A stretch of DNA of 64,000 nucleotides from Vicinamibacteria bacterium. Lineage in GTDB: Bacteria; Acidobacteriota; Vicinamibacteria; Marinacidobacterales; Marinacidobacteraceae. Location of the stretch: assembly GCA_964291235.2 (NCBI GenBank), contig OZ219816.1, positions 1-64,000 on the forward strand, in the 5' to 3' direction. Position numbers and translations under genes: made by a program. Positions 1 to 64,000 of this stretch are shown piece by piece; position 1 is the stretch's first letter, and every line of letters begins with the position of its first letter. Below the pieces are notes generated by a model. That model was not told where the DNA came from. It did not search any database and saw only the letters and a program-made list of their open reading frames with translations.

Positions 1-342
1 CCCCGCGGCGGTTGCCCGCTACGGGGTGACGGTCATGCATCTAGCCCGGCGGTTGCCCGACGGGTCAAGCGACCTACCCGGAAGCTCGGACAGGCTGCCC
101 TCGGGCGCTTCCCTATTTGGTCTTGCTCCATGCGGGGTTTACCGTGCCCTGAACATCGCTGTCCAGGCGGTGCGCTCTTACCGCACCTTTTCACCCTTGC
201 CGCTCCCCGAAGGGAGAGGCGGTCTGTTTTCTGTGGCACTTTCCTTCCGGTCACCCGGACTGGGGGTTACCCAGCGCACTGCCTTGCGGAGTTCGGACTT
301 TCCTCCCGCTCCCGAAGAAGCCGGCGACCGTCTGAACGACTC
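1..342 (-). ncRNA. rnpB: RNase P RNA (class A), 3' end cut off by the window edge
   Basis: Minus strand reads GAGTCGTTCAGACGGTCGCC...GAGGAAAGTCCGAACTCC...GGAAAGTGCCACAGAAAA...GGTGAAAAGGTGCGGTAAGAGCGCACC...GGTAAACCCCGCATGGAGCAAGACCAAATAG, which are the hallmark conserved RNase P segments. A TAGAAT -10 lies at 360-355. Confidence 0.96.
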
Positions 343-357
343 GAACCGCCCGGCATT

Positions 358-1669
358 CTACCGGCCCGGCACCCTCTCCATGGTCAGGCTCGGGGCCAGT
401 TCCTCAAGCTGGTCCCGAAGCTGCCGGCCGAGTTCTCCCGCTTGCCCGGACCGCAGCGCTCACGACACGTGCTCCCGCACGTCGGCTTCCCCGATCTCGT
501 CTCCCGGACTCAGAATCAGGAGGCGTTCCACCAGGTTCCGGAGTTCGCGCACGTTGCCCGGGAACGGCTGCCGGGCCAGCAGCTCGAGGGCGCCGCCCGT
601 GAACGGACGGGGCCGCTGCCGCCCCCCGCAAGTTGTTTCACGAAGTGGTCGACAAGCAGCGGGATGTCTTCGGGACGATCCCGGAGGGGAGGCATCTGGA
701 TGGGAATCACGTTCAGCCGGTGGAGGAGGTCGCTGCGGAAACTCTCTTTCTCAAGGTCCTGATTCGTTGCGGACAGGACCCGGACGTCCACCTCGACCGA
801 CCTGGAACCTCCCACCCGCGTGATCCGGCTTTCCTCAAGGGCCCTGAGCACCTTGGCCTGGGTGCGCGCGCTCATGTCCCCGACCTCGTCGAGGAAGAGC
901 GTGCCGGCATCGGCCTGTTCGAACTTCCCCCACCATCTGCCGGTGAGCCCCCGTGTAGGACCCGCGCTCCCGCGCCGAAGAGCTCGCTCTCGATGAGTTC
1001 CTCGGGAATCGCCGCACAATTCAACTCGACGAAGGGGCCGGAGGCGCGGGGACTGGCCTGATGGATCAGGCCGTGCCGCCACCTCCTTGCCGGTACCCGA
1101 TTCGCCGGTGATGAGGACCCGAACATCGCTCGGCGCCACCCGATCGATGCGTTCCCGAACGGCAGCCAGGGTCGGCGATTCGCCCACCAACTGCCGGCTC
1201 CCTCCCTCCCGGCTGCGGTGCGACGCCCACCTCGGCGGCGAGGCGGCTGTTTTCGTTCTCGAGCCGTTTTCGTTCCAGCGTCCTGGTCTTGTCGATCGCC
1301 ATGCGCAGACAGGCGCCGATGTCCCCCTCCCCCGCCTTTCTCGAGAAAGTGTGCAGCCCCCTCCTGAATCGCGCGCACCGCGGTTTCGATGTCTCCGTGG
1401 CCGGTGTGCATGACCACGGCCACCGACGGCTTCTGGGCGCGGATGCGCTTCAGAACCTCCATCCCATCCATGCCGGGCATCTTGATGTCGAGGACCACCA
1501 GGTCGCACGGTTCCCGCTCGAGTGCCGCCAAGGCGTCCGGCCCCGACGCGGCTTCGAACACGGTCCAGCCCTCGTAACGCAGCCGGCGGCGGAGAGACCG
1601 CCGGATTACCGCTTCGTCGTCAACGATGAGGACGGCGATGTCCTCATCGCCGGAGGCAGGAAGTGGCAT
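358..1669 (-). CDS. NtrC/NtrX-like response regulator (receiver + sigma54-type AAA+), split by several frameshifts
   Basis: Receiver (VLIVDDE...[10 protein letters not shown]), Walker [49 protein letters not shown] and [14 protein letters not shown] are spread across ORFs 872-1669, 835-1017 and 516-1508. Confidence 0.85.
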
Positions 1670-1675
1670 AGGAGT

Positions 1676-2193
1676 TCATGCTAACCCCGCCCCCGGCGCG
1701 CAACCGGTCGAACCGCAGCCGGAGCGCGGCCGCCGATCCGGCACCGTCAACCCGCTGCATCCGGAACAGCGCGGAGTCCAACAGCTTGCGGCTTCCTCGA
1801 AGTCCCCCCGAGTTCCTTGTGGAGGGCCGCCGCGGCGAGCTGGATGAACGCCCGGAGTACCTCGCGCTCGGGAGTCTCGCCAGCCCCGCCCCGGGGCGCC
1901 GCCCGCCACAGCTCTTCCCATACCGCGTGGGCCTCCCACCAGTAGCCGGCGCGGAACAGCTCTTCGCCGTGGCGAAACAGCCGGGGCGTCCGGCAGCGCG
2001 GGCAGTGGCACCGCCACCGCCGGAAGCAGGCCGGCCGGCAGATGTTCGAGAAAACGGTGCCCGCGAGGATCGCGCTCGGGATGCGGTGTACGTCCGGGCC
2101 GGTGCCGATAGGGCGGAAAGGGGATCCCCGGAGAGGGGTGTGAGCAGCCGGTTCCGGAACCCCGGCCCCCGGAGTTCACGCGGGTTTGGCCAC
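1676..2193 (-). CDS. DUF309-like protein, frameshifted
   Basis: PFPPYRHRPGRTPHP, and in another frame FRHGEELFRAGYWWEAHAVWEELW, typical of DUF309. Ends are approximate. Confidence 0.65.
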
Positions 2194-2199
2194 CGGCTG

Positions 2200-3215
2200 T
2201 TAGCGGTCGCGCCAGATCACGAACTCGGCCAGCGCTTCCAGTCCATCCCGGTAGGACGACGGCGGAACTGGCGCCAGGGCCTCCCGGGCGGCGGCGGCAA
2301 AGCTCTCCGCAACCCCCCCGCGCCTCGTCGAGTCCGCCCTGCCGGTCCACGAGCGCGAGGATTTGCTCCTGCTGGTCGGCGGTGAGACAGCCGCTATCGA
2401 GCACCTCCTCGACGAGCGGCACAGCCTGTGGTTCGCGGGCGAGGGCATGAAGGATCGGGAGGGTGAGATGCCCTTCCTTCAGGTCGCTCAGCACCGGCTT
2501 GCCCACCATCGCGGCGCTCGCCGTGAAGTCGAACAGGTCATCGGCCACCTGAAACGCCATCCCGAGGTTCATGCAGTATTCGCCGAGCGCGCTCTCGACC
2601 TCGGCCGGCGCGTCCACCATCATGGCCCCCCATCTTCCCGCAGCCGTGGAAGAGATACGCCGTCTTGAGCCGCAGGATCCGCAGGTGCTCGTCGCGGGTC
2701 AGGCCGAGAGTGCCCCCGCGCGCCTTTTCGAGGAGCATTCCCTCGATCATGCGCATGGTGAGATCGCACATCGTCGCCACGATCCGGGAGTTGCCCTGCT
2801 CCACCGCGAGCGCCATGGACTGTATGTAGAGGAAAATCACCGATAAGGACCGTGATGTCGTTGCCGAGCAGGCTGTTCAGCGACTCCTGCCCGCGTCGAG
2901 TGTCCGCTTTCGTCAACGATGTCGTCGTGGACGAGCGTCGCGGTGTGCATGATCTCGACCATCGCGCCGTAGTAAGGGCCCCGGGCGGCGACTTGCCGGT
3001 TTCCGGCACCGCCGGCGGCGCGGGCTGCGATCAACAGCAGCATCGGGCGAAGTCGTTTGCCGCCGCTCCGGTAGAGGTATTGGCCGGTCAGCTTGAACGA
3101 GTTCGAGGTCGCTTTCCACCCGCTCGGCCAGGATGCTCTCGACTTTGGCCAGGTCCGGAGCCAGGTCAGCCTCCAACTCGGAGAGCAGGCTCCCGGGGCT
3201 CGAAACAGACAGCAT
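2200..3215 (-). CDS. Polyprenyl diphosphate synthase (IspB/HepT-like), frameshifted
   Basis: FARM HTATLVHDDIVD, TRRG, LKTAYLF, SARM FQVADDLFD and GKPVLSDLKEG across several ORF fragments. Confidence 0.88.
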
Positions 3216-3237
3216 TACCGGATTTCCCGCGATTATC

Positions 3238-4098
3238 TCATGCCGGAGGCGCTGGTTTCCCGGCTGGCGATTCGCCGTCCGCCACCGTTGCCTCGAAGAA
3301 AAAGCGCCGGAAGTTAGCGTCGGTAACCGCTTCGATTTCCTCCAGGTCGGCGGAGCGCGCGGCGGCGAGGGCGCGGGCGGTCTCCGTGACCATGGCGGGT
3401 TCGGCGCGGCGACCCCGGTGCGGCACCGGCGCCAGGTAGGGACTGTCGGTCTCGACCAGGAGGTGATCCACAGGGACGAGCGCGGCCGTTCGGCGCAGGT
3501 CTTCCGCGTTCTTGAACGTTCAGGATTCCGGAAAACGAAAGGAGGAAGCCCCGCTCCCACGCTGCCCGAGCCAGGCGCTCGCTCGCCGTGAAGCAGTGGA
3601 GGATGGCCCCGCACTCGGCAAGTTCCTCCTCATCGGCGATCTGCAGGAAGTCGTCCTCGGCGTCGCGGTGATGAACGACTACGGGTAGTCCCAGTTCGCG
3701 GGCGACCCGAATCTGGCGCCGGAACACGTCACGCTGCTGGGGACGGGGGACTGAGGTCGTAGTGGTAGTCGAGCCCCACTTCGCCGATGGCCAGCAGCCG
3801 CGGCCGCCGCGCCAGTTCCGCGAGCCGCTCCTCGCCACCAAGCTCACCAAACAACCGGGCGTCGTGGGGATGGCAGCCCAGCGTCGTGAAGAGCTGGGGG
3901 CTTTTCGGCGGCGGAGTGATCCTCGCCAGCCGGGTGCAGCTCGTCCACCAGCGAGAAGGTCTTCGCCCAGGACGCTTCCTCGTCCAGCATTCCGATCGAG
4001 ACGACGGTCGAAACGCCCTCCCGGGCCGCGCGCTCCAATACCGCCGCCCGGTCGGGGTCGAATGCCGGCTGATCGAGATGCGCGTGCGAGTCGGTCAT
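3238..4098 (-). CDS. tatD: TatD family hydrolase, frameshifted
   Basis: MTDSHAHLD, HPHDA, LPVVVHHRDA, AILHCFT and LLVETDSPYLAPVPHRGRRAEPA motifs. Confidence 0.9.
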
Positions 4099-5313
4099 CG
4101 CGAACCGTCCGGGGGAGAGGAGCAGGACGAATCCGGAGCGTCCGCGAGCGCGGGGAGCGCCGCCGCCAGGGCCTCCCGGTACACCTCCTTGAGCGGGAAC
4201 CCCGGCACTCTCGGCCAGCCGGCGGCAGTCCTCGAACTCCGGGGGCGCGGTTGACCACGGCTCCGTCCACAAGGCCGAGTTTGACTCCGACCGGTCCCCA
4301 CGGGGTCCGGACCCGCAGCACGCGTCGCTCCAGAGTCTCCCGTTCCGCCTCGGTGATGCGGACCCCGAGCGTCGTGCTCTCCCGGAACAGGGTTCCTACC
4401 ACCGCGTCACGCTTTTCGGGGTCGGCGAGCGCGGTCAGCGCCAAGCCAGCGCGTCCCTTCTTCATCTGCACCGGCGCGAAGAAGGCATCGCGGGCGCCCG
4501 CGGCCAGGAGTCGTTCCAGTAGATGCGGCGCGATTTCGGGCGGCAAGTCATCCAGCGTCGCTTCCACCACGATGACCGCGTTTCCGGCGCGGTCGGGCGC
4601 CAGGCCCCACACCACGCGAAGCGCGTTGGGGACGGCCCTCTTCAGGATCGGCGGTCCCGAGGCCGTACCCGATCCGCTCGGGGGTGAATCCGGGGCCAAC
4701 CGCCGAACGAATCGGCAAGGCCGGTCAACACCGCACCGGTGGGAGTGGTGCGTTCGAAACCGGAGCCGTCGGAGAACGTCGGCACTCCCCGCAGGAGCAG
4801 GGCGGTGGCGGGGTGCCGGAATCTCCAGGGTTCCGTGTTCGGCCTCGACCGAACCGCTTCCCACGTTCACTGGGGAAGCGGCAACCGTGTCCGGGGCGAG
4901 GTGAGCCACCCCGGCCACCGCTCCCACGATATCCACCAGCGTATCGAGAGAACCGAGTTCGTGGAGATGCACCGATTCCGCGGACATGCCGTGGATCTGC
5001 CCCTCCGCCGCGAAGATGCGCCTGAGAAGCTCGGCAGTCCGCGCCTGAGATCGCATCCGGAAGGTCGCTCCGCTCCAGAACCGCGAGGAAATCCCGGAGA
5101 TGGCGGTGTCCCCGGTCGTCCGGAGCTTCGACATGGGCTTTGATTCCCCGAAGCCCGCCGCGGGCGGACTCTTCGAACGACAGCGAGACCGGAGAACGCA
5201 GGGCGGCCACCGGTTTCCCGCAAGACTTCGCGGGGGACCCCGACGTCCACCAGGGCGCCGAGCAGCATGTCCCCGGAAACACCGGCCGAGAGGTCGAAGT
5301 AGAGAAGGCGCAA
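4095..5313 (-). CDS. larC: Nickel pincer cofactor biosynthesis protein LarC, frameshifted
   Basis: LYFDLSAGVSGDMLLGALVDVG, AEGQIHG..VHLHELGSLDTLVDIVG, PVQMKKGRAG and FRESTTLGVR, PEFEDC. Confidence 0.9.
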
Positions 5314-5454
5314 GAGAACGGCGGATTCTAGAAGGGCGCCGCCTCGCGGGCGTCGGCGGGGCCCGCGGCATCCCGGCTCCCAGGCGGTACCCTTGGGGGT
5401 CCACTTGCCGGGCGTCCGGAACGCGGAGCGGACGCGCCGGAGGATGATTCGCTC

Positions 5455-5968
5455 ATGAGTACGATCGTTCCCACGCGGCCGAGCCCGGCCACGATGCGCG
5501 AACAGGCGTTCCGGCGGCTCGAGGAGTTCACCCGGGAACGAGGCCTCAAGAAGTCGCGCCAACGGGAGCTCATCCTCGACCGTTTCCTGGCCATGGAGGG
5601 ACACGTCCTCGGCCGATGACCTGCACGGCGACGTCCGGGAAGCGGATGCGTCAATCGGCCGCACAACGGTGTACCGGGCCCTCCGCCTCTTCTGCGAGGC
5701 GCAGATTGCCAGCTCGATCGACCTGAAAGACGGGCTGACCCGGTTTGAGCCAGCGCTTTCCCGGGAGGCACCACGACCATCTCATCTGCGTGCGCTGCGG
5801 CCGGATCGACGAGGTTCCTGTCACCCGAGGTGGAAGCAGCGGCAGGAGGAAATCGCGGCGGAACACGGCTACCGCCTCGTGTGGCATCGGCACCAGCTCT
5901 ACGGCATCTGCCGTCACTGCGGTACTGAAGGGTTGAAGAGCTCGTTCAGAGTTCGCCGCCTTCGCTGA
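5455..5968 (+). CDS. Fur family transcriptional regulator, frameshifted
   Basis: SRQRELIL, IGRTTVYRALRLF, HHDHLICVRCG and HQLYGICRHC (two CxxC) in shifting frames. Confidence 0.85.
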
Positions 5969-6689
5969 AGCTGAACCAGCTTCCGGCGCCGATCACGAGG
6001 TGATCGAGAATCGGGATCCCCATGATGGCGCCGGCTTCCCGAAGCCGCCGGGTGAGTTGGCGGTCCGCTTCGGACGGCTCGGGATTCCCCGACGGGTGGT
6101 TGTGGAACAGGATCAGGGATGCCGCCTGGTACGCCGCCGCCAGCCGGAAAAGGTCTCGGGGATGGACCGGCGCCCCAGTGAGGGACCCGCGCGAGACGAT
6201 CTCCGCTCGCCGCAGGCAGCCTCGGCTGTCGAGGATCAGCACTCCGAACTCCTCGACCTCCCGGTTCCCGAAGCGCGCGATGAGGTACTTCGCCACCTCC
6301 GCCGGACCACGAAAGCAGGGTACGCGGCCGTCCGTGGGATAGCCGGCGCGGCGGCCCAGTTCGAGGGCAGCGACCAACCGGACAAGCCGCGCTCGCGAAA
6401 TCCCCGAGCGCACCGCCAGTTGTCCGGGCGGAGCCTGGCTGATGCACGCCACGGAGCCGAGGTCGTCGAGGAGACGGCCGGCCAGGTCGCCTCCTCCCGG
6501 ACCCAACACGAGACCCAGCAGTTCCCTGCTGGTCAGGGATCGCGCGCCCCGCTCCAGAAGCCGGTCCGCAGGGCCCTCCCCGGGGAGGCGCCGTCGCTTC
6601 GCGGGAACCCGACCCGAATAGCGGGGCGTGCGCCGCCGCAGGACGGCCGCCTCGCGGACTTTCCGGCGAGGAGGTGCGGGAAGCGTCAA
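5946..6689 (-). CDS. radC: RadC/JAB-domain protein (long form with HhH)
   Basis: GPADRLLERGARSLTSRELL, LVAALELGRR, EEFGVLILD, HNHPSGNPEPSEAD and ILDHLVIG. The likely TTG start overlaps the stop of the upstream GNAT. Confidence 0.9.
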   Translation of the reverse strand: MTLPAPPRRKVREAAVLRRRTPRYSGRVPAKRRRLPGEGPADRLLERGARSLTSRELLGLVLGPGGGDLAGRLLDDLGSVACISQAPPGQLAVRSGISRARLVRLVAALELGRRAGYPTDGRVPCFRGPAEVAKYLIARFGNREVEEFGVLILDSRGCLRRAEIVSRGSLTGAPVHPRDLFRLAAAYQAASLILFHNHPSGNPEPSEADRQLTRRLREAGAIMGIPILDHLVIGAGSWFSFSEGGEL

Positions 6690-7264
6690 GACCCGGGGGC
6701 GGAGCGCCGCCGGAAGGCGACCGCGGTCGAGCAGACGCCATCCATCCAACGCGCGTACGGGGACAGGTCCTCTGCCGGCTCGAAGCCGGCGCGGAGGAGG
6801 ACGCGCCCGGAAGCGACGTTGTCGGGCACCACGAGGCCGAACATCTCCGAACCCCGGAAGCGGGAATCGACAAAGCGGATGGCGCTCCGTACCGCCTCGG
6901 TCGCGTACCCGAGTCCCCAGACCGGACGGGCCAGGCAATATCCGATCTCTACCCGGCCCGGTTCGCGCTCGTGGATGCCGAGCCCGCCCCGCACCCGCAT
7001 GCTCTGCCGCTCGACCACTGCGAGGTCGAACTGCGTGGCCCCGGGTTCACGAGCGGCTTCCATTGCCCGCCGGAGAAAACCAAGGGTCTCGGACGGGGTG
7101 TTCGGCCCCCAGCGGAGGTGACGAGTCACCTCGGGATCACCCGCGTACTCCTGGACATCGGAGAAATCCGACTCGCGAAAGGGCCGCAGGATGAGCCGCG
7201 GACTGCGGATGGGAAGGCCGGCGGGATCCCGAGGGTACGCGCGTTCCGGGCCCGCGGCCTTCAC
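6686..7264 (-). CDS. GNAT N-acetyltransferase (RimJ/RimL type)
   Basis: RLILRPF, EIGYCLARPVWGLGYATEA and NVASGRVL..AGF. Confidence 0.9.
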   Translation of the reverse strand: MKAAGPERAYPRDPAGLPIRSPRLILRPFRESDFSDVQEYAGDPEVTRHLRWGPNTPSETLGFLRRAMEAAREPGATQFDLAVVERQSMRVRGGLGIHEREPGRVEIGYCLARPVWGLGYATEAVRSAIRFVDSRFRGSEMFGLVVPDNVASGRVLLRAGFEPAEDLSPYARWMDGVCSTAVAFRRRSAPGS

Positions 7265-7334
7265 AGGGCCGGGCCGGGCCGTAGCGCCACGGACCCTCGG
7301 AGCGGTGCGCTCATGCGTCTCGGAGCGGTAGCGG

Positions 7335-7784
7335 TCAGCCGGAGGACTCCGCGACCTGCTTCAGATCTTCAAGGTCCTGGTCGAGAGCCTTCTTCACACT
7401 CTTCATCATCACGGCGCTCAGGAAGGAAAACACGCGCGCCAAAAGCCCGATCGGGCGGCCCGCGAAGACCATCGTCACGCGCGTCCCGCCATCCTCGGGC
7501 TGGAAGGTCAGCTCCGTCCGGTAATGGGACCCGTGGGATTCGGCCTCGACCACGTACGACCGGGGCGGATCGAAACCCGTGACCCACATCTCCTCGGTGG
7601 CCTGCTTGCCATAGAGCGTCCGGGTCTCCCGCCAGCGGGTTCCCTCACCGAAAGGGCCCTCGGTCAGCACCTCGGCACTGTCGATCCCGGACATCGTCTC
7701 GGCGATCCTGCCGAGGTCGGTGGCGATCTCGAACACGCGGCCGGGCGGCGCCGCGATGGTCTTTTGGACCTCCACACTCGGCAT
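7335..7784 (-). CDS. SRPBCC (START/polyketide cyclase-like) family protein
   Basis: IAAPPGRVFEIATD..., GEGTRWRETR and a C-terminal helix DLEDLK; 149 aa. Confidence 0.85.
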   Translation of the reverse strand: MPSVEVQKTIAAPPGRVFEIATDLGRIAETMSGIDSAEVLTEGPFGEGTRWRETRTLYGKQATEEMWVTGFDPPRSYVVEAESHGSHYRTELTFQPEDGGTRVTMVFAGRPIGLLARVFSFLSAVMMKSVKKALDQDLEDLKQVAESSG

Positions 7785-7879
7785 GGGTGCGGCAGTCTAG
7801 CGGCGGGAGCGAGGGCTTTCAGGCAATATCGCGGCGGCAGCCCCCATCGCGCCCGGAAATTCGGGCCGGCCCGGCACGG

Positions 7880-9280
7880 TCAGTCGGAAACGCGCGGATA
7901 GCGGGTCGTCGCTCCGCCGCCGGTCACGCTCAGCGCGGGCGCACCCGCGCCGTCAGGCCCCGGCTCGCAAACTACCGTGGTGAAGGGGTCCTCCTCGGGA
8001 TGGAACACTCCGTCTCCCACCGGAACCAGCCGCTCGCCGAAGCCGAAGAGCTCCCCGTCCTCAAGCCGGAGGGTCACCGGCGACCGGCCCGGGTCGTAGG
8101 TTCCGGCGCAGCGCCGCAGTTCCGACTCGGGAACCTCGACCTCCGTCACCTCCGGCTGGTCCATGCCCAGCACCGCCCGGGCGATCCGGTTCTCCAGCAG
8201 GCCGGGCCTTCCGGAGCCGGAGTTGATGAGGACCGCAATCCCGAGGCTCGCGTCGGGGTAGAGGGCGAGTTGGGCCCGAAAACCGTTGATGCCCCCACCG
8301 TGGGAAATCTTGGCCAGGCCGTGCTGCTCCGAAAGCCCGAGGCCGTAGCCATAGCGGACCGGATCCTCGTTCACCAGCCTGCCCCGGGCCGTCATCCGCT
8401 CATACCCCGCCGCGCTCACCACCTCGCCGGCCGCCAGCGCCCGCTGCCAGGCGAGGAGATCCACGACGCTCGCTCCGAGCGAGCCCGCCGCGTACGGCAG
8501 CTCCATGCTCAAGGGCTCGTCATTCACGAAGCCACCGTCGTCTCCAACTTCGTAGCCTTCCGCCCGGCCGCCTACCAGCGGACCGTTCCTGAGATAGTGG
8601 GTCCGCTCCAGGCCCAGCGGCCCGAACAGGCGCGTTTCCAGGAACTCCGTGTAGCTCGTTCCCGAGAGGCGTTCGATGATGACCCCCAACAGGTAGTAGC
8701 CGGAGTTGCTGTACTGGTACTTGTCCCCGGGCTCGAACTCGAAGGGCGGAGCGGAAAACAGCTCCAGCATCGCCGCGTGACCGAGGTCCAGGCGGGACCG
8801 CTCCCAGAATTCGGGCATCTCGGTATAGCCCTTGATCCCCGAGGTGTGGTTGAGGAGCCGCTCGACCGGCACCTCGAAGCCCTGGGTGTCGTAGTCAGGC
8901 AGGTACTCGCGCAGGTCGGCGGCGAGATCCAGTTCGCCCTCCTCGACGAGCAGCATCGCGGCGGCCGCGGTGAACTGCTTGGTGACCGAGCCGATCCGGT
9001 ACACGGTGTCCGCCGTCGCCGCCACTTCGTTCTCGAGGTCCGCGTAGCCGAAACCTCCGGCGAAGACGACTTCGCCATCCCGCTGCACGCCCACCGAGAT
9101 CCCGGGAGCCGGATGGTTCCGGAGGGCGTCCTGAGCGAGGGCGGAGATCTCGCCGGCGAGTTCGCCGGTCGCCTCTCCGTAGTGCGCAGGAGCATTCGGG
9201 GACTCCGGAGGAGCCCCGCATCCGGACCACGCCAAGGCGGCCAGCAGAACCAGGAGGAAGCGAGGCAGGTTTTGCAACAT
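7880..9280 (-). CDS. Serine hydrolase, beta-lactamase class C-like, exported (probable lipoprotein)
   Basis: SxxK (GSVTKQF), LLNHTSG, YSNSGY and HGGGING. The N-terminal hydrophobic signal ends in ..WSGC. Confidence 0.9.
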   Translation of the reverse strand: MLQNLPRFLLVLLAALAWSGCGAPPESPNAPAHYGEATGELAGEISALAQDALRNHPAPGISVGVQRDGEVVFAGGFGYADLENEVAATADTVYRIGSVTKQFTAAAAMLLVEEGELDLAADLREYLPDYDTQGFEVPVERLLNHTSGIKGYTEMPEFWERSRLDLGHAAMLELFSAPPFEFEPGDKYQYSNSGYYLLGVIIERLSGTSYTEFLETRLFGPLGLERTHYLRNGPLVGGRAEGYEVGDDGGFVNDEPLSMELPYAAGSLGASVVDLLAWQRALAAGEVVSAAGYERMTARGRLVNEDPVRYGYGLGLSEQHGLAKISHGGGINGFRAQLALYPDASLGIAVLINSGSGRPGLLENRIARAVLGMDQPEVTEVEVPESELRRCAGTYDPGRSPVTLRLEDGELFGFGERLVPVGDGVFHPEEDPFTTVVCEPGPDGAGAPALSVTGGGATTRYPRVSD

Positions 9281-9317
9281 GGCCCCGATCATAGGGAAAC
9301 AGAGACTTCCCGGTTGC

Positions 9318-11735
9318 TCAGACCCGGAGCGCCTGGCTTGGAGGTACGCGAGCGGCTGCTCGGGCCGGCAACCAACTGGCGAGGAGCGCCACGCCGAAGA
9401 GCAGCGCCGCTACCCCAAGGGCAGCGGCCGGCGCGGGAAGCGCCATCCCCACGAGCAAATCGCGCACGAAGACCACCATCAGCACCATGAAAGGAGTCCC
9501 GATCAGGAAGCCCAGCAGGGCCAGCCCCACCGCCTCGCGCATCACCATGCGGAGCAGGGACCGCGGGGAAGCCCCGAACGCTCCTCGTACGCCGAACTCC
9601 CGGGTGCGCCGGGACACCGAGTAACGCGTGACTCCGTAGATGCCCGAACCGGCCAGCCCGAGCGCCAGGAGCCCGAAACCCACGAGGAGGGCGCTGACGG
9701 CGTCCAGCCCGACGCGGAACTCGGCGAGCATCTCGGGGAGGGGGCGCACGTTGGAGGTCGCGATGCCCCGGTCCACTCCGGCGATGGCCCGCCGGACGGC
9801 CTCTGCAAGGTTGCCCGGATCCACGGACGCGCGGGCCAGCCCGACGAACACGGGAGACGCATTCTGGGCGTAGGGAAGATACAAGACGCGCTCGCCCCCG
9901 AGCGTGGCGTCGAGGAAGGCGTCCTGTTTGATGCCTCCGGTGACCCCGACCACCTCGCGGATCTCTCCCGCCACTTCCAGACGTCGTCCGAGAGGATCCT
10001 CTCCCGGCCAGGCGGCCGACGCAAAGCCGGCGCTCACGAGGAGTACCCGGGGCGTTCCCGGGCGGTCGCCCGTCTCGAAGGCGCGGCCCTGCATCAGCGG
10101 GCTGCGCAGAGCCTCGAAATAGGCGGCGGAAGCGGCCACCACCGTGGCGGTCCGGGCCGGTTCATCCTCGCTCACCGCCTCACCGGGCAGCGTCCAGGGC
10201 AGCTTCGGCGAAAAGTAGGTGTAGGGAACATGATTCGTGAATCCCACGGCAGTGACCCCGGGGAGCTGGCGGATCGCCTCCTCGAGTCGCTCGGCGACAT
10301 CGGCCTGACTGTCAGATTCGGGATACCGGCGTTCGGGGAGGTTCACGGTGAACACCAGCAGCCCCTCGGGATCGAACCCGGGATCGGTGCTCGCCACGGT
10401 CTGGAAAGCCCGCATCAGCGATCCGGCGCCCCCGAGCAACACCAGGGCGAGCGCCAACTGCCCGACCACCAGTCCCTTGGCGACGAACCGGCGGCGACGG
10501 CCCTGTTCGCCGCCCCGCCCCTCCTCCGAGAGACCTCCCGAGAGAGCGGCGCGCGCAGCCTGGAGGGACGGTGCGAGACCGAAGGTCAGGGCTGCAATCA
10601 CGGTGACGAGCAGAGTGAAACCAACCACGCTCGCGTCCATCACCGGAAAGAAGTGCCGCGGCACCAGGTTCGTTCCCGACAGGCCCTGCCGCAGCAGGAA
10701 CACCAGACCCCAGGCGATCCCGACGCCCCCCAGGCCGCCCGCCCCGGCGAGCAGCGCGGACTCCAGCAGAAGTTGCCGGAGCACGCGGGAGGGAGTCGCC
10801 CCGACGGCCGCTCGGACCGCGATCTCTCCCCGGCGGTCCAGCGCCCCGGCGAGGAGCAGGTTGGCCAGGTTGGCGCAGGCAATCATCAGGATGAAGAAGA
10901 TCGTTCCCTGCAGCAGGTAGAACAACGTTTCGCGCGGCCCGTAGGTGAGAAGTTCGGCCAGGGTGAGCACCCGGACACCGAAACCGCGGTTCGTATCGGG
11001 GTAGGCCGCCGCGAGGCGGTCGTTCAGAACGTCCATCTCGCGCTGCGCGTCGGCACTCGACAGACCCGCCCGGAGCCGGCCGACCACCATGAGATCGCGG
11101 CGCTCCCGGCTCAGGACCGCGGGCGACAGCGCCATCGGCGTCCAGACCGCGACACCGGCCTGCAGGAATTCGAATCCGTCCTCGAGAACGCCGATCACCT
11201 CGTGCGGTTCGCCCTCGAGTTCGATCTGCGCCCCCACCAGGTCCGGATCGCTTCCCCACCGGTTCCGCCAGTGAAAATGGGACAGCACCGCGAGCCGCAG
11301 CCCCGCCGCGCCTTCTTCGGGCCGGAACACCCGTCCGAGATGCAGGCGGGCGCCGAGCAGCGGAAAGAACTCCGCCGTTACCTCGGCGCCGCTGATCGGC
11401 TCGGGCAGATCTCCCCCCGTGATGCTCATGGGGCGGATTCGCTGCGCGGCGAGCACCTCGAAGGATTCGGCGGTCCGCCGCCAGTCGTCGTAGTTCGCGG
11501 ACGCCACCGGAATGAGGTCGATCGCCGGATTCGCGGGATCGGTCTCCCAGATCACGATCACGCTGTCCGGATCCGGATAGGGCAGCGGCCGGAGCAGGAG
11601 GGCGTTCATAAACGAGAACTGCGCTCCGTTGCCGGCGATGGCAAGCGCCAGCGAGGCCGCCGCGAGTCCGGTGAGGAGCGGACGGCTGCGCAGCGAGCGG
11701 AGGGCGAAGCGCAGATCGGCGAGCCACGGGCTCAT
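9318..11735 (-). CDS. ADOP-type duplicated ABC permease (MacB/FtsX-like)
   Basis: DLRFALRSL, LLRPLPYPDPD, LMIACANLANLLLA, EIAVRAAVGA, GIYGV..YSVSRRTREFGVR and ASWLPARAAARV. No ATPase gene is adjacent. The ATG overlaps the selB stop (ATGA). Confidence 0.92.
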   Translation of the reverse strand: MSPWLADLRFALRSLRSRPLLTGLAAASLALAIAGNGAQFSFMNALLLRPLPYPDPDSVIVIWETDPANPAIDLIPVASANYDDWRRTAESFEVLAAQRIRPMSITGGDLPEPISGAEVTAEFFPLLGARLHLGRVFRPEEGAAGLRLAVLSHFHWRNRWGSDPDLVGAQIELEGEPHEVIGVLEDGFEFLQAGVAVWTPMALSPAVLSRERRDLMVVGRLRAGLSSADAQREMDVLNDRLAAAYPDTNRGFGVRVLTLAELLTYGPRETLFYLLQGTIFFILMIACANLANLLLAGALDRRGEIAVRAAVGATPSRVLRQLLLESALLAGAGGLGGVGIAWGLVFLLRQGLSGTNLVPRHFFPVMDASVVGFTLLVTVIAALTFGLAPSLQAARAALSGGLSEEGRGGEQGRRRRFVAKGLVVGQLALALVLLGGAGSLMRAFQTVASTDPGFDPEGLLVFTVNLPERRYPESDSQADVAERLEEAIRQLPGVTAVGFTNHVPYTYFSPKLPWTLPGEAVSEDEPARTATVVAASAAYFEALRSPLMQGRAFETGDRPGTPRVLLVSAGFASAAWPGEDPLGRRLEVAGEIREVVGVTGGIKQDAFLDATLGGERVLYLPYAQNASPVFVGLARASVDPGNLAEAVRRAIAGVDRGIATSNVRPLPEMLAEFRVGLDAVSALLVGFGLLALGLAGSGIYGVTRYSVSRRTREFGVRGAFGASPRSLLRMVMREAVGLALLGFLIGTPFMVLMVVFVRDLLVGMALPAPAAALGVAALLFGVALLASWLPARAAARVPPSQALRV

Positions 11736-13675
11736 GCGGGGGCGACCCCCGCCGGCACGGCGCGGATCCGGCGCAGGTTGCCCACCCGCACGGTCACCCT
11801 TTCCCGATCGAGCCACTCCAGCAGGGGAATCGCGTGTTTGCGGCTCAGGCCGAACTGCTGTTTGAACCAGGCGACATCGATCTCCGGGTTGATGGTGGCG
11901 CGCTCCGCGACGGCGCGCCGCAACTCCACGATCCGCCCGGCGTCGAAGTAGAGGTCGGGGCTGACGGCCACCGCCCGGCCTTCCCCAAGGAGCAGGCGCC
12001 GGAGGGCGTCCACCAGTTCCACCGGCGCTCCGAGCGACTTTGCCGCCTCCGCCGGGGTCGGGGGCGTGAACCCCTGATCGGCCAGCAGATCGGCCAAGGC
12101 ATCGAATACCCGCTGTTCGTCCTCCGTCAACTCGATGCGGCGGCCCGCCGTCGCCACGGTGTGCCGGGTGAGTTCCACGGCGCCGGCCGCCTGGAGGCGG
12201 GCCAGGACTCCGTCCGCTACCACCGCGGGAACGGCAGTCTGTTCCCGGAGCTGTTCGAGCGGCATCCCCGCGCGCAACCGGTTGGCTGCCTCCCAGGCGG
12301 CGAGCAGCGACCGGAGCCGGTTAGCGACCTCGCGCCCGCTGGACGGCGACAGCAGCGTCCGTCCCGCGCCGCCCGCGGGCGCCCGCTCCCCGCAGATCTC
12401 GATCTCACCAGCCGTGACAAGGCCCTGCACCAGCCGTCCGGCATCTTCTGCCCGGAGCCCGAGCCGCCGCCGCAACACCGCCTCGTCGAGACCGTGAACG
12501 CCGGCCTCATCCACGAAGGCCGCCGCCGCGCACGCCGCCGTCGCCCCGTCGAGCGCCGCCACCCGGCCGCGGGCCGCCGGGCTCCGCGGGGAGCGCTTCG
12601 GGGGCAGCGCATCGAGCACCGTCCCCCCGCCGATGGTGATCACCGGGGAGTAGCGCCGGATGATGAAGCGGTCCCCCCGCACCGCGGTCAACGGGACTTC
12701 CAGCCGCAGTTGCACGAGCCCCGAGGCGCCCGGAGCCAGCTCGGTCACCCCGCCGAGCAGCCGCACCCGCGCCAGCGCGGTGGCGGTCCCTAGGTGGAGA
12801 TGCACCCGGTCCTCGTCGCTCACCGCGCCGGCAGCCCAACCGAGCACCTCGAGGCGCGCATCCAGCATCCGGGTCGAGCCGAGTTCACCGGCCGCCGCGA
12901 GCACCGAACCCCTCTCGACCCGGAGTCGCCCGCCCGCGAGATTGAGGGCGACCCGCTGCCCCGCCTCGGCCGCCTCGACGGCGGCGCCGTGTACCTGGAG
13001 CCCGCGGACTCGGGCGCGTTCACCCCCCGGCAGAACTTCCACTTCCCGGCCTACCGAAACCTGACCCGACGCGAGCGTCCCGGTGACCACCGCGCCGAAC
13101 CCGCGCATGGTGAAAATGCGGTCCACCGGGAGCCGGAAGGGGCCCGAGGCGTCCCGGCCGGAGGCGGCGCCAGCCGCCGCCGCGAGCGCGCCGCGGAGCC
13201 CGTCGAGCCCCTCCCCCGTCTTCGAGGACACCGGAATCACCGGCGCTCCCGCCATCGCCGAACCCTGGAGCAGTTCGCGGACCTCGAGGGCCGCGATCTC
13301 GATGAACTCGGGATCCTCCACCAGGTCGATCCGCGTGAGGGCAACCACCGCGGCCCCGACGCCGAGCAGCCGGCAGATCTCGATGTGCTCGCGGGTCTGG
13401 GGCATCACGGACTCGTCGGCGGCCACCACCAGCATCACCACGTCGAAGCCGGACGCCCCGGCCAGCATGTTGCGGACGAAGCGTTCGTGACCCGGCACAT
13501 CCACGAAGGCGTAGTTGACGCCCGCGTGCGCGAGATTCGCGAAACCGAGGTCCACGGTGATGCCCCGGGCCTTCTCTTCCTTGAGACGGTCCGGATCCGT
13601 CCCGGTCAGCGCCAGCACCAGGGAACTCTTCCCGTGGTCGATGTGGCCGGCGGTACCGACCACTACGTTTCGCAT
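11732..13675 (-). CDS. selB: Selenocysteine-specific elongation factor
   Basis: [36 protein letters not shown] and a C-terminal winged helix [13 protein letters not shown]. Confidence 0.96.
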
Positions 13676-13752
13676 CCCGGGAGTGTAGGAAACCCGACCT
13701 TTCCCGCTGTCACCGCGCGGAGGCCGGATAATGGCCCGCCCACACGTTCCCC

Positions 13753-14637
13753 TTGGAGGATCACGGCATGCGTTCCCCGATTTCGAAATCGCTTCTGCTC
13801 CACCTCGGCCTCGCGTTCCTGCTGCCCGCGGCGGCGTTCGCTCAGCAGGGCCCCGAGAACGGTTCCCTGGTCATCGTCGGCGGAGCGCTCCGCGACGAGG
13901 CGATCCTCGAGCGTTTCATCAGCCTCGCGGGAGGACCGGATGCGCCCATCGTGATCATTCCCACCGCCGGCGGTGGGGACGACTACGACCAGTGGTACGC
14001 CGGAGCCCGGCGTTTCCGCAATCTCGGCGTGACCAACATCACGGTCATCCACACCTGGGACCGCGAGGAAGCGGAGAGCGAGGAATTCGCGGCGCCGATC
14101 ACGACGGCGCGCGGCGTCTGGTTCCCGGGCGGGCGGCAGTGGCGGCTGGTGGACGCCTACGCCGACACCCGCACCGAGCGGGAACTGCACGCGCTGCTGG
14201 CCCGCGGCGGCGTGATCGGGGGATCCTCGGCCGGAGCCACGATCCAGGGCGAATACCTCGCCCGCGGGGATACCAGCGGCAACACCATCATGATGGGGGA
14301 CCACGAGGAGGGCTTCGGGTTCTTCCGGGGCACGGCGATCGACCAGCACCTGCTGGTGCGGAACCGCCATTTCGACCTCCTCGAAATCCTGGAGGCCCGT
14401 CCGGAACTGCTCGGGATCGGCATCGACGAGGACACCGCCATCGTGGTCCGGGGGAACGGCTTCGAGGTGATCGGACAGGGCTACGTCGCCATCTACGACA
14501 ACACGCGGGTGCTGCCGAACGGCGGAGGCTTCTACTTCCTGATGCCGGGAGACCGCTACAACATCGAGACCCGGGAGCCGCTCCGGCTCCAGTACGGCGA
14601 AGGCGCCTTCACCACCACCGTCAGGAAGAAGCGCTGA
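13753..14637 (+). CDS. Secreted cyanophycinase-like serine peptidase (S51)
   Basis: Signal peptide, GSLVIVGG, IVIIPTA, FPGGRQ, GGSSAGA (nucleophile Ser), IDQH and GIGIDEDTA. Confidence 0.88.
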   Translation: MEDHGMRSPISKSLLLHLGLAFLLPAAAFAQQGPENGSLVIVGGALRDEAILERFISLAGGPDAPIVIIPTAGGGDDYDQWYAGARRFRNLGVTNITVIHTWDREEAESEEFAAPITTARGVWFPGGRQWRLVDAYADTRTERELHALLARGGVIGGSSAGATIQGEYLARGDTSGNTIMMGDHEEGFGFFRGTAIDQHLLVRNRHFDLLEILEARPELLGIGIDEDTAIVVRGNGFEVIGQGYVAIYDNTRVLPNGGGFYFLMPGDRYNIETREPLRLQYGEGAFTTTVRKKR

Positions 14638-14686
14638 GGGCGATCCGGCGCCCTCATGGCGCAGGGTCGGGTGTGCCCGGCATTCC

Positions 14687-14724
14687 GTATTGCAAACGTC
14701 ACATATGCGTAATACGCTGTTCAT
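14687..14724 (+). promoter_or_regulatory. Pho-box-like array, four half-sites at 11-bp period
   Basis: GTATT (14687), GTCAC (14698), GTAAT (14709) and TTCAT (14720) in an AT-rich patch directly before ATG 14725. Confidence 0.55.
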
Positions 14725-15279
14725 ATGCAATGGCGACAGGCGATCCGGAACCGTTCGCTCCGTCACCGTGGACGGCCGGTGGCGGCGTGGGCGCTCGCGG
14801 TCAGCGCGCTCGCCTCGCCCGGGGCGGCGGACGAGGAACCCGAAGTCCTGCCCCGGAGCATCTACGTGCCGGTGCGGTTCGAAGTGGCGTCCTGTCTCAG
14901 GGACGTGGTGATCCGGACGGACGAGGGGGCGGTGCGCGCGGTAGCGCCGGGAAGACTGGTCAGCCAGTTCACTTTCTACGATTCCCGGCCCGGAGCGACC
15001 CCGGAATGGGAACGGCTCACCGTGGAAGGCTGGATTGACGGAACCCGGAGCGCGAGCGGCGATCCGGAGCGGTTCCGCGCCAGGATCGTGATCACCCCCG
15101 CGAGCATCTACGTCGGCCGGAAGCGCCTCGACCTGGAACTCGAGGACCACTTGGACGGGTTCCGCTGGCGGACCGACCTGCGGTTTCCCGAGCGGGTTCT
15201 CCGGCTCCGCCCCGCCGGCGAATGTGACGAAAATGTTACAACGGCTGCCCATCCCCGGCGGCCGCCGGCTGGATCCTGA
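14725..15279 (+). CDS. Hypothetical exported protein
   Basis: 184-aa ORF with a signal-like stretch (VAAWALAVSALASPGAA) and GC-biased codons. No family recognised. Confidence 0.6.
   Translation: MQWRQAIRNRSLRHRGRPVAAWALAVSALASPGAADEEPEVLPRSIYVPVRFEVASCLRDVVIRTDEGAVRAVAPGRLVSQFTFYDSRPGATPEWERLTVEGWIDGTRSASGDPERFRARIVITPASIYVGRKRLDLELEDHLDGFRWRTDLRFPERVLRLRPAGECDENVTTAAHPRRPPAGS
15223..15240 (-). promoter_or_regulatory. Pho-box-like direct repeat (GTAAC-N6-GTCAC)
   Basis: Minus strand TGTAACATTTTCGTCACA, overlapping the apaH stop. Confidence 0.4.
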
Positions 15280-16063
15280 GCTCGCCGTCTTCGAGGCGAA
15301 GCGCCGTCAGCGAGGCGTTCCAGACGCAGCCCGAATCGAGGCAGATCGCCCGCTCGGACACCATGAGGCCGAGGGCCGCCCAGTGGCCAAAGAGCACGGT
15401 CAGCTCGTCCGGGAGGGATAGGCGTTCGAACCACGGACGGTGGCCCGGCGGAATGGCTTCGGGAACGCCGTCGAAGTCGAACGCCGGCTGTCCGGCCGCG
15501 TCCACGATACGGATGCGGGTCAGGATGGACGCCGCCGTCACCGCCTCGCTGAACCCGGTCGCAGATCGCTGGCCGGCGTCCTCGACACGGTCCCCGCGGA
15601 GCGAATAGAGCTCCCGGAGAAAACCGGCGCGGTCCCGAGCCAGCGCCCGGCTGGCGGCCTTTCCTCCGGACTCGACCTGCGGGAGGCCCCACCCGGGCGT
15701 AACCCCGGCGTGGACGAGGAGGTAGCCAGCCTCCACGTGGACGAAGGGGAGTTCCGCTACCCAGTCACAGAGTTCGTCCGCGTCGGGAGCCCCGAGCACG
15801 GGAGTGAGCGTGTCGCCACGCCGTGCGGGGACTATGCCTTCACGCTGGGCCAGCAGATGCAGGTCGTGGTTTCCGAGCACGCACACCAGCGAGTCCCGGT
15901 GCCGGTACGCCCAGCGCAGCATGCCGAGCGAATCGGGCCCCCGGTTGACCAGGTCCCCGACGAACCACATCCGGTCCCGTCCGGGCCGGAATTCCAGGCG
16001 GTCCAGGAGCGCCTGGAACGTGCTAAAACACCCCTGCACATCGCCGACGACCCAGGTTGCCAC
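15236..16063 (-). CDS. apaH: Symmetrical bis(5'-nucleosyl)-tetraphosphatase
   Basis: VGDVQGC, VGDLVNRGPDSL, LGNHDLHLL, VHAG, FGHWAALG and LDSGCVW. Confidence 0.95.
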   Translation of the reverse strand: MATWVVGDVQGCFSTFQALLDRLEFRPGRDRMWFVGDLVNRGPDSLGMLRWAYRHRDSLVCVLGNHDLHLLAQREGIVPARRGDTLTPVLGAPDADELCDWVAELPFVHVEAGYLLVHAGVTPGWGLPQVESGGKAASRALARDRAGFLRELYSLRGDRVEDAGQRSATGFSEAVTAASILTRIRIVDAAGQPAFDFDGVPEAIPPGHRPWFERLSLPDELTVLFGHWAALGLMVSERAICLDSGCVWNASLTALRLEDGELRIQPAAAGDGQPL

Positions 16064-16200
16064 AGGGCCGGGATGCTAATGCGGGAACCGGCCCTTCAAC
16101 TCCCGGAAAGGATGTTTGACGCCATGAACAGGGGAAGCGGCGCGAGTCGGCGGGCTGTCCGGCCGACCGGCCTGGACGGGGACTGCCACCGGCCCCGGGC

Positions 16201-17712
16201 ATGACCGCGAGACGAAATCTCCCGATCGGCCTCTTCGCCGCCGTCGACCTCGGTTCCCGGAGCTTCCACGTCACCGTGGCTCGCGTCCACGGCGAGAACA
16301 CGGAGGTGGTGGACCGGGTGAAGGAGCCGGTGCGGCTCGCCGCCGGGATCCGGGACAAGGCCATCGAACCCGCTACCTGGCGGCGGGCGGAAGCCGCGCT
16401 GGCCCGCATCGGGGAACGCATCCGGGACATTCCCCCGGGCCAGGCGCGCGCCGTCGGGACGAACGCGTTCCGCCAGGTGAAGAACCGCAAGGCGCTCCTT
16501 GGCAAGGCGGCGGAAGCACTCGGACACCGCGTCGAGGTCATCTCCGGTGCGGAAGAGGCCCGGCTCATCTACTTCGGGGTCAGTCACCTGCTCCCTGACG
16601 AGAATGGCCGGCGGCTGGTCGTGGACATCGGTGGCGGAAGTACCGAACTCGTGATCGGACAGGGACACGAAGCACTGCGCGCGGCGAGCCTCTACATGGG
16701 GTGCGTTTCCTATACCCGCCACTTCTTTCCGGGCGGCGTCATCACGAAACAGGCGTTCGCGGCCGCGGAAACCGAGGTCCGCCGCGAACTCGAAACCGTG
16801 GAGGAGGGATTCCTGGGGCTCGGCTGGTCCAGCGCCTTCGGTTCCTCGGGAACCGTGTTAGCCGCCGCGGAACTCCTGCGTCCAAACGGCGGCCTCACCC
16901 GCCCGGGTCTCAAGGGGCTCCGAAACCGGATGATCCGCGCCTCCCACGTCGAGGCGCTGGCCGAGGGACCGGACGCCATCCCTGGCTTTCCGGCCGACCG
17001 CGCCTGGGATTTTCCGGGTGGCGTCGCCATCCTCCGCGCGGCCATGAAGAGCCTGGACATAGAGCGGATCGAACCCGCCGAGGGAGCGCTGCGCGAGGGC
17101 GTGCTCTTCGACCTGATCGGCCGGCGGCGGCGACAGGACGTTCGGGAAGCCACTATCCGCAATCTGGTGACCCAGTACCGGGTGGACAGCGAACAGGCGG
17201 AGCGGGTGAAGGCCACCGCGCTCGTCGGCCTCCGGCAGCTCCGGGAGTCGTGGGGACTCGAGCGCGAGTCGCACGAACGCTTCCTGCGCTGGGCCGCCGA
17301 CCTCCACGAGGTAGGACTCTCGGTCTCGTTCAGCGGGTACCACCGCCACGGCGCCTATATCGTGAGGAACTCGGAAATGCCGGGGTTCTCGCGGGACGAC
17401 CAGGAACTGCTGGCGGCGCTGATCGAGACCCACCGCCAGAAGCTCCGCTACGGGCGTTTCGACGAAATGACGGCGGCCGATGCGGTCACCACGGGCCGAC
17501 TGGCAGCCATCCTGCGCATCGCCGTGCTCCTCTGCCGCCGGCGGAGCCGGGAACCCCTGCCCCTGATCGAAGCCGCGGCCGAAGACGGCCGGCTCGACCT
17601 TGCCTTCCCGCCCGGGTGGCTCGACCACCATCCCCTGACCCGCGCCGGGATCGCCCAGGAGGCGGAGGAACTGGCCGCGATCGGACTCGAGCTGAGGGTC
17701 CGGGACCCGTAG
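16201..17712 (+). CDS. ppx: Exopolyphosphatase Ppx/GppA with HD-like C-terminal domain
   Basis: AAVDLGSRSFH, VISGAEEARLIY, VDIGGGSTE, GALREGVL and LHEVGLSV..HRHGAY. Confidence 0.93.
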   Translation: MTARRNLPIGLFAAVDLGSRSFHVTVARVHGENTEVVDRVKEPVRLAAGIRDKAIEPATWRRAEAALARIGERIRDIPPGQARAVGTNAFRQVKNRKALLGKAAEALGHRVEVISGAEEARLIYFGVSHLLPDENGRRLVVDIGGGSTELVIGQGHEALRAASLYMGCVSYTRHFFPGGVITKQAFAAAETEVRRELETVEEGFLGLGWSSAFGSSGTVLAAAELLRPNGGLTRPGLKGLRNRMIRASHVEALAEGPDAIPGFPADRAWDFPGGVAILRAAMKSLDIERIEPAEGALREGVLFDLIGRRRRQDVREATIRNLVTQYRVDSEQAERVKATALVGLRQLRESWGLERESHERFLRWAADLHEVGLSVSFSGYHRHGAYIVRNSEMPGFSRDDQELLAALIETHRQKLRYGRFDEMTAADAVTTGRLAAILRIAVLLCRRRSREPLPLIEAAAEDGRLDLAFPPGWLDHHPLTRAGIAQEAEELAAIGLELRVRDP

Positions 17713-17725
17713 CGGGCCTGGCCCT

Positions 17726-18331
17726 TCAGTCCGTAACGAAGCTGAAGATCTGGTAGCGGCCGCCCTGCTCGAGCATGGACCCGAAAATCCTGACCGCGCC
17801 GCGTTCGCCGCTCGGAGCCCGGACGCTGAGCACCGTCTCCCGGTGGATCCGAAAGGGTCCGTAGTCCGTCGTCTCACCCACGAAATCCACGGCAATCAAC
17901 TCGTAGCGCCGTCCGCCGTAGCGGTCGAGGGTGTAGGCCAGCGAACTGCGGCTGCGCTGATGGAGCATTTCCCACAGGAATTCGGCCGAGGTGTTCCGTT
18001 CCGGACGGGCGGCCGGCAGCCGGGGATAGACGGCTTCGCGGAAGTCGGCCTCCTGGAGGGCGAGCTGCGACAGGCCCTCGGCGTCACCCTCGGCTACGAG
18101 TTCCAGCGCCTGACGCGCCGCTTCTTCCGGTGCATCGAAGAGGACGCCACCGACCGGCGGGGTTACGAGGTCTCTGGTGGCGGGAAGCGCCTCCGGCGCG
18201 CCGGCAAGCTCCGCCGGCGCCGGCGCATCGCTCAGTCCACACCCGGAAACGAGGAGGGCGGTCGCCGCCAGGACGGCCGCTGCTCGTGGGAACGTGGGGC
18301 CGCACCGAAAGCGGCGCGGCCCGGTGTTCAC
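17726..18331 (-). CDS. Hypothetical lipoprotein
   Basis: Lipobox-like LLVSGC. Last gene of the TBDR-lipoprotein run. Confidence 0.7.
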   Translation of the reverse strand: MNTGPRRFRCGPTFPRAAAVLAATALLVSGCGLSDAPAPAELAGAPEALPATRDLVTPPVGGVLFDAPEEAARQALELVAEGDAEGLSQLALQEADFREAVYPRLPAARPERNTSAEFLWEMLHQRSRSSLAYTLDRYGGRRYELIAVDFVGETTDYGPFRIHRETVLSVRAPSGERGAVRIFGSMLEQGGRYQIFSFVTD

Positions 18332-18344
18332 TGCGCGCAGGGGG

Positions 18345-19703
18345 TCAGTTCTGGGCGAAGGTGGTCCAGCCCATGAACCAATCGTCGTCGGGGCCGCAGG
18401 CGCCCGCGTAGGTGACCGGATCGAAGAACCCGTCCGCCGGCGGAACGGCCACGCCGGCGCCGATGAGCGCCGGGGAACCGGCCATGGGGCGGCAGTCGAG
18501 CGCTTCGTGGTTGTAGGGATCCGCCAGCATCGGGTCCACCTCGACGAGAAGGGTGGAGGCGGCCGCGAAGTCCTGGGTGGAGAAGGTGGGCGCCGGGTCC
18601 TCCCCGGCGTCGTCGTCGAAGCTGCCCTCGAGGTTGTTGTAGAAGATCGAGTTCTTCACGACCAGCGTTCCGTCCCGGGCCAGGGCGTAGGTGGCGGCGT
18701 TGTCGATGTCCAATCCGGTCTCCTTGAAGCCGATCACGATGGAGTTCGCGATCTCGGCCGAGGTTCCCTCCCGGAGCAGGATGCCGATGTCGCTCTCGTC
18801 CCCCTGGTCCGTGTTCGGGTCGCCGATCAGAGTGAGGTTGTAGAGCGTCGGGCTGGAGCGCGGGGTGAGGTCGTTGTTCTCGCCGTTGTTGTCGGCTTCG
18901 ATCCCCTGGTCGGCGTCGTCACCGCGTTGCTGGGCGATCCAGAACTGGCCGCGGCCGGTCCAACCGTCGGTCCAGTCGAAGCTGTCGTCGGCGATGCCGG
19001 TGCAGATAACGTGCTTCGCATCCACGGTGCCGCCGAAGAACTCGACGCCGTCGTCCTTGTTGAAGTGCACCTGGACGTAGTCCACTTCCGTGCCGTTGCC
19101 GACGCCCTGGAAAGCGATTCCGTTCAACTCGTTGTCGGGGCTGAACTCGGTGCCGGCGAACTCGACGCGCACGTAGTTGAGGACGCCGCTGCTGTCGGCG
19201 GGATTGTCGCCGCCGTAGGCGCCGGTGTCTCCCTCACCTTCACCTTCGCCGCCGGGAATGTTCAGGGGAGCGTTCCCGTTGATGATGAGCCCTCCCCAGT
19301 CGCCCCGGGCGCGCTCTCCGTCTGCCTGGTCGCTCGTCATGACGATTGGCGCATCCGCGGTACCCATGGCCATCAGCGTGCCGCCGCGCTCCACGACGAG
19401 CGTGCCGTTCGTGGCGCTGTCGCCGTATATCCGGGTGCCGGCCTCGATCGTCAGCGTGACGCCCTCAGGCACGAAGACCGCCCCCTTGAGGATGACTTCG
19501 GTAGCGGCCACCCAGGTGGTGTCCTCGGTGATCTCGCCTTCCACCTCCATGGTGGCCGGCGGTTCCGCTGGCTCAGGCGACGGCGCTGGAGCGGGTGCCG
19601 GGGCGGGCGCCGGCGTGGTGCTGGTTCCTCCATCGTCGCAGGCAGCGAGACCGAGCAGGGACGCTGCCAGGAGGACGGCAAGAACGGCGAGTTGTGTGCG
19701 CAT
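18345..19703 (-). CDS. Acidic lipoprotein with probable parallel beta-helix, TBDR-associated
   Basis: Lipobox LGLAAC, Pro/Ala linker, TLTIEAGT, GTADAPIVMTS, GDWGGLIING, SGVLNYVRVEFAG, DDGVEFFGG and DDSFDW. Strong RBS AAGGAGG. Confidence 0.85.
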   Translation of the reverse strand: MRTQLAVLAVLLAASLLGLAACDDGGTSTTPAPAPAPAPAPSPEPAEPPATMEVEGEITEDTTWVAATEVILKGAVFVPEGVTLTIEAGTRIYGDSATNGTLVVERGGTLMAMGTADAPIVMTSDQADGERARGDWGGLIINGNAPLNIPGGEGEGEGDTGAYGGDNPADSSGVLNYVRVEFAGTEFSPDNELNGIAFQGVGNGTEVDYVQVHFNKDDGVEFFGGTVDAKHVICTGIADDSFDWTDGWTGRGQFWIAQQRGDDADQGIEADNNGENNDLTPRSSPTLYNLTLIGDPNTDQGDESDIGILLREGTSAEIANSIVIGFKETGLDIDNAATYALARDGTLVVKNSIFYNNLEGSFDDDAGEDPAPTFSTQDFAAASTLLVEVDPMLADPYNHEALDCRPMAGSPALIGAGVAVPPADGFFDPVTYAGACGPDDDWFMGWTTFAQN

Positions 19704-19813
19704 GAGGGAAGCCTCCTTCGAGATTTGCTCGCGCGAGAGCCCGGGTTCCGGCGGTGTCGTTGCTGCTGAACTGGCCTGCTGAACTAGACCCGGGCTTTTG
19801 TGACTGGGCGCGG

Positions 19814-22633
19814 TCAGTGGACCGCGTAGGAAACGCTCAGCGAGAACGAACGGCCCAGGCTGAAGACCCGTTGGACCCGGCCTCCCTGGGTGAATTCGTG
19901 CTCCGAGTCGAGGATGTTGTCGAAGGCCGCGCGCAGGCTCCAGGCCGCGAACCGCTTCTGGAAGACGGCGTCGAGCACACCGCGGCCGGACTCGTAGATG
20001 TCCGGCATCCCCAGCGATCCCACGTCCACGATCCGGTCGCCGAAGTAGTTGTAGAGGACCCGGAAACTGCCCGCGACTTCGGGGATATCCATGTCCATGC
20101 TGACGTTGACGACATGGGCCGATTGTCCTGCGAGGGGCCGGTCAAGGCTGGTCTGGACCTGACCCGCCACCTGCTCGAGTTCGATCGCGGAGTTGACGAA
20201 GGTGTAGTTCGCGGAGCCCATGAACCGGCCGAACCGGCGCCGGCTCTCGACTTCGACTCCGGTGTTGCGGGCCCCGCGGGCGTTGGCGAACGAGGTTCTG
20301 AGTTGCGCGGTGGGCTGCACGATCCGTTCGATGGGATTCCTGAAGTCCTTGTAGAAGCCGCTGATGGCGAGCACCTCGCCGGCGCCCGGGAAGGTCTCGA
20401 TCCGCAGGTCCACGTTCTTGATGAGCGCGCGTTCGAGGTTCGGGTTGCCGACCACCGCGCGGCCGCCGACCACGTCGGTGAACTCGAAGGGCGCCAGTTC
20501 CCGGAACTCGGGACGGTTCACCGTGTGGCTGTAGCCACCTCGCAGGTTCGTACGCTCCGAAAGGGCGTACACCATGTTGAAGCCGGGAAGCACATCCGTG
20601 TTGTTGAGCGCCGCCCTGATGGTCTCGCCCGCCGTCGAGAAGGGATCCAAGGTGTCCACCAACTGTTCGGACCGTTCCACCCGCGCGCCTCCGATGAACC
20701 GGAGATTGCTGCTGATCGGCAGATCCAGCAGTCCGTAGAGCGCCGAGATAGTCTGCTCCGCCGTGTAGGTGTCGGTCGGGCGCGTCTCTTCTTTCAACTC
20801 ATAAGACGTACCGATGTTCTCGGGGGTGAAGATCTGCTCCGGCGCCAGCGTGAGGTTCGCCGGCCTGCCCCGCGGCGTCATCCGGAAGCGGCGGGAATTG
20901 AAGTCCCGCTCCCGGAGGGTGATCTGCGGGCCGATCTTGATCATCGCCGGCAGGTCGCTCCACTGGGTGAAGAACGAACTCCAGTCGACCCCCAGGTCAA
21001 CGACCTCGTCGTCGAGTTCGTTGAACATCCGGAACCCGCTCTGCGATTCGTCGGCGAGGACGAACGCGCTCACGGACGGGCTGTACTCGTAGAGCGTCTC
21101 CCGGAGATCCGGTTCGTCCCGCGTCGCCCGCGAGAAGTTCGCATTCCACTCCAGCTTGCTGGAACCCAGGGAAGCGAACAGGTGCTCCCCCGATAGCCGC
21201 GAGGAAAAGATGCTCTCCTCTACCCAGAAGAGCCGGGTGTTCCGGATCTCTTCGCCGACGTCGTTGTTGTAGCCCTGAAAGATCCGGGCTTCGTTCTTCG
21301 AACTGTGGGTGTAGAAGTTCTCGAGGGCGACGCGGTGATTCCCCGTGAACTTGTAGGCCAGGTTCCCCACCAGGCCGGTCGAGGTCTTCGAGGTGGTGAC
21401 GTCGAAGTCGTAGTCGTTCTGGACCTCCAGGTCGCCCTGGGAAACCGCGAAGAACGTCCGATCCTCGCTCTGGTTCTGATGGTCCTGCGACCAGGTCGCG
21501 CTGAAGATCGCCCCCAGCCGGTCCCAACTGTTGCCGGCGACAAGGCTGTAGGACTGGCTGTGGCCGACCTGTCCGGTTTCGGGAGACCAGACGTTCGCAA
21601 ACGACTCGCCCATGGTCTCGAGTTCGGCCGGAGTGAACCCGGCGCTCGTGAAGCGGCTGGTCCGGACCACCTTGGAATCCGGGATCGCGGCGGGAAGGCT
21701 CCGGGTGCCGTCGTCGAACCCCAGCCAGTCCCGTCCGCCGCCGGGATAGATCAGGCCGTCCCCGAACGTCGTCCGGGTGTTGTAACCCTGCGACATGGAG
21801 AAGTTCATCACCGGCTCCGCCGGGAACGAGAGGGGATCGATTTCGACCAACCCGCCCGAGAAGTCGGCGGGCTTGTCGGGGAGGTACGACTTCACCACCG
21901 AGACGCTCTCGATCAGCCCGGTCGGGAAGAGATCCAGCGGGACCACCCGCTTGTCGGGCTCGGTGGTGGGAAGCACCGCGCCGTTCAGCGTCGTGTTGGA
22001 GTAACGCTCGCCCAGGCCGCGGACGAATACGTACTGGTTGTCCACCACGGTGAGCCCCGTGAGCCGCTTCATGGCGGACGCTGCGTTCGAGTCCGCGTTC
22101 TCCTTCATTTCCTCGGAGGCCAGGTTGTCGGTGATGGCCGCTGACTTCCGGCGCTCGACGAGTTGGGCTTCGGCGGTGAAGAGCTCGGGCTCGATCGCCT
22201 CTCCGGTTACCACCACCTCTTCCGCGAAGCGCTCCATGGTGAGCGCGACTTCGACGCGGGTGGTAGCTCCGGGCAGGACTTCGACCGGAACGATGACCTC
22301 CTCATACCCGGAGAAGCTGACCCGGATCTCGTGGGCGCCGGCCGGGAGGGACAGCGAGAACGCGCCGTCAAGCTCCGAATAGACCACCTCGTTCGTGGCC
22401 ACCACCGTGACCGGGGCGCCCGGGAGCGTCATGGCGTTGAAGCTGTCGCGCACCAATCCGGCCACCCGGCCGGTGTCTTCCTGGGCGGCGGCGCCGGAGA
22501 CGGGCAGCATCCCGAGCAGCAGACTCAGGAGTGCCGGTTGGAGGTGCGACCGGCGCCGGCCGCTCGAGAAGGAACGCTTCAGGGAGACAGGACTGCGAAC
22601 GCCGTCCCGGGTGCACGAATGCGGCTCTGACAT
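19814..22633 (-). CDS. TonB-dependent receptor with N-terminal carboxypeptidase-regulatory-like domain
   Basis: Signal peptide, plug (AMKRLTGLTV..VFVRGLGERYSNTTLNG..VPLDLFP..VVKSY.PD) and barrel motifs RPEFRELAPF and GNPNL. Start uncertain (22633 chosen; the ORF extends to 22768). Confidence 0.93.
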   Translation of the reverse strand: MSEPHSCTRDGVRSPVSLKRSFSSGRRRSHLQPALLSLLLGMLPVSGAAAQEDTGRVAGLVRDSFNAMTLPGAPVTVVATNEVVYSELDGAFSLSLPAGAHEIRVSFSGYEEVIVPVEVLPGATTRVEVALTMERFAEEVVVTGEAIEPELFTAEAQLVERRKSAAITDNLASEEMKENADSNAASAMKRLTGLTVVDNQYVFVRGLGERYSNTTLNGAVLPTTEPDKRVVPLDLFPTGLIESVSVVKSYLPDKPADFSGGLVEIDPLSFPAEPVMNFSMSQGYNTRTTFGDGLIYPGGGRDWLGFDDGTRSLPAAIPDSKVVRTSRFTSAGFTPAELETMGESFANVWSPETGQVGHSQSYSLVAGNSWDRLGAIFSATWSQDHQNQSEDRTFFAVSQGDLEVQNDYDFDVTTSKTSTGLVGNLAYKFTGNHRVALENFYTHSSKNEARIFQGYNNDVGEEIRNTRLFWVEESIFSSRLSGEHLFASLGSSKLEWNANFSRATRDEPDLRETLYEYSPSVSAFVLADESQSGFRMFNELDDEVVDLGVDWSSFFTQWSDLPAMIKIGPQITLRERDFNSRRFRMTPRGRPANLTLAPEQIFTPENIGTSYELKEETRPTDTYTAEQTISALYGLLDLPISSNLRFIGGARVERSEQLVDTLDPFSTAGETIRAALNNTDVLPGFNMVYALSERTNLRGGYSHTVNRPEFRELAPFEFTDVVGGRAVVGNPNLERALIKNVDLRIETFPGAGEVLAISGFYKDFRNPIERIVQPTAQLRTSFANARGARNTGVEVESRRRFGRFMGSANYTFVNSAIELEQVAGQVQTSLDRPLAGQSAHVVNVSMDMDIPEVAGSFRVLYNYFGDRIVDVGSLGMPDIYESGRGVLDAVFQKRFAAWSLRAAFDNILDSEHEFTQGGRVQRVFSLGRSFSLSVSYAVH

Positions 22634-22701
22634 CGAGGGGGATTGTCGGAACCCCTTGTTGCCCCAGCTTGAAGCCCGCAAAAACTTCACCGCAACATCC
22701 C

Positions 22702-22739
22702 GAAACGGGGAATGAACCGGCGTTGAACCGACTGTGAAT
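22702..22739 (-). promoter_or_regulatory. Pho-box-like array upstream of the TBDR
   Basis: Plus-strand TGAA at 22713, 22724 and 22735 (exact 11-bp period) plus GAAAC at 22702. Minus strand reads ATTCA/GTTCA/GTTCA/GTTTC. Confidence 0.6.
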
Positions 22740-22846
22740 GCCGGCGTCCCGCGTGGGCGCGACCGCACGGGTCACCGCGCCCGGATCGGTGGTGCGCCCG
22801 TCTGGTTTTCCTGCTGACGACGGTGCGGGCCCGAAGCCCGCGCGCC

Positions 22847-24103
22847 TCAGTTGCGGCGGGGGTTTTGGAAGTCGAAGAGCCACTGGAACAGAAGCAGCAG
22901 CTCGTGGTCGGCCACCGCACCGAAGCGGTAGCGGTAGTCGGCGGACAGGTGCGTCATGTTCCACGGGAGTTCGTAACGCGTCCCGGTGACGATGTAGCTG
23001 GAGTGGCCAGGGGCCTCCACCGGACCGTGGTTCGTTTCGGTGCCGAACTCACCCATGGCCCAGATTCCCTGAGGGAAACGGTGGCGGAACCGGGCGAACC
23101 CGCCGAAGTGTTCCCGTCCGAATTGCTCCCGGCGGAAGGCCGCGCCCCGAAAATCGCGGTTACCGTCCGTTTCGCCTTCCAGGTAAAAGCCCGTCTGCCG
23201 CCGCGGGGTCAGCGCGTCGTCAGGACCGTCCCGCCCCTCGTAGTGACCGGCGTCGAGCAGGATGGACGCCCCACCGATATCGAAGGTGCGGCCGAAGCTC
23301 CCCAGCACGTCCTTCCAGGAGTTGTCCTCCGCCTCGTAGCCGCTGCCCTGAACGACGTGAAGCCGTGCGTTGTAAGCCCCCCGATCGAGGAACATGAAGA
23401 TGCCCGTCTCGCGGGACCGGGTGAGCCTGGCGCCGACGGCCGCCTGAATCGTCTGACGGGAGTGAGACGACTCGGTGAACTCGCCGAACCACGCGAGGGA
23501 ACTGCGTCCCGCCCGAATCTGAAGCCCGCCGCCCACGTCGAACTGCATCCAGAAATCGTGCATCCGGGTCTTGCCGAGGTCATAGGTGACGTTCGTCAGG
23601 ATCCGGTTCCCGATCTTCGTCTTGCTCCAGAGCGAGAAACTGCTGATCGACGGGTCGCCCAGATCTCCGGCCTCGTCGAGTACCCGGCCGCGGAACCGGA
23701 CATTCATGTCCACAAACGGGGCCGCACCGGCGCCGCTCTGCCCGGCCTCGGAGGAGTCGCCACCCGGCGCGTCCGTCTCCGTCGGCTCTTCGACGACCGC
23801 GCTGCGCTCGTCCTCGCCCTCTTCCGCCGCCGCGATTTGCGCCGCGGCCAGCAGGGATCCGACCGCTGCGGTCTCCGAAGACCTTCCCGTCTGTTGGCCT
23901 GTCTGTTGGGCCGTCTGTCTGGCCTCTGGCTGAAGAGCCGTGCCCGAAGGCGCTCCTCCGGCGAACGCTATTCCGGCCGCCCCCCAGAACGCGAGCGAAA
24001 GATAAAGCGAGCGGAAAAGCGATCCGCGCCGCAGCGCCAAACAGAGGGGCGATGTCGCGCCGCAGGAGCGGCCGCGGCGCCCGTTGGAATACAGCCCCGG
24101 CAT
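22847..24103 (-). CDS. Putative outer-membrane porin-like beta-barrel (possibly OprO/OprP-like)
   Basis: Signal-like N-terminus, low-complexity linker, then alternating aromatic beta-strands (DFWMQF, LQIRAG, RETGIF, KDVLGSF, YIVTGTRY, LSADYRY, LLFQWLF). Confidence 0.55.
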   Translation of the reverse strand: MPGLYSNGRRGRSCGATSPLCLALRRGSLFRSLYLSLAFWGAAGIAFAGGAPSGTALQPEARQTAQQTGQQTGRSSETAAVGSLLAAAQIAAAEEGEDERSAVVEEPTETDAPGGDSSEAGQSGAGAAPFVDMNVRFRGRVLDEAGDLGDPSISSFSLWSKTKIGNRILTNVTYDLGKTRMHDFWMQFDVGGGLQIRAGRSSLAWFGEFTESSHSRQTIQAAVGARLTRSRETGIFMFLDRGAYNARLHVVQGSGYEAEDNSWKDVLGSFGRTFDIGGASILLDAGHYEGRDGPDDALTPRRQTGFYLEGETDGNRDFRGAAFRREQFGREHFGGFARFRHRFPQGIWAMGEFGTETNHGPVEAPGHSSYIVTGTRYELPWNMTHLSADYRYRFGAVADHELLLLFQWLFDFQNPRRN

Positions 24104-24116
24104 GGGGCAGGATTTT

Positions 24117-24262
24117 GTTTCTCGTGCGTTACATGGATTTGAACTGTTCTTGATTCGATAATCACGATCCCATGAACATCAGCGGACAAAACATGAAGAA
24201 ATCGTGAATTCTGATTTCGAGTTCGTGACGCCGTTCGTGAACCGATAACAACGTCGAAACAA
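24117..24262 (-). promoter_or_regulatory. AT-rich promoter region with an extended helically phased Pho-box-like array
   Basis: Minus-strand half-sites with plus-strand start positions: GAAAC 24117, GTAAC 24128, TTCAA 24139, ATCAA 24150, TTCAT 24172, TTCAT 24193, TTCAC 24204, GTCAC 24225 and TTCAC 24237. Confidence 0.55.
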
Positions 24263-24298
24263 ATCGGACGGTCGCCGGTCGGGTCCGCGCCAGCCCGG

Positions 24299-25138
24299 TC
24301 AGTGCTCGTCGCGTATCGGGTCCGCGGGGTAAACCCCCAGGATCCGGACCGACCGGGAGAAGAAGCGGAGTTCCTCCAGCGCCTTCGCCACCGCGGAGTG
24401 CTCGGGATGGCCGGCCACGTCACAGTAGAACTGGGTCGAGGTGAACGAACCGTCGAGCATGTAGCTCTCGAGCTTTTGCATGTTCACTCCACCCGTCGCA
24501 AACCCACCCAGCGCCTTGTAGAGCGCGCCCGGGAGATTGCGCACCTGGAACACGAACGTGGTGATCGCTTCGGCGTCGCGGGGAACCGTCACCGGCTCCC
24601 GGGCCATGACGAGGAACCGGGTGACGTTTCGGGCGACGTCCGCAATGTCCGGCGCCAGGACCGCGAGCCCGTGAATCCCTGCCGCCAGCGCCGAGCCGAC
24701 GGCCGCCTTCGTGGGATCTTCGCTCTTGGCGATCAGGATCGCGGCCCCCGCGGTGTCCGCTTCCGCCACGGGGCGCAAGCGTCGGACGCGGATGAACTCC
24801 CGGCACTGGGCGAGCGCGTGGGGGTGGCTGTGGACAGTCCGGATTCCGCCGAGTCTGGCTCCGGGAAGCCCGAGGAGCTGATGCCGCACCCGCTGAAAGG
24901 TCTCGCCGACGATCTGGAGACTGGATTCGGGCAGGAGGTGATGGATGTCAGCGACTCGTCCGGCCACCGAGTTCTCGATGGGGATCATCGCGAGTTCCGC
25001 GCGTCCCTCCGCCACTGCCGCGAAGGCGTCCTCAAAGCTCTCGCAGGCCATCGGCTCATGATCCGGATACCGCTCCCGGCAGGCCAGATTGGAATAGGAA
25101 CCGGGGTATCCCTGAAACGCGATCTTCGGTTCGGACAT
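24299..25138 (-). CDS. pheA: Prephenate dehydratase
   Basis: IAFQGYPGSYS, PIENSVAG, SHPHALAQC, NVTRF and an ACT domain (NLPGALYKAL..NMQKLES). Confidence 0.95.
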   Translation of the reverse strand: MSEPKIAFQGYPGSYSNLACRERYPDHEPMACESFEDAFAAVAEGRAELAMIPIENSVAGRVADIHHLLPESSLQIVGETFQRVRHQLLGLPGARLGGIRTVHSHPHALAQCREFIRVRRLRPVAEADTAGAAILIAKSEDPTKAAVGSALAAGIHGLAVLAPDIADVARNVTRFLVMAREPVTVPRDAEAITTFVFQVRNLPGALYKALGGFATGGVNMQKLESYMLDGSFTSTQFYCDVAGHPEHSAVAKALEELRFFSRSVRILGVYPADPIRDEH

Positions 25139-25226
25139 GGCGAGCGGCCTCCAGCAGGCACGCGACTGTATCCGCAGGTTGCTCACGAACGCGTGCGCCC
25201 CGTGTGTGTACGATCTCCGCACGGCC

Positions 25227-25931
25227 GTGAAACACATCCTGGTCATCGAGGACGATCCGGACATCGTCGAGCTGCTGCGTTACAACCTGGAGCGCGAGTC
25301 CTACCGCGTGACGTCCGCGGTTACCGGTGCCGAGGGACTGGCCGAATTGCAGCGGGAGCGGCCGGATCTGGTGATTCTGGACCTGATGCTGCCCGAGATC
25401 AGCGGCTTCGAGGTGTGCCGGCGTCTCCGGAAAGCCTCCGAAACCGGGAACCTCCCGGTGATCATGCTGACCGCCCGGAGCGAAGAGGCCGACGTGATTG
25501 CCGGCATCGAACTCGGAGCCGACGACTACATCAAGAAGCCGTTCAGTCCCCGGGAGTTGGTGGCGCGCGTGGGAGCCGTCCTGCGACGGGCGCGCCCCGT
25601 GGAAGCGCCGGCCGCCTCCATCGAAGATGAAACACTCGAATTCGGCGACCTCACGATCGATCCGGCCTCACACCGGGTGCAGCGCGCCGGCGAGGATCTT
25701 CCGGTGACACATCTCGAGTTCAAGTTGCTGCACTACCTGGCGTCCCGTCCGCGCCGCGTCTTTTCCCGCGAACAGCTTCTCGATCGCGTGTGGGGACGCG
25801 ACAAATACATCACGCTGCGCAGCGTGGATGTCTACGTGCGACGGCTGCGCCAGAAGCTTGACGTGTCGGGGAACCCCTCGCTGCTGAAGACGGTTCGAGG
25901 CGCCGGGTATCGCTTCGAACCACCGCCTTGA
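25227..25931 (+). CDS. OmpR/PhoB-family response regulator (PhoB/PhoP-like)
   Basis: ILVIEDD, ILDLMLP, GADDYIKKPFSPRELVAR, and a winged helix RSVDVYVRRLRQKL...TVRGAGY. Confidence 0.9.
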   Translation: MKHILVIEDDPDIVELLRYNLERESYRVTSAVTGAEGLAELQRERPDLVILDLMLPEISGFEVCRRLRKASETGNLPVIMLTARSEEADVIAGIELGADDYIKKPFSPRELVARVGAVLRRARPVEAPAASIEDETLEFGDLTIDPASHRVQRAGEDLPVTHLEFKLLHYLASRPRRVFSREQLLDRVWGRDKYITLRSVDVYVRRLRQKLDVSGNPSLLKTVRGAGYRFEPPP

Positions 25932-27868
25932 AGTCGAACGCACCGGAAGACCCGCCGCGAGGCTGGCGACTCCGCCGGCCGTCACGGCTCGCCCTCCGCC
26001 TGACGGCGGCGAGCCTGCTGGTCGCGCTGGCCGCGCTCTTTGCGGTGCTTGCCACCACCGCACAGGTCGTGCGGGACAGCGCCGTGGAATCCACCTTCGC
26101 GGATCTGGACGGAGTGGCCGAAATCGCGCTCGCGACCCCTCCCACGGACAGTTCCGTCGAGGGCCTTCGCGAATGGGCCATCACCTTCGCGTCGTTCGAG
26201 ACGGATACCGACGGCCTCACTCCGACTCGGCGGGAAAGACGGATGACGCTCGTGGCGGACGACGGGACCGTGCTCGCGGACTCCCACGACGACCCGCGAG
26301 CCATGGACAACCACCGGGACCGCCCCGAGATCGCCGCCGCTTTCGCCCGCGGCTACGGGCGGTCGCAGCGCTTCAGCGACACCCGGGGCGAGGACCTCAC
26401 CTACGTGGCGGTCCGGCTGCCGTGGAGTCCGGACACGGTGCTGCGGGTTTCCGAACCGGTCGTTCAGATCGAGGAGACGGTGGGAGTCATCCTGACTCCG
26501 GTGATCGTGGTGACGGTGCTCGCCTTCATCGTGGCGGCGGCTCTGTCTTTCGGTTTTTCCGCCCGTTTCAGCGAGCGGATCGTGCGACTCCGCCGCTTTT
26601 CCGAGCGGGTGGCGCGGGGTGACTTCACCCCTGAGAACACATCCCTCGGAATGGATGAACTCGACCAGTTGCTCGCCTCCCTCAACCAGACGGCCCGGGA
26701 GCTGCAGCGCAGCTTCCAGTCCCTGACGGCCGAGAAAAACCAGGGCGCCACCATCCTCTCGAGCGTGGCCGAAGGCGTGGCGGTCGTTGATGAAGACCTG
26801 CGCATTCAGTACGTCAACGGCGCCTTTCGCGAGGTCCTTTCCCTTCCGGGCGAGTCCTGGCGGGACTACCGCGGGCGGCACGTGCGGCAGGTTCTCGAGA
26901 AAAAGCGCCTCCTCAAGATGGTGCGGGCGGCGATGCTGGGGAAGTCGGACGAACGGGAAATCTCGCTCAAGGAGCGGGAGGTGCTGGTCCGCGCCGCCCC
27001 CATCCGCTCGCTGGAGTCCGAGTCGGCCGATGTTTCAGCACGCGACACAAACGGCTCGACGGGATCCCCCCCTGTGGGCGCGGTGCTAGTGCTGCTGGAC
27101 GTGACCCAGATTCATGCGCTGGAGCGGGTGCGGCGCGATTTCGTGGCCAATCTGTCCCATGAGTTGAAGACGCCGTTGACCGCGATCCGGGGTTTTTCGG
27201 AGACGCTGCTGGACGGCGACCTCGACGACCACGTCCAGCAGAAGCGTTTCCTGGGGATCATTCGGCAGCACGCCATCCGGCTGTCACACCTCACGGAAGA
27301 CCTGCTCCGGCTCGCCCGGATCGAAGCCGGAAAGTTGGAGGCATGGCCCGCCGTCGTGAGGGTCGCAACCGTCGTCGAGCCGGTGCTCGAATCGGCGCGG
27401 CTGAAGGCGGAAGCGCGCACCCTCGCGGCTACGGCCCCCGAGGACGGGGCCCAGGTCGAAACGGATCCGGCGCTGCTCACCGAAATCCTCGAGAACCTGG
27501 TGGACAACGCCATCCGGTACTCGGCGGCGGACGGGCGCGTCGAAATCAAGACGACCTGCAGCGACGGCGAAGTGCTCATTTCCGTCATCGACGACGGAGT
27601 CGGCATCCCGCAGGCTCACCTGAGCCGTATCTTTGAGCGCTTCTACCGGGTGGACGCGGCCCGCTCCCGAGCGGCAGGCGGGACCGGGCTCGGTCTGGCG
27701 ATCGCCAAGCACACGGTCGAGGTCCTGGGCGGCCGGATCGAGGTAAAGAGCGCTCCGGGCAAGGGGTCCCGGTTCACGGTCGTCGTGCCGGCGCCGCCCC
27801 CGGAACTTCGGCTCCCCGAGATCGCCGCCTCCGAGTCCGCCGGGATCGATCACGGCTCCCCGCCGTAG
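25928..27868 (+). CDS. PhoR-like sensor histidine kinase (sCache-like, HAMP, PAS, HisKA, HATPase)
   Basis: MDNHRDRPEI, RRDFVANLSHELKTPLTAIRGF, NLVDNAIRY, DDGVGIP and RIFERFYRVDAARSR..GGTGLGLAI. Confidence 0.9.
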   Translation: MKSNAPEDPPRGWRLRRPSRLALRLTAASLLVALAALFAVLATTAQVVRDSAVESTFADLDGVAEIALATPPTDSSVEGLREWAITFASFETDTDGLTPTRRERRMTLVADDGTVLADSHDDPRAMDNHRDRPEIAAAFARGYGRSQRFSDTRGEDLTYVAVRLPWSPDTVLRVSEPVVQIEETVGVILTPVIVVTVLAFIVAAALSFGFSARFSERIVRLRRFSERVARGDFTPENTSLGMDELDQLLASLNQTARELQRSFQSLTAEKNQGATILSSVAEGVAVVDEDLRIQYVNGAFREVLSLPGESWRDYRGRHVRQVLEKKRLLKMVRAAMLGKSDEREISLKEREVLVRAAPIRSLESESADVSARDTNGSTGSPPVGAVLVLLDVTQIHALERVRRDFVANLSHELKTPLTAIRGFSETLLDGDLDDHVQQKRFLGIIRQHAIRLSHLTEDLLRLARIEAGKLEAWPAVVRVATVVEPVLESARLKAEARTLAATAPEDGAQVETDPALLTEILENLVDNAIRYSAADGRVEIKTTCSDGEVLISVIDDGVGIPQAHLSRIFERFYRVDAARSRAAGGTGLGLAIAKHTVEVLGGRIEVKSAPGKGSRFTVVVPAPPPELRLPEIAASESAGIDHGSPP

Positions 27869-29837
27869 GCGCCGTACGGGTACCAGGTTCCGCGGACAGG
27901 CCGAACTCGAGATCGCCACGGAGGGGGTCCACGCGGACGAGCTGCGCCTCGAGGGCGTCACCGATCCGGAAACTGCGACCCGTCGCCGGGCAGCGGAGCG
28001 AGTAGTCCTGCCGGTGGAAACGGAAGCGTCCACCGGTGAGCAGCGCCATCGGCACCGTCCCCCGGGCTGGAATCCCGTCGAGCTCGATGGCGAGACCGAA
28101 ACGGCCCGTTTCGGAAACCCGGGCGGGGAAGACGTCTCCGAGCCGGCCGGCGAAGAGCCGCGCGATGCGCCGTTCGACGAGTTGCCGCTCCGCGGCCTCG
28201 GCGTTGCGCTCGGTGTCGGAACACGACGTGGCGAGCGCCGACAGCGTCTCGGGACTCGGGTCCCGGGGTGATCCGTTTTGCGCGGCGGCGAGGGCCCGAT
28301 GGGCCACCAGGTCCGGATATCGCCGGATCGGAGAGGTGAAGTGCGTGTAATCCGGCAGTGCGAGGGCAAAGTGGCCCTGCGCGCGAGGCGAATACACGGC
28401 CTTCTGCATCGCCCGGAGCAGCTTCCGCCGCAGAAAGGCCGCTTCGGGACGGCCTTCGATCCGCGCGAGCAGCCGGGCGCAGTGGACGGGACGGATCGGT
28501 CCCCCGGAGACGCGCAGCCGTTCGCCGAAGCCAGCCAACAGGTCCTCGAAGGAATCGATTCGCGTTTCGTCGGGGGCCTCGTGCACCCGGTGAAGAGCCG
28601 GCGAGCGGCTGCTGCGCAGCCGCTCGGCTACCGCCTGGTTGGCGAGCAGCATGAAATCCTCGACAAGCCGGTGGGCATCGTTTCTTTCCGAATAGCGAGC
28701 GTCCACCAGGTTTCCGTCGGCATCGGCGATCACCACCGGCTCGGGCAGGTCCAGGTCCACCGCTCCCCGGGCGGCGCGCGCCCGGGCGAGGAGCGCGGCG
28801 GCGCGCCCCATCGTCCGGACCGCCGCCCCGATGGGACCGGAGTCCGTACCCGCGAGGAGACGCGCTCCATCGTCATAGGACAGCCGGGCGGCGCTCCGGA
28901 CCACGCTGCGGAAGAAGCGGGCGCCCTGGAGCAGCCCGTCGGGGCCGATGCGCAGCATCGCCGATTGGACCAACCGGTCCACGTCCGGGAAGAGCGAGCA
29001 GATCCCGGACGACAGGGCCTCGGGAAGCATCGGCACGGCGCGCTCGGGGAAGTAGGCCGAAGTCCCCCGCCGGGCGGCCTCTTCGTCCACCGGGGTTCCC
29101 GGCGGGACGTAGTGGCTCACGTCGGCGATGTGGACGCCGATCTCGAAGCCGCCTCCGGCCAGTTCTCTCGCTTCGATGGCGTCATCGTGGTCCCGCGCGT
29201 CTTCGGGATCGATGGTCAGGATCAGACGGCCGCGGAAGTCCTCGCGCCCCTCGATCTCGCCGGCCGATACCCCCGCCGGCGCGGCCTCGGCCTGGGCGAG
29301 CGCCGCGGGCGGGAAGTCGTCCCGAATCCCGTACTTCGCGAGAACGGCAAGCAGTTCCGCCCGCGGGTCGTCCGCGGCGCCGAAGACGGATGCGATCTCT
29401 CCGATGACCGGCCGCCCCGGGGCGGGGAAACGCCGAACACGCACCTCCACGAGATCTCCAGGGCTGGCGCCGCCGGACGGGATGACGATCTCGCGCGCCC
29501 ACTGGCGGTCCCAGACCGTAACCGTTCGCTCGGGGGTGACCAGGCCCACGACGTTCCCGGTCCGCCGGCTGACCACGCGGACGACCGCACCCTCCAGCCG
29601 GCCGCGCCGGGTGCGGAAGGATTGCTCGACCTCCACCAGGTCTCCAGGCAGCGCCCCGCCCAGCCGGCTGCGGGTGACATGGATGTCCTCCGTGGCCCCG
29701 GAACCCTCCGGGATGACCCATCCGTCACCCTCCGAACGGCCCTGGAAACGCCCCGTCACCAAGCGGGATGGGGAGGGCGCCGAGGAGCGCTTGCGCCCGC
29801 GGTGACGGCCTCTTTCGCCCCGGCTGATCCTGCCCAC
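27774..29837 (-). CDS. rnr: Ribonuclease R / RNB family exoribonuclease
   Basis: TIDPEDARDHDDA, VHIADVSHYV, RGTSAYFP, HFALA...YTHFTSPIRRYPDL and a C-terminal S1 domain. Confidence 0.92.
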   Translation of the reverse strand: MGRISRGERGRHRGRKRSSAPSPSRLVTGRFQGRSEGDGWVIPEGSGATEDIHVTRSRLGGALPGDLVEVEQSFRTRRGRLEGAVVRVVSRRTGNVVGLVTPERTVTVWDRQWAREIVIPSGGASPGDLVEVRVRRFPAPGRPVIGEIASVFGAADDPRAELLAVLAKYGIRDDFPPAALAQAEAAPAGVSAGEIEGREDFRGRLILTIDPEDARDHDDAIEARELAGGGFEIGVHIADVSHYVPPGTPVDEEAARRGTSAYFPERAVPMLPEALSSGICSLFPDVDRLVQSAMLRIGPDGLLQGARFFRSVVRSAARLSYDDGARLLAGTDSGPIGAAVRTMGRAAALLARARAARGAVDLDLPEPVVIADADGNLVDARYSERNDAHRLVEDFMLLANQAVAERLRSSRSPALHRVHEAPDETRIDSFEDLLAGFGERLRVSGGPIRPVHCARLLARIEGRPEAAFLRRKLLRAMQKAVYSPRAQGHFALALPDYTHFTSPIRRYPDLVAHRALAAAQNGSPRDPSPETLSALATSCSDTERNAEAAERQLVERRIARLFAGRLGDVFPARVSETGRFGLAIELDGIPARGTVPMALLTGGRFRFHRQDYSLRCPATGRSFRIGDALEAQLVRVDPLRGDLEFGLSAEPGTRTAPTAGSRDRSRRTRRRRSRGAEVPGAAPARRP

Positions 29838-29864
29838 AGGCTGCTAGAATCGCACGCTCCGCGG

Positions 29865-29948
29865 GCCGAAGTGGCGGAACGGCAGACGCGCTGCGTTCAG
29901 GGCGCAGTACTCCTTGCGAGTGTCAGGGTTCAAATCCCTGCTTCGGCA
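29865..29948 (+). tRNA. tRNA-Leu(CAG), CCA not encoded
   Basis: Acceptor GCCGAAG/CTTCGGC, anticodon arm CTGCG-TTCAGGG-CGCAG, long variable arm and T-arm GGTTCAAATCC. Confidence 0.95.
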
Positions 29949-29954
29949 CCGCGC

Positions 29955-30930
29955 GCTGGTCGGACGTCGGACGGGGCCATCGAGCCAGTCGCGCAGGCAA
30001 CACCAGTCCTTCTTTGAGAACGGGCCCCGTCCGACGTCCGATCGGCACTTCGTGCCTCGAATCGGAACTCGCCGCATGGTCTCGTTAGAGACTGAACCAT
30101 AAGGCGCGATGAGCGGGTGCAGGCGAGTTCCGATTCGCGCTGTTCTTTTTGTGAAAGGGGGGCCAGCCCCCCTTTCACACTTTCCCCCCGGATGACGCAT
30201 CGGCAAGGGAACGCCGACCTCCAGGTCGGCACAGCCCCGCGAAGAGGGGCGGCGGCCCGGCCCCCCCACCGTCGGAACGGCTCCCCTCTCCGCGTGGCCC
30301 CCAACGCCCCGCCAGCCCATCAGTGCGCAACATTCGTGCGTTTTGCGATCACAGGCGAGTTCCCAGTCGCGCTGTCTTTCTTGTGAAAGGGGGGGCCAAC
30401 CCCCCTTTCACACTTTCCCCCCGGATGACGCATCGGCAAGGGAACGCCGACCTCCAGGTCGGCACAGCCCCGCGAAGCGGGGCGGCGGCCCGGACCCCCA
30501 GCGTCAGAACGGCTCCCCTCTCCGCGTGGCTCCCAACGCCACGCCCGAGCCCATCAGTCCGCAACATTCGCGCGTTGTGCGATCGCAGGCGAGTTCCCAT
30601 TCGCGCTGTCTTTTTGTGAAAGGGGGGCCAACCCCCCTTTCACACTTTCCCCCCGAATGACGCATCGGCAAGGGAACGCCGACCTCCAGGTCGGCACAGC
30701 CCCGCAAAAGCGGGGCGGCGGCCCGGACCCCCAGCGTCAGAACGGCTCCCCCCTCCGCGTGGCCACCAACGCCGCGCCCGAGCCCATCAGTCCGCAACAT
30801 TCGCGCGTTGTGCTGGTCGGACGTCGGACGGGGCCATCGAGCCAGTCGCGCAGGCAACACCAGTCCTTCTTAAAAACGGGCCCCGTCCGACGTCCGATCG
30901 GCACTTCGTGCCTCCGAATGGGAACTTGCT
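29955..30930. repeat. Composite palindromic repeat array (MITE/REP-like): X + 3xY + X
   Basis: Y units at 30121-30352, 30353-30586 and 30587-30813. X units at 29955-30073 and 30812-30930. Multiple internal hairpins. Confidence 0.92.
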
Positions 30931-30975
30931 CCGGGGCAGTTCTCCCGGTGAGGAGATTTGCCGGGACGCCTTCCG

Positions 30976-31488
30976 CTACGAAAAGGCATACACCAGGGTC
31001 GCTCCCGAGGCTCCATCCAGCAGCAGGACGATTCTTCCGGGACCATCACCGTAGGCCGCGCGGTAACGGTCACGGATGGGAGTCAGGTCGAACTCGTAGT
31101 CCTGGGTCAGCCAGGCTTCACAGGAATCCCCATTCGCGTCGTGCGCGACCGACACCCGCAACTGCACCGGGAATGACTCCAGGAAGACCTCGGAAGCAAC
31201 AAGCGTGACCTCATGACGCCTGCAACCTCCGGCGTAGGAGAGGTTCAGTGTCAGGGTGTCCCCGGCAACGGCGGCGTCGTTCAGGACGAAAGGGTCCTGG
31301 CCCCAGCGCTGAGGCGTTTCGGACACGACGACGGCGCCGGAACGGGGTCCCGCCGGGGGGACGTCATCAACCGAGATCCCGATGGGGGTGTCCAGCCCGC
31401 CCTGGCCGCAGGCCGCGAGGGCCGCGGCTCCCAGAATCAAAACCCGCAGACGCGAGGAACTTTCGGGGCCGGTCGTCCGCTGCGGCAA
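30976..31488 (-). CDS. Hypothetical lipoprotein
   Basis: LGAAALAAC lipobox and a compact domain SYAGGC..HE..LESFPVQ..HDANGDSCEA. Start uncertain. Confidence 0.7.
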   Translation of the reverse strand: MPQRTTGPESSSRLRVLILGAAALAACGQGGLDTPIGISVDDVPPAGPRSGAVVVSETPQRWGQDPFVLNDAAVAGDTLTLNLSYAGGCRRHEVTLVASEVFLESFPVQLRVSVAHDANGDSCEAWLTQDYEFDLTPIRDRYRAAYGDGPGRIVLLLDGASGATLVYAFS

Positions 31489-31510
31489 GACGGGTTGGCA
31501 GGAACCCAGG

Positions 31511-33091
31511 TCAGTTCTCCTGCTCTTCCTCCTCGCCGCGCACGGTCGGGTACTCGATGCCGAGTTGCTCAAGGTAGGTGTCGTAGGTCTCCGGGTCGTA
31601 GTAAAACGGCCGCATCGCTTCCCGGAACGAACCCATCCGGTCTTCGTTCAGGTGGATCGCGGGGGGATCGTCCGGACCGATCAGCGGCGTGTACTGGTGC
31701 TCGGCGGTCTGCTCGGCGAAGTACTCCTTCGCGGCCGGGACCAATTCCGGATCCAGGAACAGATCCATGAGCGTCATGGCGATCACGCGCGCTCCGGCCG
31801 CAGCTCCCTTGTGGGCGATCGGGGTCGCCATGGCGACCGCGTTGGCCCAGTGGTGACCCGGCCCACCCGGGATGTTGGACGGGAAACGCAGGGTCACCGT
31901 CGGAACGGCCCACGAGATGTCCCCGATATCGTCGGAGCCGCCGCCGAGCCGCGGCGGCTGCACCGGACCGCCCATCTCTCCAAGTTCGGTCGCCAGCCCC
32001 TGCTCTTCGACGCCGAGTTCGTGCTGCAGCCCCCTGGCGAGCGCCTGGTCGGCCTCGCTCCACTCGGGGAGGCCCACCCGCTCGATATTGGCCCACACCG
32101 CCTCGGCCACCGGCTTGCTGAAGTGGCGCGGGTAGGCGTGGCCCAGGATGCGCCATGACACCTCGGTCGAGGTCATCGCGGCGGCGGCCTGCGCCATCGT
32201 GTTTCCGAGGTCGTAGAGCTCCTTCATCCCGGACTGCTCAAGCTCCCGGAAGTAGTACCAGACCGAAGCCAACTGGGGCACCACGTTCGGCTGGTCCCCG
32301 CCGTTTGTGATGATGTAGTGCGAACGGTGCGGCAGGCGCAGGTGCTCGCGCTTGACGTTCCACGCCATGTTCATGATCTCGACCGCGTCGAGCGCGCTGC
32401 GGCCGCGCCACGGCGCCCCCGCCGAGTGCGCCGATTCGCCGGTGAAGGTGTATTCGACCGACACGAGGCCGTTGCCCCGGCCCTGTCCCCAGCTCACCGA
32501 GAACTGGTTCGAGACGTGGGTGAAGATGCAGATGTCCACATCCTCGAAGTAGCCGTCCCGAATGAACCACGCCTTCGTGCCCACGAGTTCCTCGGCGACC
32601 CCCGGCCATATCACGATGGTGCCGGGAAGGCCCTCGCGCTCCATCACTTCCTTGGCCGCCAGGGCTCCGGCGATGATCACCGCCTGCCCGGAGTTGTGGC
32701 CCTCGCCGTGCCCCGGCGCGCCTTCCACGAGGGGATCGTGGTATGCGACTCCCGGCTTCTGCGACGCCTTGGGAATCCCGTCGATGTCGCTGCCGAGCGC
32801 GATCACCGGCGAACCGGAGCCCCAGCGCGCCATCCAGGCGGTCGGGATGCCCGAGATCCCTTCCTCCACCTCGAATCCGTTCTCGCGCAGGATCTCGGTG
32901 AGGTAGCGGGAGGTCTCGAACTCCTGAAAGCCGAGCTCGCCAAAGCTGAAGATGGAGTCCACCATCACCTGGACCAGCTTGGCCCGCTCGGCCGCCCCCT
33001 GGTCGGCGACCGGACGGAGGGTCTCGAGGTCCTGCGCCGCCAGCGGCGCGGCAAGGAGCAGGGCAAGCAGGGATTGGAACAGTCGGCGCAT
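31511..33091 (-). CDS. Secreted M20 amidohydrolase (AbgB-like), paralog 1
   Basis: Signal peptide, ELGFQEFETS, GHGEGHN, GVAEE, HSAGAPWRGRSALDAVE and GGSDDIGD. Confidence 0.92.
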   Translation of the reverse strand: MRRLFQSLLALLLAAPLAAQDLETLRPVADQGAAERAKLVQVMVDSIFSFGELGFQEFETSRYLTEILRENGFEVEEGISGIPTAWMARWGSGSPVIALGSDIDGIPKASQKPGVAYHDPLVEGAPGHGEGHNSGQAVIIAGALAAKEVMEREGLPGTIVIWPGVAEELVGTKAWFIRDGYFEDVDICIFTHVSNQFSVSWGQGRGNGLVSVEYTFTGESAHSAGAPWRGRSALDAVEIMNMAWNVKREHLRLPHRSHYIITNGGDQPNVVPQLASVWYYFRELEQSGMKELYDLGNTMAQAAAAMTSTEVSWRILGHAYPRHFSKPVAEAVWANIERVGLPEWSEADQALARGLQHELGVEEQGLATELGEMGGPVQPPRLGGGSDDIGDISWAVPTVTLRFPSNIPGGPGHHWANAVAMATPIAHKGAAAGARVIAMTLMDLFLDPELVPAAKEYFAEQTAEHQYTPLIGPDDPPAIHLNEDRMGSFREAMRPFYYDPETYDTYLEQLGIEYPTVRGEEEEQEN

Positions 33092-33191
33092 CGCGGAAAA
33101 CCTCTCTCCGGCGGCGCCGCCCATCCCGGCCCGCCGGGCGGCGATTCTACCGGCGGGACCGCAGGATTCCGGGGCGAACCGCCTCCGCCGA

Positions 33192-34793
33192 TCAGTTCTC
33201 CCGGCTCTCTGACTCGCTGCGCACGGTCGGGTACTCGATGCCGAGCTGCTCGAGGTACGTGTCGTAGGTGTCCGGGTCGTAGTAGAACGGCCGCATCGCC
33301 TCCCGGAAGGAATTCATCCGTTCCTCGTTGAGGTGGATTGCCGGGGGATCGTCAGGACCGATCAGCGGCGTGTACTGGTGCTCGGCGGTCTGCTCCGCGA
33401 AGTACTCCTTGGCCGCCGGCACGAGTGCGGGATCGAGGAACAGGTCCATCAGCGTCATCGCGATGACCCGGGCGCCGGCAGTAGCCCCCTTGTGCGCGAT
33501 CGGGGTCGCCATCGCCACGCCGTTTGCCCAGTGATGACCCGGCCCACCCGGGATGTTCGAAGGAAACCCCAGCGTGACCGTGGGGACGGCCCAGGATATG
33601 TCACCGATGTCGTCCGAGCCGCCACCCAATCTCGGCTCACGGGCGGGGCCCCGGATCTCGCCGAGTTCGGTGGCGAGCCCCCGTTCCTCCACCCCGAGTT
33701 CCCGCTGGAGTCCCGTGGCCAGGGCCAAGTCGGCCTCGCTCCATTCGGGCAGGCCCACCCGCTCGATGTTGGCCCAGACCGCCTCCGCCACCGGCCTATT
33801 GAAGTGGCGCGGATAGGCGTGGCCCAGGATGCGCCAGGAGGCCTCGGTGGAGGTCATCGCGGCGGCGGACTCCGCCATGATGTTCCCGAGATCGAAGAGC
33901 TCCTTCATGTGGGGCTGGTCGAGTTCACGGAAGAAGTACCAAACGGACGCCAACTGCGGGACCACGTTCGGCTGGTCCCCGCCGTTCGTGATCACGTAGT
34001 GCGAGCGGTGCGGCAGCCGCAGGTGCTCGCGCTTGATGTTCCAGGCGGCGTTCATGATCTCCACCGCGTCGAGGGCGCTCCGGCCCCGCCAGGGCGCCCC
34101 CGCGGAGTGGGCGGATTCACCCTCGAACGTGTACTCCACGGAGACCAGCCCGTTCCCGCCTCCCTGCCCCCAGCCCACTCCGAACCGCGACGAAACATGG
34201 GTGAAGATGCAGATGTCCACGTCCTCGAAATAGCCGTCCCGGATGAACCAGGCCTTGGTGGCGAGGAGTTCCTCCGCCACCCCCGGCCAGATCGCGATGG
34301 TCCCGGGAATGCCCTCCCGCTCCATGATTTCCTTCGCGGCCAGCGCCCCCGCGACGATCACCGCCTGCCCCGAGTTGTGGCCTTCGCCATGGCCCGGCGC
34401 CCCCTCGACCAGGGGGTCGTGGTAGGCGACGCCCGGCTTCTGCGACGCTTTCGGGATCCCGTCAATGTCGCTGCCGAGCGCGATCACCGGCGAGCCGGAG
34501 CCCCAGCGCGCCATCCACGCGGTCGGGATCCCCGAGATCCCCTCCTCCACCTCGAATCCGTTCTCCCGCAGGATGTCGGTGATGTAGCGGGAGGTCTCGA
34601 ACTCCTGGAATCCGAGCTCCCCGAAGCTGAAAATGGAGTCCACCATCACCTGGACCAGCTTGGCGCGCTCGGCGGCCCCCTGATCGGCTACCGGACGGAG
34701 GGTATCGAGATCCTGCGCCGCGACCGGAGCGGCGAACAGGAACGCGAGGAGGACGGCCGGAAGGGACCGGAGGATCGGGGCTGTGTTGCGCAT
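33192..34793 (-). CDS. Secreted M20 amidohydrolase (AbgB-like), paralog 2
   Basis: Same motifs; mature sequence nearly identical to paralog 1. Confidence 0.92.
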   Translation of the reverse strand: MRNTAPILRSLPAVLLAFLFAAPVAAQDLDTLRPVADQGAAERAKLVQVMVDSIFSFGELGFQEFETSRYITDILRENGFEVEEGISGIPTAWMARWGSGSPVIALGSDIDGIPKASQKPGVAYHDPLVEGAPGHGEGHNSGQAVIVAGALAAKEIMEREGIPGTIAIWPGVAEELLATKAWFIRDGYFEDVDICIFTHVSSRFGVGWGQGGGNGLVSVEYTFEGESAHSAGAPWRGRSALDAVEIMNAAWNIKREHLRLPHRSHYVITNGGDQPNVVPQLASVWYFFRELDQPHMKELFDLGNIMAESAAAMTSTEASWRILGHAYPRHFNRPVAEAVWANIERVGLPEWSEADLALATGLQRELGVEERGLATELGEIRGPAREPRLGGGSDDIGDISWAVPTVTLGFPSNIPGGPGHHWANGVAMATPIAHKGATAGARVIAMTLMDLFLDPALVPAAKEYFAEQTAEHQYTPLIGPDDPPAIHLNEERMNSFREAMRPFYYDPDTYDTYLEQLGIEYPTVRSESESREN

Positions 34794-35108
34794 GGGGAAA
34801 CCTCTTTCCGTCGGGGACGCCCATTCCCGGCGCACCGAGCGCCCGATTCTACCGGCGGGATTGGTGTTGGGCCCGTCAGGTTTCGGCAACCAGCGGCGCC
34901 ATGATCCGCAGGCTGCGTTTTACGGACGGCGGCGCTCGGGGCGTCCACCTCGCGCGTTGTCGATGAGAACGCATTCACCCATCGGTAAGACCGTAATGAG
35001 TTGGAATCGGTCCATGGCCCGGCTGCGCTTGATCTCGATTGGCGGCCTGCCGTTTCGCGGCGCTCACAGGCTGCTAAGCTCCCGCCGCCAGGAGGCTTTG
35101 GCGCCGCT

Positions 35109-35193
<85 letters not shown>

Positions 35194-35247
35194 GCCCGCC
35201 CCTCCCTGACCAGGAAATCTGGTTTCGCGGACGCCTCCCATTCCATC

Positions 35248-36594
35248 GTGTCCGACCCCTCCGTTCGCCCACCCTTCCCGGAAAAGGACCGTATTCCGGA
35301 CCTGACCTTCGAACTGACCGAAGAAGGCCAATCGCGCCGCGCCATCGAAGTCACGATTCCGGCGCCGGTCTTCGAGGAAGCCGTCCAGAAAGAGCTGCGG
35401 CGTATCCGGCAAAAGGCCCAGCTGCGCGGCTTCCGCAAGGGCAAGGCGCCCAAGGAGCGGATCGAACTCCTCTACGGGGGCGAGGCCACCGAGGAAGCGA
35501 TGAGCCGCCTCCTCGGCCGGGCCACCCGGCAGAGCCTCCACGAACTCGATGTCCATCCGCTGGATGTTCCGAAGGCGACGCCCGAGGAAGCCACCCGCGG
35601 AAAACCGCTGGTGGCGCGCCTGCAATTCAGTGTCTGGCCGGACGTCGGGACGGTGGATTTCGCGGGGATCAAGGTCACCACCCAGGAACGTGCGGTAACC
35701 GAATCGGACATCGGCGAAACCCTGGAACATCTGCGGATGGAGCGGGCCCAACCCGGGCCGATCGAGGGGCGGGGCCTCCAGGACGGCGATCTGGTGATGG
35801 GCGAACTCACCGAATCCGACCTCCTCGAGACCGATCCGCCGACGGCGCCCCGGGTCACCAAGGAGGTGCCTTTGCGGGTGGGGAGCGAGACCTATCACCC
35901 GGCGCTCCACGAGGCGCTGCAGGGCGCCGCCGAAGGAGACACGGTGGTGGCCACCGCCAATTTCGGAAGCGAATCTCAAGATTCGGAACGAGCGGGACGA
36001 ACGATCCGGGCTGCCTTTACGGTCAATCAGGCGCGAACGCCGGTGCTTCCCGCTCTCGACGACGACTTCGCCCGCGACCTCGGGGCCGCTTCGCTGCTCG
36101 CGCTGCGGGGCGACATCCGGGACCGGCTGCGGGCGCGCGCCGATCAGAACGAACGGCGGGAGGTCGCGGAGCAATTGGTAGCGGCGCTACGCGAGAAGAA
36201 TCCGGTGGAACCTCCGGAGCCACTCGTCGAGCGGGATCTGGACAACCGCGTGCGCATGCTCGCGAACAGCATGGTTCAAGGCGGAATGCCCACCGAACAG
36301 GTGCGCGCCGAACTGGAAAAACACCTCGGCACCCTGCGCGCCGAGTGCGAAAAGACGGTCGCTGCCACGATCCTGGTAGACGCCCTGGCCGACCAGCAAG
36401 GCATCGAAACGACAGAGAAGGCTCTCGAGGAGCGGCTCGACCAGGAAGCCTCCGCCTCGGGGAAGTCTCCGGCCGCACTGCGGGCAGCCATGGAAAAGGA
36501 TGGACGGCTCGAACGGATGCGGACCCAGCTCCGGCGGGACGCGGCGATCGATTTCCTGAAGGAAAGCGCGGAACTCACGCCAGCCAAGGCATAG
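35248..36594 (+). CDS. tig: Trigger factor
   Basis: Ribosome-binding motif [18 protein letters not shown], and position between tRNA-Leu and clpP. Start uncertain (GTG 35248 or CTG 35302). Confidence 0.93.
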
Positions 36595-36685
36595 ACAGCC
36601 AGGGAACGCGGCCTCCGCGGCGCGGAGGGTGACGATTGCTGACCCGGCGACCTCGTATGCTGACCCGAACTTACGAACTCCAGCG

Positions 36686-37300
36686 ATGCCGCGAGGGAAG
36701 CACAACGTGATTCGAGACCAGATCCTGATACCGCACGTAATCGAACAGACCGGCCGGGGGGAGCGCGCCTACGACATCTATTCCCGGCTGCTCAAGGACA
36801 ACATCGTGTTTATCGGACAGCCCATCAGCGATGAGCTCGCAAACACCGTGGTGGCCCAACTGCTCTTCCTGGAGTCCGAAGATCCGGAGAAGGAAGTCTC
36901 CCTCTACATCAACTGCCCGGGCGGCTCCGTGACCGCCGGGCTTGCGATCTACGACACGCTGCAGTTCATCCGGCCGGACGTAACTACCTATTGCCTCGGT
37001 CAGGCATCCAGCATGGGAGCGATCCTGCTCGCCGCCGGGGCTCGGGGAAAGCGCTTCGCGCTCCCGAACGCCACCGTCATGATCCACCAGCCGCTCGGCG
37101 GCGCCCGGGGACAGGCGACGGACATCCAGATCCAGGCCAACGAGATCGTGCGGGTTCGCGCCCGGCTCACGGAAATCCTCGCCCACCACACGGGGCGTTC
37201 CACGGAAGAGATCGCACGCGATATCGAACGGGACCACTACATGACCGCCGAGGAAGCCAAGGCGTACGGCGTCGTGGATTCGGTCATCGAGCACCGCTAA
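36686..37300 (+). CDS. clpP: ATP-dependent Clp protease proteolytic subunit
   Basis: [35 protein letters not shown] and ERDHYM. Confidence 0.97.
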
Positions 37301-37411
37301 CGGGGCCGGGCGACCAGGGGCCCCGGGCACTTGATTCCTGACCCCAGAAAAGGCACACTCACATGTCCTTTTGGCGCCATTTTCGCGCCCGGATTCCCCT
37401 AGCAGACCGTC

Positions 37412-39826
37412 ATGAGACCCAACACTGTTGTCAGGAGCGGACTCGCAACCCTCCTGCTGATCGTGGGGAGTGCGGTTTCTGCGGCCGGAGCCGGCCCGGT
37501 CGAAGAGACCCCGGGGAGCACCGGGGTAGCGCCGAACGACGCGATGGCCAACCGCGTCGTCCGCAGTACCTGTGTCATGTGCCACAACGATCGGCTCATG
37601 ACGGGCAACATGTCGCTCCAGAACTTCGACGTGGCCAAGGCGGCCGAGCACGCCGATGTCGCCGAGGAGATGGTCCGGAAGCTGCGCGCCGGCATGATGC
37701 CGCCGCGCGGCGCCCGGCGGACGGGCAGCGAGGCGCTGTTGACGCTGGTCGAGACTCTGGAGCATCGCCTCGATGAGGCCGCCGCGCTGGCTCCGGACCC
37801 GGGCAACCGGCCTTTCCAGCGCCTCAACCGCCATGAGTACGCACAGGCAATCCAGCAGTTGCTGGACCTCGAGGTGGACGCCGGAGACTGGCTGCCGCTC
37901 GATCAGGTCAGCCACAACTTCGACAACATCGCGGAAGCCCAAACCCTCTCCCCCACGCTGCTGGAGGCGTACCTGAACGCGGCGAGTTCGATCAGCCGGC
38001 TCGCCGTCGGCCAGCGCAGCGGAAAAGCGGTGGATCACACCTACACCAACTCGCAGTACCTCTCGCAGCATCCGTGGGATCACGTCGAGGGCGCCCCCTA
38101 CGGGACGCGCGGTGGGCTGGTGGTGAATCACACGTTCGCGGCCGACGGCGAATACACCGTCGGGGTGACCTTCACTTCGGGGGCCAATGTCCGCATCGAG
38201 GATGTGGACGTCTCGATCGACGGAGAGCGCATCGCCCTTTTGGCCTACGACACCAACCGCCGGGTGGGCGCCGACGGCCGGGGCAGCGTCGTCACCCTGA
38301 CCCCCCGCGTCTCCATCCGGGCCGGTACGCGCCAGATCGCGGCCGCCTTCATCCGGCGACACCACGGGCCCTACGAGGATTTGATCCGCCCGCACGACTG
38401 GTCGTACGCCGGAGGCGGCTCCGGGGGAGCCGGGATCACCACCCTCCCGCACATCCGCGACGTCATCGTCACGGGTCCCTACAACGCGACCGGGCTGTCG
38501 GAGACGCCCAGCCGGCGTCGTATTTTCACCTGCCGTCCGACCACTCCCGACGAGGCGCGGCCATGCGCCGACCGAATCATCACGCGGCTGGCACGCGAGG
38601 CCTACCGGCGAAACGTCCACCAGGACGAAGTCGAAGGCCTGCTCGGATTCTTCGACCAGGGGAACGCCGACGGCGGTTTCGAGGTAGGCGTGCGGACGGC
38701 CCTCGAGGCGATGCTCGCGAGTCCGCACTTCGTGATGCGGCTCGAGCGAACTCCGGCGGATGCGCCGGACCGGGGCTACCGGCTCGGCGACACCGACCTT
38801 GCTTCGCGCCTTTCCTTCTTCCTGTGGGGCGCGCCCCCGGACGACGAACTCCAGGCGCTCGCGGACGGGGGCCTCCTGACCGAGGAAGAACTGGAGCGCC
38901 AGGCGCTCCGCATGCTCGCCGATCCGCGCGCGGCGGTACTGGGGCGGCGTTTCGCAGCGCAATGGTTCCGCCTGCAGGACATGGACAAGGTCAAGCCGGA
39001 TCCGAACTTCTTCCCGAACTTCGACGACAACCTGGCGCATGCCATGCGGCGTGAGACGGAACTCTTCTTCGCCCACCTGGTGCAGGAAGACCGGAGCCTG
39101 CTGGACCTCTTCGAGGCCGACTACACCTACCTCAACGAGCGGCTCGCGCATCACTACGAGATTCCGGGGGTCGCGGGCCGACACTTCCGGCGCGTCGAGT
39201 ATCCCGACGACACCCGCCGCGGAGTCTTCGGCCACGGCAGCGTCCTCGTTCTCACCTCGCTCGCCAATCGCACCTCTCCGGTGCTGCGCGGCAAGTGGGT
39301 GATGGAGGTGCTGCTGGGCACCCCGCCGCCACCACCCCCACCCGACACCCCGATCCTCGAGGACACCGCGGAAGTCGCTGACGGACGGCGGCTGACCACG
39401 CGGGAACGGATGGAGATGCACGCCGCCAACCCGAGTTGCAACTCCTGCCACCGGATGATCGACCCGATCGGGCTTTCGCTCGATAACTTCGACGTCACGG
39501 GCAAATGGCGGGTGCGCGAGAACGGCGGACCGCTGGACACCAGGGGCGACTTCTACGACGGCACGCCGGTTTCCAACCCGAGCGAGCTGGTGGGGGCGCT
39601 GCTGGGGCGGCCAATTCCGCTGGCGCGCACCTTCACCGAGAACCTGTTGGCTTTCGCGATCGGCCGGCCCATGGAGCCGTTCGATCAGCCCACCGTCCGC
39701 AAGATCGCCCGGGCTGCCGAGGCGAATGACTACCGCATGGCATCGTTCATCATGGACGTGATCCGCAGCGACGCCTTCCAGCGCAAACGGGGCGACCAAC
39801 CGAGCTCCGAAACCACCTTGCAGTAG
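37412..39826 (+). CDS. DUF1592/DUF1588-type (PSD/PSCyt) exported protein with two heme-c motifs
   Basis: CVMCH, RKLRAGMMPP, RLNRHEY, LASRLSFFLW, RTSPVLRGKWV, PPPPPP and CNSCHRMIDPIG. Confidence 0.9.
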   Translation: MRPNTVVRSGLATLLLIVGSAVSAAGAGPVEETPGSTGVAPNDAMANRVVRSTCVMCHNDRLMTGNMSLQNFDVAKAAEHADVAEEMVRKLRAGMMPPRGARRTGSEALLTLVETLEHRLDEAAALAPDPGNRPFQRLNRHEYAQAIQQLLDLEVDAGDWLPLDQVSHNFDNIAEAQTLSPTLLEAYLNAASSISRLAVGQRSGKAVDHTYTNSQYLSQHPWDHVEGAPYGTRGGLVVNHTFAADGEYTVGVTFTSGANVRIEDVDVSIDGERIALLAYDTNRRVGADGRGSVVTLTPRVSIRAGTRQIAAAFIRRHHGPYEDLIRPHDWSYAGGGSGGAGITTLPHIRDVIVTGPYNATGLSETPSRRRIFTCRPTTPDEARPCADRIITRLAREAYRRNVHQDEVEGLLGFFDQGNADGGFEVGVRTALEAMLASPHFVMRLERTPADAPDRGYRLGDTDLASRLSFFLWGAPPDDELQALADGGLLTEEELERQALRMLADPRAAVLGRRFAAQWFRLQDMDKVKPDPNFFPNFDDNLAHAMRRETELFFAHLVQEDRSLLDLFEADYTYLNERLAHHYEIPGVAGRHFRRVEYPDDTRRGVFGHGSVLVLTSLANRTSPVLRGKWVMEVLLGTPPPPPPPDTPILEDTAEVADGRRLTTRERMEMHAANPSCNSCHRMIDPIGLSLDNFDVTGKWRVRENGGPLDTRGDFYDGTPVSNPSELVGALLGRPIPLARTFTENLLAFAIGRPMEPFDQPTVRKIARAAEANDYRMASFIMDVIRSDAFQRKRGDQPSSETTLQ

Positions 39827-39837
39827 AGGAAACCTAC

Positions 39838-41247
39838 ATGTCCCTCATCACCGGAAAACACCTTCCTCGCCGGACCTTCCTCCGTGGAGCGGGCGCCGCA
39901 GTAGCGCTGCCCTATCTCGAGGCCATGTTGCCTGCGGGCCTTGGCGGCAGCAAGGCAGTCGCGGCGCCGACAGACGTGACGCGGCTCGTGTGCATCGAGG
40001 AAGTCCACGGGCTCCCCGGGTGCAACGAGTGGGGCGCCAGTCAGCACCTGTTCGCGCCAGCCACCGAGGGACGGGACTTCGAGCTGAAGCCGGAAAACGC
40101 GCTGAAGCCGCTCGAGCCCTACCAGGACTACCTGACCATCGTCAGCAACACCGACGTCCGGATGGCCGAAGCGTTCACCACCCCAGAGATCGGGGGAGAC
40201 CACTTCCGGTCGTCCGCGGTCTTCCTGACTCAGGCCCATCCGAAACAGACGCAGGGTTCCGATATCTGGTGCGGAACCTCGCTGGACCAGTTGTACGCGC
40301 AGCGGTTCGGCCAGGCCACCCCGATGCCGTCCATGCAGCTCTGCATCGAAAACCTGGATCAGGCCGGCGGCTGCACCTACAACTACTCCTGCGCTTACAC
40401 CGACTCCATCAGTTGGGCATCCCCGAACGAACCGCTCCCCATGATCCGGGACCCGCGGGTCGCCTTCGAGATGCTTTTCGGCGCCGGCAGCACTCCCGAG
40501 GAGCGCGCCGAACGCCGGGCCACGCGCCGCAGCATCCTGGACTGGATCCTCGGGGACGTCGCCGAAGTCCGTAACGAACTCGGCAACATCGACCGCCTCC
40601 GCATGGACCGCTACCTCGACCACGTTCGTGAAGTCGAGCGGCGTATCCAGATGATCGAAGGCCACAACGAGAGCGGCGGGACGCGGGAACTGCCGGACGC
40701 TCCTCCGGGTGTCCCCGACTCCTTCTCGGAGCACATGCAGCTCCTGTTCGATCTTCAGGTGCTCGCGCTGCAGACCGACATGACCCGGGTCATCTCGTTC
40801 AAGACCGGACGCGACGCCCAGAACCGCTCCTTCCCGGAGAGCGGCAGCACCTCACCCTTCCACCCAGCCTCGCACCACGGAAACAACGAAGAGCGGATCA
40901 TGGACTTCAACACGATCTGCCAGTACCGCATCGGCCAGCTCCCGTATTTCCTGGAGCAGCTCAAGAACACGGAAGAGGGAGGCGTTTCGCTCCTCGACAA
41001 GACGGCGATCATCTGGGGTTCGCCGATGGCCGACGCCAACATCCACAACCACCGGCGCGCGCCGCTGATCTTCCTGGGCCGGGCGAACGGGCACCTGACC
41101 GGCAACCTGCACGTGAAGGCGCCGGACGAGACGCCGATGGCGAACGCGATGCTCGCTCTGGTGCAGTCGCTCGGGCTCGAAATGGATTCCTTCGGTGACA
41201 GCAACGGCACCCTTCCGGTGTCGGAGCCGATGGTGGACACGGACTAG
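39838..41247 (+). CDS. DUF1552 (HxxSHH) protein with Tat signal
   Basis: RRTFLRGAGAAVALPYLEAM, SILD, YLDHVREVERRI and FHPASHH. Confidence 0.9.
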   Translation: MSLITGKHLPRRTFLRGAGAAVALPYLEAMLPAGLGGSKAVAAPTDVTRLVCIEEVHGLPGCNEWGASQHLFAPATEGRDFELKPENALKPLEPYQDYLTIVSNTDVRMAEAFTTPEIGGDHFRSSAVFLTQAHPKQTQGSDIWCGTSLDQLYAQRFGQATPMPSMQLCIENLDQAGGCTYNYSCAYTDSISWASPNEPLPMIRDPRVAFEMLFGAGSTPEERAERRATRRSILDWILGDVAEVRNELGNIDRLRMDRYLDHVREVERRIQMIEGHNESGGTRELPDAPPGVPDSFSEHMQLLFDLQVLALQTDMTRVISFKTGRDAQNRSFPESGSTSPFHPASHHGNNEERIMDFNTICQYRIGQLPYFLEQLKNTEEGGVSLLDKTAIIWGSPMADANIHNHRRAPLIFLGRANGHLTGNLHVKAPDETPMANAMLALVQSLGLEMDSFGDSNGTLPVSEPMVDTD

Positions 41248-41271
41248 CCGTCCGGGCCAAGGGGAAAACCA

Positions 41272-43143
41272 GTGCGCCTGACCGGAACTTCAAGACATCG
41301 AGCGGCCTGGGGCGCCGTCGTCGCGACGCTCCTCATCGCCGGGGTGGCGATCTCGTCACCGCCTGCGGCAGCCCCGGTGGCCGACGCCGCCCGGGTCGGT
41401 GACCTCGACGCGGTGCGGGAACTCCTCGCCCGGGGCGAGGATGCCAACGCCGCCCACGGGGACGGCATGTCGGCGCTTCATTGGGCCGCCGAGCAGGGTC
41501 ACGCGGAACTCGTTCGGACCCTGATCCAGGGCGGCGCCACGGTGGACGCGACCACCCGCATCGGAAGCTACACGCCGCTGCACGTGGCGAGCGCCGCCGG
41601 CCAGGCGGAGGTCGTGAGGCTGTTGCTGGAGGGCGGTTCCGATGCCGCCAGCACAACCAGCAACAGTGGAGCCACTCCGCTGCACCTCGCCGCGAATGCC
41701 GGGAGCGTTGACACGATCACCGCACTGATCGACCACGGCGCCGAGGTAGAGGCACGGGAGAGGACCTGGGGCCAAACGCCCCTGATTTTCGCCGCGGCCC
41801 GCAACCGCGTGGACGCGATCCGGGCCCTGCTGGAGCGGGGCGCGGACCCGAACGCCACTTCCAACGTCGTGGATCTGGTGACCGACTACGAACTCGCCGA
41901 GGCGGCGAAGAAGCGGCAGCGAGCCGTGCTGGAGGCTTTCGCCAGCGGTGAGGAAGAACCCAATTCAGCCGCGGTGCAGACGGCCGTGCTCGCGGCCCGC
42001 GAGTTCTATCTCGCCGGGGAGATTCCGCCGAAGGACGATGGCGAGGAAGATCCGTTCGCCGCGTTCCGGCGGCCGCAGCTCAAGTCCAAGGGGGGTCTGA
42101 CGGCCCTGCTCCACGCGTCGCGGCAGGGATTCCACGGCGCGGCTACCGCCCTCCTCGATGGAGATGCCGACATCAACCAGGCGTCTGCCGGCGACGCCAC
42201 CAGCCCGCTACTGATGGCCACCATCAACGGGCAGTTCGACATCGCGATGATGCTGCTTGAACGGGGCGCCGATCCCACGGTGGCGGCCAACGAGAACGGC
42301 GTGACGCCGCTGTGGGCGACCGTCAACGCCGAGTGGCAGCCTCGCACCCGGTTCCCGCAACCGCAGGAGCACGACCGGCAGGAGGCCACCTATCTGGACC
42401 TCATGCGGGCGCTTCTGGATGCGGGCGCCGATCCGAATGCCCGGATCACCAAGCACCCGTGGTACATGGTGTACAGCGGATGCGGCAACCGGAATTGCGG
42501 CCTCGCGGACACCGCCGGCTCGACTGCGTTCTGGCGGGCGGCCTACGCCACCGACGTGGCCGCGATGCAATTGCTGGCCGAGTATGGAGCGGATCCGAAC
42601 ATTCCAACCAAGGCGTCGGCGCCACGACGGCGGCGGGGTGGCACGACGACCGTGAACGCGGACGCGAAGGGTTCCCTCGCGGCCCTGCCGGCGGCTCCCG
42701 GCCTCTGGGTCCCAACCGACCTCACATCGATGGGACCGGATCCGTCGGGCCTCCCGCCGTACAAGGCTGGGGACCCCGGGGTGTATCCGATCCACGCCGC
42801 CTCCGGGGTGGGCTACGGTGAAGGCTTCGCCGGGAATGCCCATCGGCACGCGCCGGACGCCTGGCTCGCGGCTGTCCAGTACCTGGTGGAACTCGGGGCC
42901 GATGTGAACCAGCGCGATTTCAACGGCTACAACGCGCTCCATCACGCGGCCGCGCGCGGCGACGACGAAATGATCCTGTACCTGGTGGAGAAGGGATGCG
43001 ATGTCACCGCGGTGAGCCGGCGCGGCCAGACAACCGCCGACATGGCCAATGGCCCGGTCCAGCGGGTGTCGCCGATTCCCGAAACAGTGGCGCTGCTGGA
43101 GAGCCTGGGCTCAAAGAACAACCACAACTGCGTCTCGTGCTAG
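41272..43143 (+). CDS. Exported ankyrin-repeat protein
   Basis: Many TPLH/TALLH/TPL ankyrin repeats and a signal peptide, plus CGNRNC and terminal CVSC motifs. Confidence 0.92.
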   Translation: MRLTGTSRHRAAWGAVVATLLIAGVAISSPPAAAPVADAARVGDLDAVRELLARGEDANAAHGDGMSALHWAAEQGHAELVRTLIQGGATVDATTRIGSYTPLHVASAAGQAEVVRLLLEGGSDAASTTSNSGATPLHLAANAGSVDTITALIDHGAEVEARERTWGQTPLIFAAARNRVDAIRALLERGADPNATSNVVDLVTDYELAEAAKKRQRAVLEAFASGEEEPNSAAVQTAVLAAREFYLAGEIPPKDDGEEDPFAAFRRPQLKSKGGLTALLHASRQGFHGAATALLDGDADINQASAGDATSPLLMATINGQFDIAMMLLERGADPTVAANENGVTPLWATVNAEWQPRTRFPQPQEHDRQEATYLDLMRALLDAGADPNARITKHPWYMVYSGCGNRNCGLADTAGSTAFWRAAYATDVAAMQLLAEYGADPNIPTKASAPRRRRGGTTTVNADAKGSLAALPAAPGLWVPTDLTSMGPDPSGLPPYKAGDPGVYPIHAASGVGYGEGFAGNAHRHAPDAWLAAVQYLVELGADVNQRDFNGYNALHHAAARGDDEMILYLVEKGCDVTAVSRRGQTTADMANGPVQRVSPIPETVALLESLGSKNNHNCVSC

Positions 43144-43326
43144 CAGCCTGTGGCAAAACCCCCGCGGCGTTCGCCGGGCGATGCATCCCGGCTGAACCGC
43201 GCCTCTGCGAGGCGCTCATCGTTGCGTTTTGGTCGAAATACACCCGGTATTCCTCCCTCACGCGCCTTGTCAGCCGGGCGCCTCACCCGTCTCGGCGCTC
43301 ACGGGGGTTTCACCACAGGCCGCTAG
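43140..43326. mobile_element. MITE-like element with 25-bp terminal inverted repeats bounded by CTAG
   Basis: Left end CTAGCAGCCTGTGGCAAAACCCCCG versus reverse complement of the right end CTAGCGGCCTGTGGTGAAACCCCCG (22/25 identical). No transposase. Confidence 0.75.
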
Positions 43327-43328
43327 CC

Positions 43329-44084
43329 CTGTCCCGGCGCTGGACGGCGGCCGCGCTTCTGGTGGCGGGCACGCTTCCGGTGGCGGCCTCGGCGCAGGAG
43401 GCTCCGGAAGTAGCGCCCTGGATGGAAATGACCCTGGTCGGGGTAGATCCCGGCCAGGTGGACGAATTCCTGGCGGCGCAGCGGGAGTTGGCTTCGCTTG
43501 AAAAAGAGGCCGGCGTGCCCTGGCGCAGCGTCGCCCGGACCGCCGTATTCGGCGACACCTACCGGTTCGTGATCACGACCCCGCTTGTCCAGTTCGCGCG
43601 GCTCGATCGGCCCGGAAGCTCCGATCCGGCGCGCGCGAGCATCGAGAACCGTATCGAGCGCACCGTCACCAGCCACACCACCTTTGCGCTGCGGACGACC
43701 CCCGACCTCGACAACCCGCTCCCCGACGAGCGCGAACCGGCGCTCACCCTCGTCCAACGGGTCACCGTGGTGCCGGGACGGGAACAGGACTACATCAGGG
43801 TGATGGCCGAGGACGTGCTGCCACACTTCAAGGAAGCGAACATGCACCACGCTTCGGGCGCCTTGACGCTTGGCGGCGACAGCGGTTACGTGCACTTCTT
43901 TCACGTCGGGAACTTCGCGGCACTCGACCAGGGATCGCCCCTCGCTCGCGCCCTTGGCGCGGAAGGCGCCCTCGAGATCACTTCGAAACTTGCGGGAGTT
44001 CTCTCGCGTTCGGAGCAGTGGGTCGTCCGTTATCTTCCCGACATCAGCTTCCGGCCCGAGGTGGAAGCCGAAGGCGAGAACTGA
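43329..44084 (+). CDS. Hypothetical exported protein with two similar halves (NIPSNAP-like dimeric alpha/beta barrel?)
   Basis: Signal peptide RRWTAAALLVAGTLPVAASA. Repeated halves V(D/V)PG(Q/R)..(E/D)(F/Y) and F(A)xLD. Start codon unclear. Confidence 0.65.
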   Translation: MSRRWTAAALLVAGTLPVAASAQEAPEVAPWMEMTLVGVDPGQVDEFLAAQRELASLEKEAGVPWRSVARTAVFGDTYRFVITTPLVQFARLDRPGSSDPARASIENRIERTVTSHTTFALRTTPDLDNPLPDEREPALTLVQRVTVVPGREQDYIRVMAEDVLPHFKEANMHHASGALTLGGDSGYVHFFHVGNFAALDQGSPLARALGAEGALEITSKLAGVLSRSEQWVVRYLPDISFRPEVEAEGEN

Positions 44085-44238
44085 CGTCCCCGGGGCAAAG
44101 TTCGCCGTCCCGCCCCGGTGAACGGAATACGGGCCGGTACGTCGGGGAGTTTCGCGATCCTGCCGGGTCGCGATTCCGGCCTGGAGGCCGGCGCTCCGAG
44201 GCTCCCGCTACGCGGGACCCGGCTACAATGGCTGGCGC

Positions 44239-45513
44239 GTGCCTGGGAAGGGAAAGAGCCGAAGCGGCGGCCCCGCCGACAGCCTGAGTTGCTCGTTCTG
44301 CAACAAGCAACAGGGCTCGGTCGGCAAACTGATCGCCGGACCTGACCGAATCTTTATCTGCGACGAATGCGTTGCAATTTGCAACGACATCATCGCGGAC
44401 AAGGGCAAGGCTGCCACGCCGGGCCCGGACCGCAAGCGCCACCTGACGCCAAGCGAAATCAGGAAGCGCCTGGACGAATACGTGGTCGGCCAGGAAGAGG
44501 CGAAGAAGAAGCTTGCGGTCGCGGTGTACAACCACTACAAGCGGATTCGGCTCACCCGCAACACGGCCCGGGAGCCGGATTCCGTCGAACTAAGCAAGAG
44601 CAACGTGCTGCTGCTCGGCGAAACCGGCACCGGAAAGACCCTGCTCGCCCAGACGCTCGCGCGCATCCTGGACGTTCCCTTCACGATCGTGGACGCCACC
44701 ACTCTGACGGAGGCGGGATATGTCGGGGAAGATGTGGAGAACATCATCCTGAAGCTGCTCCAGGCCGCGGACGGAGACATCGCCCGGGCTCAGGAAGGCA
44801 TCATCTATGTGGACGAGATCGACAAGGTCTGCCGCAAGGACGAAAACCCCTCCATCACTCGCGACGTCTCGGGAGAAGGGGTCCAGCAGGCCCTCCTGAA
44901 GATCGTCGAAGGCACGCTCGCCAGCGTCCCCCCCCAGGGAGGGCGCAAACACCCGCACCAGGAGTTCCACCAGGTGGACACGACGAACATCCTGTTCATC
45001 TGCGGCGGCGCCTTCGTGGGTCTTGAATCGCTCATCGAACGGCGCATCGGGACCAAGGCGCTCGGTTTCGCCGCTGACGTACCGGAAAACGCCAAAGCCC
45101 GGCGGGAGGCCACCCTCGACCAGCAGCAACCGTCCGACCTGATCCGCTACGGGCTGATCCCCGAATTCGTGGGTCGGCTGCCGGTGGTCGCAACGCTCCA
45201 CAGCCTCGGCACGCAGGAACTGATCCGGATCATGACCGAACCGAAGAACGCCATCGTGAAGCAGTACCAGGCGCTGCTTCGCGACGAGGGCGTCGAGCTG
45301 ACGTTCACCGCGGAAGCTCTCGAAGCGGTCGCCGTCCGGGCTTCCGAGCGCGACCTTGGAGCTCGAGGCCTTCGCATGATCATCGAAAACCTCATGCTGG
45401 ATCTCATGTACGACCTCCCTTCCCGAAAGCAGGTGCGCGAGGTCGTGATCACCAGGGAATTCGTCACCGGGCAGGCCGACCCGGTGACCGTTCTTTCCCA
45501 AAAGGCCGGCTGA
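44239..45513 (+). CDS. clpX: ATP-dependent Clp protease ATP-binding subunit
   Basis: C4 zinc finger [34 protein letters not shown] and LGF loop. Confidence 0.97.
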
Positions 45514-45678
45514 CCCGGTGTCGTAGCCGGTGGATGCAATGACGTGCGCACCGAGCTCGGTAAGTCGCCCGGCTGACGAATGGCACCATTCGGCCGGGAT
45601 GGATCACCGGCTGAACGCCGCGTAACTTCATTCACCGGCTGCCAGGTCCTTCAGGACCCTTCTCTCTACTTCCCACCC

Positions 45679-46308
45679 ATGCCAAAAACCCCCCGCGACC
45701 GCGCCGTCTTCATCACGAGTGCCGTCACCCGCGCGGGCTTTCCGCCGCCCGCGCTTCCCGAGGTGGCGTTCGTGGGGAGGTCGAACGTCGGCAAGTCGAG
45801 TCTCCTGAATCGGCTCGTTGGTCAGCGGAGGCTGGCCCACGTTTCCCGGACTCCCGGACGCACCCGCATGGTCAACTTCTTTGAGGTTGTCGGTAGCCAC
45901 CGCCTCGTGGATCTTCCCGGGTACGGCTACGCGCGGGCGCCCGAGGCGCTCCGGGCCGGCTGGGAGGATCTGGTGCTGTCCTACCTGACTGCACGCCAGA
46001 GCCTCGTGCTGAATCTGCTCCTGGTCGATGCGCGGCGCGATCCGCTGGAGAGCGACCTCAGGGCACTCGAACTGCTTGGCTCCAGCGAGCGGCCGGTTGC
46101 CGTCGTGGCGACCAAAATGGACAAACTGAAGAGCGCGCAGGCCGCATCGACACTTCGTCAGCTTTCCGAGGCATTCGGCAGCGACGGCCGTCTCCCGGTC
46201 ATTCCGTGTTCCAATGTTCCGAGCAACAAGCGATCGCGAGATCCTGGCCGGGAAGGAATCGCCAGGATCCGGCAGTTGATCGCCGAACGGGTGGAGGCGT
46301 GGCGCTGA
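45679..46308 (+). CDS. engB: Ribosome biogenesis GTPase YihA/EngB
   Basis: GRSNVGKSS, SRTPGRT, DLPGYG and TKMDK. Confidence 0.95.
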   Translation: MPKTPRDRAVFITSAVTRAGFPPPALPEVAFVGRSNVGKSSLLNRLVGQRRLAHVSRTPGRTRMVNFFEVVGSHRLVDLPGYGYARAPEALRAGWEDLVLSYLTARQSLVLNLLLVDARRDPLESDLRALELLGSSERPVAVVATKMDKLKSAQAASTLRQLSEAFGSDGRLPVIPCSNVPSNKRSRDPGREGIARIRQLIAERVEAWR

Positions 46309-47660
46309 GTTCCGGCGCCGGGACAATCCGGCGTCGTTCCCGCAAGGTCTTCCGGGCCGGTCCCCGGGTGCTCGAGAAGGCCGCTCCGCCATCCGGTCCC
46401 ACGCTCTATACGGCGGAACTCGCTCGGATGAGCCCGGAGGACCTGCAGCGCGTGGCGGGCGATCTCGGGATCGATACCCCGGACGCGCTGACGCGGCAGG
46501 ACCTGCTCTACCGGGTGCTCGGCGCTCACACGACCCAGGGGGGACGGGTGGTCGCCCAGGGGACTCTGCACCGCCTGGTGGAAGGGTTCGGATTCCTGCG
46601 CTCGCCCATCAACTCCTATCTACCGGGTCCCAACGACGTCTATGTCTCACCCACCCAGATCCGGCGTTTCAACCTGCGGAACGGCGACATGCTGCTCGGG
46701 GATGTCCGCAGACCGCGACGTGGGGAGCGGTACTTCGGACTGCGGGACCTCGAACTGGTAAACGGGGAACCCGCGGTGGAGAATCCGGACCGGCCGGAAT
46801 TCGAGTCGCTCACCCCGCTCCATCCGGATCGGATCATCCGGCTCGAGAATGACTCCGGGGACCTGGCCGCCCGGGTGGTGGACCTCGTGGCTCCCATTGG
46901 AGCCGGACAGCGCGGACTCATCGTGGCGCCGCCGCGGGCCGGCAAGACCGTTCTCCTGCAGTCCATCGCCAATGGGATTCAGCGCAACCACCCGGACATC
47001 GAGTTGCTCGTGCTCCTCGTGGACGAGCGGCCGGAGGAAGTCTCCGACATGGCCAAGAACGTCCGGGGCGAAATCCTGAGCTCGACCTTCGACGAACGGG
47101 GTATCCGCCACATCCAGGTGGCCGAAGCGGCGCTCGACCGCGCCAAACGCCGGGTCGAGCTCGGCAAGGATGTGGTCATCCTGCTGGACTCCCTGACCCG
47201 ATTGGCGCGGGCTTACAACCACACGAAGGCCTCCGCGCAGGGCCGGCTGCTCTCCGGAGGCATGGACGCGACGGCCATTCAGTATCCGAAGAAGTTCTTC
47301 GGCGCCGCCCGCAACATCGAGGATGGCGGCTCGCTCACCATCCTGGCCACCGCGCTGGTGGATACCGGAAGCCGTCTCGACGATCTCGTATTCGAAGAGT
47401 TCAAAGGCACCGGGAACATGGAAATCCATCTCGACCAGCGGCTTCTCGAGCAGCGCCTCTTCCCCGCCATCGACCTGCACCAAAGCGGCACCCGGCGGGA
47501 GGAACTGCTGCTGTCTCCCGGGGAATTGCAGCGGATGGTGGTGCTCCGGCGTGTGCTCGCGTCCCTGGACGCTGTAGAAGCGATGGCGCTCGTCATCGAA
47601 AAAATGGGACAGACAGCGTCGAATGCCGCTTTCCTGGAGGCGATGACGGACTCGGAGTGA
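46299..47660 (+). CDS. rho: Transcription termination factor Rho
   Basis: [48 protein letters not shown] and [11 protein letters not shown]. Confidence 0.97.
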
Positions 47661-47669
47661 TCGCAGCCG

Positions 47670-47696
47670 CGGGGTTTCACCACAGGCTGCTAGTAT
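47670..47696 (+). promoter_or_regulatory. Solo MITE end fused to an extended -10 (TGC-TAGTAT) of rpmE
   Basis: CGGGGTTTCACCACAGGCTGCTAG nearly matches the right end of the 43140-43326 element. TAGTAT lies 13 nt before the ATG. Confidence 0.55.
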
Positions 47697-47709
47697 TCGC
47701 GCCCTTCAC

Positions 47710-47949
47710 ATGCGCGCCGGAATCCATCCCGAGTACGAGGACATCACGGTCACCTGTGCCTGTGGCACCAGTTTCGTGACCCGTTCCACTCGGGGCAGCG
47801 ATCTGCGGCTTGAGATCTGTTCCGCCTGCCATCCGTTCTTTACCGGGAAGCACCGGATCGTGGATTCGACCGGGCGCGTTGAACGGTTCCGCCAGAAGTA
47901 CGGCGAGGTTCGTTCGCGGCGGGCAGCCCAGGCGGGCGCCGCGCAGTAG
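47710..47949 (+). CDS. rpmE: 50S ribosomal protein L31 (Cys-containing, Zn-binding type)
   Basis: [13 protein letters not shown] and [10 protein letters not shown]. Confidence 0.97.
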
Positions 47950-48154
47950 AAACTCCGCACCGGTTCGGCTTTCCCGCCGGACTCCCCGCGCCGGGCTTCT
48001 CCGGTGGACGGTGACGGCAAGGCACCTCCACTGGCCGGGACGTCCGCTACCCGCGGACCGCTACCATGATGCGCGTTGCGCCTTTCTTCCCGGAATCGGG
48101 GGCGCCGGGCGCCCTGCCGCGCCCGATGACGCGACAATTGACCAAGGAATCGCC

Positions 48155-49267
48155 ATGACCACCAAAGGCGCGACCGCCGCCGGATCCACCGGTGCGGGAC
48201 TCGTTGCCGCGCTCACCGCCGCGGAAGAGCGCTATCGCGAGGTGACCGAACGGCTCGCGAGTCCGGCAGTCCTCGCAGATCCGGCGGAGCTGAGACGCCT
48301 CGCCTCCATGCATTCCGAACTCGAACCGCTGATGGCGGCCGGCGAGCGTCACCGGGAACTCAGCGAGCAGCTTCAGGAAGCGATCGAGATGGAAAGCGAT
48401 CCGGATCCGGAGGTGGCGGAATTCGCGGCTGAGGAAGCGGCCGAAACCCGCGAAGCGCTGGATCGGATCACCGACGAGATCCGGCGGCGGCTGCTTCCGA
48501 AGGATCCGAACGACGATCGCAACGTCTTGCTGGAGGTGCGAGCGGGCACCGGCGGAGAGGAAGCGGCGCTCTTCGCGCGCGAGGTCTTCCGGATGTACGA
48601 GCAGTACGCGCGCTCCAACGGGTTCCGCGTGGACGTCGTTTCCAGCCAGGAGTCCCCGGTGGGCGGCATCAAGGAAATCGTCTCCGTGATCGAGGGCAAG
48701 GGCGCCTTCAACCGGCTGAAGTTCGAGAGCGGAGTGCACCGCGTCCAGCGGGTGCCGGCGACCGAGGCGTCCGGACGGATTCACACCTCGGCGGTCACCG
48801 TGGCGGTGCTGCCGGAGGCGGACGACGTCGAGATCCAGATCGACCCCAAGGACCTGCGGGTCGATACCTTCTGTTCTTCCGGCCCCGGCGGCCAGAGCGT
48901 GAACACCACCTACTCGGCAGTGCGCATCACGCACCTGCCCTCCGGTCTGGTGGTGAGCTGCCAGGACGAGAAGTCCCAGATAAAGAACAAGTCGAAGGCG
49001 CTCCGGGTGCTCAAGTCCCGGCTCCTCGAGCTGGCCCGCCAGGAACAACAGGAGCAGGTGGCCGAGGCCCGCCGCGGCCAGGTGGGCCGGGGGGACCGCA
49101 GCGAGAAGATCCGGACCTACAACTTCAAGGAAAACCGGATCACCGACCACCGGATCGCACTGACCCTGCATTCCCTCCCGAACGTCCTGGGAGGGGAGCT
49201 CGATCCCCTGATCGAGCCGCTCCACGCCCGCGAACAGTCCGACCGGCTGAAGGCGCTGAACCTCTGA
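48155..49267 (+). CDS. prfA: Peptide chain release factor 1
   Basis: EVRAGTGGEEA, HRVQRVPATE (PxT), GPGGQSVN and RSEKIRTYN. Confidence 0.97.
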   Translation: MTTKGATAAGSTGAGLVAALTAAEERYREVTERLASPAVLADPAELRRLASMHSELEPLMAAGERHRELSEQLQEAIEMESDPDPEVAEFAAEEAAETREALDRITDEIRRRLLPKDPNDDRNVLLEVRAGTGGEEAALFAREVFRMYEQYARSNGFRVDVVSSQESPVGGIKEIVSVIEGKGAFNRLKFESGVHRVQRVPATEASGRIHTSAVTVAVLPEADDVEIQIDPKDLRVDTFCSSGPGGQSVNTTYSAVRITHLPSGLVVSCQDEKSQIKNKSKALRVLKSRLLELARQEQQEQVAEARRGQVGRGDRSEKIRTYNFKENRITDHRIALTLHSLPNVLGGELDPLIEPLHAREQSDRLKALNL

Positions 49268-50136
49268 GTCGAGCGGCCACGATTCACGAGGCGCTCCGCG
49301 AGGCGGCGGGGCGGCTGGCCACCGCCGGTGTTCCCTCGCCGGAGTTTGATTCCCGGTTGCTGTTCCGCGCCGCCGCCCACTGGTCGGAGGCGGAATTGAT
49401 CGCCCGCGCGGGAGACCAACCCTCTCCGGCGGTGAAGAGGGCCTTTGACAGGCTGGTGCGCGAGCGGGCAACTCGCCGACCGCTCCAACATCTCGTTGGC
49501 GAGGTCGATTTCTTCGGCCTGACCCTTGCGGTCGGGCCCGGGGCGCTGATCCCCCGCCCGGATACCGAAACCCTGGTGGAAGCGGCTCTCACCCGATTCT
49601 CGGGGGACGACACTCTTCCGTTTCTCCTCGCCGACGTGGGCTGCGGATCAGGCGCCATCGCCCTGACCCTCGCCTCCCGCCTGCCCGCCAGCCGCTTCGT
49701 CGCGATCGACAACGCCCGGGGAGCGCTCGAACTCGCCGCCGAGAACAGCCGCCGGTGCCACCTCGAGTCACGAGTGCAACTGGTCGGCGCCGACCTGTTG
49801 ACGGCCGTCCGCCCCGGAACCCTCGACGGCGTGGTCGCCAACCTTCCCTATGTTCCGGATTCCTGCATCTCCCGGCTCGAGCCCGAGGTTCGGGACCACG
49901 AACCCCGCGACGCGCTGGCCGGGGGGCCCGACGGACTGGACCCGCTCCGGCGACTGGTCCGGATGGCGTCGCTCGTCCTTCGGCCGACCGGATGGCTGCT
50001 GGTCGAAATCGGCGCCGGCCAGGACGAGGCGGCGGCGAAAATCATCTCGAGCGCCGGATTGCGGAATGTGGAAATGCGCGCCGACCTCGCCGGAATCCCC
50101 CGGGTGCTCATCGCTTCGGCGGCGCCAGCCGGCTGA
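49264..50136 (+). CDS. prmC: Release factor glutamine methyltransferase
   Basis: PLQHLVG, LIPRPDTE, DVGCGSG, NLPY, EP..AL.GG.DG and DLAGIPR. The frame is open back to CTG 49264, which overlaps the prfA TGA. Confidence 0.93.
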   Translation: MSRAATIHEALREAAGRLATAGVPSPEFDSRLLFRAAAHWSEAELIARAGDQPSPAVKRAFDRLVRERATRRPLQHLVGEVDFFGLTLAVGPGALIPRPDTETLVEAALTRFSGDDTLPFLLADVGCGSGAIALTLASRLPASRFVAIDNARGALELAAENSRRCHLESRVQLVGADLLTAVRPGTLDGVVANLPYVPDSCISRLEPEVRDHEPRDALAGGPDGLDPLRRLVRMASLVLRPTGWLLVEIGAGQDEAAAKIISSAGLRNVEMRADLAGIPRVLIASAAPAG

Positions 50137-50170
50137 AACCGGCCCCCAGGCGCTGGGATAGGATCGAAAC

Positions 50171-51652
50171 GTGATCTACGTCGTCACGGTTCTCGGGTAC
50201 CTCGGCCTGTTGGTGTTCATCGCCCTCCGCCGAGCCCGGAACGTCTCCACCCAGGACGACTTCATGGTCGCGGGCCGCTCGGTTCCCTGGCAGGTTCTGG
50301 TGGGAACCCTCATCTGTACCTGGATCGGGTCCGGAAGCCTCTTCGGCGGTGCCGGCCGGGCCTTCCGGGAAGGATTCTCCGCGCTGTGGATGAGCGCGGG
50401 CGCCTGGGTCGGGATCGTGGTGGTCTTCTTTCTCGCGGCGCGGGTTCGGCGGATCGCCGAATACACGGTTCCCGACCTGCTGGAGCGCCGCTACCACCCC
50501 GCGGCCCGTCTCCTCGGAACCACCGCGATCGCGATTGCCTATCTCACCATCGCGGGATACCAGTTCGTGGGCGGCGGACGCCTGCTCGCCATTCTCTTTC
50601 CCGGCCTGGATCCGGATGCCGGGATGGCCATCGTCGCGGTGCTGGTGACCGTCTTCGCGGTGAGCGCCGGCATGCTCTCCGTGATCAGCCTCGACGTGGT
50701 GAACGGCGTCATCATCATCGTCAGCATCCTGATCGCGGCGCCGCTCGCCTTCGCTGGCGCCGGGGGCGTGGAGGGCTTGACCAGCGTCCTTCCCGAGACC
50801 CACTTCACGCTGACCGGCCGGCTTGGTCTTTCGGCCGCCATCGGCCTCTTCCTACCCACCATGCTCCTCCTGCTCGGGGAGAGCGGTATGTACCAGAAGT
50901 TCTACGCGGCCCGATCGGGGGCCGCCGCCAGGAAGGCGGTGATCGGGATGATCGTGGGCGTCATCCTGATCGAGGTCCTGATCGACGCCACTGCGGTCTT
51001 CGCGGCCGCCGGCTACTGGGCCGATCCCGCCTTTCGGACGGCCGGAGGGTTCGACGCCCGAGCCACCGAGACGGTGATCCTCGAGTTTGCGCGGCACCGG
51101 CTTCCCGTATTCGCCGGCTGCCTCTTGCTGGCGGGTGCGGTAGCCATCATTTTCTCGACGGCGACGACGTTCCTCCTTGTGCCCTCCACCGGGATGGCGC
51201 GGGACATCTACCAGCGCTTCGTACGGCCGGACGCGGATTCGCGGGCCGTGATCCGGTTCCAGCGCTTCGCCATGGTGGGTCTTTCCGGGCTCGCGCTCGT
51301 CATCACCACCCGCTTCGAGAGCATCCTCGACATGGCGCTCTACGCCTACACGATGGTGGGGGCCGCGGTGACCCCCGCCCTGCTCGCCGCGTTCCTTTGG
51401 CGGCGCGCCAGCCCCATCGGCGGGGTGATTTCTATCTCGGCCGGGATCGTGACGACCCTCATCTTCGGAGTGCTGAACTCGGCAGGGATCGAGCGCGTAC
51501 TGTTCCTTCCCACCGATTACGACTACGTGATCTATCCCGCCGCGGCGGCCTCCATCTCCGGACTGATCGTCGGCAGCCTGCTGACGGCGCCCCCACGGCC
51601 GGAACAGGTAGAGGCGTTTCTTGGAAATGGAGATTCCGATGCCGGAAGCTGA
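50171..51652 (+). CDS. Sodium:solute symporter (SSS family)
   Basis: DFMVAGR, TWIGSGS, TVPDLLERRY and about 13 hydrophobic segments. Confidence 0.92.
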   Translation: MIYVVTVLGYLGLLVFIALRRARNVSTQDDFMVAGRSVPWQVLVGTLICTWIGSGSLFGGAGRAFREGFSALWMSAGAWVGIVVVFFLAARVRRIAEYTVPDLLERRYHPAARLLGTTAIAIAYLTIAGYQFVGGGRLLAILFPGLDPDAGMAIVAVLVTVFAVSAGMLSVISLDVVNGVIIIVSILIAAPLAFAGAGGVEGLTSVLPETHFTLTGRLGLSAAIGLFLPTMLLLLGESGMYQKFYAARSGAAARKAVIGMIVGVILIEVLIDATAVFAAAGYWADPAFRTAGGFDARATETVILEFARHRLPVFAGCLLLAGAVAIIFSTATTFLLVPSTGMARDIYQRFVRPDADSRAVIRFQRFAMVGLSGLALVITTRFESILDMALYAYTMVGAAVTPALLAAFLWRRASPIGGVISISAGIVTTLIFGVLNSAGIERVLFLPTDYDYVIYPAAAASISGLIVGSLLTAPPRPEQVEAFLGNGDSDAGS

Positions 51653-52424
51653 GGTCGCAATCCTCGAACGCGGACCCGCCGTCCGGGTCGAAATGCGCTG
51701 GCCGGAAAAGCGGAACGCGCTGTCCGTCGCGATGATGGACCGGCTGGCGGCGACCGTGCGGGCGGCGGCCGCCCGGGAAGGCGCCCGCGCCATCGTGTTG
51801 GCGGGCGCCGGCCCTGCCTTCTCCGCCGGCCACTACCTGCCGGAAATGGTGGGGGCGCGCCCCGAGGAGCAGCGCCGCGTGTTCGCAGCCTGCCTCGGTC
51901 TGATGGAGACGCTTCACGAGCTTCCGCTGCCAGTGATCGCCGAGGTGCGTGGCATCGCCACGGCCGCCGGATGTCAGTTGGTCGCCGCCTGCGATTTGGC
52001 GGTAGCCGCCGAGACCGCGCGTTTCGCCACCCCGGGGGTCCGCATCGGGTTGTTCTGTTCGACGCCCATGGTTCCGGTGAGCCGCGCCGTCGGCGGGAAG
52101 CGCGCCATGGAGATGCTGCTTACCGGAGACTTCATCGACGCCCGCACCGCACTGGAATGGGGGCTCCTGAACCGGGTCGTTCCCGAGGAAGGACTCGAGG
52201 CGGAGTGCCAGGCGTTCGCGGAACGGATCGCCGAGGCGAGCCCCTTCGTGGTCGCGCTCGGGAAACGCGCCTTCCACAGCCAGGCCGGGCTCAGCGTCGA
52301 GGACGCCTACGCCCGAATGTCCGAAGTGATGTGCCAAAACGCCGTCGAACCCGACGCTCAGGAGGGGATGCGCGCCTTCCTCGAGAAACGGCGGCCAAGC
52401 TGGACCCAGAGCGCCGGAACCTGA
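51639..52424 (+). CDS. Enoyl-CoA hydratase/isomerase (crotonase) family
   Basis: KRNALS, FSAGH, ATAAGCQLVAACDL, GLFCSTP and EGMRAFLEKR. Confidence 0.92.
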   Translation: MPEAEVAILERGPAVRVEMRWPEKRNALSVAMMDRLAATVRAAAAREGARAIVLAGAGPAFSAGHYLPEMVGARPEEQRRVFAACLGLMETLHELPLPVIAEVRGIATAAGCQLVAACDLAVAAETARFATPGVRIGLFCSTPMVPVSRAVGGKRAMEMLLTGDFIDARTALEWGLLNRVVPEEGLEAECQAFAERIAEASPFVVALGKRAFHSQAGLSVEDAYARMSEVMCQNAVEPDAQEGMRAFLEKRRPSWTQSAGT

Positions 52425-52439
52425 AGTTCCGGACGATTC

Positions 52440-52497
52440 GCGCTATCGGCGGGGCCGCAGCCGGTAGGGCGCTATCGGCGGGGCCGCAGCCGGTAGG
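52440..52497. repeat. Perfect 29-bp tandem duplication of the GNAT 3' end
   Basis: GCGCTATCGGCGGGGCCGCAGCCGGTAGG at 52440-52468 and 52469-52497. Confidence 0.95.
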
Positions 52498-53302
52498 CGG
52501 CGTCCGGTCCGTCCCGACAAAAGCGCACCACCTCATATCCCCGCCGGAAGAGCTCGGTGAGAGCCTCCCGGCTTCGCAGCCTCCAGTCCAGGGCAAGACC
52601 GGTGTCCCGCCGAAGGAGGTCGTTGAAGTCCGGCGGGATCAGAAAGAGCACATCGCCGCCTCCCGCGTCTTCCGGCGGAATGGTGATTTCGCCGCTCTCC
52701 GGCAAACCACTCGCGCGGAAGGAAATCCGGTTGGCGCGGAACAGGTCAGGTATTCCGGGCGACGGAATGAGTTCTCCCCGTCGAGCCCGCGCCACCCGTT
52801 CGGACGCGAGTTGCCAGTCGGGTTCGAGCCGGTCCGTCGGAATCCCGCCGTGCAGAGGGCTGTTGCTTTCTCCGTACACGTTCAGCCGGTACACCGACGA
52901 CACGCAGCCGAGATGGTTGATGTTCAGATGGGCGTTGCGCGCCTGGAGCGGATCAAACGTCCAGTTCACCCGCCGGATCCCCTGGGCCAGAACCCGGTCG
53001 GCCTGCGCCCACTTGAGCGCGAGGCCTATCCCGGCTCCCTGGAACTCCGGCCGCACCGCGAGCATGTGGGAGTGATGGAACGACTCCCCGCCCCCAACCC
53101 CGGGAAAGCCACACACGAAGCCGGCCATCCGTTCGCCGACGAAGGCGCCGGCGGAAACCGCGCCGTAGTGGCCCATCACCGCGAGCAGTCCCGCCGGGAC
53201 AACATCCAGTTCGATGAATCCCCAGACTTCCTTCTGGATTTCCTCGCACTCCTTCATGTCGGCCATGCCGGCGAGGTCGCGGATCGAGAAGCTGACGGCC
53301 AT
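52472..53302 (-). CDS. GNAT acyltransferase (COG3375-like)
   Basis: HSHMLAVRPE..G.GIG..LKWAQ, WTFDPLQARNAHLN and PTDRL. Confidence 0.85.
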   Translation of the reverse strand: MAVSFSIRDLAGMADMKECEEIQKEVWGFIELDVVPAGLLAVMGHYGAVSAGAFVGERMAGFVCGFPGVGGGESFHHSHMLAVRPEFQGAGIGLALKWAQADRVLAQGIRRVNWTFDPLQARNAHLNINHLGCVSSVYRLNVYGESNSPLHGGIPTDRLEPDWQLASERVARARRGELIPSPGIPDLFRANRISFRASGLPESGEITIPPEDAGGGDVLFLIPPDFNDLLRRDTGLALDWRLRSREALTELFRRGYEVVRFCRDGPDAAYRLRPRR

Positions 53303-53423
53303 TTCGGGAGATAACGGGCGAGAAGTGTAAGGAAGATGTCCTCCGAACGGTTGCTTCGAGGCCTGCCGGCGGCGGCATCAGTCTGCGGGAGGGATCGTCC
53401 CCCACACTAGAATCCGTGTTCGC

Positions 53424-53951
53424 TTGACTCACCTCCTTCGAGGGCGCCGTCCCCTGTTGTTCGCCCTCTTCTTTGGGGTTCTGATTGCCGACCGGATCAC
53501 CAAGGTCCTCGCGGAGCGCTCCCTGTCCATGGGCAGCCCGGTGGAAGTGATTCCGGGATTCTTCCAACTCACACTGGTCCACAACACCGGGATGGCGTTC
53601 GGCCTGCTCGGCGGGACTGCCATTCCGGGGAAAGCCTGGCTGCTCACGGCCGTCTCGGTCGGATTGCTGGTCGCGATCGTGTGGTTCGCATGGCGAGCCG
53701 GCCCCCTGTCGGCGATGACCATCGCCGGACTCGCCGCCATGCTGTCGGGCGCCATCGGGAACATCATCGACCGGCTCCTCTATGGATACGTGGTGGACTT
53801 TGTCGACATCTACGTCGGCACCGCCCACTGGCCCGCCTTCAACATCGCGGACGCGACGATCTGCACCGGGGTCGGCCTGCTGATGCTGGAGAGCGTGCGT
53901 GATCTCCGCCGAGAGTCCCGCGCCGGCCAGGAAAACCCGACCGGGACTTAG
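53424..53951 (+). CDS. lspA: Lipoprotein signal peptidase
   Basis: HNTGMAFG, GAIGNIIDR, VVDF and WPAFNIAD. Confidence 0.96.
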   Translation: MTHLLRGRRPLLFALFFGVLIADRITKVLAERSLSMGSPVEVIPGFFQLTLVHNTGMAFGLLGGTAIPGKAWLLTAVSVGLLVAIVWFAWRAGPLSAMTIAGLAAMLSGAIGNIIDRLLYGYVVDFVDIYVGTAHWPAFNIADATICTGVGLLMLESVRDLRRESRAGQENPTGT

Positions 53952-53954
53952 TAC

Positions 53955-54746
53955 ATGTTTCCGCGCCTCGCGGACTTCGGGTCCATTGAGTTCCTGGGGC
54001 GGAGCTTTCATCCCATCCTCCACACCTACGGCATCCTCATGGTTGCCGGTTTCTTTCTCGGCCTCTACGTCGCGGCGAGACGGGCGCCGCGCTACGGCAT
54101 CCAGCCGCAGCACATCTACGACCTCGGCCTCTACCTGGTAGTCGGGGCGCTGGTCGGCGCCAAGGTGCTCCTGATCCTGCTGGATCCAGCCCGGTTTCTG
54201 GCCAACCCGTGGGGTTTCGTCACGGCGGGGGGTGTCTTCTTCGGCGGACTCCTGGGCGCGGTCGGGGCCAGCATCTGGTTCTTCAAGAAACGCGGGATTC
54301 CCGTCTGGCACGGCGGAGACCTGATGGCGCCCTCGATCGCCCTGGGGCACGGCATCGGCAGGTTGGGATGCTTCGCCGCGGGCTGCTGTTACGGGATTCC
54401 GGCCGACGGCCTGCCCTCCGTCACCTTCACCGACGTGTACGCGAACTCGGTCACCGGGGTTCCGCTCCACACCCCCCTCCACCCGACGCAGCTCTATGAA
54501 GCGGGCTTCGAATTCGCTCTCTTTCTCTTCCTGTTGTGGCTCGCCCCCCGGCGCCGGTTCGCGGGCCAGCTCTTCCTTACCTGGGCGATCCTCTACCCGG
54601 TCGCCCGCTTCATCATCGAGTTCTACCGGGGCGACCCGCGCGGCTTCATTCTGGACGGACTCTTCTCGACCTCCCAGTTCGTCGGTATCTGGATCGTCGC
54701 GGCAGCGGTAGTCTCTTTGCTTGTCCTCCGCAGACGTCCTGCCTGA
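53955..54746 (+). CDS. lgt: Prolipoprotein diacylglyceryl transferase
   Basis: HTYG, FFGG, GRLGCFAAGCCYG, HPTQLYE and RFIIEFYRGD. Confidence 0.95.
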   Translation: MFPRLADFGSIEFLGRSFHPILHTYGILMVAGFFLGLYVAARRAPRYGIQPQHIYDLGLYLVVGALVGAKVLLILLDPARFLANPWGFVTAGGVFFGGLLGAVGASIWFFKKRGIPVWHGGDLMAPSIALGHGIGRLGCFAAGCCYGIPADGLPSVTFTDVYANSVTGVPLHTPLHPTQLYEAGFEFALFLFLLWLAPRRRFAGQLFLTWAILYPVARFIIEFYRGDPRGFILDGLFSTSQFVGIWIVAAAVVSLLVLRRRPA

Positions 54747-55743
54747 GTCGCCGAAACCTTCCGGCGAAACGACGCTCGAGTTCGAGGTTGGCGCCGCCGG
54801 TGACGGCAAGCGGCTCGACCTGATCGCCTCGGAGGCGCTGCCGGATATCAGCCGCAGCGAGGCGGCGCGCTGGGTGGCTGCGGGACTCGTCCTGCTGGAC
54901 GGCGAACCCCGGCGCCCAAGCCATCGCTGCCGCACCGGCCAGCGGGTGCGGATCGCGGCCCCCGGTGACGGCCGCAGCCCTCTCTTCGGCGCTCCCCACG
55001 AGAACGATCCCGTGTCCCCCGAACCCCTCGCGCTCGATGTCCTGCACGAGGATTCCTCGCTGGTTGTCATCAACAAACCGGCGGGGCTGGTAGTGCACCC
55101 GGGGCCCGGCCACCGGGAGGGAACTCTCGTGAACGGCTTGATCCACCGATACCCGGAAATCGCTGCCGTCGGCCCACCGGGCCGTCCGGGACTCGTACAT
55201 CGCCTCGACCGGGGAACGAGCGGCGTGCTGCTTGCCGCGAGAACGGAGCCGGCGCGGTTACGTCTCGCCGAGGCCTTCGCCGAGCGGCAGATCGAGAAGC
55301 AGTATCTGGCGCTGGTGATGGGGCGGTTCCGCGAACACCGGCGGATCGCCGAGCCCATTGGGCGCGATCCGAAGTACGGGCAACGCTACCGCTGCCGCGG
55401 GCGGTACGCCCGGGAGGCGGAGAGCGAGGCCTGGCCCGTCGAGGAACTCCCGCTCTCCACCCTCGTCGGTATTCGCCTCCACACCGGGAGAACCCACCAG
55501 GCCCGCGTCCATCTGGCTCACCTCGGCTATCCCATCGCCGGGGACGTGATGTACGGCCCCGCCGCTCCGCGCCGCGGTGGCGGCCAGGCGGGCGCGGCGC
55601 TCCGGCGCCTCGACCGCCCCGCGCTCCACGCCGCCGAGATCGGCTTCACCCATCCGCGCACCGGGGAGCCCGTCCGGTTCTCGGCGCCGCTTCCCGAGGA
55701 TCTGGAGAGGACGCTCACCACCCTGCGGTCGGCAACGGGGTAA
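54721..55743 (+). CDS. rluD: RluA/RluD family pseudouridine synthase
   Basis: S4 domain, NKPAGLVVHP, VHRLDRGTSG, TGRTHQ and ALHA. Confidence 0.9.
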   Translation: MSSADVLPESPKPSGETTLEFEVGAAGDGKRLDLIASEALPDISRSEAARWVAAGLVLLDGEPRRPSHRCRTGQRVRIAAPGDGRSPLFGAPHENDPVSPEPLALDVLHEDSSLVVINKPAGLVVHPGPGHREGTLVNGLIHRYPEIAAVGPPGRPGLVHRLDRGTSGVLLAARTEPARLRLAEAFAERQIEKQYLALVMGRFREHRRIAEPIGRDPKYGQRYRCRGRYAREAESEAWPVEELPLSTLVGIRLHTGRTHQARVHLAHLGYPIAGDVMYGPAAPRRGGGQAGAALRRLDRPALHAAEIGFTHPRTGEPVRFSAPLPEDLERTLTTLRSATG

Positions 55744-55821
55744 CTGCCGAAACGGCATCGCGGCGGCATCCCTCCCCCGCTCGCCTCCCGTCGCATAGGA
55801 TTCGCGCGGTCAGCTGCACGC

Positions 55822-56355
55822 ATGGACACGGTTCTCGGAAGCCAGGAATTCCGGGAGGCGCTTTCCCGGCTCGGAGACCTGGTGGCCAAGGGGGCTCCCG
55901 AGCGACTGGCGATTCTCGGGGTTCGCCGGCGAGGCGTACCGCTTGCCGCGCGGATCCGCCGCCACCTTGAGGACTCGGGACGCCGCGACATCCCGGCGGG
56001 CGAGCTGGACATCAATCTCTACCGGGACGACGTGCACGACCGCGGCATCCCGCGCATCGGGGAGACCCGCATTCCGTTCGCGCTGGAAGAGCGCCACATC
56101 CTGTTGGTGGACGATGTGCTGTTCACCGGACGGACGGTGCGGGCGGCGCTCACCGCGCTCAGCAACTTCGGCCGTCCCAGGAGCGTCCGCCTCGCCGTCA
56201 TGGTGGACCGGGGGGGCCGGGAACTGCCGATCGCAGCCGATTTCGTGGGGCTCCACGTGGCCGCCGGCCCCGGCGACATGGTCCGCGTTCGGGTGCAGGA
56301 GGAAGACGGCGAAGACGGGGTCGTCACGATCCCCCGGGGGGAGGCCGCGGAGTGA
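55822..56355 (+). CDS. pyrR: Bifunctional pyr operon regulator/uracil phosphoribosyltransferase
   Basis: LDINLYRDD, VDDVLFTGRTVRAA and DRGGRELPI. Confidence 0.95.
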   Translation: MDTVLGSQEFREALSRLGDLVAKGAPERLAILGVRRRGVPLAARIRRHLEDSGRRDIPAGELDINLYRDDVHDRGIPRIGETRIPFALEERHILLVDDVLFTGRTVRAALTALSNFGRPRSVRLAVMVDRGGRELPIAADFVGLHVAAGPGDMVRVRVQEEDGEDGVVTIPRGEAAE

Positions 56356-57296
56356 GACATCTCCTTGGCATTCGCGGCCTGACCCCGGAAGAAGCGCTCG
56401 GCATCCTGGACGAAGCGCCTCGCTACCAGGACGTGGAAAACCAGCCGGTACCGCGGGTTCCGATCCTCGTCGGCCGCACCGTGACCCACCTGTTCATGGA
56501 GCCTTCAACGCGGACCCAGGCGTCTTTCCAGCTTGCGGCGAAGCGCCTGTCGGCGGAGCCCCTGTCCTTCGTTCCCAAGTCGTCTTCGCTGACGAAGGGC
56601 GAGACCTTCCTCGACACGGCCCGCACCCTGGCCTCGATGGCCCCGGACATCGTGGTCGTCAGGAGCCGGGAGTCGGGAGCTCCGCACGTGCTGGCGCGCG
56701 AGATTCCAACGGCACAGGTCATCAACGCGGGAGACGGAATCAGCGAGCATCCCACCCAGGCGTTGCTGGACGCATTCACGATCCGCAAACATCTCGGACG
56801 CCTCGCCGGGGTGCGGGTGACGATCATCGGGGATCTGCTGCACAGCCGGGTCTTCCGTTCGAACGCCCGTCTGCTGACGATGCTCGGCGCCGAGGTGCGA
56901 TGTTGCGGTCCCCCGACGCTCGTTCCACCGGGCCTCGACCAGCTCGGGGTCCGTTCGCTGCTCCACATCGAGGAGGCCCTCGAAGGCGCCGAAGCGGTCA
57001 TGGTGCTCCGCATCCAGCACGAGCGGATGCACGCTTCCTACATCCCCACCGAACGCGAGTACTTCCGGGAGTTCGGCCTCACCGGCGGACGCCTCGCCCT
57101 GACCGATGGCGCCATCGTGCTCCATCCGGGCCCCCTCAACCGGGGCGTGGAAATCTCGTCCGAAGTGGCGGACGGGCCCCAATCGGTCATTCTCGACCAG
57201 GTGCGGAACGGCGTCGCGGTCCGGATGGCGGTGCTGGCGGAGATCGCCCGCAGCAGCCCGAGGGGTCGTCCCCGGAAAGGTACCGCCGATGGCTGA
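56352..57296 (+). CDS. pyrB: Aspartate carbamoyltransferase catalytic subunit
   Basis: EPSTRT, KGET, NAGDG..EHPTQALLD, HSRV, RIQHER and HPGPLNRG. Confidence 0.96.
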   Translation: MRHLLGIRGLTPEEALGILDEAPRYQDVENQPVPRVPILVGRTVTHLFMEPSTRTQASFQLAAKRLSAEPLSFVPKSSSLTKGETFLDTARTLASMAPDIVVVRSRESGAPHVLAREIPTAQVINAGDGISEHPTQALLDAFTIRKHLGRLAGVRVTIIGDLLHSRVFRSNARLLTMLGAEVRCCGPPTLVPPGLDQLGVRSLLHIEEALEGAEAVMVLRIQHERMHASYIPTEREYFREFGLTGGRLALTDGAIVLHPGPLNRGVEISSEVADGPQSVILDQVRNGVAVRMAVLAEIARSSPRGRPRKGTADG

Positions 57297-58584
57297 TCGT
57301 CCGGTGGTTCTCCGGGGGGCACGGATCGTGGACCCCGCGGCGGAACTCGATGCGGTGCAGGATCTGCGGATTGCCGCGGGGCAGATCGTCGCGGCCGGGA
57401 CGGATGTCGGACAACCGGGCGACCGGATCGTGGAAGCCGGGGGGCTCGTAGCGGCGCCCGGGTTCTGCGACATGCACGTCCATTTCCGGGAGCCGGGCCT
57501 CGAATACAAGGAGACGGTGGCGAGTGGCGCCGCCGCCGCAGTCGCCGGCGGGTTCACCGCGGTTGCCTGCATGGCAAACACCGATCCGGTCAACGACAGC
57601 CCCTCGGTGACCGCCCACATCCGCCAACTCGCCGAACAGGCAGGCCTCGCGCGCGTGCACCCGATTGCCGCCACCACGCAGGGGATGGCCGGAGAACGGA
57701 TTTCGGAGTTCGGCGCCCTCAAGGAAGCGGGCGCGGTCGCGGTTTCGGACGACGGGCTCCCCGTGGGCGATCCCGCGGTGATGCGGAAGGCTCTCCAATA
57801 CTCGAGGCTGCACGACCTGCCGGTGATTGAACACTGCGAGACCCTGGAGTTGACCGGAGAGGGGGCCATGCGCGAGGGCGCCTATGCCGCCCGGATCGGA
57901 CTCCCGGGGATTCCCGCCGCCTCGGAGTTCATCGCCGTCGAGCGGAACCTCGCTCTCGCGGAGATCACCCAGTCGCGCCTCCATATCGCTCACCTCTCGA
58001 CGGCCCGTTCGGCAGCCGCGGTGCGGCGAGCCAAGGCTGCCGGAATCCGGGTCACCGCCGAGGTGACTCCGCACCACTTGATCCTGACCGAGGAGTCGGT
58101 GGGCGACTACGACACCGCCGCCAAGATGAAACCGCCACTCGCGGCCGAGACGGACCGGGAAGCGCTGCTGGCCGCCATCGCGGACGGCACCGCAGACGCC
58201 ATCGCCACCGACCACGCCCCTCACCATGCAGACGAGAAAAAACTCTGCTTCCAGAGCGCGCCCTTCGGGATCGTGGGCCTCGAAACCGCGGTTCCGCTGG
58301 TCCTCGACCGGCTGGTGGGCGCCGGGATCATCTCCCTCGGTCATGCCGTGCGGCTGCTCTCGACCGGACCGCGCCAAATCCTCGGCCTCCCGGGAGGGAG
58401 CCTGCGACCCGGAAGCCCGGCAGACATCACCCTCCTCGACCTGGACGCCACGAGTGCCGTGGACCCCGAATCCTTCCGGAGCCGGGGACGCAGCACGCCG
58501 TTCGCGGGGCTGTCCCTGCGGGGACAGGTCGCGGCGACCTGGGTCGGCGGCCGGGAGGTCTATTCGCGGAACGCCGGCCGGTAA
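57289..58584 (+). CDS. pyrC: Dihydroorotase (type I)
   Basis: DMHVHFREPG, EHCE, HIAHLST, EVTPHH and IATDHAPH. Confidence 0.95.
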   Translation: MADRPVVLRGARIVDPAAELDAVQDLRIAAGQIVAAGTDVGQPGDRIVEAGGLVAAPGFCDMHVHFREPGLEYKETVASGAAAAVAGGFTAVACMANTDPVNDSPSVTAHIRQLAEQAGLARVHPIAATTQGMAGERISEFGALKEAGAVAVSDDGLPVGDPAVMRKALQYSRLHDLPVIEHCETLELTGEGAMREGAYAARIGLPGIPAASEFIAVERNLALAEITQSRLHIAHLSTARSAAAVRRAKAAGIRVTAEVTPHHLILTEESVGDYDTAAKMKPPLAAETDREALLAAIADGTADAIATDHAPHHADEKKLCFQSAPFGIVGLETAVPLVLDRLVGAGIISLGHAVRLLSTGPRQILGLPGGSLRPGSPADITLLDLDATSAVDPESFRSRGRSTPFAGLSLRGQVAATWVGGREVYSRNAGR

Positions 58585-59459
58585 TGCCGCCGCGCGGCTG
58601 GCAGGACGCGGTGGAACGCGTGTACCGCCGGCACGGAGTGGGAAGCCTTGATTCCGACCCACTCCAGTTCCCGCACCGTTTCCGCCGCGCCGAGGACCAG
58701 GAGGTCGCCGGGTTCCTCGCCGCCTCGCTTTCCTACGGGAACGCCCGCGCCATCTGTTCGTCGCTCGAGCGGGTCTTCCAGTGGACGGGACCTCACCCCG
58801 CCCGTTTTGTGCGCACGTTCGATTCGGACACCGAAGCCGCCCGGCTGGGCGGGTTTCGGCACCGCTGGACGAGCGCCGGAGATCTCGTTCGGCTGGCGGT
58901 CATCCTGAGGGCCATCCTGCATGAACACGGATCGGTCGAGGGCCTGTTCCGGAAGGGGATCGTGACCGGAGCCCGGGACCGCCACGATCTCGCGGCAACC
59001 ATCGGGCGTTTCCGTGTCGCAGCCCTGGAATATGACCAGCACCTGCCCGGCACGCCGGACGAGGGCTCCCGGCCCGGGCCCCGCTACTTCTTCCCGGACC
59101 CGCGTACCTCGGCGGCCAAGCGGACCGTGATGTTCCTGCGCTGGATGGTCCGGTCGGGGGACGGCCTCGACCTGGGGCTTTGGGACTGTCTTCGCCCGCG
59201 CGACCTGGTCGCGCCGCTTGACACCCACACGTTCTGGATCGCCCGCCGCCTCCGGCTGACCCGGAGGAAAACCCCGGGTTGGCAAGCAGCGGTGGACCTG
59301 ACGGAGGGGCTCCGCCGACTCGACCCCGAGGACCCCGTGAAGTACGACTTCGCCCTCAGCCGGCTGGGCATCGTGGAGGGCTGCCCCCGGCACCGGCGAA
59401 GCGATCCCTGCGAGCTGTGCGAATGCCTGGAGAGAAAGAGGCGGCGGCGCCGCCCCTAG
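58584..59459 (+). CDS. TIGR02757/DUF2400 family protein
   Basis: DPLQFPHRF, DQEVAG, YGN, MFLRWMVR, DLGLW, PLDTH and DPVKYDFAL. Confidence 0.9.
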   Translation: MPPRGWQDAVERVYRRHGVGSLDSDPLQFPHRFRRAEDQEVAGFLAASLSYGNARAICSSLERVFQWTGPHPARFVRTFDSDTEAARLGGFRHRWTSAGDLVRLAVILRAILHEHGSVEGLFRKGIVTGARDRHDLAATIGRFRVAALEYDQHLPGTPDEGSRPGPRYFFPDPRTSAAKRTVMFLRWMVRSGDGLDLGLWDCLRPRDLVAPLDTHTFWIARRLRLTRRKTPGWQAAVDLTEGLRRLDPEDPVKYDFALSRLGIVEGCPRHRRSDPCELCECLERKRRRRRP

Positions 59460-59506
59460 GAGAAAGAGCCTTACGCTGTTCGCCCGCCTCGAGCGGTTCC
59501 CGGGTT

Positions 59507-61063
59507 CTACCGGATGGTCACCCGGGAGCGTTCGGCGAGGGTACCCTGGGCGCGCTCCACCGCGACGATCGCCTTGTTGTAGTCGATGATCGCTTGCAAC
59601 TCGTTGGCGCGCGCCTGCGCGAGGTCACGCTGCGCCTGCACGATGAAGTAGCTGGTGGTCATGCCGACCTCGAACTTCTTCTGCTCCGCATCGAGACTCG
59701 CCTCCTGCAACTCGCGGGCGACGCGACTGGCGTCAATCCGTCGCCGGTTCGTCTCGACCTGACGGACCGCCGTTCGAACTTCTTGCGCAATCTGAACCTC
59801 CTGAAGCCGGATGGTTTCCCGTTGCCGAGTGACCTCGGTCTGTGCCTGCGCGTGGTCCGCGTGGGCCTGATTCGGGCCGATGGGATAGGAGAACGAAAGG
59901 CCGACCTGCCAATCCCGGTAGTCGAATCCCCCCAATTGGGAAAGCGCGTCGCCATAGCCGCCGGGAATGGTCGCGACCGCAGGCCCGAAAAACCCCTCGC
60001 GCACCAGCTCGGTCCCACCGACTCCGGTGAGCTGAACAAGCCCAACTAGATCGACCTGAGGCAGCGTCTGGTTTCGGAAGAAACGCACGTCGTACTGATT
60101 GGTGTCCATCTGGACGCGCTCGGAGCGGAGTTCGGGCCGGCGCTGGAGCGCCACCCGGATGGCGTCTTCGACTTCAACGGCGTAGTCCTCGCTGGAAGGC
60201 GCGTCCACCGGCCGGATCTCCCCATCCCAGAATCCGACCCCGTCCGGATCGCGGATCAGCGCCTTGAGGGCGTCCTCGGTCTGGCGAATCTGCTCCTCCG
60301 CGACGATGAGGTCCTCTTCGCGGGCCGCCACCTCAGCCTCCGCCTGCAGCACGTCAATCGGAGCCATGGTGCCGACCTCGACCTGTACCTGGTTGTTGCG
60401 GAGCAGGTCGCCCGCCAGTTCGAGTGACTGCACCGCCACTTCGTGACTTCGCATGGCGAAGACCAAATCCCAATACGCGTTCTGGACATCCCGGAGCAAG
60501 TCCAGCACGCTGCGCTCAAATTCGTGTCCCGCCTGCCGTTCGCCGTTCTGCGAAACCAGAATCTGACGCCGCTGGGGGTCGGCGCGGAAGTTCTGGAGCA
60601 GGGGCTGGGTCACCTGCGCGTTCAGCGTGCTCCGGTAACGTGGATTAAAAGTGAAGAACGCGCTGTTCGTGGCCAGCCGGTTGTTGTTGAACTGAACCGA
60701 GTAGTTGGCCCCGAACGGCAACTGCTGCTCGAGGCGCAGGTTGTAGTTCAGGTTGTCGCGCTCGTTCTGTTCGGCTCCGTCAAGCTGGCTCTCCGCCGGG
60801 GAGAGACTCTCCGTAAGGTTTGTGTCCAGCACCATTTCCGGGGTGTACACCCGCCGGGCCGCCGAAAGCGCGAAGGTGGAAGACTGGCGTGCCAACCTCG
60901 AAATCTGGACGCTGAGGTTGTTCTCCAAGGCCTGCTGAATCGCTTCGTCGAGGCTCAGTTCGAGCGGCTGCCGCTGGCCGGCGCCGTCCTCCTCGGAAGG
61001 ACCGGCAAACGCCTCGCCGGCCAGACCGAGCGAAAGGACAAGAATTGCGGTGGTGGTGCGCAT
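59507..61063 (-). CDS. TolC family outer-membrane efflux protein
   Basis: LSLDEAIQQALENN, QPLL, AYWDL, EVGTMAPIDV, RPEL and EQKKFEVG. Confidence 0.92.
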   Translation of the reverse strand: MRTTTAILVLSLGLAGEAFAGPSEEDGAGQRQPLELSLDEAIQQALENNLSVQISRLARQSSTFALSAARRVYTPEMVLDTNLTESLSPAESQLDGAEQNERDNLNYNLRLEQQLPFGANYSVQFNNNRLATNSAFFTFNPRYRSTLNAQVTQPLLQNFRADPQRRQILVSQNGERQAGHEFERSVLDLLRDVQNAYWDLVFAMRSHEVAVQSLELAGDLLRNNQVQVEVGTMAPIDVLQAEAEVAAREEDLIVAEEQIRQTEDALKALIRDPDGVGFWDGEIRPVDAPSSEDYAVEVEDAIRVALQRRPELRSERVQMDTNQYDVRFFRNQTLPQVDLVGLVQLTGVGGTELVREGFFGPAVATIPGGYGDALSQLGGFDYRDWQVGLSFSYPIGPNQAHADHAQAQTEVTRQRETIRLQEVQIAQEVRTAVRQVETNRRRIDASRVARELQEASLDAEQKKFEVGMTTSYFIVQAQRDLAQARANELQAIIDYNKAIVAVERAQGTLAERSRVTIR

Positions 61064-61203
61064 AGGGTGTCTCCTGCGGAAAGAACGGGCGAGCGGCCCG
61101 GCGGAGGTCTCATCAACAAGACGCGCTCAGCCGGAATTTTCTACGGTCTCTCCATGAATACGAACGTGCCGGCCTCGGGGTTTCCCCGGTCCCTGGAGAA
61201 CCG

Positions 61204-62004
61204 GTGATGGAGTCGGAGATTCGGGTCCGGCTGGACCTGGCCTACGACGGAACCGATTTCGCCGGCTGGCAGATCCAACCGGAGCACGAGACCATCCAGG
61301 GCCGGATCGAAGCGGCGGTCCGGCAACTCTACCGGTTGACTCCGGCCGACCGGGCGCCGGTGATCGGTGCGGGAAGGACGGACGCGGGAGTCCACGCCGA
61401 GGGCCAGGTGGCCCATTTTGACGCCCCACTGGCGATTCCCGCCGCTGGCATCCGGGCAGGCCTGAATGCTCTGTTACCCGCTTCCGTCCGCGTTCTGGCC
61501 GCCCGGGAGGTCCCCGCCGATTTCCACGCGCGGTTCGACGCGACGGGCAAGACCTACCGCTACCACCTGCTGTTCGGGGAGGTGGTGTCTCCTCTTCAGT
61601 CCAGGTTCGCCTGGCCGGTGGGCGACGGCCTCTCCGGGGAGGCCATGGAGGACGCCGCCCGCGCCCTGCGGGGCCGCCATGATTTCCGGGCATTTTTCAC
61701 CGCTCCCCCGGGGGAAGAGCCCCGGAGCCCGATCCGCAACGTTTTCGCCGCGCAGCTCACCCCGGCAGCAAACGGGCTGGTCTTCGAGATAACGGCGGAT
61801 GGGTTCCTCCGCTACATGGTTCGCCGGATGGTCGGAACGCTGGTGGCGGTGGGTCGGGGACAGCTTCCCCTTGATCGGGTGAGGGCCATGCTCCGGGACC
61901 CGGAGGCCCCCGGACCCCGCTTCCGGGCTCCCGCCCGCGGACTGCGACTCCAGAGCGTCCACTATGGCGATCGCGGCGCCCAGGGCGCCTCCCCCGTGAG
62001 TTGA
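61204..62004 (+). CDS. truA: tRNA pseudouridine(38-40) synthase
   Basis: YDGTDFAGWQ, AGRTDAGVHA, FHARF, GFLRYMVR and APARGL. Confidence 0.96.
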   Translation: MMESEIRVRLDLAYDGTDFAGWQIQPEHETIQGRIEAAVRQLYRLTPADRAPVIGAGRTDAGVHAEGQVAHFDAPLAIPAAGIRAGLNALLPASVRVLAAREVPADFHARFDATGKTYRYHLLFGEVVSPLQSRFAWPVGDGLSGEAMEDAARALRGRHDFRAFFTAPPGEEPRSPIRNVFAAQLTPAANGLVFEITADGFLRYMVRRMVGTLVAVGRGQLPLDRVRAMLRDPEAPGPRFRAPARGLRLQSVHYGDRGAQGASPVS

Positions 62005-62138
62005 GCCCAGGGGAGAAACGGCCTGCGCCCCGGGACCGAAGGAAACGGCGGCCAGGCGGAAGCGTCACGCTCCGGCCGGCATCCACCGTCGCCCGAACGC
62101 CGCGTGGTTTGTTCGCGCACTGCTAAATTGGCCGGCTC

Positions 62139-62915
62139 GTGCCCGGGAGCTCAGCGACCTTCGACATCGCTCCCGAGGAGGAAACCGCCGAACTCCTGAC
62201 CCGGATCGACCGGACCCGGCTCCCGCTCCACGTGGCGGCCATCATGGACGGCAACGGGCGCTGGGCGGCCGCCCGCGGCCTCGCAAGGGTCGAGGGGCAC
62301 GCGGCGGGCGTGGAATCGGTCCGGGACACGGTGGAGGGCGCAGCCAGCCTCGGACTCGGGGCTCTCACCATGTTCGCCTTCTCGATCGAGAACTGGAGCC
62401 GGCCTCCCGAAGAGGTCGAGGTGCTGATGGAACTGGTCAAGCGCTACCTGCGCCTTGAAACCGAGAACCTGATCGCCAACGACATCCGGTTCCGGCCCAT
62501 CGGCCGGCTGCATGAACTGCCGGCCGACGTCCAGGCGATGATCGAGGAGACCCGCCAGGCGACCGAGAAGTGCCAGGGGCTCAGCCTCAACATCGCCCTG
62601 AACTACGGGGGCCGGGCGGAAATCGTGGATGCCGCCCGGCGGATCGCCGAGCAGGCGGCGCGGGAAGGCACGGCGCCCGATCTCGACGAACACACCTTCG
62701 GGAATTACCTCTATACCCGGGGACTGCCCGATCCGGACCTCCTGATCCGCACCAGCGGCGAAGTACGGGTCTCCAACTTCCTCCTCTTCCAGAGCGCCTA
62801 CACCGAATTCTGGACAACCCCCACCTTCTGGCCGGATTTCCGGCGGCGGCACCTTTTCGAGGCGATCCTCGCCTACCAGCGCCGCAGCCGGAGGTACGGC
62901 GGGATCTCCAAGTAG
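62139..62915 (+). CDS. uppS: Undecaprenyl diphosphate synthase
   Basis: IMDGNGRWA, FSIENW, NYGGR and IRTSGEVRVSNF. Confidence 0.96.
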   Translation: MPGSSATFDIAPEEETAELLTRIDRTRLPLHVAAIMDGNGRWAAARGLARVEGHAAGVESVRDTVEGAASLGLGALTMFAFSIENWSRPPEEVEVLMELVKRYLRLETENLIANDIRFRPIGRLHELPADVQAMIEETRQATEKCQGLSLNIALNYGGRAEIVDAARRIAEQAAREGTAPDLDEHTFGNYLYTRGLPDPDLLIRTSGEVRVSNFLLFQSAYTEFWTTPTFWPDFRRRHLFEAILAYQRRSRRYGGISK

Positions 62916-62927
62916 CGGTCGGCCGGC

Positions 62928-63752
62928 ATGCGGCGGGTGATCAGCGCGGCGGTGGTCGCCGCCGGAACGCTGGCTCTGTGCCTGTTGGTACCGGGATGGG
63001 TTCGCCAAATGGCCATCCTGTTGGCGGCCGTCTACGCCTGCCGGGAGGCGGCCCGGATGGCGGGGACAATCTGCGCGGCGGACGGCGGAGAGGGAGACGT
63101 CGAACCCGCGCGGATTCCGCTCCGGGGCCTGGTCGCAACCGTCGTCCTGATGCTTCTCGTGGCCGGGCTCGGGATTTCGAGCGGCCCCAGCGCGTTGCCG
63201 ATCGCGGCCCTGACCGTCCTCGGCATCTTCGCCCTAACGCTACCGGCAACGCCCCGGGCCCTCGGCTGGCTCGGGGCGATGGCGCTGGCGGCACTCTGGA
63301 TCGGTCTCCCAGCGGCGGCGCTCCTCGCCGTGAGTTCCGGAGCGAACGGAGGCCGGAGCCTGCTGTTCTTGCTCGCGACGGTGATGGTGGGCGAAGCCGG
63401 CGCCTTCTTCGGTGGCAAGCTGATCGGCGGTCCGCGACTCGCACCCTCGCTCAGTCCCGGCAAGACCTGGGCCGGCTTCGTCTCCCAGTTGGCGTTCGGC
63501 GCCGCCGTGGGAGCGGCGGCCGTCCCGCTCCTCCCCGGTCCACTGGGTCCGGGAGCGGGCGCCCTTCTCGGCGCCTGGCTCTCGGCGGCAGCGGCTCTCG
63601 GCGATCTCTTCGAGTCGTTTTGGAAACGGGCTTCCGGGCGCAAGGACAGCGGGCGGATCATCCCCGGGCACGGCGGCCTCCTCGACCGCATCGACGGCGT
63701 CCTCTTTGGGGCCTTGGCCCTCGCCGCAGCCGCCATCGTCCTACCCCTCTGA
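62928..63752 (+). CDS. cdsA: Phosphatidate cytidylyltransferase
   Basis: SPGKTW and GDLFESFWKR..KDSG.IIPGHGGLLDRID. Confidence 0.93.
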   Translation: MRRVISAAVVAAGTLALCLLVPGWVRQMAILLAAVYACREAARMAGTICAADGGEGDVEPARIPLRGLVATVVLMLLVAGLGISSGPSALPIAALTVLGIFALTLPATPRALGWLGAMALAALWIGLPAAALLAVSSGANGGRSLLFLLATVMVGEAGAFFGGKLIGGPRLAPSLSPGKTWAGFVSQLAFGAAVGAAAVPLLPGPLGPGAGALLGAWLSAAAALGDLFESFWKRASGRKDSGRIIPGHGGLLDRIDGVLFGALALAAAAIVLPL

Positions 63753-63765
63753 GGAAGGGGCGCCG

Positions 63766-63788
63766 CGGCCCCGGAAGACGCGGGGCCG
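63766..63788. terminator. GC hairpin between convergent cdsA and rseP (possible terminator)
   Basis: CGGCCCCG / CGGGGCCG 8-bp stem with a 7-nt loop. No U-tract. Confidence 0.35.
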
Positions 63789-63794
63789 GCCCGC

Positions 63795-63871
63795 TCAGCC
63801 CGACAGGTCAGCGCGACAGATCAGCCCAACAGATCAGCCCAACAGATCAGCCCAACAGTCAGCCCAACAGG
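63795..63871. repeat. Six ~13-bp tandem repeats (TCAGCCCAACAGA) derived from the rseP 3' end
   Basis: Units start at 63795, 63808, 63821, 63834, 63847 and 63859. The last unit encodes LLG-stop on the minus strand. Confidence 0.9.
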
Positions 63872-64000
63872 CCCGTCTTCGAAATGTCGAGGTAGATGAC
63901 GAGCACAAAGACGAGCAGCATGAACGCGGCGCCCGCGACCATCAGCGCCTTCCGCACGCCGAGGCTGAGGTCCCGCCGGGCGGCTGACTCGACGAGCAGC
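63859..64000 (-). CDS. rseP: C-terminus of RseP-like membrane zinc metalloprotease (partial)
   Basis: Minus strand LLVESAARRDLSLGVRKALMVAGAAFMLLVFVLVIYLDISKTGLLG*, which matches the RseP C-terminal pattern. Located next to uppS-cdsA. Confidence 0.7.
   Translation of the reverse strand, partial: LLVESAARRDLSLGVRKALMVAGAAFMLLVFVLVIYLDISKTGLLG

Follow-up and report, generated by a model that had tools for sequence, protein, structure and literature searches.

The 12-mer in the window and in the genome

Within a 64,000-nt stretch of DNA (the window), the same 12-mer, CACAGGCTGCTA, runs into the putative -10 boxes of two tRNA-Leu genes and of rpmE, and also forms the ends of a hairpin MITE. This raises the question of whether a mobile element targets the CTAG/TA of -10 boxes and leaves its ends behind as domesticated promoters of translation genes, or whether a stable-RNA promoter motif resembles the element end. 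The original prediction offered both readings.

We found the 12-mer exactly at 29835, 35065, and 47681 on the + strand and at 43141 on the - strand, and with one mismatch at 43314 (+). These are the five positions originally predicted; 0.07 matches are expected in the window, and none of 100 shuffles reaches five. The prediction was also correct that the three promoter copies end in TGC-TA, each running into a TAnnnT hexamer, and that 43141 and 43314 are MITE termini, since 43141-43325 is a full 185-bp MITE. No canonical -35/-10 pair was found in 29700-47800, and an extended -10 motif, TGnTAnnnT, lies at a plausible spacing upstream of all three genes. For tRNA-Leu(CAG) (29865-29950, +; ARAGORN), the 12-mer and box span 29835-29850 (+), with the box TGCTAGAAT (29842-29850) 14 nt before the tRNA. 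For tRNA-Leu(TAG) (35109-35193, +; ARAGORN), which is followed by a gene called as trigger factor (35248-36594), they span 35065-35080 (+), with the box TGCTAAGCT (35072-35080) 28 nt before the tRNA. The box of rpmE (Ribosomal_L31; called at 47710-47949, +) is TGCTAGTAT (47688-47696, +), 13 nt before the ATG at 47710; rho is called at 46428-47660.

A genome-wide count, proposed with the prediction, gave 54 exact copies in the genome carrying the window (G000; other genus genomes are numbered from G001 onward). Most of these (44/54) continue into MITE ends, matching reference MITE ends at 11 or more of the 14 upstream bases, a threshold that 1 of 5000 random genomic 14-mers reaches. Across the 15 genus genomes searched, the count varies from 3 to 215 per genome. 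Six copies in G000 lack further MITE sequence, and all six point toward a nearby downstream gene or tRNA: two precede tRNA-Leu genes and one precedes rplA. Two of the genes downstream of such copies are not translation genes. The proposed link to translation genes lacks specificity: an amidohydrolase gene and a small ORF likewise have scars upstream.

The terminal repeat of the 185-bp MITE ends in ...CCACAGGCTG, and its last nine bases are the start of the 12-mer. We thus read CACAGGCTGCTA as a junction rather than a unit, composed of the element's last nine bases (...CACAGGCTG) and the CTA of a YTAR target.

The MITE family and its target

The MITE has a modal length of 185 bp, which is too small for a transposase; some copies are longer (203, 221, or 239 bp), in sizes that point to internal repeats or insertions. 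G000 holds 80 copies by nhmmer, 51 of them end to end. Terminal inverted repeats, CAGCCTGTGG(T/C)(G/A)AAACCCCCG..., are present at both ends, and folding of the complete element gives a long hairpin that is more stable on one strand than on the other. The full copy in the window (43141-43325, - strand; CAGCC...GGCTG between two CTAG; nhmmer E = 3e-57, model positions 1-185) folds at -63.2 kcal/mol (z -7.1) on the - strand and at -51.3 kcal/mol (z -4.5) on the + strand. Its insertion site is the TAG stop codon that ends an ankyrin-repeat gene (41272-43143). A partial copy lies at 45582-45642 (+; E = 3.7e-5, model positions 123-183). Small size, terminal inverted repeats, dispersed copies, and target-site duplication together mark the family, as judged from its sequence, as bacterial MITEs.

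The tetramers flanking 46 oriented copies are almost all YTAR (CTAG/CTAG in 9, TTAA/TTAA in 6, and most others one transition apart). Identical tetramers flank only 15 of the 46 copies, and the flanks fit a duplication of either TA (2 bp) or YTAR (4 bp); the C of TGC can therefore be assigned to the element or to the target. Duplication of the target is also seen when filled and empty sites are compared: at rpmE, the empty site reads ...CTGCTAGACT... and the filled site ...CTGCTAG[element]CTAGACT..., and likewise at three other loci.

YTAR sites are about 10-fold depleted in this 68% G+C acidobacterial genome relative to the expectation from base composition (CTAG 834 vs 10163; TTAA 128 vs 2218; CTAA 478 vs 4777; TTAG 427 vs 4719). 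The 1768 sites outside MITEs comprise 943 intergenic sites, 389 on stop codons, and 436 in coding sequence, so that 75% are intergenic or on stop codons. The 128 MITE termini show 90 intergenic flanks, 28 on stop codons, and 10 coding flanks. Termini have no preference for TAnnnT: the hexamer adjoins 18 of 100, compared with 517 of 2650 (19.5%) available non-coding YTAR sites (Fisher p = 0.80). This lack of excess suggests that promoters are joined incidentally, through the choice of target, and are not themselves the aim.

Native promoters of the extended -10 type

Native promoters of G000 appear to be extended -10 boxes, cTGCTAnnnT, without a -35. Outside MITEs, intergenic DNA holds 83 of 100 TGCTAnnnT copies, and 60 have a co-directional start no more than 120 nt downstream; for the control motifs TGCTAnnnG and GTCTAnnnT, 70/224 and 17/42 are intergenic and 16 and 3 lie near a start (counts that depend on gene starts are approximate, as gene calls come from a home-made codon-usage caller). 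The box is present before many tRNA genes, and among the 60 native promoters a C at -1 is the sole conserved upstream base. Because the native box is cTGCTAnnnT, an element end joined to its target rebuilds TGCTAR. In G000, TGCTAnnnT arises at seven MITE junctions no more than 120 nt from a co-directional start; in several cases the start codon is just 6 nt away.

Orthologous promoters within the genus

The rpmE promoter copy reads as a solo MITE end. As predicted, its match to the MITE end extends beyond the 12-mer: it shares an exact 25-bp match with other MITE copies, and the 16 nt beyond the 12-mer align contiguously with one gap. Together with the comparison of orthologues, this delimits a solo end of ~27 bp (47665-47692, +) that replaces native DNA upstream of the -10 box. 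Seven related genomes have an empty native box here (TGCTAATAT, ACTGCTAGTAT, or TGCTAGACT), and six hold a MITE or composite exactly at the same CTAG, in both orientations; the element end adjoining the box is End A in G009 and End B in G010. Within TGCTAGTAT, the TG would thus come from the element end, the CTAG would be the target or its duplication, and the TAT would be native.

The only tRNA-Asp gene found in G000, which lies outside the window, has a full MITE directly against its -10 box (C2:1709306-1709592). The orthologous site is empty in 11 relatives (mostly CTGCTAGAAT, 20 nt before the tRNA) and occupied in three (G004, G013, and G001). Because the MITE lies directly upstream of this sole gene and the adjacent gene points the other way, read-through transcription from a neighbor is unlikely. 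The junction box would then be the best promoter candidate, and its position an indirect sign of function. At the amidohydrolase gene, seven relatives are empty (aCTGCTAGGGTT) and four carry full MITEs, in both orientations; at the position where G000 retains just cCCACAGGCTG, G002 carries a complete MITE. At the small ORF, ten relatives are empty, G008 has a full MITE, and three have composites, with a scar in G000. The scars at these two promoters are 10 to 13 nt long. At rplK-rplA, an old, degenerate MITE-like insert sits at the rplK stop codon, and its right end is the 12-mer.

Comparing orthologous promoters, as the original prediction proposed, reveals a native cTGCTAR box that is empty in some relatives and has a MITE exactly in its CTAR in others. 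This is the case at rpmE, tRNA-Asp, the amidohydrolase gene, and the small ORF, an apparent recurrence that is inflated by our having picked loci with a scar in G000. The predicted targeting of CTAG/TA, with ends left at promoters, holds at these four loci. A special aim at -10 boxes does not, given the absence of TAnnnT excess and the 28 of 128 termini on stop codons. That these junction boxes are promoters, and domesticated ones, is what we infer from their sequence.

For tRNA-Leu(CAG), the entire flank upstream is preserved across 15 genus genomes and two metagenome contigs, none of which has a MITE at the box. Seven of the genomes and both contigs read CCACGGACTG(C/T)TAGAAT, and the ancestral 13-mer is single-copy in six relatives (G002, G003, G006, G009, G011, and G012). 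Neither tRNA-Leu copy shows MITE similarity past the 12-mer: of 1000 random genomic 60-mers, 16 to 82% score at least as high as the sequences upstream of these copies. These data support an ancestral promoter (CCACGGACTGYTAGAAT) that resembled the MITE end, rather than a recognizable remnant, and in which two substitutions gave identity. The prediction of a stable-RNA promoter resembling the element end is thus supported at tRNA-Leu(CAG), with its conserved flank and single-copy 13-mer. Even so, the closest relative at this locus, G002 (93% identity), differs from G000 at only 4 of 75 upstream bases, and two of these differences create the identity with the MITE end. Overwriting by a MITE fits this better than drift, and mere resemblance is weakened as an explanation. 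The changes in G000, G014, G007, G015, and G004 all shift the box toward known MITE-end variants.

At tRNA-Leu(TAG), CTGCTAAGCT is retained in all 13 genus genomes that have the locus, five of which show ccacaCTGCTAAGCT. One relative, G008, has a MITE there, its end exactly at the CTAA of the box. No further MITE similarity is present past CACAGG in G000 (16 to 70% of random genomic 60-mers reach at least its upstream score). The native box is conserved, and the CACAGG ahead of it may have been left by a MITE or have arisen by chance.

Proposed mechanism and rival explanations

We propose that the shared sequence probably arises where a MITE tip meets a rare YTAR target inside host -10 boxes (those of rpmE and several tRNAs), the element having landed there repeatedly and left short scars. 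The YTAR sites that remain in the genome would lie mostly on stop codons (TAG/TAA) and in native -10 boxes. A MITE landing in the CTAR of a box would push all upstream DNA 185 bp away, and its terminal ...CTG would take the place of the native cTG and rebuild TGnTAnnnT, so that insertions could persist before essential genes; the promoter would presumably fire after insertion. Later internal deletions of the long palindrome would leave solo ends of 10 to 27 bp, the scars. At tRNA-Leu(CAG), the native promoter would have shared 10 of 12 bases with the end, and reached identity via two changes, by point mutations or by overwriting from a transient MITE.

It is possible, if doubtful, that all three promoter copies are scars, tRNA-Leu(CAG) included. 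Insertion in CTAG or CTAA would have been followed by deletion between the native CCAC(A) immediately before cTG and the CCAC(A) of the element end, turning the native spacer GGACTG into AGGCTG. This deletion would yield exactly the G000 sequences at both tRNA-Leu promoters, and the tRNA-Leu(CAG) variants are all MITE-end variants in these genomes (AGG in G014, CGG in G007, GGG in G015, and AGA in G004). The two identity-creating changes among just four, the documented short scars at the amidohydrolase and small-ORF promoters, and the MITE at the tRNA-Leu(TAG) box of G008 point the same way. Long palindromes are generally prone to deletion, and the element is of this type. However, an intermediate with a MITE at the tRNA-Leu(CAG) box is missing from all genus genomes and contigs compared, and the variants are explicable by one- and two-base changes at unconstrained positions. 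Moreover, with ~60 native TGCTAnnnT promoters, a chance match at five of seven further positions is expected ~1.7 times, as estimated from base composition.

We consider it unlikely that the MITE end has been adapted to serve as a portable promoter part, its ...CTG selected to rebuild the host extended -10, which would provide safe landing sites and new promoters wherever the flank is nnnT. The agreement of element end plus target with the host consensus cTGCTAR fits such selection, as do the seven junction boxes near co-directional starts in G000. Insertions recur in both orientations at the same boxes (rpmE, tRNA-Asp, the amidohydrolase gene, and the small ORF) in different species, although choosing loci by their G000 scar inflates this recurrence. 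Correia elements, described in a review as carrying strong outward promoters, offer a precedent (PMC10969869). Yet TAnnnT is not enriched beside MITE termini, and a promoter would be of no use at the stop codons on which about one-fifth of the termini lie. The TG may instead serve transposition, as CAG...CTG ends are common among cut-and-paste transposons. A tentative combination, which we hold to be rather unlikely, is that the end is shaped to rebuild the host extended -10 and that the -10 boxes of essential, highly expressed genes (rpmE, tRNA-Asp, and tRNA-Leu) serve as safe landing sites used many times over, with the promoter spacers of these genes repeatedly overwritten by MITE ends through insertion and CCAC-microhomology deletion. 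If so, the promoter sequence of tRNA genes would track the MITE variants current in each species. Highly improbable, and largely refuted by the orthologues, is the idea that the 12-mer is a native site at which a host factor regulates translation-related genes, with the MITE imitating or derived from such a promoter. The facing of a nearby gene or tRNA by all six copies without further MITE sequence (two tRNA-Leu, one rplA) would suit it. Against it, CACAGG is absent from the relatives' orthologous promoters at rpmE, tRNA-Asp, tRNA-Leu(TAG), the amidohydrolase gene, and the small ORF; the 60 native promoters conserve no upstream base except the C at -1; the rplA copy belongs to an inserted element, whose end it forms; and two downstream genes lie outside translation.

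Comparison with known systems

The dense intergenic hairpin repeats recall REPINs and their RAYT transposases. G000 has one weak Y1_Tnp match (33.2 bits, ORF C1:16451-16924); the 3.2-kb locus holding it contains no copy of the repeat, and nhmmer places none from 5 to 30 kb on C1. Filled sites here have CTAG on both sides of the insert and empty sites only one, indicating target duplication, whereas single-strand Y1 transposition is not known to make one. We therefore rejected a REPIN/RAYT system.

IS630 inserts in CTAG and duplicates TA. IS630/Tc1-mariner elements and the MITEs share a target centered on TA in CTAG-like tetramers and ends of the form CAG...CTG. DDE_3 genes are present in four of five relatives searched, and in G001 and G013 an IS630-family element (Pfam DDE_3) of ~1146 bp, with CTAG on both sides, is abutted by MITE ends. 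However, its terminal repeat (TA-GTGTGGTGTCC...) has only the 7 nt TGTGGTG in common with the MITE, and DDE_3 is absent from G000. This genome, which is 90% complete, has no DDE_3, DDE_Tnp_1, or DDE_Tnp_4 match, and thus no IS630, IS4/IS5, or Harbinger-type transposase; no long element with MITE ends was found in it.

Hybrid promoters form when an outward -35 in an IS end is joined to a resident -10. There, as is proposed for the MITE junctions, a mobile-element end and resident DNA form one promoter; the classical end supplies a -35 hexamer, whereas the MITE end would supply the TG of an extended -10, with no -35.

The Correia elements (CREE/NEMIS) of Neisseria are described as small multi-copy MITEs with inverted repeats, mostly intergenic and often just upstream of genes, whose ends give outward sigma-70-type promoter activity to neighboring genes (PMC10969869, PMC3184786). 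The present family is likewise small, multi-copy, intergenic, bounded by inverted repeats, and often upstream of genes. It differs in that its putative promoter is a -35-less extended -10 made of the element's last two or three bases, the target tetramer, and the native flank. It differs also in that the native promoter already had the extended -10 form, so that insertion would restore a promoter and create none. By analogy, we place this MITE and its putative junction promoters among elements of the Correia kind.

The repeated 12-mer is a MITE end joined to its target

The 12-mer CACAGGCTGCTA occurs at window positions 29835, 35065 and 47681 on the plus strand and at 43141 on the minus strand, with a one-mismatch copy at 43314. 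The positions in the original prediction, and its statement that three promoter copies run into a TAnnnT hexamer, are borne out as written. These five matches compare with 0.07 expected, and none of 100 shuffles reached five; the presence of the motif is far beyond chance. Across the 3.45-Mb, 68% G+C assembly of the genome under study (G000), where the window makes up the opening 64 kb of contig C2, we found 54 exact copies. For 44 of these, at least 11 of the 14 upstream bases match the reference ends of the MITE, a 185-bp hairpin element, a level of identity seen in only 1 of 5,000 random genomic 14-mers. Because the tetramers flanking the copies are nearly always YTAR, the 12-mer is the last nine bases of the MITE followed by the CTA of its target. 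In practical terms, the identical 12-mer before several genes of this genome is no evidence for a common regulator.

A profile made from 20 copies of 185 bp gave 80 matches in this genome, of which 51 span the full element. The MITE sequence runs CAGCCTGTGG...CCACAGGCTG, and the two ends (End A and End B) can be told apart. The window copy (43141–43325) lies on the TAG stop codon of a plus-strand ankyrin-repeat gene (41272–43143), whose 623-residue product consists mostly of these repeats. This copy folds as a single long hairpin; the minus-strand fold (−63.2 kcal/mol, z −7.1) is much better than the plus-strand one (−51.3 kcal/mol, z −4.5), and the differences between the arms are transitions.

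Among 46 oriented copies, the flanking tetramers are almost always YTAR (CTAG/CTAG in nine, TTAA/TTAA in six, most others one transition apart), which is compatible with duplication of either two (TA) or four (YTAR) bases. We dropped a target preference wider than YTAR, since the flanks of full copies, judged by inspection rather than by statistics, had no enrichment of CTG before YTAR or of CAG after it. A link of the MITE to RAYT was tested and is not supported.

YTAR sites are depleted and many coincide with -10 boxes

Base composition predicts roughly 10 to 17 times more copies of each of CTAG, TTAA, CTAA and TTAG than the whole genome contains, with 834 observed against 10,163 expected, 128 against 2,218, 478 against 4,777 and 427 against 4,719, respectively. 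The shortage may reflect restriction avoidance, repair bias or pressure exerted by the MITE. The 1,768 YTAR sites outside MITEs comprise 943 intergenic sites, 389 on stop codons and 436 in coding sequence. Three quarters are thus between genes or on stop codons, yet the genome is 87% coding, as estimated with our own rough gene caller, which also supplied the start codons. MITE termini (n = 128) are spread much like the available YTAR sites, but with fewer in coding DNA: 28 are on stop codons, 90 have intergenic flanks and 10 have coding flanks. We reject a special aim of the element at -10 boxes, as 18 of 100 termini lie beside TAnnnT compared with 517 of 2,650 available non-coding YTAR orientations (Fisher p = 0.80). 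The target is YTAR, and many YTAR sites happen to be -10 boxes.

Judged from sequence patterns, the promoters of this genome appear to be extended -10 boxes. Outside MITEs, TGCTAnnnT has 100 copies, with 83 intergenic and 60 followed within 120 nt by a gene or tRNA in the same direction. The corresponding numbers are 224, 70 and 16 for the control TGCTAnnnG, and 42, 17 and 3 for the control GTCTAnnnT. The box is present at many tRNA genes, and upstream of it the 60 native boxes have only a frequent C at -1 in common. A promoter scan of window 29700–47800 returned no canonical -35/-10 pair. The native boxes have the form cTGCTAR; therefore, the element end (...CTG) joined to its target (CTAR) equals the host's own cTGCTAR. 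Many TGCTAnnnT boxes end 6–10 nt before the start codon called by the rough gene caller, a spacing that would give leaderless or near-leaderless mRNAs.

The same promoters occur in filled, empty and scarred states

The comparison of orthologous promoters proposed in the original prediction was run across genus relatives (denoted G001, G002 and so on), and individual boxes are directly seen to be filled in some genomes, empty in others and scarred in yet others. None of these conclusions depends on the unpublished genome G033. The gene for ribosomal protein L31, rpmE (47710–47949), lies downstream of rho (46428–47660), both assigned by Pfam. Its box, TGCTAGTAT, where the 12-mer enters the TAnnnT hexamer, is 13 nt before the ATG, and there is no obvious Shine-Dalgarno sequence. 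Both anchors are present in 13 genus genomes; in seven of them the spacer is short, lacks a MITE and ends in TGCTAATAT, ACTGCTAGTAT or TGCTAGACT. A full MITE sits exactly within the CTAG of TAGACT in G009, with CTAG on both sides, and partial or composite MITEs occur at the same point in G010, G004, G008, G013 and G001. The box is faced by End A in G009 and by End B in G010, which requires two or more separate events, or else an inversion. In the genome under study, approximately 27 bp of a MITE end remain, immediately following the stop codon of rho.

The series recurs at four loci outside the window. At an amidohydrolase gene (position 361532 of contig C1), seven relatives are empty (aCTGCTAGGGTT) and four, including G002, carry full MITEs in both orientations, while G000 has just cCCACAGGCTG left before CTAG. 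An 87-codon ORF (C1:743976) is preceded by an empty site in 10 relatives, a full MITE in G008, composite elements in three, and a scar, a short leftover MITE end, in G000. At rplK–rplA, the stop codon of rplK carries an old and degenerate MITE-like insert, and the 12-mer forms its terminus. The copies at the amidohydrolase gene, the small ORF and rplA are firmly identified as MITE ends or scars. The association with translation genes that had been proposed is incidental rather than specific, with scars also at the amidohydrolase gene and the 87-codon ORF.

The tRNA-Asp site is empty in 11 genomes and occupied in three relatives and in G000, which has a full MITE there and a divergent gene next upstream. 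That the single tRNA-Asp gene of G000 follows a full MITE, next to a divergent neighbor, is the best indirect sign that junction boxes may function.

The nearest relative of G000 varies by locus. Identity at tRNA-Leu(CAG) reaches 93% with G002 and 77–78% with G008, G001 and G013. The corresponding values at tRNA-Asp are 94% with G004, G008 and G013 and about 80% with the others. At the small ORF and rplK–rplA, the G008 group is once more the nearest. This pattern suggests either recombination between members of the genus or a mixed assembly. The region tRNA-Thr/Tyr/Gly/Thr ... tRNA-Trp ... rplK–rplA is present twice, in opposite orientation (C1:1331729–1335724 and C2:501749–505753), with 99% identity over the 501 bp compared and with the C1 copy at most 13 kb from the contig end. 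It could be a true duplication or an assembly overlap. The window also encodes a class A bacterial RNase P RNA (20–332, minus strand, 283.6 bits).

The two tRNA-Leu promoters

The box TGCTAAGCT, which the 12-mer enters, lies 28 nt before tRNA-Leu(TAG) (35109–35193, ARAGORN), which is followed by the trigger factor gene (35248–36594, Pfam). CTGCTAAGCT and the leader are kept in all 13 genus genomes that have the locus, five of them reading ccacaCTGCTAAGCT, and in G008 a MITE end lies at exactly the CTAA of the box. The genome under study reads ctCACAGGCTGCTAAGCT, and its upstream region is not alignable to other genomes. Alignment of this region to 20 natural MITE copies found no similarity beyond the 12-mer. 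We rejected its derivation from End B by a 14-bp deletion, as the scores of 21 and 16 were equalled or exceeded by 16% and 70% of 1,000 random genomic 60-mers. We tentatively read this 12-mer as a MITE scar, a call close to a coin toss.

At tRNA-Leu(CAG) (29865–29950, ARAGORN), the 12-mer enters the box TGCTAGAAT 14 nt before the gene. Fifteen genus genomes and two metagenome contigs retain the entire upstream flank, and none of these carries a MITE at the box; both contigs came from a metagenome scan for an occupied site, and both are empty. The sequence CCACGGACTG(C/T)TAGAAT is found in seven genus genomes and both metagenome contigs. This 13-mer is single-copy in six relatives and is thus native rather than a repeat. 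Our base case is that tRNA-Leu(CAG) has a native promoter that resembles the MITE end by chance; our estimate is that agreement at five of the seven further positions would arise in about 1.7 of 60 native boxes. A serious rival is that a short-lived MITE insertion overwrote the spacer, the element being lost by a deletion that joined the CCAC of the promoter to that of the element end. G000 differs from G002 at four of 75 bases here, two of which create the identity to the 12-mer, and overwriting would account for the direction of the changes. The variants at this site are AGG (G000 and G014), CGG (G007), GGG (G015) and AGA (G004), all of which also occur as end variants among the MITEs of these genomes.

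Immediately past this tRNA gene lies a 46-bp stretch (29955–30000) that recurs exactly 857 bp further on (30812–30857). Two near-identical terminator-like hairpins, GCGAGTTCC(G/C)ATTCGC with a T-rich tail, lie between the repeats (30123–30138 and 30589–30604). These features seem to belong to a local repeat family distinct from the MITE.

Overall, four of the five loci with the 12-mer and no further MITE sequence are, or may be, accounted for as MITE ends or scars. Of the two alternatives originally offered, element ends left at promoters fit rpmE, the amidohydrolase gene, the small ORF and tRNA-Asp, while a native look-alike fits tRNA-Leu(CAG); each therefore describes different sites.

Candidate transposases

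We found no DDE_3, DDE_Tnp_1 or DDE_Tnp_4 domain (IS630, IS4/IS5 and Harbinger-type transposases) in G000. End pairs 0.6–4 kb apart appear to contain ordinary genes or neighboring MITEs rather than a parent element. Relatives with 140–215 copies of the 12-mer have many transposase domains of these types. An IS630-family element (DDE_3, ~1,146 bp, CTAG-flanked) occurs in loci from G013 (L161:925–2070) and G001 (L162:1372–2517). An outward-facing MITE end abuts both of its sides in G013, and for G001 this was seen directly at the left junction. Another three copies from that genome match a MITE end where the IS end is expected. Either the IS630-family element favors MITE–MITE junctions or MITEs land beside it. 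It shares CTAG flanks with the MITE, but its own end has only TGTGGTG in common.

A proposed route of promoter turnover

The MITE inserts into a rare TA-containing tetramer, YTAR, and thereby repeatedly enters what appear to be core promoters of essential genes in a high-G+C genome. We propose that such insertions survive since the last bases of the element put back the TG that the extended -10 box needs. Junction boxes would fire, and the TG of the element is probably what keeps them active. Scars may then arise through internal deletion of the MITE palindrome. The finding gains interest if junction boxes prove to be working promoters of essential genes. Should transcription mapping confirm this, uncultured Acidobacteria would provide a natural series for transposon-driven promoter turnover, in which one promoter appears across sister species as native box, full MITE, solo end and 10-nt scar.

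A search under the name Marinacidobacterium found no literature. Correia elements are an established case of MITEs with outward promoters, and such promoters have been reported in several more families (PMC10969869, PMC3184786). In contrast to Correia and other promoter MITEs, the predicted extended -10 box here is assembled from the last bases of the element, the target tetramer and the native flank. It also differs from them in that the same promoter form was already present before insertion, and in that the same boxes have been hit repeatedly in sister species.
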